Source of the DNA: Reclinomonas americana ATCC 50394
Lineage: Eukaryota
NCBI GenBank assembly: GCA_048213135.1
Contig: PS015575.1
Coordinates: forward strand, 1-38,867
Reading direction: 5' to 3'
Length of the DNA stretch: 38,867 nucleotides
Part shown: positions 1-38,867 of the stretch, piece by piece
Layout: each line of letters starts with the position of its first letter
Numbering within the stretch: position 1 is the stretch's first letter
The notes under the pieces: generated by a model
The model's database searches: none
Told to the model about the DNA's origin: nothing
Seen by the model: only the letters and a program-made list of their open reading frames with translations
Made by a program: the position numbers and the translations under genes

Positions 1-813
1 GACAACGACAACGACGACAAGAGGAGGTGGAGGAGGAGGCTCCGCGAGCGATGGCGGTGGCGGCGGCTCACAGCGAGCTGCCGATTATAAATGGTAATAA
101 CGTGCCCTGTGTACTTGGTGTATGACGAGAGGCGGTGCGTGCTGCATGCGAGATAGGAGCCCGCTGCGACGGCTGCGTTGCAAGTGCCAACGCATATTCG
201 AACACATGCACATTTATGGGCAAACCAAGGAACAACTGACGCCGCGTGCCGGGTACTTGCACGCCGCCCACATCCACGCCCCATGCACCGCAGAAGGCAC
301 GCGGAGGGTGTACTCGCAAGGTGTCCGATGATGGACGAAACCGAAAATGAGTGAGTCATTTCTCCATGTGCATGGCCACCTCCCACCAGCACGAATGCTG
401 CTTCGCTGGTATTATCTCCTCCAGAAGGGAGGAGGGGGCAAGGCGATGCACGCAACGTGCAGTGCTGTTCGTGGCAAAACAAATCCGAACACACACCAAT
501 CCTCGCCCAACCAGGGAGGCGCTTTTCAGGAAGGCGGTGGTGACACGCCATGAACGCTACAGCACACGACACATACCCGTCGCCGACACGAGGCACGAGA
601 GCGAGCGATTAGGAAACGACAATACCACGGAAGTCGATTTCTGCATTTGGCAAAGAATCCCGTATTCAATCCAGCGCAAGATGCGGTGTGTGATCGAAGC
701 GTTTTGCAAACAGACCGAGAGCAGAGGCAGTCGTCGTGACCACGAGGGAAAGCAGCACACAGCAGCAAACACATTTTTGACACACATCAACTGACGACAC
801 ACATTCAACGACA

Positions 814-1306
814 ATGGCTTCACGTATCACATTGGTGAGTGAATGTGTGAGCGAGTGCTGCAGTGCTTTCTGTGAGGCTGAATAAGAAGTGTCGTTCTCT
901 CACACACTACACAACAGCCCGTCTTCTCCGCCGCTGTCTCATGCACCGCACTGTTCTTCCAAGTCGGAGTCCTCTACCCATGGGTGAGCGCGTGAGAAGA
1001 CAACACAATCCTCCTCGCTGATGACGCACTCGCACTCACTCTCTCAGACACACACGCACGCAGCACGAGGAGCTGAGCGAGGACTTTGAGCGACTGGAGA
1101 AGACACTGGTGGCGCGCAATCAGCACCTGGAAGAACGCCTCCTCTCCATTAGCCGTGTGGCGTTTTCTGGCAACTCCTCCTCTCCTTCCTCACACACCTC
1201 CACGGTCACCTCTGCGGCCGCTGCTGCTGGCGTGCACCATCATCACCTCAGCGCTGCTGCAGCTGCCAACTCAGCAAATGCCGCCACAGCTGCGCATGCC
1301 AAGTGA
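814..1306 (+). CDS. Small conserved membrane protein with FQVGVLYPWHEELSEDF motif (uncharacterised family known from fungi)
   Basis: Exons 814-834, 918-983 and 1064-1306 with GT-AG introns give MASRITLPVFSAAVSCTALFFQVGVLYPWHEELSEDFERLEKTL...AHAK*. The motif is recalled from small fungal proteins of the type FQVFVLYPWHxxLDxDF. Confidence 0.7.
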
Positions 1307-1522
1307 CCAGCAGCAATGTGAGAGAAGAGAGAGAAAGTGTACAGCAGCAAAAAGTCAAAGCGCGTTCAGGTTGTGAGCTTGTGTATGTGTGTGTGGTGTG
1401 TGTTTTTGAACAAGTGAAGCAAACGTGCTTGGTGCGACAATGTGCGTGGCGGGCAGAGGGTGATGTGTGCTCGAGCGCGCGCGCGTGCGCATACATATGC
1501 ATAGCACTGTCAATTCACAGAG

Positions 1523-2420
1523 ATGGACGCCGAGGAAGAGCAGCTGCCTGTGGCCGTGCAGTCGCTGGTGCGTCTACTACATGCGCGCGACACAGTGAGT
1601 GCTGCGACTGGTGCTCACCCCCCACAGCACAGCGCAGACGGGCGGCATTGTTATGGTTCCGTGGTCGGTTGTGCCGCACGTGTTGCTTCTCCGCGCTCAA
1701 CTCGTGGACGGTGTGTGTGCGTGTCTCTGTGTTGTGTGTGCTTTGTGTGGTTTATCACACACGCGCGCGCGCAGAGCCCAACGCGCGGTACTGTGCGAGA
1801 CGGGAGTTGCATTGTGCGCGACACGCAATGCGCGCATTGGAGAGCGAGGGTGATGAGCAAGGCGAGGAGTCTCTCGCGCGTTTTGTCATGCGATGCTTCC
1901 TGGTGGCCGACGCCGAGGTGCTGCTGTGGCGCTGCTGTCAGCACTGTGATGACATGATGGCGGCGGCGGCTGATGTGCTGCTGGACGATGAACCGCTGCT
2001 GACGGCGGAGAATGTGGAACTCGTTGTGCAGTTTGTCAGGCATCATCTCGATGAGCCGGTGGTGGTGCTGGAGAAGCCGCTGCGAGGGCCGTTCGAGGAG
2101 CTGGTGGCGCCGTGGGATGTGCAGTTCCTGAATCGTCCGCACGCCGATGTGATGCTGCTGGTGGTGGTGCGCTGATTATGAAGGCGCGGCGAGACAGCTG
2201 TGCGTCTTCTAAACTCGGCTGTGCCGCGCAGGTGGCGAATCGTCTGCAGGTCCCCACGCTGTTGGACTACGGTTCGGCCAAGATAGCGTCGTTGATGCGA
2301 GGTGTGGATTATTTACTATACGTGTGGGAGTGGTGTCATTCCTCCTCGCCTCACACGCGCTGTGCAGGCCAGACACCGGACCAGATACGTGCCATGTTCA
2401 ACATATGCGCCGATCCGTAA
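1523..2420 (+). CDS. Divergent Skp1-family protein (about 5 exons)
   Basis: The spliced product contains QFVRHH..LEKPL..LVAPWDVQFLN..ANRLQVPTLLDYGSAKIASLMRGQTPDQIRAMFNI, matching Skp1 POZ and dimerisation-domain motifs. It stops shortly after IRAMFNI. Confidence 0.85.
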
Positions 2421-2885
2421 TGGAGGGGGTAGGAGGAAGGGAGGGGAGAGAATGGAGGCGAAGTGGTGGTTCACTTGGTTGCACTTTTGACACCGGCGCG
2501 CACGTGTTTTCCCCCGTCGCTGTAAGAGAGCAAGAGGTGTGGCATGGTCAGTATCACTGCCTGTAATCGTGTAATTATCTGCCAACCACCTATATCGCTT
2601 TCGTGCCAGCTTCTTCGGCACCGTAAAAACGAGTGTGTGCGCTGTTTCCGAATATCACATTTGACCGCGACATCTTCCTCAACAGCGTCTGAGATCACTA
2701 TCACCGCTATGAGTGAAGCACCAGACCGCTGGCAGCGACAGCACGATTGGCACGACTCTGATTCATCGCGATCGGAAGAAGCGAAATCATCCGATCTCAC
2801 GGTGATATGATCTTCCTGCGTTTCGTACGTGTTGCTCGTGTTGCTTTTTTGTGCTTCTCGGTGGAGAACTGAAAGTCCCTTTCGA

Positions 2886-5050
2886 ATGACACTCTCTGTT
2901 ACTAGTCTCCTCGCTGCTGCGGCTCTTGTCGTCTGCTTGCTTGCGTGCTCTGTCCATGCTGGCGGATCTGCACATGGTTTGTTCGCTATCGCTTCGTGTG
3001 TACTCGTCGGCATTGTTGCTCACCGCAGCCCGTCACAGGTCGACCAGACCCACATCATGACTCGAACATTCCAGTTGGAGGCGGCCGCTGCTCTGCGGAC
3101 TCTGACTGCAACTACAACAATGGAAGTTGCGCGCGCCCCACATCACGCAGTGTGCACTGACTTGTCTCGTACTGATCGCCCACACTCCCCGTGCAGCTTG
3201 TGTCCGTGGCCACTGTGCATGCGGCAACGGAATGATTGTCGGTCAGTGGTGCCAGGTGAGTGTACCCATCGTGCGCTTGGTGTAGTTCTCCTGCCTAACG
3301 AATGTCGATCGATGGATGGCAAACACAGTGCCGACCGACTCAGACCGACGGCGTGTGCAAAGAAATGCCAAAGATGTACCTCGTCCACAACGTGTGTGTC
3401 AGTGCTGAACTGTGTGTGACGGTGACGGAGAATGAGCGACGCGGATTCCTGTCTGGAGGACAGCTGGTTTCCGACTGGAATGAGGAAGCGTTGCGTGTCA
3501 CTGATGAGAGCTTCAATTGATTTTTCATATATTTTTTCTCACGAGTCGCTGCGTACAGCATGCTCTGCGTCAAATCGTCGACCATGGGCCCGCCAGACGC
3601 TGCTCGTATGCTTGGCATGTTGCACTTGGCCATGCACGACGCCGCTCAGAACGTGCCGGGTGGACAAGTTGAGTCTCGCGCACGCGTGCGCTGCTGTCGT
3701 TCTCATGCTAGAAGCACTCACTCTTCCCTCCTCAGTACAAGAAATACAAGTACTCGCTGTCGTCTCGCGTGCCTCACGACGCCTCTCGCGAAGCTGCTTG
3801 TGCAAAGGCGGCGCGCGACTTGCTGTACCACGCATTCCCCGATCGCCAGTCGTTCCTCGATGATCGCCTCACCAAGCACCTCAGCGCATTGCGCCAGTCG
3901 GGAGCCAGCAAGGTACAATCGATGTGTGATGCTGTTTCTTCTTTCCCAGAAAACTCACCCCACACAACAGTCGGCTGGAGTGTCTATCGGCGCACAGATT
4001 GCCGCCACAGTCATTGCCGATCGCACAAATGACGGTGCATCGCTCCAGCCGCTGCCGTACGTCGTGCATCCGGAGGTGGGCTTCTACAAGCTCACGCCGC
4101 CGGGATTCCTGCAGCCGGCGGCGCAGCAGTACGCTCACGTGCTGCCGTTCACCATGACGGCGACGGACATGTTCCGGTTGACGCCGGACTCGCCGTTCTA
4201 CTCGGACGAGCTGAAGAAGCAAGCACCCTTCAATCCGACTGAATTCGTCAAGAGTGCCGCGTACACCAGCGCGTGGCAGGAAGTCAGTGCTTACGGTGGC
4301 CAAAGCAGCTCCGTGCGCACCGCCGACCAGGGGAACAGTGCGCTCTTTTGGCGCGTGGATCCGACTCCCGATCATGGCGTCATCACGCCTCCGGGTTTGC
4401 ACAATGTGCAAGCGCAGCAGTTTGTGGTGGCCCACAACTGCGACCTGCAGGTACGGACAACTCTTTGCAGTTTTTTACCGCGCGAGACTTGTTTTATCTC
4501 AGACACCCCTTGCTCATGTGCGCGCGCACAGAAAGCGGCTCGTATCTTTGCCCTGTTGAATATGGGGCTGCTCGATGGGGCCGTCATGGCGTGGGACATG
4601 AAGGTTTGTAACATGCAGCTTGTCCTTTGTTCCTAAAAGTGTCTGAGCGCAGCGCCGTGTGCGTAGATCTACTTCAACTTTTGGCGCCCGGTGACTGGCA
4701 TTCAACTGGCCAACACGGACAGCAACTCGGACACCTCGCCTGACTCCTCGTGGCAGTCGTACATTGTGACACCGAACCACGAGTCGACGCCCTCCGGTCA
4801 CTCGACGTTTGCCGGCGTGGGCGCCACCGTTCTCGGCCGTTTCTTCGATGACGCGACGCCCTTCACGCAGGAGGCTGACGAATTCCCCGGCATGTGGCGT
4901 CGGTGGGGCTCACTGAACGAGGCCGCGGAGGAGGATGGCCAATCGCGCATCTTGGGCGGTGTGCACTGGCAGTTCGACAACCAGATCGGTCTGACGTCGG
5001 GCCGTCTGCTGGCCAACTACGTCTGCGACAATTACCTGACACCCAACTGA
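2886..5050 (+). CDS. Vanadium-dependent haloperoxidase-like protein, copy 1 (signal peptide + Cys-rich/EGF-like region + PAP2/VHPO domain)
   Basis: Nine exons and a hydrophobic N-terminus. Contains WNEEAM..PPDAARMLGMLHLAMHDA and the vanadate-site motifs K-IYFNFW-RP, HESTPSGH and SRILGGVH. Confidence 0.9.
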
Positions 5051-6115
5051 GCAGCATGCAGCGCCCCCTGTTTCTCTCTGTGTTTTTCCATTGAACGAAA
5101 AGTACCTTCCATGTCTTGAGGATTTGCTGTATGCGCTCGGGTCGGTCTCCTCGGCGTGTGCTCGAAAGTTCTCTGCACAGCGCATGCATGCACACACACA
5201 CACACGCGCGCGCGCGCTCCAAGAAGAGGCCGCACACACCTTTCGGATATCGCGTGTTGTACCCTCGCACCGATGTCGGCACTTTCGTGTTCGCCACATG
5301 CAGTGCGTAGCGGTACAGCGAACGTGCTTCACTCAACAGCGATGCAGGCTGCCACTCGGCTTGCCATTGCACGACGAATAGGCAGAATGTCCGTCCGTCC
5401 CTTGTCTCTTCTCACGCGCCACCATGTGCAGAGGAGAATGCACGCGACGCCGTTGCACTGCTCACACATCGCGAGGCAGATGATGGAGTCGTTGACGACG
5501 ATGCAGAGCGTAATGTGCGTTGCGCTCGTTGTTCCGATCCCTCTCCCACTCTCTTCTTGACACACACTCGTGACCACACAGAGACTTTTACCGTGTGCGT
5601 GCGACTCAGCGCATGCGTCGTCGACTGCCGTGACGTGTGTCTCTTCTTGGCTGTCTGCGGCGCGCGCCGTCATGTTGGTGATGGGTGTTGTGTGGTGGAC
5701 GCGTGACTGTGCGCATGCGCAGCGGCAGTTGCGCAGCGCTGCGTGGTGTCATCTGTCTTCTGTTGTTGTGTTGATTCGAGCCCGCACACAGTATGTGTTT
5801 TGCCGGGATTCTATGCTGTGTTTGTGCTGGTGATGTGATGGCGAAGGACGGCAAGGCTTCTCCATTCGTCGCTTGCCGCAGTGGCGAGTTTGGAGAGCAG
5901 ATCCGATGATCGCTGTCCCGCCCGCGTACGCCCAGAACTCGCACTGCCTTTGTGTGCCGAGATGCGTGGCCTCTCCCACGAAGAGCGTTCTGGAAAGGCA
6001 ACAGGCCATTACAGAAGGTTTTTCCTGTACGGTGATTTTTTCGCGCGCATTTCTTCCTCGTAACGGCTTTCAGTCCTCTTTTTTTCCTCGGTGCGAGAGA
6101 TAGTGCAAGTGTGTA

Positions 6116-7583
6116 ATGCGATTAACACAGTTGCTGGTTGCAGTGACACTGTTGTTGACGGTTTTGCTCGTCACCTTCACGTTGACGAATGCTGGTGAGT
6201 CGCCTCGTGCTGCTGTGGTGTTTTGTTGTCTGTCACGTTTTCGCGCGCGCGCGCGACTGTGGCACGTGCAATCTCGTTCTCGTGCTCACCCCTGTATAAT
6301 TCTCTTGTGCTTCTGCTGTGATCTCTCAGACGCGGATGTGGAGACGGATGGTGAGAGACACGCGCAAAGTTGATAGCTTGGTCTCGTTTTGTTCACTTCT
6401 GCGCGGGAAATCATGATCAATGATTCGCCTATGCACACGCATGCACGTGCACACAATGGTGCCTCCGCTATACTCTTCTCTGACTCTCTGGCGCATAGCA
6501 GTGACCGAGGCAGCAGAGGACTTTGGTGAGCTGGAGGATGATGATTTGTTTACTGAAGTCGACGATGGAAGGTTGCCGGTGAGACTGAACTCTACTTCTC
6601 GTCTGTTTGTTTATCAATGTGATCTCTCACGTGCGATTTCCAGCGTGGTCCGCCCGGCGATGACGGCAAGCCAGGCAGAGACAGCAAGGTTTGGAGACAC
6701 ACGCGCACATGCACACATCGTAGTGACCGTCACTCATTGATAACTGTGTCGCAGGCTGGTCCTCGTGGCTCCGCCGGTTCCCCAGGAAAGCCAGGCAAAC
6801 ATGGCAAGGTGCAGTCGCTCAACTCCGTGCACGGTGCAACTCGATTGATGCCGCTGTTGCTGACACGCACTCTCCACGCACAGCGCGGCAAATCTGGCGC
6901 GCGTGGCAAACCAGGCAAGGTGTGGTGGTGGTGGTAGTGTTGTTTACGCACGGCTGAGGTAGGTGGCATGTTGACTTGATTGCATCGTGTCGTAGAGTGG
7001 TCGCAGACCGCCTGGAAAAAACGGCAAAGATGGATCGGTTTGTGTTGCCTGGCGCTTGTCCTCCTCGGCTCGCTTGCCCCCACTCACTCATGCATCTTGC
7101 GCGTGCAGCACGGAGCTCCTGGTCCGCACGGACCATCAGGTGACGACCGGAAGGTGAGGACGGCGATCTTGTGTGTCTGCCTGCTTTCCTGATGTTGCTC
7201 GTTCTCTCACGTTGCACTTTTCTCAGCCCGGCAGGAATGGCAACGACGGCAAGGCTGGACGGGTTTGTCCTTCCTCGTGTACATGCCATGTTGATGATCG
7301 ACTACTTGTACTCACTGTGCGCACATGTAGCCGAGACCTGCCGGTCTTCGTGGCCCTTCCGGCCACCGCGGCAAGCGCGGCAAGGTGAGTGTGTCAGTAG
7401 CATGGCATGCTACGCTTTGTGGTGTTCATGCATGCTCCTCAGCGTGGACATCCCAGCTGCAGTCGCGATAGCAAGGATGGTGAAAATGGATTGTTATGTG
7501 TTGGTGTGCCTGACGACTCTTGTGCTGACCGTTGACTTTCTTTCCAGTCGGGCAAGGACGGCACAGACGACGCTCCCGGCAAG
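6116..7583 (+). CDS. Secreted collagen-like (Gly-X-Y) micro-exon gene, partly degenerate and 3'-truncated or fused to VHPO copy 2
   Basis: Signal exon 6116-6194, then acidic exons 6330-6350 and 6499-6578. GXY exons follow at 6644-6688, 6755-6808, 6884-6919, 6996-7037, 7109-7153, 7227-7262, 7331-7384, 7443-~7493 and 7548-7583 (e.g. AGPRGSAGSPGKPGKHGK). Several Gly positions are substituted. Confidence 0.8.
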
Positions 7584-7719
7584 GTACACCTTCCCCTGCC
7601 TGTTATCTGCGCATATTGCGACACAGTAGCACTCGTTCACAACAGTTGATCTAGTCGTGTAGCGCACATCCTCGCATCTGCACGTTTTTTTGTTTTCTAA
7701 CGGTCTTTACTCTGCGCAG

Positions 7720-9793
7720 ACTCACACTACTTCGATCCCAGCATCCCCAAAGGCGGTGGCGCATGCAGCACCAAGGCCAACTGTAACAACAATGGCTGTT
7801 GCGTTCATGTCGTCGTCGCGCGTCGTGTGGATGATTCTGTCTTACCGGTTGTCAAACTCTGTGCACAGCATGCGTGGCCGGCAAGTGTGTGTGCGGCAAG
7901 GGCATGATCGCTGGCCTCTGGTGCCAGGTGCCAATCTCTCTCTCGGCGATGCAAGTGACTGTGCTGGAGACTCACCGCTCCTGTATTCATGTGATGCAGT
8001 GCCGTCCGACGCAGACCGACGGCGTGTGCCGCTTGCGGGAAAAAATGTACCTCGTGCACGATGTGTGCGTGGCCGCCGATGTGTGTGTGGCCACCACGCA
8101 AGCGGAGCGCGCCAGCACGCTCACGGGCGCACAGCTGGTCTCGCAGTGGAACGATGCAGCGTTGCGCCACTTGTTGTCTTTCTTGTTTCCGCGCGCTTTT
8201 CTGTTGTTTTGACGCGGGCATGCAGCATGAAATCGATCAAGGCGAACCAGATGCCGCCGCCCGACGCGGCGCGTATGTTGGCCATTATGCACCTAGCCAT
8301 GCACGATGCCATCCAGAACGTCCCTGGCGGTCGGGTGCGTTTCTCTTCGGTCACCAACGGTCGCATTGGCGATCGTCGGTGTTTATCTTCAGTCGCTCAC
8401 CACACCCTCTCTCTCCCCAACCACGCAGTACAAGAAGTACAAGTACGTAGCCACGCAGTGCAACAAGTACGTAACCACGAAGTACAAGAAGCGCAAGCAC
8501 GTGACCGGCAGCACTCCGGCTGCCAACACATCCCGTGAGGCTGCCGCCGCTCAGGCCGCCCATGACGCTCTCTGCTTCTTCTTCGCCGCCCGCAAGCCGG
8601 TGTTGGATGCTCTGCTGGCACAGCACCTGGCGACGATCGCCGACGGCGCATCCAAGGTTTGCGACGCTCTCTTAATCTTCCCCTCCCCTCACCTCACTCG
8701 CGCCGCGCAGACGCAGGGCATCGCGCTCGGATCCACCATTGCCGCCATGATTCTGGCCGATCGTGCCACCGATGGCGTGTCGAACCCAGCGCCGCCATAC
8801 GTTGTGAATCCCGCCGTCGGCTACTACAAGCTGACGCCGCCCAGCTTTGGCCAGCCGGTGGCGCAACAGTACCCGTTTGTGCGACCGTTCGCCATGCTCA
8901 CGCAGGGCATGTTCCGCATCACACCGTCGTCTCCGTTGTACTCGGACTACATCAAGTCCACAACGCCGTTCAACCCGACCACCTTTGTCACGACAGCGGC
9001 CTACACCACCGCCTTCCAGGAGGCAAAGGACTATGGAAGTGCGAACAGCACCAAGCGCACCGCTGATCAGGCGCAGACTGCTCTCTTTTGGCGCGTCGAT
9101 CCAGTCGGCACCGCCCAAGTCATCACACCGCCGGGCCTGCACAACACTCAGACACAGCAGTTTGTGCTGGCTCACAACCGCGACCTGCAAGACGCGGCAC
9201 GCATCTTTGCGCTGCTGAACATGTCGCTGGCCGACGCGGCCATCATGTGCTGGGACATGAAGGTTTGTTGCTGCCCTCTTGCATCCCGATCGCAGGCACA
9301 GACTGCTCGCAAATGCCTTACACAATCGTGTGTCTTCGTGCAGCTGAACCTGAACTTCTGGCGCCCGGTGACTGGCATCAGCAATGCTGACATTGACAAC
9401 AACCCGTCGACCGCCAAGGACGCTTCATGGAGCTCGTACATTATCACGCCGCCGCACCAGTCCACGCCGTCGGGACACTCGAGTTTTGCTGGCGCTGGTG
9501 CCACCGTCTTGGCAGCGTTCTTCGACGAGGAGACTCCGTTGCGTCGCGATCGTGGTCGAGTATCTGAGAGAGGTTGTCGCTCACAAGTATACTACTTCCA
9601 TAGGTGGACGCAAGAGGCCGACGAGTTTGTCGGCATGTGGCGCCGCTGGGGATCGCTGTGGGAGGCAGCCGCCGAGAACGGCCAGTCGCGCATCTATGGC
9701 GGTGTGCACTGGCAGTTCGACAACCAGATCGGTCTTACGTCGGGCCGTCTGCTGGCCAACTACGTCTGCGATAATTATCTGACACCCAACTGA
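7720..9793 (+). CDS. Vanadium-dependent haloperoxidase-like protein, copy 2 (no signal-peptide exon of its own)
   Basis: Near-identical to copy 3 from about 7671 onward. Motifs K-LNLNFW-RP, HQSTPSGH and SRIYGGVH are present and the frame stays open after splicing. Confidence 0.85.
8421..8504 (+). repeat. Degenerate triplication of a splice acceptor/exon start in VHPO copy 2
   Basis: Units 8421-8450, 8451-8474 and 8475-8504 each start CCACG(C/A)AG, adding 54 nt relative to copy 3. Confidence 0.85.
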
Positions 9794-9906
9794 GCATGCA
9801 GCAGCATGCAACCTGTTTCTCTTTGTTTTTCCATTGAACGAAACAGACCTTCTTGTATCGAGGACAATCTCATTCTCATTTTGGTTTGAGTTGGAGAGAA
9901 GAAGAG

Positions 9907-12125
9907 ATGATCCACCACCGGTTTTCCGCGTGTGCATTCGTTGCCGTGCTGGCCTTTCTGCTGTTGGCCGCCTGCACTGTTGGTGCGCTTGCCCTCACTC
10001 TCTCGCGCTCTCTCTCCTTCCCACACACGCACGTGTGCGAATCCCACCTCGCATCTGCACGTTTTTTTGTAACGGTCTTTCCTCTGCTCAGACGCACGCT
10101 ACCTCGATCCCAGCATCCCCAATGGCGGTGGTGCCTGCAGCACCAACGCCGACTGCAACTATAACAACGGCTGTTGCGTTCTTGTTGTCGTCTGCGTGCA
10201 CGCTCACCATATGGATGATTCTGTCTTACCGGTTGACAAACTCTGTGCACAGCATGCGTGGCCGGCAAGTGTGTGTGCGGCAATGACATGATCGCCGGCC
10301 TCTGGTGCCAGGTGCCACTCTCTCTCGGCGATGCAAGTCACTGTGCTGGCGACTCACCGCTCCTGTATTCATGTGATGCAGTGCCGTCCGACGCAGACCG
10401 ACGGCGTGTGCCGCATGCTGCCCAAGATGTACCTCGTGCACAATGTGTGCGTGGCCGCCGACGTGTGTGTGGCCACCACGCAAGCGGAGCGCGCCAGCAC
10501 GCTCACGGGCGCACAGCTGGTCTCGCAGTGGAATGATGCAGCGTTGCGCCACTTGTTGTCTTTCTTGTTTCCGCGCGCTTTTTCTGTTGTTTTGACGCGG
10601 GCATGCAGCATGAAATCGATCAAGGCGAACCAGATGCCGCCGCCCGACGCGGCGCGTATGTTGGCCATTATGCACCTAGCCATGTACGATGCCATCCAGA
10701 ACGTCCCTGGCGGTCGGGTGCGTTTCTCTTCGGTCACCAACGGTCGCTGTCGCGATCGTCGGTGTTTATCTTCAATCGCTCACCACACCCTCTCTCTCTC
10801 CAACCACGCAGTACAAGAAGTACAAGTACGTGGCCGGCAGCACTCCGGCTGCCAACACATCCCGTGAGGCTGCCGCCGCTCAGGCCGCCCATGACGCTCT
10901 CTGCTTCTTCTTCGCCGCCCGCAAGCCGGTGTTGGATGCTCTGCTGGCACAGCACCTGGCGACAGTCGCCGATGGCGCGCCCAAGGTTTGCGACGCTCTC
11001 TTAATCTTCCCCTCCCCTCACCTCACTCGCGCCGCGCAGACGCAGGGCATCGCACTCGGATCCGCCATTGCCGCCATGATTCTGGCCGATCGTGCCACCG
11101 ATGGCGTGTCGAACTCGGCGCCGCCATACGTGGTGAATCCCGCCGTCGGCTACTACAAGCTGACGCCGCCCAGCTTTGGCCAGCCTGTGGCGCAACAGTA
11201 CCCGTCGGTGCGACCGTTCACCATGCTCACGCAGGGCATGTTCCGCATCACACCGTCGTCGCCGTTGTACTCGGACTACGTCAAGTCCACGACGCCGTTC
11301 AACCCGACCACCTTTGTCACGACTGCGGCCTACACCACTGCCTTCCAGGAGGTCAAGGACTATGGAAGCGCGAACAGCACCAAGCGCACCGCTGATCAGG
11401 CGCAGACTGCTCTCTTTTGGCGCGTCGATCCAGTCGGCACCGCCCTTGTCATCACGCCGCCGGGCCTGCACAACACTCAGACACAGCAGTTTGTGCTGGC
11501 TCACAACCGCGACTTGCAAGATGCTGCACGCATCTTTGCGCTGCTGAACATGTCGCTGGCCGACGCGGCCATCATGTGCTGGGACATGAAGGTTTGTTGC
11601 TGCTTTCTTGCATCCCGATCGTAGGCACGGCCTGCTGGCAAATGTCTCACACGATTGGGCGTCTTCGTGCAGCTGTACTTGCAGTTCTGGCGCCCGGTGA
11701 CTGGCATCAACAATGCCGACATTGACAACAACCCGTCGACCGCCAAGGACGCTTCATGGAGCTCGTACATTATCACGCCGCCGCACCAGTCCACGCCGTC
11801 GGGACACTCGACCTTTGCAGGCACCGGTGCCACCGTCTTGGCAGCGTTCTTCGACGAGGAGACTCCGTTGCGTCGCGATCGTGGTCGAGTATCTGAGAGA
11901 GGTTGTCGCTCACAAGTATACTACTTCCATAGGTGGACGCAAGAGGCCGACGAGTTTGTCGGCATGTGGCGCCGCTGGGGATCGCTGTGGGAGGCAGCCG
12001 CCGAGAACGGCCAGTCGCGCATCTATGGTGGTGTGCACTGGCAGTTCGACAACCTTATTGGTCTGTCGTCGGGTCGCTTGCTGGGCAAGTACGTTGTCAA
12101 CAACTACCTCACCCCCAATGCGTAA
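9907..12125 (+). CDS. Vanadium-dependent haloperoxidase-like protein, copy 3
   Basis: Signal peptide MIHHRFSACAFVAVLAFLLLAACTV, Cys-rich CSTNADCNYNNGSCVAGKCVCGNDMIAGLWCQC, then K-LYLQFW-RP, HQSTPSGH and SRIYGGVH. Confidence 0.9.
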
Positions 12126-12243
12126 AATGCAACGGAGAGGAGTACAAGGCGGGGGTTAAGTGTTGCAATGAGCGAGCGACTGTGAAGAATGAAACGTCGC
12201 ATACTGTCGGTCCTCATCTCCTAGGCCTCATCTAGTGATCGTA

Positions 12244-13642
12244 ATGTGGGCGCGAGTGCGACACACTCTCACTGCTCCACAGCGCTTTGCGTCGTTCGTG
12301 GTGAACGAAAGTGCAGGTCGTTTGTGGCGACTGTTGTGGAGACCGGCGACATATCTCCGCGTCGCCCTCCACTTGTGTGTGTTGGCCGTGGTGGCGTCGG
12401 TGGTGTGCATCATCGCCCTCGCCGTGACAGTGATGATGTATCGCTCGGTGCCCGAGTCGGTGATCGACCGCGAGCTGCACTTTGACTTTCGCGAGTTGCG
12501 CGCGGGCGATCGCAGGAACTCCTTCCACACTCGCTCTCTCACACACACGAGTGCAGATCATCGCCGATCGCCTACAGCACATTCGATGGCAGTGAGCTGT
12601 GGAAGAACACGGCCTACGATGTGTACGTGGAGCTGGACATTCCACGATCGCCGGAGAATGAACGCGTTGGTGAGTGCATCATCACCTCCGACCCGGCTTC
12701 CGCTTCTTCTTCTTCACTGACTCACACCGCGTGCGCAGGCTCGATCGTCATTGTACTGTCGCTGCAGGATGAGCGAGGCGCAGTGCTGGAGCGAGCGGTG
12801 CGCACAGTCGCCCTCAAGTATCGCAACTGGTTGGTCTCCACGGTGACCACGGTGCTGTGGGCGCCCCTGACACTGCTGGGAATGACCGACGGCGACGAGT
12901 CGCACATCTCCACACTGATGGTGCGCGGATACGTGGATCGTCACGCGCTGGTCAACCGCACCACGCTGTCCACGATGATGGTGACGCTTTCGTCGTCGAG
13001 CATTCGTCTGTACGGCGCGCGACTGCGACTGGAATCGAGACTGGGGTGGCTCGGGTGCGACGTGTTGTGCACTTGTGACTGTGGGTGGTTTCTCATCGCT
13101 CTGTTTGCAGAGGACTGCTGCAACTGTCGCCTCTTGTGTTTGCCACCACGGCCGGCATCGGCACCTTCGTCGCCCTCATGTGCCCGTACATGTGTTACTT
13201 GTGCTTTGCGGCGGCCCGTGCGCTCTTGTGGCACAGCCCCGAGGTCGACAGCGACGTCGACGACAATTACAGTGGATCGCCGAGTCCGCGCAGGTCACCG
13301 CCGAGCCCACGCAGTGCCCGACTCGCCTCCGCACCGAGTCGACGCTCTCGTGTGACCATTTCGTCGACGAGTACTTCGACCACTGCCGTGGTGGCGGCCG
13401 CGGCTCGAGCGGCACAGATCGACAGCTCTGACGATGACGACCAGCAACACCACCACCACCACCAGGGTGATGTTGGGGCCGACGATGCAGACGATCTGGA
13501 CGACGACGCGTCGGCATCGGCCCTATTTCACCGAGTGACCGAAACCGAAGTCGTGCAACAGCGAACTGTCGAACGAGTGAGCTCGGTGCGGCGAAGAAAA
13601 GCAGCTGCCGTTGGTAGTGGAAGTGGCAGCAGTAAGAGATAG
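12244..13642 (+). CDS. Seipin (BSCL2 family lipid-droplet biogenesis protein)
   Basis: Four exons. An N-terminal TM segment is followed by RELHFDF, YDVYVELDIPRSPENERVG, LKYRNWLVSTVTTVLWAPLTLLG and LYGARLRLESRL, then a second TM segment and a disordered tail. Confidence 0.85.
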
Positions 13643-13720
13643 CTTGATCTTCTTTCGTAAAAACTTCACAAGATGTCCTGTGCGATCACGTTGTCTTGCG
13701 GGAAGCGACTGCAGTGGCGG

Positions 13721-16153
13721 ATGCTCTCCGATGAAGATCGGCAGGCGCTAACAGTCCACGTGTGTCCTCTACACCGCAACGTTGCGTGCTTCTCCACCCG
13801 CGCATTCCTCCGATCGTTCTTCTCACTCTACACACCCACTCCACAGACCGATGCGGCTCCGCTCCGTGTCTTCTTCGAATCACTGGGCGCAGTGGCCGAC
13901 TTTCTACTGATTCACAAGGACCGCTACGCATTCGCGCTGGTTCAGTTCAGCGACATTATCGGTTGCTACAATGCCCTTTCTCTCTCGGGAACCAACATCA
14001 ATGCCGGCTCCGTTGTCTCCAATCGGTGAGCTCTCTCTCACACACACACACCTGTGACATGTGCATACTACACACACACGCGCGCGTGTACACGTACATT
14101 CGTGGTGCTGACGGAGCAGACAACTCGCGTCCTTCCCAGCGTCAACATTCGTCAATCACAACAGCCGATTGTTCATCGCTCGGCTCCACCACCACCTGAC
14201 GTAACATCGCAGCCGCCTGCCAAGCCGCGGATGAATGGCGGTGGACACTCGCAGTATCGCCAGCACGCACCTCCGGCGTCATCGCCGCCACCATTACTGC
14301 TTCAATCGGCTCCACCGCTACCCTCTGCTGCTCCTGCGCCACCACCACCGCCGCCGCCACCGCCACTGTACAATCATGCTCTGTATATCCATCCCCAGCT
14401 TCATCACCACCCGCATCCGCACCACTTCCACAACGGGCATCATCCACATCACCACGCAATGCCGATGCAGTTTCATCCCCATCCCCCTCATCCTCATCAT
14501 CATCATCTTCCGCAGCATCACCTCGGTGGCCACTCGCCGCAACCACTTCCGCCTCCGCAGAGCAGTATCCTGTCGCTGCCGCCAGGTCTGCTGCCGTTCC
14601 CGATGCATACGGCCGGACCTCTGCTGCCGTCGGCGCCGCCCCTGGTTGCTTCAGCGCCACTGCTGCCGCTGGTTTCGTCACCGCCACCACCGCCGCCGCC
14701 GCCACCGCCACCACCGCCATCGGTGGTATCGGCGATGTGGCCGATGCCGCCGGCAGTGACCACCACGCCTCAAATGGCAGGTGTACCGCTGTCGCAGCAG
14801 CCGCCACCGCTATTGTCAGCATCGGCGGCGCATGCGCTGGCACAGCCGCCTCCTCTGGTGCAGCCGAGTGCACTGGTTCTGTCGCCGTACGGATCCGGGC
14901 CAGCTCTCGCTCTTTCCGCAGCTCCGCATGTGCCGTTCCCGTCGTATGCACCGATGCCCGAGAAAGTGCCGCTGTCGGACGAGTTGTACGACAGCGGTGT
15001 GCCGACAGTGAGTGGTGCGCTGCCGGAACCCGACGTACCCAACACGGTGGTGGTGAAGAATGTGGCAAATGTTGCGTCTCCTGCCGTGTGTGCATTCCTT
15101 GTCGCGGCTACCTTGTTGATCGCTTTTTCCGCAGATTCCACGCACCGAAGTGGTTCGTTTCTTTGCCGACTGCGGACCCATCATCTCATCGTCGCACAAG
15201 ACGGACGAGCGGCCCTTCTGCATCATTGGTTTCGGCTCACGACACGCCTACGAGGCGGCGTTCGAGAAGACCTCGTTGGAGATTCGCGGCCAGCAGATCA
15301 CGTTGCGTGGTCGTCTGCAGCTGTGCTATTCTGTGTCAAAATCTCTCACACAATACGTCTCTGTAGGGTGCTGCCGTACCGCAAATCGGAGCGGCAGCGA
15401 GCGCGTGAGGCAGAGAAGGAGCGCATCAAGGCACTGAAAGCGTCGCTGCTGTTGCGCTATCGCGACACGCAGGAGTCTGCCGCCGTCCACAAACCCGACT
15501 CGGAGGTCAGTGAGCACCGGTAGCCATGATGTCTTGTTTCTGACTACTAACTTTTCGTGATGCAGTCGAGCCACTCACGCCAGCTGGAGGTGGACTCGCT
15601 GCGCATGGCGTTGGAGATGCAGGCGGTCGAGATGGGTGGCGACTTTCAGGGTACGTGCTGCCACTAGTTTAGCATGTGAGCCCGATGCACTTTGTGGTGA
15701 CGGTGTGCGCGCACAGGTCCGGATGGCAGCCTGCTGCGGGAGATGTTGGCGCGCGTCTCGATGGACGAGGATCCAGTGAGCATTCCCGACACCGACGCCG
15801 ACGACGTCATGTTGCGCCGGCTCCGCTGCTGTCACTCTCTGTTGCGCCGGAGCCTAACCATTCTCTACTCTCTGTCTCGCAGCTGCTCAATCTGCTATGA
15901 CTTCCAGGCGGCGCAGCCGTGTCGCACGCTGCATTGCGGGCACGAATTCCACGACGGCTGCATCCAGGCGTGGCACACTCGCGAATGCGAAAACCTGTCG
16001 GCGGCGCACACCTGCCCACTGTGCCGTGCACCCTACATGCTGCCGAACACCGAAGCGTCGGCCGCCGCCACAGCAGCTGCCATGGCCGCCGCAGCAGCTG
16101 GACCGTCGCGACCTCCGTCCTCCCCTTCCTGTTGCTCCAAGTTCAGCTTCTGA
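13721..16153 (+). CDS. RRM - Pro/His-rich - RRM - RING-H2 protein (putative RNA-binding E3 ligase)
   Basis: RRM1 contains LRVFFESLGAV..YAFALVQF. RRM2 contains NTVVVKNV..VRFFADCGPI..FCIIGF. The RING-H2 reads CSICYDF..LHCGHEFHDGCIQAW..TCPLCR. Confidence 0.85.
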
Positions 16154-16328
16154 GCTGTTCGCAACGCGGCAGCGTGTGCATCAGGAGACGCAGGGGGCTG
16201 GCCAGGGAATCAATGAAGAATGAGCGTCGTGTTGTTTACGAGGAAACGTCGCCACCGATGGATGGTCCTGCGAATCAGCGAGCGGGCCCGCAGCGATCAC
16301 TCACGAAAACTTGCGATCTCCATCGCCG

Positions 16329-19321
16329 ATGGCTGACCGACTGGGGCGACTCTCCGACCTCGACGCGGCGATCGTGCGCGAGTTGGCATACTCTGATGCC
16401 GTCTCACTGGAGGACGATGAAACACGAGTGCTCAGCTTTCGCAATCTGTTGCGCTCTCACACACACTCTCTCTTTCTCTCTCCCATTCTTCACGACACTC
16501 ACTGTGGCACCAGAGGGCCGCACTTTGTGGGCACCAGTCCCACTGTCTCGCAGCGAATCAAGACGCTCTTTCTCGATCACAACTGCATACGATCGGTTTG
16601 TGCGAGTCCCTTGCTTCGTCGCTCTCACACACTCTCACACACACACTCTCTCTGTGTGTGTGCAGGTGCAACTGCCAAACGGAACAGAAGTCACCGACTT
16701 GTACCTCGATCACAATGCGCTGGAGGTGTTGGATGGCGAAAGCCTCGGATGTGCGCATCGGCTGGTGTCACTGAATGTGTCGTGCAATCGGATTCGTGAA
16801 TTGCGCCATGTCGATGGTGAGGCGTGAGACAGAGAGAGAAAGGGGGCGGAATGAGCGATCCCCACCGCTCACTCACACANNNNNNNNNNNNNNNNNNNNN
16901 NNNNNNNNNNNNNNNNNNNNNNNNNNNNNNNNNNNNNNNNNNNNNNNNNNNNNNNNNNNNNNNNNNNNNNNNNNNNNNNNNNNNNNNNNNNNNNNNNNNN
17001 NNNNNNNNNNNNNNNNNNNNNNNNNNNNNNNNNNNNNNNNNNNNNNNNNNNNNNNNNNNNNNNNNNNNNNNNNNNNNNNNNNNNNNNNNNNNNNNNNNNN
17101 NNNNNNNNNNNNNNNNNNNNNNNNNNNNNNNNNNNNNNNNNNNNNNNNNNNNNNNNNNNNNNNNNNNNNNNNNNNNNNNNNNNNNNNNNNNNNNNNNNNN
17201 NNNNNNNNNNNNNNNNNNNNNNNNNNNNNNNNNNNNNNNNNNNNNNNNNNNNNNNNNNNNNNNNNNNNNNNNNNNNNNNNNNNNNNNNNNNNNNNNNNNN
17301 NNNNNNNNNNNNNNNNNNNNNNNNNNNNNNNNNNNNNNNNNNNNNNNNNNNNNNNNNNNNNNNNNNNNNNNNNNNNNNNNNNNNNNNNNNNNNNNNNNNN
17401 NNNNNNNNNNNNNNNNNNNNNNNNNNNNCGACCTGGCCGTCTCGCTGTGTCACACGCCCGCCGGCCGCGCCGAGTTCGTCCGTCTGGCTCAGATGGCGCG
17501 TGAGCAGGAGGGACTGCCGCAGCCGCCGTCGATCTTGTTGCGTCGACCTGTGGGAGGTGTCGCACACACCGCAACTGCTGAACTCACCTCCATCGCTGCA
17601 GTCAATCATCACTCGGTCTGCTGCTTGCCGTCGGCAGCGATCCAGGATTCGAGCTCGGCGACATGACACGCAACGAGGTGCATCGCTACGTTGAGGGGCC
17701 CACGTCGCTGCTCTCCACCAAATCGCCATCATTGCCGCCCACGCTACCTGTGCCATCGTTCTCGCTCTTTGGTTGAGTTTGCTCGTGTGCATGAGGGCGT
17801 TTCCTATCTCCCGCGACTTAACTCGCAAGTGCTGCTGCTCCAGGTACACCACCAAAGACACCCGATGTGCCGTACGACATGCTGGCCACCGACGACGGTA
17901 TGAGCGCGTCGTCCACGGGCTCACGGCGACAGCACGACACCTTGCATTCATCACCACCGTCTCCTGGTGCCTCGACCGCCGACCACTCGCTCCAGCACAC
18001 TACCACCGATCCGCACTACCAGGCGGAGGCGCACGAAGACGTGGTGGTGGTTGTCACAGATCACGACCCGCCGGTTCCACAGCCGCCACGCGCCACTGCT
18101 GTGCGCAATGCAGCGACCCCACCACCACCATCATCCGCGCCCGCACCCGCATCTCGTGGACCTCGACCACTGGCCGTGACTGCCAAGCCACCGCCACCTG
18201 CGCCACGGGGAGCAGCACCATCATCACAACAACAACAGCGGTCTGAGGTGGCAAGGAAGCCGTCTGGTGGAGAGGCTGGTAAGTCGTCGGTTGTCTGTTC
18301 TGATTGCACGCACACACACTTACTCATGCAATTCTTAATAGTCGGTGGTGGTACCACGCAAACGGTGAGAGTGGATGCGCCGGCCAATGCGAGTCCGGCC
18401 GACGCGCCCAAGTCCAACGATGAACTCTTCCAGCTGTACAAGCGACTGAAGAACCTGAAGCAGGAGGCCGAACGGATGAAGCGTCGCGAAGCTGATTTGA
18501 GGCGGACGCAGGAAATGGCGGCCGCCGCGTTGCCCCGCCGCCAGGAACCGCACCCGAAATCCGGGCCACCGACTCCCCCACCCGATCTTTTCGACTCGGG
18601 CTCGTTGCGTGGACCGACCATTCATGCGCACACATTTTGTCGTTCACTCTAAACTCACAACAACTCCTCTCTCACACTCAGTGAATTGCCGCCGGCCTGG
18701 AGTCGTCCACCAACGCTACCGCCCCTGAACATTGAGATCGCCGTGCCCGAGGTGGCGCCGCGCTCCGAATCCGAATCCAAGTTCCGCACCAACGCCAAGC
18801 GATTCGTGGCACCAAGTGCCTTCTCGCAACCGTTCGCCCCAGCCCACGGCTCGCCTCCACGATCGCGGACATCGCCAGGGCGAGGCCGAAGGACTCCGAC
18901 GTCCACGCGACCCGCCAGCAAGGTGAGCGTTGTGGTGAGCGAGGATCACCGCTTTCGTGCCCATTTGTTGCTGACTCCCTTCCACAGGCACCCTCACCGC
19001 ACCAGCGATCGCAACCGTCGCCGACCACGGCAATGCAAGCGCGGCTGCGACAGCCGACGCCACCAGGTGTGTGTGTGTGTGTGTGTGCCAGGTCCAACAA
19101 CTACAACAACACGAAAGTCTCGCTAATCACCCCCCACAGGCGCACGTGACCGGCGTTCCATGTCGCCGGAAGATGTGTTACGGCCACCAGCACATCCCTA
19201 CGACGCGGCGCTGTCGTACAAGGTGGCGCTGCCGCCAGGTCCCGTGCGCAGCGACGCCGAGGCCCTGGAGCGAGCACGCTTGTTGTATTTGCATGCTCGC
19301 CGCGCCCGAGATCCGCGATGA
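16329..19321 (+). CDS. Leucine-rich-repeat protein with long Pro-rich/coiled-coil C-terminal region (interrupted by gap)
   Basis: LRR motifs IKTLFLDHNCI, VTDLYLDHNAL and LVSLNVSCNRIREL. Spliced exons continue to a stop at 19321. Continuity across the gap at 16880-17428 is assumed. Confidence 0.65.
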
Positions 19322-19361
19322 GGAGTGAACCTCCAATAATATTTCGCGCGCACATGCACAC

Positions 19362-20588
19362 TCACGAGCAGACGTCGAGCACGACATGCGCCGCCGCGAA
19401 ACAGCACGACCCCGGGTGCGAGATGAGGGCACGTTGCTCCAAGTGCGGGTCGCGAATCGATTGCAGCGCAAACGGGAAACCATCCACCGGCGGCGCGCTC
19501 GGCGCCAGGCCCAACAGCGGAGCCAGGCGTTCACGATACTGAAAGTAAGGCGGCGGCATTCCCCAGTCCGTCATGCATCGCGTGAAACAGTGATCGCAGT
19601 CGCCTTCGCCTGGTGACGCATCACAAAAGCCACACTCGCCAGAGTACGTCGTGTTGAGGTGCACCGCCAGCTCCTGCAGCAACACGTGCGCCAGTGCCGC
19701 CTGGTCGTACGGGTGCTTGGTAAAGTGACCGGTGAGTCCCTCTTGCCACACCCGTGAGAGAACGCGTCGAGTCCACTCGCTGCGACGCCAGCCCATGATG
19801 CCTGCATTGAGCCACTGCCCGTCCTGCAGCAGCGCGCTGACTGGTGGTGCATCCGTGCCACCAAACAGACCATCCAGTGCATACGTGCAGCTGTTGCGAG
19901 TGAAAAAGGCGTCGAGATCCACGTAAAAAGCGCGCGAGTGACGCAGCAACACCGCCTGCAAGGCGCGCGTCTTTTGAAACATGGGATGCACCAGCGAGAC
20001 CTCGTCAGCCGCCGGCACATACAAGTACACCTCACCACCGTGGTGCTGCGCGTAGGAGAGCCAGGTGGCCAGCGAGCGGCCGTAGTCGGCGGCAAACTGC
20101 AGCGACGGCACCGACACCGACACAATCGGTGCCACACGGCATCGCATGGGCGGAAGGAGAGTCTGTGCACGACGTGTCTCTCCCAGCAGCACACGGAACA
20201 GCGTGCAACCGGGTGCCTCCTGCAAGAAGGGCGCCCACAGCGCCGTCTCCGGCGACAGCGTTGGTGTGCTGGCCAGGAACTCAACACCGTCGGGCTCCCA
20301 CGTGTCGCCGGCGGCGTTGGGGTCGTCACGCGACGGTGTGAGGAACACGACGCAGCGTGTATCGACGGCCATCTCCTTGTCGTCCTCCTCTGCATCTTCG
20401 CAGTGCGTGAAGGAAATGCGAGGAGTTGTCGTCGATGATGCATCCAGCGACGACGTGCTGCTGCTGCTGCTGGTGCTGCTCCGGAATAAGCGGAGAAGGA
20501 GAGAGGGTGCGGAGAGGATGGCCAGCACGAATACAATGACGATGACCGAGGCGGTGGTGAGGAGGGCACGGCGCGCCGATCGCAACAT
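19362..20588 (-). CDS. Type II membrane glycosyltransferase, GT34 (GMA12/MNN10-like), intronless
   Basis: A 408-aa uninterrupted ORF with an N-terminal TM segment, HPMFQK, a DxD motif in FYVDLDAFF, LNAGIMGWRRSEW and YDQAAL. Confidence 0.8.
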   Translation of the reverse strand: MLRSARRALLTTASVIVIVFVLAILSAPSLLLRLFRSSTSSSSSTSSLDASSTTTPRISFTHCEDAEEDDKEMAVDTRCVVFLTPSRDDPNAAGDTWEPDGVEFLASTPTLSPETALWAPFLQEAPGCTLFRVLLGETRRAQTLLPPMRCRVAPIVSVSVPSLQFAADYGRSLATWLSYAQHHGGEVYLYVPAADEVSLVHPMFQKTRALQAVLLRHSRAFYVDLDAFFTRNSCTYALDGLFGGTDAPPVSALLQDGQWLNAGIMGWRRSEWTRRVLSRVWQEGLTGHFTKHPYDQAALAHVLLQELAVHLNTTYSGECGFCDASPGEGDCDHCFTRCMTDWGMPPPYFQYRERLAPLLGLAPSAPPVDGFPFALQSIRDPHLEQRALISHPGSCCFAAAHVVLDVCS

Positions 20589-21109
20589 GATGGGGTGATT
20601 CCGTCGACCACGCGGATTGTCGACTTTGCGAAGCTTCTTATTGGCGCCAGTCGGTGTTCAGAACGTGTTGCTGGTGGCATCCAAGTTCAACGATTGTGTT
20701 CGCACGTGGACCAGTGACAGGGGGGATAGCAGCTGATGTGTCGAACTGATTTCGATATCGGATCCGGAAATCAACGTCGACTATTTTTTCGGATCCACGG
20801 CCTATCCCGTGGCGCTTTTCCGAGGCGATCACTTGGGTAGTGTAGCATACAAGTTGGTTGGACGGCTGGTAGAGAATAATGGCACAGGAATCGACAGTGG
20901 ACGGGGATTCCAACGAAAACTGGATCGAACCCAATTTGATTTCTTGTACAATCCTTGTTCGTGTTTGACATTTGGATATGTGAATGTACTTAGTTATGAA
21001 AGACAGCTATTTTGCTTCTTTGTAGTTTGTGTCGTCGCTATTTTGTTGCAGTTTCTTGTACATTCAGCTTTCCACGAACACACCGTGCCTTCTCCACAGA
21101 AATCAACGA

Positions 21110-21997
21110 TCACAGGCTCAACGGCTTCACCTGCATCCCCCCACCCCATCACTCACACGTGAGCGAGCGAGCGAGCCAACAAACCAACCACCCACTGAGT
21201 CACAAACCTTTGGCAGCACAATCTTGTCCGGATCACGCAGCAGTGCCCACACCTCCACCGTGTACACACTGAACCGATCACTGCGCTTCGTGGGACTCAG
21301 CAGACACTCATTGTCGTAGGTCTCCGAGCGATGCGAGATGCCGTGACGCAGACGCGAGTCCACAAAGAAGGCCGGTCCGTCACCACTGTTCGCCCACCAC
21401 ATGATCAGTCCGTTGCCTTTTCAAAACAAGAGTCCACACCACTCACCCGCCACCCATGCCAAAGCCCTCCTCATTTGCAAACATGTAATGTTGATTTCGG
21501 CGAGAGGAGCGATATGCCCGGAACGACGGAGCGCAGCTGAACACGAAGCAGTCGCCGCGACCAAAGAACTTGGGCGTCGGCTTCCAAATGTCGGTGGCGA
21601 AGCCGCCAAAGATCTCGCCAGTGCTCGCCTGCACGACGACAACCGACGGCACATTGAACTGTTCCCTTCGCAGGCAGTACTCGAGTTCCGTCCATTGTCG
21701 GTACATGGTCTGTGTGTCGAGGACTGTGTGAGCAACAGTGACCACAATCCTTCTCTTTTCGTGCACACAGTGCACCTGTGACGAGATGCCGTGCTCCAGC
21801 GTCGAGTACACAAGGAAGGGCTGCAATCTCTGCGAGGCCATCGGTAGCATGCTGTGGATGTGTGCAAAGTCGAGCGGCGACATGACTGAGCCGGGATCGC
21901 GCTCCGTGCCCCACAGCCGGACCAGCCTGCACGGGAGGGAATGTGAGCACACACAACGTGACAGCAGATAACACACCCACACCCGCACACGCGCACG

Positions 21998-22050
<53 letters not shown>

Positions 22051-22103
22051 ACACCAACACCCACACCCGCACACTCTGGCACACACTCCACCTGCGTCCC
22101 TCC

Positions 22104-22151
<48 letters not shown>

Positions 22152-23976
22152 TTCCTGCACCCCCTCCCCCCTGACACACACCCGTTGACACTCGGCGTGT
22201 GCATCAACTCTGAACCACTTGGCGCCTCCGAGGCCACCGGTGTCGGCTCCTCAAAGCTACGACGCCGCTCGTGCCCGCCGGCATCCGCATCGGTTCGCCG
22301 TGGCGACACGGGATTGCTGCGTGATGCCACCGACGCCGATGATGCCGCACTCAACAATCCAGCCGCTCCAGCTGCCGCTGTTGCTGCTGTTGAGATGAAC
22401 AGAAAGCAATGAGTACAAAGCGTGCGTGTCGTCACACGCAAGGAGAGAGGAAGAACACACCGGCTACAGTTGTCGGTCCACTACCGCGCGGCTTGTGAAC
22501 CGTCCTCGCATGCAATTCCATCAGGTCCGGTCTGACCAGCACCACCACCGTCTGCGCGCACACAGAAGCATGCGTGAGCGGTGACTGTGCGGAGCTCACA
22601 TCCTCGCGCATTTACGAAACCGCATTATCAGGCAAGTAGTCGTCGTCGTCCAGATCAGCAAGGAACGGATTCAGTTCCCGGAAATCGTCCGACTTCATGC
22701 GATACATGCTGGTAATGACTCGAATCGACTCCTCCGGTGCCACCACGTGCTCCACATACATGGCTGCGCCACACACGTGGGTCTCCTACAGTAACAGACA
22801 GAAGAAGAGATGACAGTGATGACAACGTACGAGTTGGAGCCTCCTCCGGCGGCAACATGGCAGCCGCGGCGGCCACCGCGCGACGCGGCGACGACTGCAG
22901 GGTGGCAGATGGTGCATCGGCTGCACCACCCATCGACAGAGCAGGTACCGATGGCATGGAACCACTTGCCCCTGCCTCGGCGGCCGAGTCACCACCGTCG
23001 CCACCGCTGCTACGTTGGAGGGGGCAGGTCAGCACGAGAACGAAATGGAAAACCACGGCGAGAATCGGCGACGGCGGCACGCAACAGACGCGCCGAGCGC
23101 TGGAATCGCTTTCGCTTAGGCTCCGCGGCTGGAGTGGCACTTGGCGCGCTGCTCCCACACGCACAAGAGTGAGACAAGGGATGCGAATCTAACGAGCGAG
23201 CAGACGCAACGCTACATCCTTCTCCGGCGGTGCAAACACGCGCAGCACCTGGCGATTTCACACATCAGCATGTGACCAATACAAGACGGGCACCACTTCC
23301 AGATACGCGCGCACACACGCACGCACGCAACTTCACCCTCGTAGATCACACCACCACGGTGCACTTTGCTCGGATTCAAGCGCTTCAGCTGCGCCACCGA
23401 CATGTCATACAGCACCGCCACTCCCTCCAGTGTATCATACGGCGACACAATGTGGTCCACTACGGGACGCGACGGTGCTGCCGCGACAGCAGCCGCCGCC
23501 GACGATTCGTCACGAACAGGTGAAGATCCTGTTGTCGCACTGCCCTCACCAGCAGCAACAGAAGGAGGAGCAGCAGGCGGAGGCGAAGAAGGAGCATCAC
23601 CACCACCGGCACCACCAGAAGCCTCGCCTTCCTCCTCCTCCAGCAGCTCCACAGCGCCCACGTCTTGCAACTCCTCCACACTTCGCATCATCATCATCAT
23701 CATCACACAATCAGTCAATCAATGCACACACACACACACATACGCAAGATCACGCACCCCAGTGCCTCGCCCGGCACAGCACCAGCCACTGGCTTTGGCG
23801 GCGCCACTCCAAGCACCTCAATCACCCCTTGCAGAATGTTACCAAACCAGGCCCCGACTCCATGACCACGCTGCACCTCCTCCAGGCTGTCACCCTATAT
23901 ACACACACACACACAACCGCAGTCAAGACACGCACAGACACAGAGAAAGACACAGACACACACAGTCACTTACCAT
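21110..23976 (-). CDS. OXR1/NCOA7-like LysM + TLDc domain protein
   Basis: LysM reads [28 protein letters not shown]. TLDc contains [36 protein letters not shown] and [15 protein letters not shown]. The first exon is only the ATG (23974-23976), followed by GTAAGT. Confidence 0.85.
21975..22150. repeat. (CA)n and (CT)n microsatellites in an intron of the TLDc gene
   Basis: Long ACAC run at about 21998-22048 and TCTC run at about 22105-22148. Confidence 0.95.
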
Positions 23977-24065
23977 GCGCGTGTCAGTGTCGGTGTGTGT
24001 GTTGTAAGAAGAGGACACCCGCCCTCGAGTTGTCCTTCTCCTTTGTTTGTTTGCTGTCACTTCCG
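23977..24065. promoter_or_regulatory. Candidate bidirectional promoter (TLDc gene / GMPPA)
   Basis: Only 89 nt separate the divergent start codons. Inferred from gene geometry alone. Confidence 0.5.
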
Positions 24066-27000
24066 ATGAGCGTCCGTGGTGTTGTGATGATTGGCGGGCC
24101 GTCCAAGGGCACCCGCTTCCGCCCACTCTCACTCGACGTGCCAAAGCCGCTGTTCCCAGTCGCCGGATTGCCCATGATTGAGGTCTGTGTGTGCGCGTGT
24201 GCGTGTGTGTGGGTGCAAGCGATGTCTCTCCTCCGCGCAACCACACACACCACTCTCTGTCTGTGTGTGCGTGTGTGTGCGCGAGGTGTACCTCCGACAT
24301 GCCTCTCTTGTGTCTGTGCGCGCTTGTGTGTGTGTGTGTGTGTGGAGGGAGAGATGGTGCTGATGACGCTCTCTCTCACTCTCTTCTTCCTCTGCCATGC
24401 AGCATCACATCCGTGCACTGACCAAACTGGGAGCGGAACTGGCGGAGATTGTGTTGATCGGCTTTTATGAGGAGAGCGCCATGGAGTCCTTCATCTACGC
24501 CATGTATGATCGCTATCGTACGCGCATTCGGTGTGTGACTCCTCCTCTTCCGCCTCCTTCTCTCTCTCGCTCTCTCTGTCTGCCTGACATCCAGACGCAC
24601 AGCTACTTGAAGGAAAGTGGCGAAGTCGGCAGCGCCGGTGCGCTGTATTCCTTCCGCGAGGAGCTGCTGGCGGACGACGTTAAGCAGCTGCTGGTGTTGC
24701 ATGGCGACATTTGCTGCACGTTCCCCGTGTGTGAGCTCGTGGAGTGTCATCAGTCCAACCCGAAGGGTGCCATTGGTACGCTGGCCACCACAAGAGTCGC
24801 CAGTGACGAGCGCAGATATGGATGTGTGGTCACGCGACCGGGATCGCGCGAGGTGGTGCACTACGCCGAGAAGCCCGAGTCGTTTGTCAGTGATGTGATC
24901 AACACGGGCATGTACTGCTTCGTGGCGGCGGCGTTTGTTGAATACCTCACCGCAGTTGCGTGGGGTACACTTCGGGCTCCTCGTGGACTATCCCCTGTGT
25001 CTCACCCTTGTCTCTCGCTCTTGCCTCTCGCCCTTGTCTCTCGCTCTTGTCTCCCGCCCTTGTCCTTCTCCCCTCGTTTCTCTCTGTTTGTCTCTCCCCC
25101 TCGTCTCTCCCCCTCGTCTCTCTCGTCGCTCACCCCTTGTCTCTCGCTCTTGTCTCTCGCTCGTCTCTCGCTCTTGTCTCTCGCTCGTCTCTCGCTCTTG
25201 TCTCTCGCTCTTGTCTCTCCCCTTCGTCTCTCCCCTTCGTCACTCCCCCTCGTCACTCCCCCTCGTCACTCCCCTCGTCACTCCCCCNNNNNNNNNNNNN
25301 NNNNNNNNNNNNNNNNNNNNNNNNNNNNNNNNNNNNNNNNNNNNNNNNNNNNNNNNNNNNNNNNNNNNNNNNNNNNNNNNNNNNNNNNNNNNNNNNNNNN
25401 NNNNNNNNNNNNNNNNNNNNNNNNNNNNNNNNNNNNNNNNNNNNNNNNNNNNNNNNNNNNNNNNNNNNNNNNNNNNNNNNNNNNNNNNNNNNNNNNNNNN
25501 NNNNNNNNNNNNNNNNNNNNNNNNNNNNNNNNNNNNNNNNNNNNNNNNNNNNNNNNNNNNNNNNNNNNNNNNNNNNNNNNNNNNNNNNNNNNNNNNNNNN
25601 NNNNNNNNNNNNNNNNNNNNNNNNNNNNNNNNNNNNNNNNNNNNNNNNNNNNNNNNNNNNNNNNNNNNNNNNNNNNNNNNNNNNNNNNNNNNNNNNNNNN
25701 NNNNNNNNNNNNNNNNNNNNNNNNNNNNNNNNNNNNNNNNNNNNNNNNNNNNNNNNNNNNNNNNNNNNNNNNNNNNNNNNNNNNNNNNNNNNNNNNNNNN
25801 NNNNNNNNNNNNNNNNNNNNNNNNNNNNNNNNNNNNNNNNNNNNNNNNNNNNNNNNNNNNNNNNNNNNNNNNNNNNNNNNNNNNNNNNNNNNNNNNNNNN
25901 NNNNNNNNNNNNNNNNNNNNNNNNNNNNNNNNNNNNNNNNNNNNNNNNNNNNNNNNNNNNNNNNNNNNNNNNNNNNNNNNNNNNNNNNNNNNNNNNNNNN
26001 NNNNNNNNNNNNNNNNNNNNNNNNNNNNNNNNGTCTCTCCCCCTCCGTCTCTCCCCTCTCGTCTCTCCCCCCTCGTCTCTCCCCCCTCGTCTCTCCCCCC
26101 TCGTCTCTCCCCCCTCGTCTCTCCCCCCTCGTCTCTCCCCCTCGTCTCTCCCCCTTGTCTCTCTCTCTCTCTCATGTCCCTCACCTTCGCCCTTGCCTCT
26201 CCGCAGGTGCGCGCCATGAAGAGCCGACCATCGGCCACCGACTTGGCCGCCATTCTGGAGCTGCCGTCGAGCAACGTCATTCGCCTGGAGCAGGAGATCC
26301 TGGTGCCGTTGGCCGATCAGGGCAAGTTGTACACGTACGAGTTGCCTGGCTTCTGGTCGCAGATCAAGTCGCCGGCGTTGCGTCTCGGAAGCGCTCCCGT
26401 TTATGACTGATAATTCCTTCCCTCACCACCGCCGCCGTCACAACCGCAGTGCTGCTGTGCGGTGCTCGGCATTGTACTTGGAGCAGTACGCATTGCTCGG
26501 CTCACCCATGTTGTATTCCAAGCCGGCCGGTGCCGAGGGTCCAATCATCGTCGGCAATGTCACGATTGACGAGAACGCCGACGTGCATCCCACGGCCAAG
26601 GTGCGTGTGTTGGTGAGCGTTGAGAGTGGAAAGGGGACTCATTGGCGTCACAGATCGGACCCAATGTGTCCATTTGCGCGGGCGCCACTGTCGGCAAGGG
26701 TGTTCGAGTGGCAAACTCGATTATTCTGGAGGGTGTGCATCTGAAGGTTTCTTTAAATTTCTCTTGTCGCCACCTCCAGCATAGCCCTTCTCACCCCTGT
26801 GTACATTGGCAGGACCATTCATGTGTGTTGAACAGTATTCTGGGCTGGAACTCAACAGTAGGTCGGTGGGCGCGAGTGGAGGGCACGTTCGACCCGTCGG
26901 CGGCCAATGAGCAGATGACAATCTTTGGTGCGTGTCACGCCTTCACCATTTCACTCGCCCACGCCTCACCGGGACATGTCACACAGGTGCTGGAGTGGAG

Positions 27001-27087
27001 GTGAATGCGGAAGTGGTGGTGCGGAATAGTATTGTGCTGCCACAGAAGAAGTTGACGGAAGACGTCAAGGACACCATCCTCCTGTGA
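24066..27087 (+). CDS. GMPPA: Mannose-1-phosphate guanyltransferase alpha subunit
   Basis: [25 protein letters not shown] is the alpha-type motif. Also [34 protein letters not shown], hexapeptide repeats (IGPNVSI) and a C-terminal DTILL*. Confidence 0.93.
24995..26172. repeat. Pyrimidine-rich minisatellite (units such as TCGTCTCTCCCCC / TTGTCTCTCGCTC / TCGTCACTCCCC) spanning a gap
   Basis: Degenerate 11-14 nt tandem units flank both sides of gap 25288-26032, inside GMPPA intron 24955-26206. Confidence 0.9.
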
Positions 27088-27213
27088 GAAAAACAACCTC
27101 GGATGCACGTCGGACACAACACGTTCGCACACATCGACTCTTTGTATTGCTTGAAATTTGCCGCCGTGGAGAGGTGACCATAAGTGAACATGGCTTGTAG
27201 TGGGTGGGATGGA

Positions 27214-28950
27214 CTATCGTCGACCGCCAGCACCTGCGCAAGAGAGAGAAAAGAGAAAAGTGAGAAGCAGGAGAAAATGCCTTTTGACAAGATGGCGCGA
27301 CAGACCTGGCGACGACGAGTAGCGACCGGCAGAGTGGTGATCCTTGCGGCCGTCGCGATGCTCGTGACTGGCGCGGAAGGCGTGATCGGGACGACCACTG
27401 CCACGTTCGCGACCACCGAAGCTGCGACCACCGCCACCTTCACCGCCTTCGCCACTCGAGCGACGGGGCGGCGCAAAGTCGCCGCCGTCGGAGCCGAAGC
27501 TGCGACGCGGGCGATACTCGCTTCCGCCACTGCGTCTTCCGTCACCACCCGACGGACGACCCCAGTTTCCGCCACTGCGTCTGCCATCACCACCAGCACC
27601 AGCCGAGGAACGCTCCCAGCTTCCACCACCACGCGAAAATCCAGGCGCACCACCGTCACGACGCGGGCGGCGTGCATCACCACCGCCGCTGCCGTACTTT
27701 GGCCCCTCACCGTCACCAAAACGGCGACGAGGAGCAGCGGCACGCTCCGCGTCGTCGCGCGGGGGACGCTGCGGACGCTCACTCGGTCCAGCCTCCTCTG
27801 AGTCCTCCTGCACTCGCGGCGGACGCGGCGTCCACGGGCGGTCACTGCGCGGCGCACGCGGCGCGTACGGCGTCGCATCAGCGGCAGGCGGAGAACGGAC
27901 GCGTGCTGTTGTGGCGGAAGCGGCAACGGCGGGAGCGGCATCAGCAGCAGCCTCTGCGCAAGGATTGAGAACGATATGGACACAGACTCTGAAAAAACAC
28001 ACGCTCCACCCCCACTCACGTCCACTGGCCGCCGGCGCCGGAGCCGAAGACNNNNNNNNNNNNNNNNNNNNNNNNNNNNNNNNNNNNNNNNNNNNNNNNN
28101 NNNNNNNNNNNNNNNNNNNNNNNNNNNNNNNNNNNNNGCACGATAGGTAAGCACCAAAGTAAGAAGGAGGAAACGGAAGAGGGAGAGGGGGAAGAGAAGA
28201 AGGAAAGAAGAAGGAAGAAGACGGAAGAAGGAGGAGGAGGAGAAGAAGGAGAAGGGGAGGAAGACGAAGGAGAGGAAGACGAAGAAGAAGAAGAAAGAGA
28301 AGAGCATGCAAGAAGAAGAAGAAGGAGAGAAGACGACAAAGAAGGAACAGAAAGGGAAGAAGAAGCAGCAGTGCGCGCAACAGCGGGGATGAGCGTCGGA
28401 GGCAGACCGAGTTGTGTAAGGCGATTTGAAAGCACAGTGCGCGCGACTTGATCCTTCAGACTGCACACACACAAAACACAGTCAAAAAACACAAGACACG
28501 CACACCACAGAGAGAGAGAGAGAGAGAGCGCAAGAGAAGAGGGTCACACCTGACAGACTCGCCACGCGGTTTGTTGTACAAAAAGAGCTGCAAAGTGTTG
28601 AGAATCGCCGGATCCCACTGCCCAAATGCCACCGGCCCCGCATCCACCTGCACCACACAATATGAGACAAGGACAGACACACACACACACTAAAGAAGAA
28701 GAAGAAAAAAACGCAACTCGGCGACCGTCCAACTCAATCACGCTACTCGGCGCCACATAATGCACCGGAGTTGTGACCAGCTGCCCATCCACGCGCACTC
28801 TGCCCTCCTGAATCGCCATCTCCGCCAGTCGCCGCGAGGCCACTCCCGCACGCGAGAGGTACTTGGTCAGACGCACAAAGCCCAGCTGCACAGACGGATG
28901 CTCCTGCTGCTCCTTGGTTGCCTCCACTGCTTGTGTGACGCAACTACGCG
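27214..28950 (-). CDS. S4-domain RsuA/RluB-family pseudouridine synthase-like protein with R/G/D-rich tail (gapped)
   Basis: S4 domain VRLTKYLSRAGVASRRLAEMAIQEGRVRVDG, then LYNKPRG..SLKDQ. The catalytic GRLD exon is not visible (gap 28052-28137). RG-rich exons end at stop 27214; joining them across the gap is inferred. Confidence 0.65.
28160..28365. repeat. Degenerate (GAA/GGA)n purine tract
   Basis: Directly visible; intronic on the minus strand. Confidence 0.85.
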
Positions 28951-29089
28951 CACCAAGCAGCGCAGGCCATGCGCGCGAGACAGGCGACAGTCGCGCCAAA
29001 CAAGCCAGCATGCNNNNNNNNNNNNNNNNNNNNNNNNNNNNNNNNNNNNNNNNNNNNNNNNNNNNNNNNNNNNNNNNNNNNNNNNNNNN

Positions 29090-30025
29090 GACTATTCGCG
29101 GTACGGTCCCCACGCTGTCCCCGTCGTCGAGGCGCTCGTCATCATGACTGTCGCCGACAGCCGGCGGTGCCTCTGCCACTGGATCCTCCGCAAACGGCGT
29201 GTACGAGGGCGGCAGCGGCTGTGGCGACGGCGACGGCGACATCTCCAGAGGCCTCACCTCATGATGCCGACGCAACTGCGCAGCCACATGAGCGCGCCGC
29301 TGCTTCAGTCCGGCCTGATGCGCGGCCACAGCAGCCGGATCCACCTTCAACGACGCATGCCGCGGCACATACAGCGGCGGCGGCACCAGCAGCGACACCG
29401 GCAGATTCTTGTTCTCCTGCAACCACGATCGCACCGCTCGCGCCGTCGACCCCGCCGTGATGCCCGGCTGTAACCTCGGCACCGTGCTCACAGGCGCCGG
29501 CAACTCCAGCGGCGGCAACGCTCCCCCACCACCACCACCACCACCACTGCAAGACGCCACATGATAAGTCACATGAAACGATACGCGCGCAACGCCTGAC
29601 GCCGAACGCAACGTGCGTGATGAGCTTGCGCGTGGCGACGGGCTCACACTACTACTGTGCAACTGGCGAGCCGACGCCTGCTTGTCGACGCGCGGTCTCG
29701 CCGCCACCGACACTGATCGCTTCCTCTCAAAGCCCGGCGGCCGCCGAAACTCGTCCTCGCTCGCCATGGTCAAGTGCGACGCCGCCGCCGCCAACACCGA
29801 CACCGTCAACGCATCCACCAGTGACGGAGAAGACGAGGACTTGTTGTGGCCAGAGGCAACTGCCGGCGGTGGTGGTGGTGGTGCTCCTGCGCGCGCCTTC
29901 TTGCGCGGAGGAGACGGTCGCTGGTGACCGCCGCCGCCGCCACGGTGGTGTCGCGTGGGCGCGTGTCCCAGACCAACAAGCATCGGAAACATGCCGCCGG
30001 CCTCACTGTCACCGTCCTCAAGCAT
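29090..30025 (-). CDS. Low-complexity hypothetical protein, 5' part; runs into gap
   Basis: An open frame of about 310 codons starts at ATG 30025 and has coding-like composition. No recognisable domain. It may or may not join the S4 gene. Confidence 0.45.
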
Positions 30026-30542
30026 TGCGCGAGAAAAGTCAACAAATAAAAACGTTCGTTATCACGCGAATTTTCTTTCTTACTTACTCTTTTTNNNNNN
30101 NNNNNNNNNNNNNNNNNNNNNNNNNNNNNNNNNNNNNNNNNNNNNNNNNNNNNNNNNNNNNNNNNNNNNNNNNNNNNNNNNNNNNNNNNNNNNNNNNNNN
30201 NNNNNNNNNNNNNNNNNNNNNNNNNNNNNNNNNNNNNNNNNNNNNNNNNNNNNNNNNNNNNNNNNNNNNNNNNNNNNNNNNNNNNNNNNNNNNNNNNNNN
30301 NNNNNNNNNNNNNNNNNNNNNNNNNNNNNNNNNNNNNNNNNNNNNNNNNNNNNNNNNNNNNNNNNNNNNNNNNNNNNNNNNNNNNNNNNNNNNNNNNNNN
30401 NNNNNNNNNNNNNNNNNNNNNNNNNNNNNNNNNNNNNNNNNNNNNNNNNNNNNNNNNNNNNNNNNNNNNNNNNNNNNNNNNNNNNNNNNNNNNNNNNNNN
30501 NNNNNNNNNNNNNNNNNNNNNNNNNNNNNNNNNNNNNNNNNN

Positions 30543-31799
30543 ACACTCTCTCTCTCTCTCACGAGTAACTCACCGATCTGTGTTCGTGCGTCGCCAGAGG
30601 GGCTGTCACTACCGCTGGTGCAAGACTTTGCGATCTCACTGGCCATGATTCTCCAGCACAACCACGCCCTCTGTGCTGTCTACCTGAAATGTGCAGGTTT
30701 GCTGATGGAGTTGTCTCTGCCTCCTGTCTCTCCCGTTTGCTCACACCTGCCACAGAAATGCTGCTCACCAGCTCGATTGCCGAGTGCCTCTTTTCGGCCT
30801 TGTCGCACAATCGGTCGCTGCGCGAGTTGTCAATCAGTGGACCACTGGTCGTGCAAGACACGAATTTCGGCGATGCCTACAACAGCACCGGCACTGGGAG
30901 ACGAATGGCCGAGCTGAACTGGGTCAATGCACTGAGCAAGCTGTTCCGCTACAATCGCACACTGCACCGGCTCGGCATCGGCGGCTCCTTCTGGCAGCAC
31001 GCTCTGCCAGACTGTGCCACGGCACTGGCGCACCACAATCGCACCCTACACTCGCTGTCGTTGGCCCGTGGCGATTTCTTCGCCACCGGCAACGAATTCC
31101 TGCTGGCCTCGTGCATCGAGCGGCTGCTCGCCGGCAACCTGGTGGAGTTGGATCTGTCGCACAACCGCCCATTCGAGGAGAGCGTCATTAGTGCGCTGTG
31201 CACGGCACTGCCGGGCAACAGCACACTGCGGGAGTTGAATCTGTCGTCGTGCGGTCTGGGATCGTCGGCGCTGGCACGTCTCGGCGAGGCCATTGCGGCG
31301 CTGCCGCCGACGTCGTCGTTGTGTCGCGTGAATATTGCGCACAACGCGGCGCCGAGTCGTCCCTTTGAGCTGGCGTGCGAGGCGGCTCTCGACCTGACAT
31401 TCGAGCGGCTGGAGCTGGAGCGTGCACTCGGCGTGTGGAATGGTACGACAACTTGTTGCACGAACTCAAGTGCTCCACTGTGTTTGCTCACCCACCCGCG
31501 CAGCCTCGGCCGACGAAATGGACGAGCACGTACAGCGCCTGTGGACGGGCCGAGTGGTCGGTGGTGGCGGCGGCGGCACGGCGGCGGGCGGTGCAGGAGG
31601 CAGTGGCACGGGCCACGACGATCACAACACGGGCATTCGACTGGATCACGTGGACATGCTGCGACGGCGGTACCTGGAGGCGCGCAGCGCAGCACAAACA
31701 TGGCGCACCATCTTTCCCAGTGTCATCGACGTGGTGCAGAGGCAGACGGTACGATTGCGGAGAGCGGCCGGCAACGCTCCCATTGCCGCGCCATCATGA
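30543..31799 (+). CDS. RNI-like leucine-rich repeat protein, 3' part
   Basis: Repeats HNRSLRELSI, YNRTLHRLGI, HNRTLHSLSL, LVELDLSHN and NSTLRELNLSSCGLG. The 5' end lies in the gap. Confidence 0.75.
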
Positions 31800-31940
31800 C
31801 ACACCTGCAGTGAACCGCACAGCAACACATACTGCGAAGTGCGTGGGGAAAGCGAAAGCACACAGCCGTTCGTTCACTTGCAACGCCGTGCACTTCCTTC
31901 TGATGTACATCCATTTTCTTCTCCGTCAATCCCAGTCGCG

Positions 31941-32558
31941 TTACGTCAGCGCTCCACTGCGACGATAGAAGGAGCTCTCCACCAGCTTCTGGCGGTTGAA
32001 CTTGCCCGCCTGTGGCTCCACTCCCGTGGCACGCCATCTGCGCACACAGAGAGAGAGAGATGAAGGCGGTGAGACACACACCATCATCATCAGAGAGGAT
32101 GACGGTTGACGCAACCCAATCTCCTGCGACGAGGTCTGCATGGTTCCATAGCGCTCCTGTGGCGACGCCTTCTTCTGATGCTTCAAGTACGCCGCACGAC
32201 CCTCACCCTGTGCGCGCGTGCGTGTGTGAGAGAGAGGCACGCGTGCCAGCCAATCAGGCGGAAGAACAGCCACACACAGACCTCCTTGGAGACACCCTGC
32301 GTGAGAATGTCCTTCTCGGGGCGACTGTCAATGGTGGGTCTCGCCAGCAACTCCTCATCGCGATAGGCGCGCGCCAGGTTCTCCTGGTTCTTCGCCACCA
32401 CATCCTTGGCATACATCGTCTGCCACTTCTTGATCGTCCGCTGCTCGGACTTGATCATTTGCTCAAAGGCCATAGCTGTGCAGGAGAAGTGCACGAGTGA
32501 GTGAGTGAGTGTGAGTGGAGAGCAAGCGGGTACGATGAAGACCTTCATGCGCGTCCAT
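31941..32558 (-). CDS. SPMIP1/ATP6V1FNB-like axonemal microtubule inner protein
   Basis: The spliced product contains LTQGVSKEGEGRAAYLK..PQERY..TSSQEIGW..FNRQKLVESSFYRRSG, matching the recalled family pattern GxSxxGxGRxxYL..PxEK/RY..SSxExGW..FY. Confidence 0.75.
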
Positions 32559-32800
32559 GATTGGCAGAGAAGAGAAAGAGAAACGGCTCCGTCGTCGATC
32601 GGATGGACGGTGGATTATCGAGCGGTCTCTCCTTCATCAGAAGAGTACCTCGGGCCCTCGCTTTTTGTCGTGTTTTTCATTTGGATCCCTGTTGCGGAGC
32701 GGAAGCAATCCACACCTCCCCTCTCTTTGCCTATTCTCTGTTGGTCTCTCTCCACTGTTGTGTGTGTGTGTGAGACACTCGCCGCCTCATCTTCGCCGCC

Positions 32801-35800
32801 ATGCAAGACGACGGACCATCGGTAAGTGTGTCGCAACTGACGCACACGCAGATCGCCGACTCTTCCACTCTCTGTCGTTGTCTGTCTCTCTCTCCTTGTG
32901 TGTGCGTGCATCGCTGCGTGTGTGTGTGCGCGCGCGTGCGTGTGCTTTCTCTCTGTCGCCATGCTTGANNNNNNNNNNNNNNNNNNNNNNNNNNNNNNNN
33001 NNNNNNNNNNNNNNNNNNNNNNNNNNNNNNNNNNNNNNNNNNNNNNNNNNNNNNNNNNNNNNNNNNNNNNNNNNNNNNNNNNNNNNNNNNNNNNNNNNNN
33101 NNNNNNNNNNNNNNNNNNNNNNNNNNNNNNNNNNNNNNNNNNNNGAATGAGGTGTGTGTCTCCTGAGGGGGTTTCGTGACTGCATTTCTTGCCGCTCACA
33201 CGCCGTCGACAATAGGATATCGACAATGTGCGTCGCCAGGCTGTGGTGCAACGCGAGCAGGCTGCGGAGGAGCAGAAGCGCGTTCGCGCCGAGCGTGATC
33301 AGTACCAGGTTTGTGAAGACGACAAGTTGTGCTTTTCTCGCTGGTCTGGTTTATTCACCCGATTTCCACAGCTGAATGCTTCGGAGCTGCTCGGCAAGCT
33401 GCGCATGTCGGAGGCAGAGCTGGAGAGCGCCAACAACAAGCTGAAGCGCCTGGTGGAGGAGAAGAATCTGGACGTGGAGACGTTCCAGTCGAGCGAGAAG
33501 GCCTTTGAGGACGCCACTCGCATGTTCAAGAAGCTGGCCGAGGACCAGGCCAACGAGTTCTCCAAGCTGCAAGGCCTGTACAACGAGCTCCGCTCCGACT
33601 ACGTCAACGTGCAGACTGCGCTGCAGACTGCCGTGGAGGAGAAGCGCAGCATTGCCAATGCCGCCGATGGTGAGTTGTTGCTATTCGTTGTGTGTGTGTG
33701 TGTGTGTGCGCGTGCGTGCCTCGAGACTAACACACGATCCGTTCACAGTCAAGGTGGCGGCGCTGCACAGCCAAGTGGACTCGTACCGCGCACAGTTGGA
33801 CGACGTGCGCCAGGAGATTCAGGTTTGTTTTCACATGCATTCCTTCCCTCTCTCTCTCTTACCCACGCCTCATCACCACTGTTCTCCTCCCTTTTCCTCT
33901 CACCAGCGCGTCATGGCCGAGTTGTCAGACGTGCGCCTGGCCAAGACGACACTGGAGCGTGACAACCAGGCGCTCAAGTCGAACCTGGTGAACGTGGAGA
34001 TGACCATGTCGGCGCAGCTTCAGACGGCCCGCTTGCAGGCCAGCTCGGCGCGCGAGGAGTGCGACAGCGTGGCGCAGAAGATGCAGCAGGCTGTGGCCGA
34101 CCGCGATCGCCAGATCTCCTTCATGTCGTCGCAGTTGGCGATGTACGAGGAGCGCCACAAGCACACGAGCGTGGAGATGATGTCGTTGACGGAGAACGCC
34201 AACGCACGCAACTCGGCGCAGGAGATTAGCCGCACGGAGCTCGCCGCCCGCTACAGCGACGCCGTGGATCAGCTGCGTGCTCGCGAAGAGGACGTGAAGC
34301 GTCTGCGTGTGCAACGCGAGCAGGAGACCTCGGAGCTGCAGAGCGCTCTGCGCAAGGCCGAGGCCAAGCTGGCTGAGCAACTGCGTCGCGTGGAGGCATT
34401 GTTGGGCGAGAAGGGCACTCTGGAGAGCCGCTTGCAGGCTGTCGAGGGCCGCTCCCGCACCACCGAGGCCGAGCTCAACAGCAAGATCGAGACTCTGGAG
34501 GACGAGCTGCGCAAGGTGCGCCACGCCCTCGACGAGGAGCGCACCAAGCAGACGGTGTTGAACGATCAGGTTTGTTGAGGAAGTGGTGGATTTTTCTTTG
34601 ATTGGCTGGCGTGGTGCTGACAAATGTCCGTGCAGCGTGATTCGGCGGCCTCGTCGAAGAAGATGATTGCCAACGAGAACCGCGAGCTGCGCGCTCAACT
34701 CGAGGCCCTGCATCGCGACAAGTCGCTGCAGGCCAAGTCGCTCGGCGAGCGCATGCGCTCCATGCAGGCGGACATTGACGAGCTGTACAACAAGCTGCAG
34801 GCGGTGCAGCGCGACAAGCTCGCCCAGCACCACGAGGCTCAGACCCAGATCAAGGCCCTGCAAGAGGTTTGTTTATGTGTGTTCCGCTTTCTTGCCGAGA
34901 CACAGCAATCTCACGATGTGCACCTTCCCCCCTTGTTTCCCCCACCACACAGGAAGTGTCGCAGAGCCAGCTGCGTCTGGAGCGCCAGCAGGACGACGCA
35001 CACTCGGCCGAGACTCACCTGCGCGACGCCCTGTCGTCGCTGCAGAGTGAGAAGGAGCGGCTGGAGCAGCGTTTGGAGTCGGCTCTGATGGAGACGCGCT
35101 CGCTGCACCGCGAGTTGGAGAATGCCTCGGAGCACATTCGCACGATTGAGCTTGAGCGCCAAGACATTGCTGTCGGCGCCCAGGGCCGCGAGCGTGAGCT
35201 CAGCACCGAGACCGCCAACCTGCGTGTGGACTACGAGAACGTGTGCCGCGAGTTGACGGCTGTCCGCAAGCAGTACGAGCTGCTGAACAAGTGCGTTTTC
35301 CCCCCCTTCCTCTTTGTTTGTTTGATCGCTCACTTTGGCCTTCCGTATTACCAGTGACAACCTGGAGCTGCAGCGTCGCTACCGTGAGGTCACCGCCGAG
35401 CACTTGCGCGAGAGCGACTCGGCCGCACGTGCCATCAAGGAGCTGGAGGAGCACAAGCACCGCCTGTTGGTGGATTTGGAGCGCTCGCAGCAGGGCCTGG
35501 AGAAGCTGGAGATTGAGCGTGAGCGCCTGAAGGCCGACCTCAGCAAGCACCAGTCGCAAGTACAGTCGCTCGACCGCGACCTGCACGTGCAGTTCCAGGC
35601 CCACCAGGAGGCGCAGCGCAACCTCCGTGAGGAGATGCAGGTTTGTGTGTGCCCAGCGCGTCTTTTTGAGTGTGAACCATGGCACAGTCGACTCACACAC
35701 ACACTCTCTCTCCGCAGCGTATGAATGCCTCGTTCGAGAACTTGCAGAACGAGAAGCAGGAGTTGCTGGATTCGCAGCAGCGCCAGATTCTGGCCATTTC

Positions 35801-38800
35801 GGACGAGAACGCACACCTCAACGACACCATTCAGCGCCTGAACCGCGAGAAGCTGGTCCAGTTCCAGGACTTCCAGCGTGTGGTGCAGGAGCACGAGGCC
35901 AATGTGCAAAACTACAAGCGCGAGGTGCAGACGCTGCACGAGCAGCTGCACGACACGGCATTGCAGCAGGATCGCGCCCAGTCGGCACTGCGCGAGGAGG
36001 TCGACCTGATGCAGCGTCAGCTGCAGGGTGCCCGCGAGCGCATTGGCGAGCTGGAGGGCGAGTGGCGCGCCGCACACGACCAGGCTGCTGTCTTGCGGGT
36101 GCGTGACATTGTTCTTTTTTTCTTGAAGTGCAATGGTTTTTGTCTCACTTTGTCTGGTGCACACCAACAGGACGAGTTGCACCATGTGCAGCAGGCGTAC
36201 GCGCACGACAAGCAGGAGCTGACTCGCGACCTGGAGCGCACTCGCNNNNNNNNNNNNNNNNNNNNNNNNNNNNNNNNNNNNNNNNNNNNNNNNNNNNNNN
36301 NNNNNNNNNNNNNNNNNNNNNNNNNNNNNNNNNNNNNNNNNNNNNNNNNNNNNNNNNNNNNNNNNNNNNNNNNNNNNNNNNNNNNNNNNNNNNNNNNNNN
36401 NNNNNNNNNNNNNNNNNNNNNNNNNNNNNNNNNNNNNNNNNNNNNNNNNNNNNNNNNNNNNNNNNNNNNNNNNNNNNNNNNNNNNNNNNNNNNNNNNNNN
36501 ACAGATTGCCCAGCTGACTGCCGAGCGCGATGCCGAGCGCAAGCACAAGAGCGACTACGTGGCCAAGTACACGCACGAGGTGAGGACGACGAGGCGAGAG
36601 AGAGAAAGGTGTTTTTTGTTGTTTACTTACACTCGCGCACACATTATTGCAGTATGAGCACGTGGCGGCTGAGAAGCGTCAAGTGATGGAGGAGGTCAAT
36701 GCGCTGCGCGAGGAGCTGCGCCACAAGCAGGCGGAGCACGACCTCGGCCGCCAGAACTTTGTCAAGGAGCGTGGTCTGTTGGAGGCCAAGATTCGCGACC
36801 TGGAGGACGAGTGCCAGAACCAGCGGCTAACCATTGAGAGCCTGCACGACGTGAACAAGAACCACGTGCGCATCATTGAGAGCCAGCAGCAGACGTACGA
36901 CGAGGAGTCGCGCAAGATTCGCCAGGTTTGCGCCGCGTGTGACTCTTTTCCTCTCGTTGTCGGCAGCTGACTAAAAGCAACTTGTGTGTGTGTACTGCAG
37001 AACTACGAGAGCCGCATTGCTGCGTACCAGGCCGAGAACCGCGAGATTCGCGAGCGCTTCGAATCGACCGAGGAGGTGAGCACGTTGACGATCATGTTGT
37101 TTTCGGGAGAGCGAGTTGCTCACCCACTTTATTCTCTCTTTTTATCCCTTTTGCAGTTGGCTCGTCGCCAGAAGGAGCAGGCCGACGAGGAGACCTCGCA
37201 GCTCATCCAGCTGTCGCACATGAAGGACGAGTACATTGAGCGCATCCACGCCGAGCTGCGCGCGTTGCGCGATGTCGGCAAGGAGGTTCGTGCCCACCTC
37301 GCCGTGGTGAGCGAGGAGCACGAGAACATCAAGAAGCACGTGGCGCAGGCCGATGGTGAGTGCGATGATTTGAATGCTGGAGGAAACAGTGGTGTGACTG
37401 TGAAACTAACCCCTCTACTCGCTCGCTCGCTGTGCAGCCGACCACTCCAAATCTGCCTCGTTCGTGTCAACCGAGCTGCGCTCCATGACCGAGGACAACT
37501 TTGCGTTGAAGAAGGAGCTGGCCGCTGTCAGCACTGCACGCACGACGGCCGAGGAGGACAATGTTCGCCTGCGTGAGCAGCTGAACGGCGCCAAGCGCGA
37601 ACTCAGCGACCGTGAGTCGCACCAGTCGAGCCTGTCGCTGCAGTTGCAGACGGCGCAGCAGCGCATCAAGACGATGGAGGTGGAGCACGAGGAGGAGGTT
37701 TGTCACCAAGTTCTTCCCCTCTTATGCTCGGTTGGTTGCGCCTTTGCTGACTGACTCGTGTTTGTGTTTCGCAGCTTGAGGTGCAGCAGACGACGATGAA
37801 TAACCAGATCCGCTCGCTGCGCGACGAGAACGACTCGCTGCGCAGCTTCCGCGACGAGTTGCAGTCACAGCTGGACGTGATCAAGCAGCAGCGCCTGGAG
37901 CTGCAGGAGTCGCTGGTCAAGGCGCAGGACGCCCACCAGCAGCTGCAGATTGAGGGCGAGCGCGACGCTAACCGGCTGCGCAACGAGATCCGCAGCCTGC
38001 AGCGCGACATTGCCGACCTGCGACACAACTCCGAGATGCGGGAACGCGACTTGCGCGAGGAGGCCAACCAGTTGCAGAACAAGCTGGCCGACGCCCGCAA
38101 GGAGCTCACCGAGCAGCGCGAGCAGCTGCGCATTATCAAGAAGGAGCAGGAGGAGCTCAGCAAGAGCTCGTCGTCGCACGAGAAGTCGTACCAGAAGCGC
38201 ATCAACGAGGTCACGGCTCAGGTCACAGTGCTGGAGCAGAACTTTAATCAGCAGGAGAAGCACTACTTGACTGAGGTACGATAAGCGCATTAGGTTTCAT
38301 TCTTGGTATTTGTGCTCTTTGCTCACTTTTGCTCTTTTTGTCACAGCGCAACGAATTGTTGTCGACCATTGAGCAGAAGGAGCGCCAGATTGCGCAATTG
38401 TCGCACGAGGTGGAGACACTGAGACACGAGAAGGACAGCCTGCTCAACTCGATGCAAGGTGTGTGCTGGGCGCGACTTTATCCCTTCCCACCATTCCCTT
38501 GCTCACTGTTGTGTGTGTGTGCGCGTGTGTGTAGATGAGCGCGACGTCCACGCCCGTGAGGTGTCCAAGCTGGAGGCGTCACGTGTGGCGCTGTCGAACG
38601 ACAAGCAGGAGCTGCAGGCCNNNNNNNNNNNNNNNNNNNNGTGTTGCTGCAACGCGAGCAGCAGCTGGAGGACATTCGTGCCAAGGTCGAGGAGCTCATC
38701 CGCGAGCGCCTCGTCATGAGCAGCCGCATCAACGCCTACGAGACGGAGCGTGAGGCGGTGCACAGCAATGTGGAGCGCAAGGAGAAGGCGCTGCAGGAGT

Positions 38801-38867
38801 CGCTCGCACAACTGCGATCGCGCTACGAGCAGGCCGAGATGCTGAACCAGTCGTACCGCGAGCAGCG
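32801..38867 (+). CDS. Very large multi-exon coiled-coil protein (rootletin/CEP/golgin-like composition), continues beyond window
   Basis: ATG at 32801 is followed by a short exon and GTAAGT, then more than 15 exons of E/Q/L/R-rich heptad sequence in consistent frame. Confidence 0.85.

Follow-up and report, generated by a model that had tools for sequence, protein, structure and literature searches.

The source of the window, a stretch of 38,867 nucleotides of Reclinomonas americana DNA, is a flagellate eukaryote rich in introns and GC, and the GT-AG introns of the window carry two donor signals. The ordinary donor class has the form (A)G/GTNYGT, with the slash marking the junction; GTTTGT is the most frequent form, and GTGCGT, GTGAGT and GTACGT are others. 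The second class, termed S donors here, reads N/GTTGCG(T/C) and is a substantial part of the intron population. A search of the literature did not find this signal described.

Abundance and sequence of the two donor classes

The initial annotation had listed 23 donors of the second kind, and the motif it gave is present at all of them, 22 reading GTTGCG(T/C) and one, at 3668, reading GTTGAGT. Every listed site follows A, C or T with the single exception of 32115. S donors account for 24 of 63 donors (38%) in hand-curated gene models, a set biased toward genes with claimed sites, and for 15 of 77 (19%) in a self-trained gene finder, so that the proposed share of a fifth to a quarter of introns is about right. 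After self-training on donor tetramers, GTTGCG is the top donor hexamer of that finder. The hexamer occurs 54 times on both strands of the window, compared with about 23 expected from base composition. Within the curated gene spans (19.9 kb), the heptamer GTTGCGY is found 26 times in the sense orientation and only 6 times in antisense. Of the sense copies 22 are donors and four are not, two of these being exonic (15451, 37264) and two lying inside introns (15841, 37735). A donor-agnostic gene finder, whose sole donor requirement is GT, chose GTTGCG in 9 of 71 introns; among all GT sites the share of this hexamer is 1.1% (binomial p = 1e-7). Counting each paralogue family once leaves 7 of 68 (p = 1e-5).

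The two classes differ most sharply at the last exonic base. In the curated set this base is G at 1 of 24 S donors as against 37 of the 39 ordinary ones (Fisher p = 7e-14), and the contrast persists when the paralogous gene C is excluded (1/21 and 33/35, p = 6e-12). The ordinary donor at 35291 lacks this G, as had been noticed before, and 22830 (ctc/GTACGT) is a second such exception. The claim that S sites lack the exonic G holds as a loss of preference but not as an avoidance, which is not significant (1/22 against a background of 18% for G before GTT in the window, p ~0.07). Ordinary donors exceed 1.2 bits at -2, -1, +1, +2 and +5 and reach 0.85 bits at +6; their +4 is a pyrimidine in 76% of cases. 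S donors exceed 1.2 bits only from +1 to +7, with no exonic information, and 20 of the 21 non-redundant sites keep TGCG unchanged. Position +8 of S donors prefers G or C, and +7 of ordinary donors is G-rich. In other respects the introns are alike: median length is about 70 nt, acceptors are CAG, and a branch-like YTVAY lies 13-25 nt upstream. Given these shared features, one major spliceosome most likely excises both classes.

Support for the S-class junctions

Judged from frame necessity, paralogues and profile continuity, the S-class junctions are real. The expected GT is pinned down as the junction at 18 of the 23 listed sites, by reading frame, by paralogues or by protein-family profiles, and the other five (15811, 16448, 24955, 23210, 28381) are plausible. 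At 13 sites, excision either restores the frame or gets rid of a stop: 3126, 3668, 7798, 8161, 10173, 12495, 15071, 15302, 18604, 26377, 23331, 23210 and 28717. Homology fixes the junctions at 8161, 9538, 26377, 32115, 23331, 13781 and 15071. It is very improbable that the class is an artefact of gene models, with many of these GTs unused and the segments coding or the junctions elsewhere. The lengths of 7 of 20 S introns are divisible by three, several are open in frame, and five sites are without independent support, as such an artefact would allow. Against it stand the 13 necessary excisions, the seven junctions with profile or homologue continuity, the sense bias of GTTGCGY and the comparison of paralogues.

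Three plus-strand paralogues of the PAP2/haloperoxidase-like type, A, B and C, contain S introns. In gene A, the phase 1 intron 3126-3196 (gaa/GTTGCGC, 71 nt) is needed for the frame and is matched in position and phase in B and C. The second, 3490-3558 (agc/GTTGCGT), shares its position with 8161 and 10543, and its spliced product (WNEEA/MLCVK..PPDAAR) is family-like. The third, 3668-3735 (caa/GTTGAGT, 68 nt), is the sole one of its type and also has to be excised for the frame; at the identical position B and C have cgg/GTGCGT, a switch of donor class. Gene B begins its S series with 7798-7868 (gct/GTTGCGT, 71 nt, frame needs excision), which has its first 6 nt in common with the gene A counterpart and is otherwise unrelated to it. 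Conservation of GTTGCG between introns that are otherwise unrelated points to selection on the hexamer. Intron 8161-8225 (agc/GTTGCGC, 65 nt) is likewise required for the frame; the spliced protein aligns gaplessly to an HMM built from 30 homologues, and the intron differs from that at 10543 by a 1-nt indel, which argues against a coding segment. Intron 9538-9603 (tcc/GTTGCGT, 66 nt) is in frame and open, but splicing it gives 429.6 bits against the profile, compared with 415.5 bits and a 21-aa insert when it is retained, and paralogue A lacks the segment. The donor-agnostic finder picked all three S introns of gene C, namely 10173-10252 (gct/GTTGCGT, 80 nt, in an ORF-consistent model), 10543-10608 (agc/GTTGCGC, 66 nt, the paralogue of 8161) and 11867-11932 (tcc/GTTGCGT), which is identical in sequence to the 9538 intron.

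Further S introns on the plus strand lie in unrelated genes. In the seipin gene, 12495-12556 (cga/GTTGCGC, 62 nt) must be excised for the frame, no other GT is nearby, and the following exon matches Seipin profile positions 39-74. An RRM protein gene contributes 13781-13846 (aac/GTTGCGT, 66 nt, in frame and open), and a second RRM contributes 15071-15134 (aat/GTTGCGT, 64 nt, required for the frame). In both, the downstream exon takes up the RRM_1 profile at about position 10; the upstream exons end in VHVCPLHRN, which fits RNP2, and in VVVKNVAN, respectively. The gene of 15071 has another S intron at 15302-15366 (cac/GTTGCGT, 65 nt, frame needs excision), where use of the same-phase GT at 15323 instead would leave an intron of 44 nt, an atypical length. 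The intron 18604-18681 of a low-complexity protein gene (ctc/GTTGCGT, 78 nt) contains an in-frame stop, with no other same-phase GT ahead of it. The mannose-1-phosphate guanylyltransferase-like gene has 26377-26449 (ggc/GTTGCGT, 73 nt, frame needs excision), across which a spliced 15-residue stretch aligns gaplessly with 6 homologues. Its other S intron, 24955-26206 (gca/GTTGCGT, 1252 nt), is plausible; it consists of CT-rich repeats, contains the gap 25288-26032, and has its junction where the alignment is variable, with a same-phase GT also at 24937. Plausible as well are 15811-15882 in a RING-finger gene (cat/GTTGCGC, 72 nt) and 16448-16537 in an LRR gene (tct/GTTGCGC, 90 nt), both in frame and open and without homology across the junction. 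The former has intron-like composition and a CAG acceptor adjoining the start of the RING domain, and the latter has CCAG at 16537 as its sole phase-compatible acceptor.

On the minus strand, the LysM gene contains 23249-23331 (gaa/GTTGCGT, 83 nt), which must be excised to keep the frame. Three residues ahead of the junction the LysM profile has come to position 35/43, and the next exon starts VLRVF; with an alternative GTGCGT, 9 nt further downstream, the protein would gain 3 residues. The same gene has a plausible intron at 23149-23210 (agc/GTTGCGT, 62 nt), in an ORF-consistent model of a low-complexity region without homology support. An additional S donor, absent from the initial list, is found at 23085 (intron 23007-23085, tct/GTTGCGT); it belongs to an ORF-consistent model, is the pick of the self-trained finder, and has tandem acceptors TAG and CAG with 3 nt between. 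In the S4-domain pseudouridine synthase gene, 28648-28717 (cga/GTTGCGT, 70 nt) is necessary for the frame, and the S4 domain lies in the upstream exon. The plausible donor at 28375-28381 (gct/GTTGCGC) ends an exon where the catalytic motif is expected; only a CT-rich tract and the gap 28052-28137, in which the acceptor is lost, follow. The one S donor after G (tgg/GTTGCGT, 32038-32115, 78 nt, in frame and open) is in the SPMIP1 gene; positions 61-89 of the Pfam SPMIP1 profile fall in one flanking exon and 92-118 in the other, making the junction continuous.

Proposed recognition of S donors by U1

The heptamer GTTGCGT can formally be written as G and T followed by the local optimum GTGCGT stripped of its first base, which bears out its earlier description as a donor displaced by one base. 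From this it had been proposed that a major intron class depends on shifted or bulged U1 pairing, or on variant U1 or U6 snRNAs. The abundance stands, at 19-38% of the introns examined, but the textbook form of the shift does not fare well, as pairing is weak: duplex prediction with the standard U1 5' end gives a mean of -1.5 kcal/mol on S sites and no consistent register. A plain shift thus leaves the strict GCG unexplained. With a U1 5' end carrying G5, for which the flanks of the core ACGUAC were assumed, each of the 19 GTTGCG sites computed adopts the helix +3:A7, +4:U6, +5:G5, +6:C4, extended by +7:A3 where +7 is U, and the mean duplex strengthens to -4.9 kcal/mol. The shift would be coherent only with a G5 U1, which would also account for the strict GCG. 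The two ordinary donors without -1G, at 35291 (GTGCGT, -7.6) and 22830 (GTACGT, -7.3), match such a U1 best in register.

The reading we favour, at a probability of roughly 0.4, is that S sites are recognized by a U1 helix shifted by one base, through the intronic +3 to +7 block and preferably with a G5 U1. U1 snRNA would pair with UGCGU, which is GUGCGU minus its first G, in a register lying one base further downstream than usual. U+2 would be left unpaired opposite C8, or else bulged, and the intronic helix may render the exonic AG dispensable. A U1 with G5 (core ACGUAC) would best explain the strict GCG by placing C+5 in a Watson-Crick pair. Cleavage would stay at GT, presumably set later by U6 and U5. 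Several observations stand against this model. Even a G5 U1 leaves S duplexes less stable than ordinary ones (-4.9 vs -8.7 kcal/mol), and no excess of A at -1, predicted by U10 pairing, is seen (A at 6 of 21 S sites). Non-G/GTRCGT donors would pair better in register, yet there are 2 of them compared with 23 S donors without -1G, and shifted counterparts of other ordinary donors are absent but for the one GTTGAGT.

The scarcity of such in-register donors, and the absence of shifted counterparts of GTTTGT, GTACGT or GTGTGT in particular, would fit a cell with two U1 snRNAs, a variant (for instance 5' ACGCAAC) pairing with GUUGCGU over seven base pairs in the normal register, so that S sites are fully complementary. 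The near-invariant TGCG and the lack of exonic information also favour this, and the accessible part of preprint 10.1101/2022.06.08.495308 describes an Entamoeba U1 that pairs perfectly with its donor over 7 nt and says that Physarum carries standard and modified U1 variants. The same part gives one clear U1 candidate in Mastigamoeba balamuthi, a comparison organism. Moreover, a base change and an insertion would be required in a very conserved segment of U1, and the change of donor class seen between paralogues at a single intron position is equally easy under the shift model. Two U1s are rather unlikely. Less probable still is recognition that depends little on U1, in which UUGCG is read by a protein (U1C, or one like TIA-1/NAM8) or mainly at the U6/U5 stage and the likeness to GTGCGT is a coincidence. 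We know of no protein with UUGCG-type specificity. The weakness of the predicted duplexes with either U1 speaks for such a reading, as does the NAM8/TIA-1 candidate reported for Entamoeba in the portion of the preprint consulted. The motif is nevertheless the local optimum displaced by exactly one base, and the +8 preference of S donors for G or C resembles the G-rich +7 of ordinary donors. A rigid 5' motif lacking an exon consensus is also a property of U12-type introns and some introners, but a mobile-element footprint or a divergent minor-spliceosome class is highly improbable here. S intron bodies show no mutual relatedness, with only microsatellite-like matches beyond +8 and no enrichment of S-to-S matches; the complement CGCAA is in none of the introns; and acceptors and branch-like motifs are those of ordinary introns.

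Comparison with known donor systems

The U12-type donor motif is RTATCCTT, which the S motif does not resemble. U12-type introns likewise have a rigid 5' motif inside the intron and lack an exon consensus, but their branch site and acceptor context are unlike those of S introns, whose branch-like motif is that of ordinary introns. Exon-intron compensation in ordinary 5' splice sites, a dependence between -1G and +5G, was reportedly found by Burge and Karlin and by Carmel et al. It is similar in that sites with strong intronic pairing tolerate loss of the exonic AG, but the S motif is a discrete displaced heptamer, not an in-register optimum.

Shifted and +2/+3 bulge registers have been proven in human cells (Roca and Krainer; PMC4856993). 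As described earlier, they are rare; in the part of that article at hand, validated noncanonical registers amount to 1.5% of sites and +2/+3 bulges to 68 predicted ones, in contrast to the 19-38% of S introns. Sites of the human GUUAAGU type also carry the local consensus shifted downstream by one base, so that both +2 and +3 are U, keep cleavage at GU and form an intronic helix to +7, which for S sites is predicted. The displaced block is AAG in human and GCG in the S class.

Likenesses are also found in the Archamoebae, as far as the available text of preprint 10.1101/2022.06.08.495308 goes. In Entamoeba, a U1 with ACAAAC co-evolved with GUUUGU donors; the commonest ordinary donor of the window is also GTTTGT, with a +4 that is mostly a pyrimidine. 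M. balamuthi has a candidate U1 core ACGUAC, and with a U1 of this G5 type the C at +4 of ordinary donors and the C at +5 of S donors would both be accounted for. Its preferred donor is GUGCGC, and the link to its U1 is weak because no curated donor in the window reads GTGCGC. The available preprint text, in which the strings GUUG, "bulge" and "shifted" are absent, gives one donor consensus per species, whereas the window shows two signals. According to the accessible part of PMC8136499, M. balamuthi is without a minor spliceosome and has a GC content of 60.7%, compared with about 59% in the window.

GTTGCGY donors in the gene models

Introns in the window fall into an S class, whose donors read GTTGCG(T/C) or, once, GTTGAGT, and ordinary introns, which carry other GT donors, typically (A)G|GTNYGT. 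The initial annotation had listed 23 S-type donors, and the motif is present at 23 of 23, the single GTTGAGT at 3668 among them. A further S site lies at 23085 on the minus strand. Across both strands GTTGCG occurs 54 times, against ~23 expected from base composition.

A gene finder that scored codon usage, intron composition, and acceptor context, and required only GT of a donor, placed a GTTGCG donor in 9 of 71 introns, with GTTGCG being 1.1% of GT sites (binomial p = 1e-7). With paralogue families counted once, the figure is 7 of 68 (p = 1e-5). Self-training of the donor tetramer on this output made GTTGCG the commonest donor hexamer (15/77). The donor-agnostic finder is noisy, missing 14 of the 23 listed donors and making evident errors, such as 8320 instead of 8335. 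A gene finder whose training rests on one donor matrix will mispredict genes with S introns. An early version with strong intron penalties read through short in-frame introns, and a run with a donor bonus is circular and serves for orientation only. Because of this noise, gene models were curated by hand, giving 15 models that were each checked for an open frame and GT–AG introns.

Of 26 GTTGCGY heptamers on the sense strand within the curated gene spans, 22 serve as donors; the antisense strand has only six heptamers. S donors make up 24 of 63 curated donors, or 21 of 56 without gene C (10092–12125), a near-identical tandem copy of gene B (7713–9793). Because curation favoured genes in which S sites had been claimed, the 38% of this set is not taken as the true S share, which probably lies between 19% (self-trained finder) and 38%. 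At the level of sequence, S donors as a real class in this window are well supported.

All 23 S introns with an identified acceptor are GT–AG in ORF-consistent models; at 28381 an assembly gap hides the acceptor. Removal is required by frame, or eliminates a stop, at 3126, 3668, 7798, 8161, 10173, 12495, 15071, 15302, 18604, 26377, 23331, 23210, and 28717. Against a PAP2-like profile built from 30 homologues, gene B spliced at 8161 aligns gap-free across that junction, and the form spliced at 9538 scores 429.6 bits versus 415.5 bits for the retained form, which carries a 21-residue insert. The paralogous introns at 8161 and 10543 are a single-base indel apart. The more distant gene A (3041–5050) has no insert at the position equivalent to 9538 (near 4900), where its exon is continuous, and the S intron at 9538/11867 reflects either gain in B and C or loss in A. 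Splicing at 26377 gives a gap-free alignment with six homologues over the junction, and the exons flanking 32115 match SPMIP1 profile positions 61–89 and 92–118. At 23331 the LysM profile ends three residues upstream of the junction, with the last strand supplied by the next exon. In the exons downstream of 13781 and 15071 the RRM profile match begins near position 10, with RNP2-like residues closing the upstream exons. Junctions at 15811, 16448, 24955, 23210, and 28381 are plausible but unproven.

Several individual sites have features of their own. In the intron at 15811–15882, GTTGCGCCGG recurs in phase 30 nt further on, at 15841, with a GGCTCC/GGAGCC inverted pair between the two copies. 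The copy at 15841 could be an alternative S-type donor adding 10 codons. The intron starting at 23085 ends in tandem TAG/CAG acceptors 3 nt apart (23007–23012, minus strand), both in frame. The self-trained finder also predicted GTTGCGT donors at 29612 (minus strand, cac|GTTGCGTT) and 17537 (plus strand, ctt|GTTGCGTC).

S introns compared with ordinary introns

Among all curated donors, G occupies the last exonic position (−1) at 1 of 24 S sites versus 37 of 39 ordinary sites (Fisher p = 7e-14). The counts are 1/21 versus 33/35 without gene C (p = 6e-12), and 1/18 versus 29/31 without genes A and C (p = 4e-10). As originally described, 32115 alone of the 23 S sites is preceded by G, with all others following A, C, or T. 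The ordinary donor named as an exception, 35291 (caa|GTGCGT), does lack the G, and 22830 (ctc|GTACGT) lacks it too. What stands is that S sites have lost the strong −1G preference. An outright avoidance of G (1/22, p ~0.07) is not established, since G precedes GTT at only 18% of positions window-wide; it precedes 6 of 32 non-donor GTTGCG hexamers.

Information in S donors is confined to +1 to +7, whereas ordinary donors carry it at −2 (A), −1 (G), +5 (G), and +6 (T). Position +7 of the S class is T in 15 of 21 and C in the other six. Ordinary donors have a pyrimidine at +4 in 26 of 34 cases, and their commonest types are GTTTGT (8/34) and GTGCGT (5/34). Median intron length is 70.5 nt for S and 72 nt for ordinary introns, and C is found at acceptor position −3 in 18/20 and 32/35, respectively. 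By motif match only, S and ordinary introns alike have their last YTVAY mostly 13–25 nt before the 3′ splice site. Lengths divisible by three are found in 16 of 35 ordinary and 7 of 20 S introns, several of which stay open in frame. Paralogues A and B keep the GTTGCG hexamer in their introns and nothing else, which places this hexamer under selection.

Other identities for the S introns were considered and rejected. U12-type introns have the 5′ consensus RTATCCTT and the branch consensus TCCTTAAC; the S motif is GTTGCGY, and branch-like motifs are the same as in ordinary introns. An introner or other mobile-element family is not indicated by all-against-all blastn of intron bodies, which returned short low-complexity (microsatellite-like) matches and no S-to-S enrichment. 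A hairpin with an internal CGCAA is present in 0 of 19 S introns.

U1 pairing and modes of S-site recognition

The initial annotation proposed that GTTGCGT is GTGCGT displaced by one base and is read through shifted or bulged U1 pairing, or by variant U1/U6 snRNAs. The first part is borne out: the heptamer consists of G and T followed by the last five bases of the strong local donor GTGCGT, and its positions +3 to +7, UGCG(U), equal +2 to +6 of the common ordinary donor GUGCGU. At one intron position the class switches, with caa|GTTGAGT in gene A and cgg|GTGCGT in genes B and C. No shifted counterparts of GTTTGT, GTACGT, or GTGTGT are seen, and GTTGAGT is found once.

Each donor (−4 to +10) was modelled as a duplex with the 5′ end of U1. 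For the standard end (core ACUUAC), as printed in the available text of PMC4856993, ordinary donors give canonical-register pairing that averages −7.1 kcal/mol, and S sites average −1.5 kcal/mol with no consistent register. A plain shift on textbook U1 therefore fails to explain the constant GCG. For human cells there is proof of U1 pairing in shifted and single-base bulge registers, but such sites are rare, with validated noncanonical sites amounting to 1.5% of 201,541 and bulge +2/+3 pairing predicted at 68 sites (PMC4856993, available text).

U1 ends differ among other eukaryotes. The available text of a preprint by Roy and Bowser (10.1101/2022.06.08.495308) describes an Entamoeba U1 with ACAAAC, matching GUUUGU; a candidate U1 with ACGUAC in Mastigamoeba balamuthi, a GC-rich, intron-rich flagellate relative of Entamoeba; and a standard U1 in Thecamonas, where C is found at +4. 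A "G5 U1" end was built from the M. balamuthi candidate core in assumed usual flanks, and it may not be the U1 of this host. With this assumed end, the same shifted helix forms at 19 of 19 GTTGCG sites computed, at a mean of −4.9 kcal/mol. Such a helix would pair +3 with A7, +4 with U6, +5 with G5, and +6 with C4, plus +7 with A3 where +7 is U. G+1 would lie opposite C9 in the shifted register, or opposite C8 if U+2 were bulged. We propose that a G5 U1 could account for C at S position +5, for the pyrimidine that ordinary donors have at +4, and for the −1G-less ordinary donors being GTGCGT and GTACGT.

At three further donors, 8657, 10986, and 36926, the sequence is AG|GTTTGCG, in which the GCG block is displaced downstream by two bases relative to GTGCG. 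The duplex program, given the G5 end, pairs this block with U6-G5-C4, and the modelled duplexes hint at a displacement series of 0, +1, and +2 among donors.

Several observations weigh against a G5 U1 shift as the explanation of the S class. Pairing alone predicts in-register non-G|GTRCGT donors in numbers no smaller than those of N|GTTGCGT donors, but only two of the former are found against 23 of the latter. There is no excess of A at −1, and the duplexes of S sites are still weaker than those of ordinary donors. Furthermore, M. balamuthi prefers the donor GUGCGC (10.1101/2022.06.08.495308, available text), whereas GTGCGC occurs zero times among the curated donors of the window. These four points make a dedicated second U1, complementary to S donors in register, a serious rival, and Physarum, with both standard and modified U1 variants in the same preprint's available text, offers a precedent. 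Recognition of S donors by a protein or at the U6 stage is also possible.

The most far-reaching interpretation is that the major spliceosome here may use two parallel 5′ splice-site codes. About a quarter of introns would be recognized through a dedicated second U1 fully complementary to GUUGCGU or, if there is one U1 only, through obligatory out-of-register pairing; either way the S class would be free of exonic constraint. This reading is tentative, and we put its probability at roughly one in four. To our knowledge, the only known cases of noncanonical U1 registers are rare exceptions found in human genes. If a fifth or more of introns use one displaced donor, the genome would provide a natural system for how the cleavage site is fixed under out-of-register U1, and would reveal both the co-evolution of snRNAs with splice signals and the release of exonic sequence from splicing constraint.

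In the literature outside subscription journals, searches for GUUGCG/GTTGCG or GTTTGT with splicing returned only primers and unrelated human cases, and the sole relevant item on Mastigamoeba U1 snRNA and donors was preprint 10.1101/2022.06.08.495308, whose available text lacks the strings GUUG, "bulge", and "shifted". Noncanonical U1 registers as such are known; no prior description of the S donor class was found in that literature. A Mastigamoeba source would fit the window's G+C of 59% (60.7% published for M. balamuthi), the minor spliceosome reported absent in that species in the available text of PMC8136499, the flagellar gene, the amoebozoan protein match, and the lack of any self-match in protein collections; the missing GTGCGC donors speak against it. 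Thecamonas seemed an unlikely source, as its public proteome would be expected to give a match.

Genes and repeats of the window

Frame reading of the 38,867 bases (~59% G+C, eight N gaps) gives dense eukaryotic genes with many short introns; an Rfam search of the window gave no match at gathering score. Besides genes A, B, and C, Pfam matches identify genes for seipin, a two-RRM protein (RRM), a RING-finger protein (RING), LRR proteins (LRR), a mannose-1-phosphate guanylyltransferase-like protein (NTP_transferase), an S4-domain pseudouridine synthase (S4), a LysM protein (LysM), and SPMIP1, a flagellar microtubule inner protein. At 33216–38867, a gene for a very long coiled-coil protein has 15 ordinary introns and zero S introns, with exon ends mostly CAG, GAG, or AAG. 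No near-identical database entries were found for the window's proteins, the best protein-search matches being 47–48% identical, and a search with a 355-aa exon gave no match. For the guanylyltransferase-like protein, the top named relative comes from an amoebozoan transcriptome.

Genes A, B, and C are PAP2/vanadium-haloperoxidase-like. B and C are tandem near-identical copies sharing one intron that is 100% identical, and A is a more distant third copy. Bacterial "phosphatase PAP2 family" proteins are among their nearest relatives in the databases. All three genes carry an EGF-like Cys-rich N-terminus, so they may be of horizontal origin with a later fusion. In the pseudouridine synthase gene (28052–28381, minus strand), an S4 domain is joined to a long Arg/Gly-rich tail. 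Exons for its catalytic domain are not visible and probably lie in the gap at 28052–28137 or in a CT-rich tract. The guanylyltransferase-like gene contains a long intron, 24955–26206, with CT-rich tandem repeats around the gap at 25288–26032; nearly all other introns are 53–94 nt. Window-wide, the commonest hexamers are those of (GT)n/(CA)n and CT-rich microsatellites.

Follow-up and report, generated by a model that had tools for sequence, protein, structure and literature searches.

Three spliced genes with bacterial-type vanadium haloperoxidase domains in Reclinomonas americana, one of them a hybrid behind a collagen-like gene piece

In vanadium-dependent haloperoxidases, vanadate on the last histidine of the active site takes up hydrogen peroxide, oxidises a halide and frees hypohalous acid. 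The enzyme family is well known, and both its transfer to eukaryotes and its tandem expansion have precedents. A bacterial origin has been proposed for the Curvularia-type fungal haloperoxidase, and the haloperoxidases of a rotifer, Gracilaria and two fungal groups neighbour bacterial ones (PMC10427571), additions to the list of algae, some fungi and bacteria given in an earlier note on this DNA. Kelp haloperoxidases expanded in tandem after a proposed bacterial transfer (PMC11765636). Our literature search returned no paper on a haloperoxidase of a heterotrophic protist, nor on the domain architecture described here. We analysed a window of 38,867 nucleotides from R. americana ATCC 50394 (contig PS015575.1), in which three genes with such a domain lie in tandem. 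Like the kelp and red-algal bromo/iodoperoxidase clusters, for which a bacterial source has been suggested (PMC11765636), they have multiplied in tandem within a eukaryote, although the algal enzymes belong to a different subfamily and oligomer type and to photosynthetic marine hosts.

Exon models of all three copies were set by coordinates, and each forms an open frame on the forward strand, as do all features below. Copy 1 (2886..5050; 9 exons, 539 aa) comprises a signal exon, a module of ten cysteines and a vanadium haloperoxidase domain, with exons at 2886-2976, 3039-3125, 3197-3255, 3329-3489, 3559-3667, 3736-3912, 3971-4450, 4532-4603 and 4667-5050. Copy 3 (9907..12125; 9 exons, 532 aa) has the same three parts, with exons at 9907-9982, 10092-10172, 10253-10311, 10382-10542, 10609-10717, 10812-10985, 11040-11591, 11673-11866 and 11933-12125. 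The enzyme part of copy 2 (7720..9793; 8 exons at 7720-7797, 7869-7927, 8000-8160, 8226-8334, 8429-8656, 8711-9262, 9344-9537 and 9604-9793) is an open frame of 522 aa without its own start or signal exon. All 33 modelled introns (8 in copy 1, 8 in copy 3, 7 in the core of copy 2 and 10 in the collagen-like part described below) are GT-AG and 54-148 nt long, which bears out the three spliced genes noted earlier. The signal peptides previously ascribed to copies 1 and 3 also stood, in that both start with a signal-like hydrophobic stretch (best 12-residue Kyte-Doolittle mean 3.1); no second membrane-length segment was found in either (best 19-mer 1.4-1.5).

Several features indicate that the genes are long resident in the host genome: the first six intron positions and phases are common to copies 1 and 3, GC3 is 0.72-0.80 against 0.74-0.92 in three adjoining exons, and dN/dS is 0.27 for copies 1 and 3 and 0.26 for copies 2 and 3. 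Copies 1 and 3 are under purifying selection. Bacterial contamination was ruled out by the spliceosomal introns and the eukaryotic neighbours Skp1 and seipin. There was no Rfam match within 2400-12400.

The enzyme domain itself left little doubt as to its family. All three copies carry K-x6-RP, PSGH and R-x5-H, and with them all seven vanadate-site residues, as well as the WN and PP.AAR.LA..HLAM.DA helices, just as the earlier note had read them. In copy 3 the site residues are K404, R411, S447, G448, H449, R498 and H504, together with D350 and W401. The copies align to D292, W350, K353, R360, S402, G403, H404, R490 and H496 of Curvularia inaequalis VCPO (PDB 1VNC/1IDQ), which is eukaryotic like them, and the D292 and W350 equivalents are kept in all three. 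Among 184 relatives, the site Lys, both Arg and the final His are invariant, and Ser, Gly and His of the central motif are kept in 175, 173 and 180, respectively. The P-x-[FH]-P-x-Y loop is less regular. In the alignment to 1IDQ, H442 and T445 of copy 3 occupy the F397 and Y400 positions of the Curvularia enzyme, and the same His and Thr are found across the copies. Thr two residues before Ser-Gly-His occurs in 3/3 copies and in none of the relatives, which have Tyr (179), Phe (4) or Cys (1), while the following Pro, present in 170/184 relatives, is Gln or Glu in the copies. These two changes make the active-site pocket atypical. The copies provide three natural variants of a nearly invariant loop, useful for asking what sets halide choice (PMC9144378).

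Profile and fold comparisons agreed with the residues. The family profile matched ZgVIPO at E 2e-71 and Curvularia VCPO at E 4e-49, compared with 1e-7 to 5e-3 for algal bromoperoxidases and 2e-4 or worse for acid phosphatases. An AlphaFold model of the enzyme, which lacks the first two helices and contains four read-through introns, reached pTM 0.83 and has two helix bundles in one chain, the N-terminal bundle included. Its best Foldseek match was Zobellia galactanivorans ZgVIPO1 (PDB 4CIT/4USZ; E 1e-14 and TM 0.63 to 4USZ, about 20% identity in the structural alignment), followed by 1VNC (E 9e-12); acid phosphatases came at E 0.01 or worse and algal bromoperoxidases at a TM of about 0.2. Curvularia VCPO is distant by single sequence (only E 4e-10), with a structural identity of 16-18%. 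Pfam PAP2 matched at E 1e-9 to 2e-12 (1e-9 on the last exon of copy 1) and VCPO_N only at E 0.007, under its cut-off. The ten best Atlas matches with a family all fell in the VCPO family or clan, and the five clusters listed were 87-100% bacterial. These results support a monomeric haloperoxidase fold of bacterial/fungal type, as predicted from sequence and model, and agree with the bacterial-type likeness remarked on before. An algal-type vanadium bromoperoxidase was rejected on the profile and fold values above. So was a plain PAP2 or class A acid phosphatase, a grouping that the earlier note had named among its refuting outcomes: phosphatases rank far under haloperoxidases by both measures, the chains are about 530 aa with no membrane segment beyond the leader, and only the motif is held in common.

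All close relatives with a name or taxon label were bacterial, and the nearest ones, 40-43% identical, are of bacterial type. The closest in sequence are proteins combining PF22778 (the second VCPO bundle) with PF01569, which share 38-43% identity over about 415-430 residues of the spliced copies and come from Planctomycetota, Thermoanaerobaculia/Acidobacteriota, Cyanobacteria and Verrucomicrobiota (e.g., P0010, P0003, L053 and L065); they are uncharacterised. Like the copies, they have a compact two-bundle domain with all site residues, and many have export-like N-terminal leaders. Unlike the copies, they have no introns and no ten-cysteine module, carry Tyr or Phe before Ser-Gly-His, and bear C-terminal sorting or Ig/RTX/dockerin domains. 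Phylogenetic placement followed the earlier proposal only in part. Bacterial relatives were nearest, but the stem leading to the three copies is long (0.92 substitutions per site) and its attachment has a support of only 0.47-0.59, so that neither a sister group nor a donor is supported, in a tree whose only eukaryotic haloperoxidases were the copies themselves. Horizontal transfer of the haloperoxidase is therefore likely but no more than that, the tree pointing to no donor and containing neither fungal nor algal nor rotifer sequences.

On balance, we consider it moderately probable that the three genes are functional and encode secreted, monomeric vanadium-dependent haloperoxidases that probably came from bacteria long ago. 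With vanadate on the last histidine, the enzymes would react with hydrogen peroxide, and oxidation of a halide would yield hypohalous acid. Bromide or iodide may be a likelier substrate than chloride, judging by the His that replaces F397. This residue predicts the halide only weakly: Corallina bromoperoxidase shares it, ZgVIPO1 has Phe, and a His here leaves halide choice unfixed (PMC9144378). In a Planctomycete, one member of the wider family is a halogenating enzyme with a preference for bromide (PMC13519999). The cysteine module might hold the enzyme at the cell surface or on a secreted matrix, with local oxidative or halogen chemistry directed against bacteria or acting on the matrix. Reclinomonas is probably a freshwater organism, and bromide and vanadate may be scarce in such water, which counts against halogenation.

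Retention of the fold does not settle the reaction. The main work of these proteins could instead be that of a secreted phosphatase scavenging phosphate, or some other non-halogenating reaction, which we consider unlikely though worth weighing. Haloperoxidase and phosphatase chemistry are served by one site with the same residues (PMC9144378), and by the title of PDB entry 3BB0 the Curvularia apo-enzyme dephosphorylates. The homologue NapH3 has the same fold and, by the title of entry 8CXL, performs a non-halogenating reaction, so fold and site are no guarantee; a pocket-loop change seen in 0/184 relatives points the same way. However, the proteins resemble haloperoxidases in length, in their N-terminal bundle of helices and in having D292 and W350 equivalents, the acid phosphatases trail by profile and fold as given above, and the sole NCBIfam match is a stretch of 19 residues at 21 bits versus a cut-off of 250. 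If the proteins are active haloperoxidases, biological halogenation extends to bacteria-eating protists.

Ahead of the enzyme, each copy encodes ten cysteines spaced 5,6,4,1,9,1,8,12,5, or starting 5,5 in copy 2, which carries a codon deletion here. This module was previously called EGF-like; the cysteines are there, but the EGF label found no profile match. Pfam scans, in which the query was intron-interrupted pieces rather than the spliced module, matched no EGF family, and the first six cysteines (5,6,4,1,9) do not fit two PROSITE-type EGF patterns. EB/Dumpy/EGF clusters came up in Atlas at 0.79-0.88 as leads only, PDB sequence searches with the module returned chance matches and no EGF, and a predicted model had a pLDDT under 50 across it. 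By cysteine spacing alone, the module would be classed as EGF/EB-like. To our knowledge, Curvularia VCPO has no signal-plus-cysteine module of this type, and bacterial ZgVIPO1 has no such module either.

The architecture had been described as unusual, a claim that a widespread occurrence would have undone; the module was found in one other protein among 1.84 billion. It was present in 0/131 checked matches among relatives of the enzyme. A search among longer proteins, weak evidence on the absence of EGF or collagen fusions, gave 11 matches with Ig-like, dockerin, FG-GAP or doubled-enzyme architectures and listed no EGF or collagen family. Two metagenome scans confirmed relatives in 0/92 and 0/595 pattern matches, and a search among shorter proteins gave 38 matches with no close protist fragment, those covering at least 28% of the query being 28-46% identical. 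A Logan contig (P0132, 185 aa) has the same order of signal, cysteine module and WN helix, is 46-54% identical to the copies across the latter part of the module, and appears to have two introns at the same positions, with one other missing. It is a fragment in which no enzyme domain was seen (fold prediction pTM 0.33), and it may belong to a different species or be one more paralogue.

Copy 2, earlier taken for a straightforward third paralogue, is a hybrid. Its body resembles copy 3 (93.5% amino-acid identity), whereas its last 30 codons are those of copy 1 (30/30 amino acids identical). The 3' flank of copy 2 (9794..9864) likewise resembles that of copy 1, and the blocks 4865-5122 and 9608-9864 at the two 3' ends are 84% identical. 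This flank reads as a mark left when copies 1 and 3 recombined. Assembly of one allele twice as copies 2 and 3 was rejected, given that their DNA identity is 91% and their tails differ. Body and tail lie at similar synonymous distances from their respective parents (0.10-0.13 for the body, 0.15 for the tail). Copy 2 alone has a 54-nt tandem duplication of an acceptor and exon start (8429..8482), which adds 18 aa in frame or supplies two extra in-frame acceptors (8458 and 8482). Its enzyme part departs from neutral evolution (P 2e-5 if branch lengths are set equal, 5e-4 if not), indicating purifying selection. We could place nine amino-acid changes on copy 2 and four on copy 3 (14 unplaceable), with six synonymous changes each, and the difference in rate was not significant (P 0.40). 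Copies 2 and 3 have three of their seven introns in identical form; gene conversion could therefore hide a decay of copy 2.

Directly ahead of copy 2 lies a feature missing from the earlier description of the cluster: a signal-plus-collagen gene piece of 12 exons (6116-7583). Its leader (6116..6578) consists of a signal exon (6116-6194, phase 1) and exons at 6330-6350 and 6499-6578, with an acidic segment in which 15 of 34 residues are Asp or Glu. Nine short Lys/Arg-rich Gly-X-Y exons follow (6644..7583; 45, 54, 36, 42, 45, 36, 54, about 50 and 36 nt). With the register read by eye, Gly occupies 37 of 45 triplet positions, six being substituted and two deleted, and the longest unbroken run is 11 triplets. 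Pfam Collagen matched a two-exon piece at E 2e-5 (24.7 bits versus a cut-off of 27.2). The Gly substitutions (6/90 sites, 0.067) match the neutral distance per copy 2 branch (0.065). No mobile-element ends were seen in 5051-7720, where the repeats are collagen exons and microsatellites.

The history we propose begins with an old duplication giving copies 1 and 3, followed by unequal crossing-over between them that would have produced copy 2. Around that time, a piece of a collagen gene may have replaced the promoter and signal exon of copy 2. Selection would then have preserved the enzyme, which would use the captured leader as part of a full fusion or through the signal exon alone, as the collagen repeat drifted. 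Copy 2 would thereby be a datable new gene, formed by unequal crossing-over and capture of another gene's leader.

How copy 2 is expressed depends on the junction zone (7443..7719). Phase 0 at the end of the last collagen exon (donor 7584) does not suit the first enzyme exon, which starts at 7720 and requires phase 1, and an in-register join of the two is out of frame with an early stop. Splicing from donor 7480, through a 68-nt intron, would bring everything into one frame: a 711-aa protein of signal, acidic segment, interrupted collagen, cysteine module and haloperoxidase. We hold this fusion tentatively, a little short of probable. Its frame is open with GT-AG sites, and words resembling branch points lie about 23 nt ahead of both acceptors; the damage to the in-register donor of the eighth Gly-X-Y exon is the very change that would mend the phase; both collagen deletions are of whole codons; and the enzyme part is under selection. 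Yet donor 7480 scores 3.2, as low as only 5/33 true donors when left out and matched by 133/630 non-donor GTs; with 847 stop-free splice paths in the zone, one is easily found; and the lost Gly positions count against a functional triple helix. Alternatively, splicing could join to 7720, in frame, just the captured signal exon or the first two exons, each in phase 1. The product would be an ordinary secreted enzyme of 549 or 556 aa, and this would explain why the collagen repeat drifts while the enzyme stays under selection. Such a route is distinctly unlikely: it needs an intron of 1.4-1.5 kb, compared with 54-148 nt in the 33 modelled ones, and the splice sites in between look intact.

A live possibility, though not quite a probable one, is that copy 2 worked until recently and is now an orphan, with an unrelated collagen remnant placed ahead of it by a recent rearrangement or by an assembly misjoin near 7660. 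The phase mismatch, the abrupt start of DNA homology with copy 3 intron 1 near 7670, the excess of amino-acid changes on copy 2, the codon deletion in its cysteine module and the 54-nt duplication all fit an orphan. However, its 1.57-kb enzyme part has no stop or frameshift, the excess of changes falls short of significance, chance alone would have to account for the agreement of Gly loss with the age of copy 2, and no N gap occurs within 1-16879 to suggest a misjoin.

Most ambitiously, copy 2 could be a real secreted fusion of collagen stalk, EGF-like module and haloperoxidase, and the cluster a system for building or protecting a matrix, which we regard as very improbable. Hypohalous acid made at the surface would then cross-link or sterilise a secreted coat (lorica). 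In animals, the haem enzyme peroxidasin cross-links collagen IV; a matrix role here would be a vanadium parallel to it, and a case of exon shuffling in an early-branching flagellate. The flagellar gene SPMIP1 is present in the host (E 4e-11).

Exon models were assigned by coordinates, on the basis of open frames, agreement among the paralogues and alignment to intron-less relatives. Two genes are complete and encode a hydrophobic leader, a Cys-rich segment with ten cysteines (the 10-Cys module) and the enzyme domain: copy 1, with 9 exons and 539 aa (2886-5050, forward strand), and copy 3, with 9 exons and 532 aa (9907-12125, forward strand). For copy 2, the 8 enzyme exons (7720-9793, forward strand) stay open for 522 aa but include neither a start nor a signal exon. 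All 33 introns in the splice-site set, which leaves out the two disputed introns at the junction between copy 2 and the collagen-like piece preceding it, are GT-AG introns of 54-148 nt. Identity is 64% between copies 1 and 3 and 93.5% between copies 2 and 3. The earlier note had proposed three spliced, intron-rich haloperoxidase paralogues, with export leaders in copies 1 and 3. Splicing and leaders are borne out by both complete models, but the count of three needs qualifying, as copy 2 is a copy-3/copy-1 hybrid lacking its own signal exon.

For family placement, the query was a 498-aa translation from copy 2 that is free of stops and runs through the introns (8297-9790); it matched 909 of 8000 scored candidates. 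The best 120 of these 909 were PF22778/PF01569 proteins at 28-42% identity, and the few of the 120 that carry organism names are bacterial. The spliced copies reach 40-43% identity with 184 relatives, comprising 104 of the best 120 proteins (350-640 aa kept) and all 80 genomic loci taken from the top of a list of 487 confirmed genome matches; these relatives come mostly from Planctomycetota, Thermoanaerobaculia, Cyanobacteria and Verrucomicrobiota. Against solved structures, the family profile matched the Zobellia galactanivorans iodoperoxidase (ZgVIPO, 2e-71) and the Curvularia chloroperoxidase (4e-49), with algal bromoperoxidases and acid phosphatases ranking far below. A fold search with an AlphaFold model (pTM 0.83) agreed with this ranking. 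Direct alignment to the Curvularia enzyme placed D292, W350, K353, R360, S402, G403, H404, R490 and H496, and all nine are kept in copies 1, 2 and 3. The site and fold are those of haloperoxidases; the full vanadate-binding set stands as originally claimed, and the proteins do not group with ordinary PAP2 phosphatases.

We consider it rather probable that these genes encode secreted, vanadate-binding enzymes that would use H2O2 to produce hypohalous acid close to the cell surface, a cellular location and role that we infer. Halogenating chemistry is proposed because of family precedent: PMC13519999 describes a Rhodopirellula member that halogenates and prefers bromide five-fold. The halide used here would probably be bromide or iodide. 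The main rival, phosphatase or other chemistry, appears unlikely. The pocket departs from the usual pattern at two points. At the position of Curvularia F397 the copies have His, as do 25 of the 184 relatives; in the loop that follows, Gln or Glu replaces Pro and Thr replaces Tyr, the latter seen in 0/184 relatives. According to the review PMC9144378, a Corallina bromoperoxidase likewise has His at this position, a bacterial chloroperoxidase does too, and what sets halide choice is unsettled. Among longer bacterial-type haloperoxidase proteins, one (P0121) carries two haloperoxidase domains in a single chain, both complete but of different subtypes. In others (P0122-P0129) the enzyme is joined to Ig-like, dockerin or FG-GAP repeats, so that its display at the surface is a theme that recurs.

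The 10-Cys module has a cysteine spacing of 5,6,4,1,9,1,8,12,5 common to copies 1 and 3. Its first six cysteines resemble an EGF or EB module in spacing, but no profile or fold match confirmed either identity, so the EGF-like label given previously describes the cysteine spacing only. When 1.84 billion representatives were scanned in full with a 96-aa piece, a single match emerged (E 1e-5), a 185-aa fragment on a Logan contig (P0132) with a signal, ten matching cysteines and the WN helix, as in the copies, and two introns apparently at matching positions. The module was absent from all 131 full-length matches. The combination of Cys module and haloperoxidase is therefore rare in the searched databases, where spliced protist genes are poorly sampled, in keeping with the earlier description of an unusual domain fusion.

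Phylogenetic placement was examined with FastTree (LG+gamma) using 187 sequences and 415 columns, with no fungal, algal or rotifer sequences included. The three copies formed one clade (support 1.0, stem 0.92), which attached between a group of 165 sequences (0.59) and a group of 19 (0.47), the latter including 14 with a Curvularia-like motif. No donor could be named from this tree. Gene transfer from bacteria is thus inferred from the nearest neighbors, whose taxon-labelled members are bacterial; the earlier note had held horizontal acquisition possible. Any transfer would be old, because introns are shared, dS between copies 1 and 3 is ~1.1, and GC3 is host-like. Earlier papers describe two fungal haloperoxidase groups, one Rotaria group and one Gracilaria group, with bacteria-to-fungi transfer proposed (PMC10427571), and transfer together with tandem clusters in kelp (PMC11765636).

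Copy 2 is a hybrid of its neighbors. Its DNA homology to copy 3 (91% identity) starts at 7670, inside the region equivalent to intron 1 of copy 3, while its end resembles copy 1 instead, over the last 30 codons (30/30 aa identical) and ~70 nt of flanking DNA. Measured at synonymous sites, copy 2 is about equally far from both parents (0.10-0.13 and 0.15), the pattern expected of a single unequal crossing-over. Three of seven introns are identical between copies 2 and 3, and gene conversion between them is likely. A home-made codon model (469 codons, distant outgroup) rejected neutrality for the enzyme of copy 2 (omega 0.28 and P 2e-5 with equal branch lengths; P 5e-4 unconstrained), a result that is indicative given the distant outgroup and likely gene conversion.

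Directly before copy 2 lies the collagen piece (6116-7583), whose 12 exons supply a signal, an acidic segment and, in nine short exons, Gly-X-Y repeats; seven of these nine have lengths that are multiples of 9 nt. Across 45 triplet positions (register by eye), Gly is replaced at 6, and 2 are missing altogether. A single-base change in a Gly codon accounts for each of the six losses, and their frequency, 6 in 90 sites, is the same as the neutral distance (0.065) for each branch since the origin of copy 2. Because the enzyme begins in phase 1 and the final collagen exon finishes in phase 0, splicing between them in register gives an out-of-frame product. Expression as a full collagen-enzyme fusion is a serious possibility, since splicing from a donor at 7480 would give an open frame of 711 aa, although this donor is weak and 847 splice paths are possible in the junction zone. 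Capture of the signal only, with exon 1 or exon 2 joined in frame directly to 7720, seems improbable. That copy 2 is an orphan, or the product of an assembly misjoin, is as likely as the full fusion. Changes confined to copy 2, at 7721-7741, have produced a word resembling a branch point 21 nt upstream of a possible second acceptor (7741); used with a weak donor at 7493, that acceptor would keep the frame. The interval from copy 1 to the collagen piece includes, at 5300-5830 (forward strand), intron-like stretches with strong acceptors at 5431, 5581, 5722 and 5791, as well as a short, acidic open frame. This region had no Pfam match and may be a small gene, or what is left of one, that arrived with the collagen piece.

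The feature is real and its enzyme family already known. Freely available literature on vanadium haloperoxidases in protists and transfer, choanoflagellates, collagen and EGF, heterotrophic protists, and rotifers revealed no such system among the papers listed; the sequence tables of PMC10427571 and PMC13519999 may include protist members. For Reclinomonas, none of the 25 papers listed out of 183 contained both that name and haloperoxidase. What is new here is the host type; the Cys module is rare, the active-site loop is unusual, and one copy is a young hybrid with a putatively captured collagen leader.

Neighboring genes in the window are eukaryotic (Skp1, seipin, nucleotidyl transferase). 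A microtubule inner protein of the SPMIP1 family, encoded by a spliced gene (31941-32480, reverse strand; E 4e-11) and a marker of motile flagella, supports a flagellate host; PMC11145212 describes Reclinomonas americana as a freshwater organism sitting in a lorica. A very long coiled-coil-like gene with gaps (32800-38867, forward strand) continues past the window end, and 13673-16153 (forward strand) resembles, by eye, an RRM, a Pro/His-rich low-complexity segment, a second RRM and a RING finger. The donor spectrum across 2886-12125 is unusual, with GTTGCG starting 8/33 introns (GTTGCGT in 5/33) and GTTTG starting 9/33.

Follow-up and report, generated by a model that had tools for sequence, protein, structure and literature searches.

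A possible fusion of a collagen-like gene with a vanadium-haloperoxidase-like paralog in a tandem array of Reclinomonas americana

A tandem haloperoxidase array with one copy lacking its first exon

From where could a haloperoxidase gene that has neither a start codon nor a signal-peptide exon obtain them, when a secreted collagen-like gene lies directly upstream of it on the same strand? The window, which is the whole stretch of 38,867 nucleotides that was analysed, is an intron-rich eukaryotic scaffold carrying three tandem vanadium-haloperoxidase-like (VHPO) genes, all on the + strand. Copy 1 (2886–5050) and copy 3 (9907–12125), used as comparators, are complete, each with nine exons and its own signal-peptide exon (9907–9982 in copy 3), and the first exons of both end in phase 1. 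Copy 2 (7720–9793) is composed of eight intact GT-AG exons without a start or a signal-peptide exon, and its stop codon is separated from the start of copy 3 by 113 nt. The scaffold belongs to a draft assembly and includes eight runs of N, with the region from 5 to 12 kb free of them. An Rfam scan of the whole window found no family above threshold, and metagenome scans returned 198 pattern matches with no relatives for the main VHPO exon and no matches for a 30-nt stretch spanning the donor of exon 12 of the collagen-like gene. A Seipin exon of the window matched only generic clusters of eukaryotic Seipins in the Atlas, all below 0.9, and a TLDc search was negative.

The reading frame of copy 2 is intact through all eight exons and is entered in phase 1. 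The first retained exon (7720–7797, phase 1-1) begins an EGF-like, cysteine-rich module, the remainder of which is found in the following exon (7869–7927); its six cysteines, spaced C-x6-C-x5-C-x4-C-x-C-x8-C over the two exons, are common to all three copies. Four further cysteines and the beginning of the enzyme domain lie in exon 8000–8160, followed by exons 8226–8334 and 8429–8656, the latter with an in-frame 54-nt tandem insertion specific to copy 2 (repeat 8439–8491). The main exon (8711–9262) carries the first active-site lysine at its end, exon 9344–9537 holds the FWRP and PSGH motifs, and the last exon (9604–9793) contributes the SR-x5-H motif and the stop codon. The 3' end of copy 2 and its 3' flank to 9864 resemble copy 1 (4865–5122).

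Self-comparison of the window matched 7670–8452 with 10047–10835 at 92.7% identity and 8473–9765 with 10802–12094 at 94.8%. Consequently, the similarity of copies 2 and 3 begins at 7670/10047, within intron 1 and ∼50 nt ahead of the 7719/7720 acceptor, as the first-pass annotation of this DNA had proposed. Its description of copy 2 as lacking the signal-peptide exon was likewise upheld, with no ATG present in 7497–7719 and no resemblance to exon 1 of copies 1 and 3 anywhere in 5123–7669.

Copy 2 has evolved under purifying selection

Copy 2 is not decaying, and purifying selection has acted on it as it has on copy 3. The dN/dS ratio is 0.24 between copies 2 and 3 and 0.25 between copies 2 and 1, and with copy 1 as the outgroup 14 non-synonymous and 18 synonymous changes are assigned to copy 2, compared with 15 and 17 to copy 3. 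Neutrality of the copy 2 branch was rejected with p = 8e-5 over all sites, p = 0.001 after removal of the copy-1-like 3' end, and p = 0.037 under the most unfavourable assignment. The coding lengths of copies 2 and 3 differ at three places, always by a multiple of three (54, 3, and 3 nt). Against this, the exons of these two copies are not more similar (94.4% of 1517 nt) than their introns (94.6% of 501 nt); the divergence is patchy, a pattern expected of gene conversion, and non-synonymous divergence is only marginally below that of the introns (p = 0.053). The selective constraint on copy 2 may be older than its junction with the upstream gene. Because copy 2 has evolved under purifying selection, a start codon and a signal peptide must come from somewhere.

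The enzyme part of copy 2 is of the VHPO type

All three copies carry the motifs K-x6-RP, PSGH, and SR-x5-H, which align to K353, R360, S402-G403-H404, R490, and H496 of Curvularia chloroperoxidase and sit at columns that are invariant across 22 aligned sequences. We take the aligned Lys, Arg, Ser-Gly-His, Arg, and His to be the vanadate-holding positions, with roles as in 1VNC. The same motifs are shared by PAP2 acid phosphatases. Among solved structures, Curvularia chloroperoxidase (E 3e-10) and Zobellia iodoperoxidase match best in sequence. A structure model was obtained with a pTM of 0.76 and a mean pLDDT of 70.7, its three main low-confidence stretches falling over three read-through introns; the matches listed among its 17 fold hits at E ≤ 0.001 are the Zobellia and Curvularia enzymes, NapH3, NapH1, and XhnO11, and small PAP2 acid phosphatases match the model only at E ≥ 0.09.

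When the unspliced frame with its three intron read-throughs was used as the query, Pfam returned PAP2 only (E 2e-10) and NCBIfam gave no match. PF22778 and PF01569 are carried by nearly all of the relatives listed. The nearest relatives among the matches listed are bacterial, with at most 38–39% identity, and some are named vanadium-dependent haloperoxidase by NCBI. None of the 120 near-length and 10 longer VHPO relatives listed has a Collagen domain, which for the longer ones is weak evidence. Taken together, the sequence and the predicted fold indicate that the enzyme part of copy 2 is of the VHPO type, with the VHPO fold and metal-site residues. The enzyme may oxidise halides extracellularly, phosphatase activity being an alternative for these motifs.

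A secreted collagen-like gene precedes copy 2

The collagen-like gene on the + strand comprises a signal-peptide exon (6116–6194), seven Gly-X-Y mini-exons between 6644 and 7384, and two odd exons at its end. Exon 1 starts with the ATG at 6116, encodes a 26-residue hydrophobic signal peptide, and ends in phase 1 at a GTGAGT donor; exon 2 (6330–6350, 21 nt) runs from phase 1 to 1, and exon 3 (6499–6578), encoding an acidic segment, from phase 1 to 0. The mini-exons, all of phase 0-0, are located at 6644–6688 (45 nt), 6755–6808 (54 nt), 6884–6919 (36 nt), 6996–7037 (42 nt, with a register break inside), 7109–7153 (45 nt, boundaries refined from those first annotated), 7227–7262 (36 nt), and 7331–7384 (54 nt). 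Together they encode 30 Gly-X-Y triplets in 104 residues (31 Gly and 16 Pro), arranged in blocks of 4, 11, 7, 4, and 4 triplets with four interruptions, the longest uninterrupted block being that of 11. Runs of at least four such triplets occur seven times in 6644–7387 on the + strand, whereas the rest of the window has four over its six reading frames. The Pfam Collagen family (PF01391) matched the unspliced frame covering three exons, including 6755–6808, weakly at 24.7 bits against a cut-off of 27.2, and no trimerisation or nucleation domain was recognised in the collagen exons.

All 10 introns preceding exon 11 are intact, with GT-AG ends. Exon 11 (7443–7479) is a degenerate collagen exon in which the former phase-0 donor position (7476) reads GA and which ends in phase 1 if the GT at 7480 (GTGAAA) is used. 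Exon 12 (7548–7583, 36 nt) is collagen-like in frame 0, would be read in a shifted frame on a route into copy 2, and is followed by the donor GTACAC at 7584. The exons were confirmed and the gap to 7720 measures 136 nt, in agreement with the earlier report of a signal-peptide collagen-like gene ending at that distance from copy 2 on the same strand.

In codon usage, exon 11 scores 0.02 per codon, compared with 0.25–0.74 in the other Gly-X-Y exons, and exon 12 scores +14.4 in the collagen frame but −7.5 in the shifted one. Exon 12 is thus unadapted to the shifted frame, which implies that the change of phase is recent or that translation does not use this frame here. Third-position GC is 0.57 in the collagen exons and 0.76 in the VHPO genes; synonymous codon choice in the collagen exons departs from the VHPO pattern, and their codon bias is weak.

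A T-run followed by CTCGGTG (6079–6093, + strand) ends 22 nt before the ATG at 6116 and recurs at an equal distance before the ATG of copy 1 (2845–2863); the two strands of the window hold no third instance. Both instances had been seen by the time the pattern was defined, so it serves as a lead only. Comparison of exon 1 and its 5' flank with those of copies 1 and 3 gave no significant similarity, the best local scores being matched in 3 to 168 of 200 shuffles.

The junction and the reading frame across it

The two genes meet in a putative hybrid intron of 136 nt (7584–7719). Its first part (7584–7669) has no match in the VHPO copies and showed no homology to the upstream portion of intron 1 in copy 3 (379 of 500 shuffles equalled the score). 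The second part (7670–7719), its branch-like TCTAAC and acceptor included, matches the downstream portion of that intron. Read from the sequence, such an arrangement would be expected after intron-to-intron exon shuffling.

Splice sites were scored with a matrix built from 26 local introns of 54–148 nt. The donor at 7480 scored 6.2, the best of the 22 GT sites in 7440–7719, with a leave-one-out median of ∼5.6, and the donor at 7584 (4.0), the acceptor at 7548 (4.7), and the acceptor at 7720 (9.0) all fall within the training range. Both donors read as the first-pass annotation had given them, that at 7584 being open. The collagen exons are of phase 0-0, so the junction would have been born out of phase with copy 2; the donor at 7480, 4 nt past the old site, would cause exon 11 to end in phase 1, matching the entry phase of the VHPO acceptor at 7720. 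Taken as a block, the exons between 6194 and 7720 are of phase 1-1, and exon 6116–6194, the nearest same-strand signal-peptide exon upstream, ends in phase 1 like exon 1 of copy 1 and of copy 3.

Two routes through the collagen exons use GT-AG introns throughout and are free of stops, one of 20 exons and 711 codons that includes exon 7548–7583, and one of 19 exons and 699 codons that omits it. Together with direct splices from 6194 and from 6350, these make up the four in-frame routes to 7720 that had been named earlier, every one of which was verified as stop-free. The chance of a phase match together with 12 stop-free codons is ∼0.28 (1/3 × 0.85). Skipping of exon 11, with 7384 joined to 7548, keeps the Gly-X-Y register but leaves a frame incompatible with 7720. 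The collagen-like gene had also been said to have no convincing terminal exon, which is correct in part. Read-through candidates with stops do exist (7533–7535, 7647–7649, and 7652–7654), but the codon usage of the tails looks non-coding (−0.22 and −0.72 per codon, with intron controls at −0.8 to −1.0), making them less likely as true terminal exons.

A proposed origin and its alternatives

We propose that a collagen-VHPO fusion protein is made from this locus, and consider the probability of this to be a little short of even. An intronic rearrangement, with its breakpoint within 7584–7670, would have joined the 5' part of the secreted collagen-like gene to a VHPO paralog already stripped of its promoter, exon 1, and the beginning of intron 1. 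Transcription would begin before 6116 and run across both parts, and splicing of short introns would link exons 1–11 and then use the GT at 7480 as a donor, 4 nt beyond the old phase-0 position that is now GA, to yield a fusion transcript. The product would consist, in order, of the signal peptide, the acidic segment, ∼30 Gly-X-Y triplets, a short linker, the cysteine-rich EGF-like module, and the VHPO-type enzyme, in which the Gly-X-Y part may form a triple-helical stalk. The constraint on copy 2 and the phase-restoring donor at 7480 favour a working chimera. Along with the architecture of the locus, they also lend weight to the earlier claim of a new gene by exon shuffling, which is weakened by the fit of exon 7548–7583 to collagen-frame codon usage.

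That fit, limited to the collagen frame, would be expected if the junction were a recent deletion or an assembly error that left a truncated collagen gene beside a VHPO gene without its first exon and gave no productive fusion, a possibility that we regard as somewhat unlikely. The collagen message would then end by read-through, or out of frame after a 7583^7720 splice, which in the collagen frame meets a stop within ∼40 codons, and copy 2 would have been silenced too recently for decay. The degenerate exon 11 with GA at its phase-0 donor position, the weak codon bias of the collagen exons, the finding of no further collagen exons downstream within the window, and the draft state of the scaffold are all consistent with this. 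It is harder to reconcile with selection on the copy 2 branch that is as strong as on that of copy 3, or with eight of eight copy 2 exons and the 10 introns before exon 11 being intact with GT-AG ends; moreover, the frame is restored by the strongest local donor, no run of N lies close to the junction, and the read-through tails score like introns.

Copy 2 could instead have captured just a promoter and a signal peptide, with 6194 or 6350 spliced to 7720 to encode a secreted EGF-VHPO of 549 or 556 residues, and with the collagen exons either skipped or used in an alternative transcript of their own that starts from this promoter. This is improbable in our estimation, as the intron would span 1525 nt, compared with 54–148 nt in the 26 local introns, and ten or eleven exons with good splice sites would have to be skipped. 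Both routes are nevertheless in frame, and in both this gene and copy 3 the first exon closes on a G in phase 1, such that the junction codon would be the same Asp. The shared T-run and CTCGGTG motif hints that 6116–6194 could be the original first exon of copy 2, although the motif was defined with both copies in view and exon 1 has no detectable similarity to exon 1 of either complete copy. A cryptic first exon of its own for copy 2 appears very improbable. It would lie within the 3' end of the collagen-like gene, start at ATG 7477 or 7486, encode a hydrophobic peptide of 20–23 residues, end in phase 1 at 7546, and be spliced to 7720, which lies 174 nt away. Among 81 candidates running from an ATG to a phase-1 donor in 5051–7719, its hydrophobicity (2.89) approaches that of the true signal peptide (3.02), but T-rich intron sequence frequently yields hydrophobic peptides when translated. 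The score of its donor, GTCGGG, is −1.1, no higher than the weakest in the training set, and no local donor shares its C at +3; in addition, the exon overlaps a 68-nt intron that is well formed, having both a branch-like motif and a pyrimidine tract, and no T-run and CTCGGTG motif precedes it.

Relation to known systems and implications

Known VHPOs, represented by Zobellia iodoperoxidase (4CIT/4USZ), Curvularia chloroperoxidase (1VNC), and NapH1 (3W36), are like copy 2 in sequence and predicted fold. The genes of the window differ in having eight spliceosomal introns and an EGF-like N-terminal module, which is absent in nine bacterial relatives, and copy 2 may additionally bear a collagen-like stalk. 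C1q, the collectins, and the ficolins consist of a signal peptide and a short N-terminal stretch, then a Gly-X-Y stalk that spans a few dozen triplets with interruptions, and lastly a globular head; in acetylcholinesterase with ColQ, an enzyme takes the place of the head and is held to the matrix by the collagen tail. The proposed fusion shares this layout. In all of these systems, however, the stalk trimerises with nucleation by a neck or head domain, for which no counterpart was identified in the fusion, where the longest uninterrupted block is 11 triplets, and ColQ is a chain distinct from the enzyme.

Exon shuffling by intronic recombination places its breakpoints in two introns and leaves a hybrid intron, features that have likely counterparts here, together with a signal-peptide exon ending in phase 1; the difference is that compatibility hangs on an unusual, putative 4-nt donor shift at exon 11. 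A possible functional parallel is animal peroxidasin, described (PMC5377774) as a secreted homotrimer that oxidises halides, undergoes proteolytic maturation, and crosslinks collagen IV through the HOBr it releases. The shifted reading of exon 12 in the fusion would likewise produce an Arg-rich linker resembling a convertase site, but a GC-rich exon in the wrong frame gives such a linker anyway. Peroxidasin is also a heme peroxidase unrelated to VHPO and has no collagen domain of its own, its substrate being a separate collagen.

In its fullest form, the proposal is of a vanadium haloperoxidase that is secreted and borne on a collagen-like stalk of three chains, generating hypohalous acid at the extracellular matrix of the organism itself, where a VHPO paralog of bacterial ancestry came to lie in a collagen-gene intron, was re-phased by the 4-nt donor shift, and evolved independently into a heme-free counterpart of peroxidasin and collagen IV. 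We consider this whole scenario unlikely, and HOBr chemistry and matrix crosslinking by the enzyme are speculation, while the trimerisation, matrix tethering, and peroxidasin analogy of the first-pass annotation are conjecture.

VHPO-type enzymes are familiar from algal walls and from bacterial natural-product chemistry, and in the library searched no paper was found to combine vanadium, haloperoxidase, and collagen-like. Should the fusion not be expressed, the locus would be an ordinary rearrangement scar within a tandem array. If it is expressed, it would represent exon shuffling caught in the act, with a visible repair of the phase mismatch, and the first collagen-stalked haloperoxidase. 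This would tie the haloperoxidase family to a collagen-type scaffold, and a repeated origin of halide-based oxidative chemistry at collagenous matrices would become testable.

Structure and identity of the VHPO genes

Three vanadium-haloperoxidase-like (VHPO) genes lie in tandem on the forward strand: copy 1 (2886–5050; nine exons, 539 residues), copy 2 (7720–9793) and copy 3 (9907–12125; nine exons, 532 residues), with exon models derived from the sequence and cross-checked among the copies and against bacterial relatives. The first exon of copies 1 and 3 encodes a signal peptide and ends in phase 1, and is followed by a six-cysteine EGF-like module (two exons), four more cysteines and the enzyme domain. 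Copy 2 consists of the eight downstream exons only, all bounded by GT-AG, with a single 523-residue open frame entered in phase 1. The unusual donor GTTGCG was accepted in these models, and the resulting spacing of the conserved Trp-Asn and Pro-Pro-Pro motifs equals that in a bacterial relative; it is found twice in copy 1 (3126, 3490) and three times each in copy 2 (7798, 8161, 9538) and copy 3 (10173, 10543, 11867), recurring in homologous and non-homologous introns. An intron at 4451–4531 is confined to copy 1, and another (9538–9603 in copy 2, 11867–11932 in copy 3) is absent from copy 1. Only in copy 2 is a Tyr/Lys-rich repeat (24-nt unit, 2.2 copies) expanded in frame by 54 nt (8439–8491), with an unpaired cysteine gained as a result.

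The closest proteins to the enzyme part in a large database are bacterial, with up to 38–39% identity among the matches listed; nearly all relatives listed contain PF22778 and PF01569, a number of them being annotated as vanadium-dependent haloperoxidase. Pfam returned PAP2 (E = 2e-10) for the unspliced frame, and the top sequence matches among solved structures were Curvularia chloroperoxidase (E = 3e-10) and Zobellia iodoperoxidase. Equivalents of Lys353, Arg360, Ser402-Gly403-His404, Arg490 and His496 are all present. A fold model (21 relatives used, pTM 0.76) gave 17 matches at E ≤ 0.001, with VHPO structures at the ranks shown, and matched small acid phosphatases only at E ≥ 0.09. Taken together, the sequence matches, retained residues and predicted fold make the prediction of a VHPO-type enzyme sound. 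The main low-confidence stretches of the model coincide with three read-through intron segments, and thus independently support these intron calls. The genes have bacterial nearest relatives, yet each contains eight spliceosomal introns and an extra cysteine-rich N-terminal module, which looks like an old bacterial transfer with later acquisition of introns and an added domain.

The collagen-like gene and its junction with copy 2

The same-strand gene upstream of copy 2 begins with a signal-peptide exon ending in phase 1 (exon 1, 6116–6194), followed by exon 2 (6330–6350, phase 1-1), exon 3 (6499–6578, phase 1-0) and seven phase-0 Gly-X-Y mini-exons of 36–54 nt each, which together encode 30 triplets in blocks of 4, 11, 7, 4, and 4. 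Exon 11, starting at 7443, is degenerate, with GA (7476–7477) at the usual phase-0 donor position and the next GT at 7480; exon 12 (7548–7583) is collagen-like in frame 0. Seven runs of at least four Gly-X-Y triplets fall in 6644–7387 on this strand, against four elsewhere in all six frames of the window. The Gly-X-Y part has the repeat pattern of collagen-like proteins, but the collagen profile score, for which the query was unspliced sequence, lies under the cut-off. In both copy 1 (2845–2863) and the collagen-like gene (6079–6093), a T-run with CTCGGTG behind it stops exactly 22 nt short of the ATG; the pattern, defined after both copies had been seen, has no further occurrence in the window. 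It may be a promoter or leader element common to the two genes, or reflect a shared origin; 6116–6194 could also be the exon with which copy 2 once began, the collagen exons having entered its first intron.

The first-pass annotation had placed this gene 136 nt upstream of copy 2 with an open donor (GTACAC at 7584), described copy 2 as devoid of a signal-peptide exon and started its similarity to copy 3 inside intron 1, all of which were confirmed. Nothing in 5123–7669 resembles the first exon of either copy 1 or copy 3, and 7497–7719 contains no ATG. Self-comparison extends the similarity from 7670/10047 to 9765/12094 (92.7–94.8%), such that copies 2 and 3 share the final 50 nt of intron 1; the preceding 86 nt (7584–7669) do not match copy 3 intron 1, with 379 of 500 shuffles scoring as high. 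The further claim that the collagen-like gene has no convincing terminal exon was upheld in part: a stand-alone message has three possible read-through ends, with scores at or just above the level of introns.

The 38,867-base window has a GC content of ∼58%, and its eight N runs, short GT-AG introns interrupting its genes and eukaryotic gene pieces identify it as a draft scaffold from an intron-rich eukaryote. Neighboring open frames match Seipin (12486–13352), TLDc (21446–22480, reverse strand), nucleotidyl-transferase (23193–24467) and leucine-rich-repeat (30569–31810) proteins, all ordinary eukaryotic genes in which collagen-like features are absent. Degenerate tandem repeats (75–92% between-copy identity) cluster at 24977–26201, on either side of the N run at 25288–26032.

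Selection on copy 2

Copies 2 and 3 differ at 46 of 361 synonymous and 38 of 1151 non-synonymous sites (dS 0.140, dN 0.034, ratio 0.24), a fourfold rate gap (p = 4e-10), and each of the three length differences in the coding sequence is divisible by three. Relative to the distant copy 1, dN/dS is 0.25 for copy 2 and 0.24 for copy 3. With copy 1, whose silent sites are saturated, as outgroup, copy 2 was assigned 14 non-synonymous and 18 synonymous changes and copy 3 was assigned 15 and 17, leaving 11 and 9 unassignable. Neutrality of the copy 2 branch was rejected (p = 8e-5; p = 0.001 without the 3′ end), even with all ambiguous replacements counted against copy 2 (p = 0.037). These results carry caveats: exons (94.4% identity) are no closer than introns (94.6%), divergence is patchy, in the manner of gene conversion, and non-synonymous divergence is only marginally lower than intron divergence (p = 0.053).

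The last exon of copy 2 with ∼70 nt of 3′ flank (9608–9864) resembles copy 1 (4865–5122; 85% overall), which indicates that the copies exchange sequence. The last 20 residues are identical to those of copy 1 and the remainder is copy-3-like; judged by these resemblances, copy 2 is a gene-conversion mosaic of the two. Just 113 nt (9794–9906) lie between the copy 2 stop codon and the copy 3 start, which leaves room for the copy 2 3′ end and the copy 3 promoter and 5′ leader only if they overlap or are very short.

Possible splicing into copy 2 and alternative readings

All four stop-free, in-frame routes to the phase-1 acceptor at 7719/7720 named in the first-pass annotation are open. A splice position matrix was built from 26 local introns (eight from copy 1, eight from copy 3 and ten from the collagen-like gene), with the candidate sites outside the training set. 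Donor 7480 scored 6.2, the best of 22 GTs in 7440–7719 (leave-one-out median ∼5.6), donor 7584 (4.0) and acceptor 7548 (4.7) fell inside the training range, and acceptor 7720 (9.0) was near its top. The 68-nt segment 7480–7547 has a branch-like motif, pyrimidine tract and size as in the adjacent introns. Donor 7480 gives exon 11 a phase-1 end, the 36-nt exon 12 preserves this phase and 7720 expects it, yielding a 711-codon frame over 20 exons, or one of 699 codons over 19 exons when exon 12 is skipped. By chance, phases would fit in one of three cases and a stretch of 12 GC-rich codons would lack a stop with a probability of 0.85; by themselves, phase fit and open exon 12 support a fusion weakly.

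As a gene kept in working form, copy 2 needs a start codon and a signal peptide for its disulfide-rich module. Production of a collagen-containing VHPO fusion protein from the locus, to which we would give slightly less than an even chance, is consistent with this constraint and with the compatible splice sites and frame, whereas codon scores argue against the fusion being settled: they are +14.4 in the collagen frame and −7.5 in the fusion frame for exon 12, and ∼0 for exon 11. These scores, together with the third-position GC of the collagen exons (0.57 versus 0.76 in the VHPO genes), imply that the re-phasing, if real, is young. In the plain collagen frame, a 7583-to-7720 splice meets a stop after ∼40 codons. 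The chimeric interpretation of the first-pass annotation is supported in part.

A recent dead junction or an assembly artefact, to be set beside the constraint on copy 2 and the lack of N runs between 5 and 12 kb, appears rather unlikely. Capture of a promoter and signal peptide only, with exon 1 or exons 1–2 joined directly to 7720 along an open route, is improbable, as it would require a 1525-nt intron compared with 54–148 nt for local introns. Less probable again is a cryptic first exon of copy 2's own, a hydrophobic open frame from an ATG at 7477 or 7486 to 7546, whose donor scores −1.1. The remaining probability falls to some reading outside these four.

Relation to known systems

Collagen-stalked globular proteins and collagen-tailed enzymes are known architectures, and the putative chimera as a whole would work like one of these. 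In the library searched, no paper combined vanadium, haloperoxidase and collagen-like, and no collagen-VHPO fusion was among the matches listed for vanadium, haloperoxidase and collagen (main texts). Peroxidasin is described in PMC5377774 as a secreted homotrimeric heme enzyme, matured by cleavage, whose HOBr crosslinks collagen IV; the putative collagen-VHPO chimera would echo it. Brown-algal VHPOs are linked, in PMC8307928, with oxidative crosslinking of wall phenolics. The product of the Reclinomonas americana locus may, as an idea, carry out HOBr chemistry and, as a separate idea, may have a matrix-tethering or crosslinking role.
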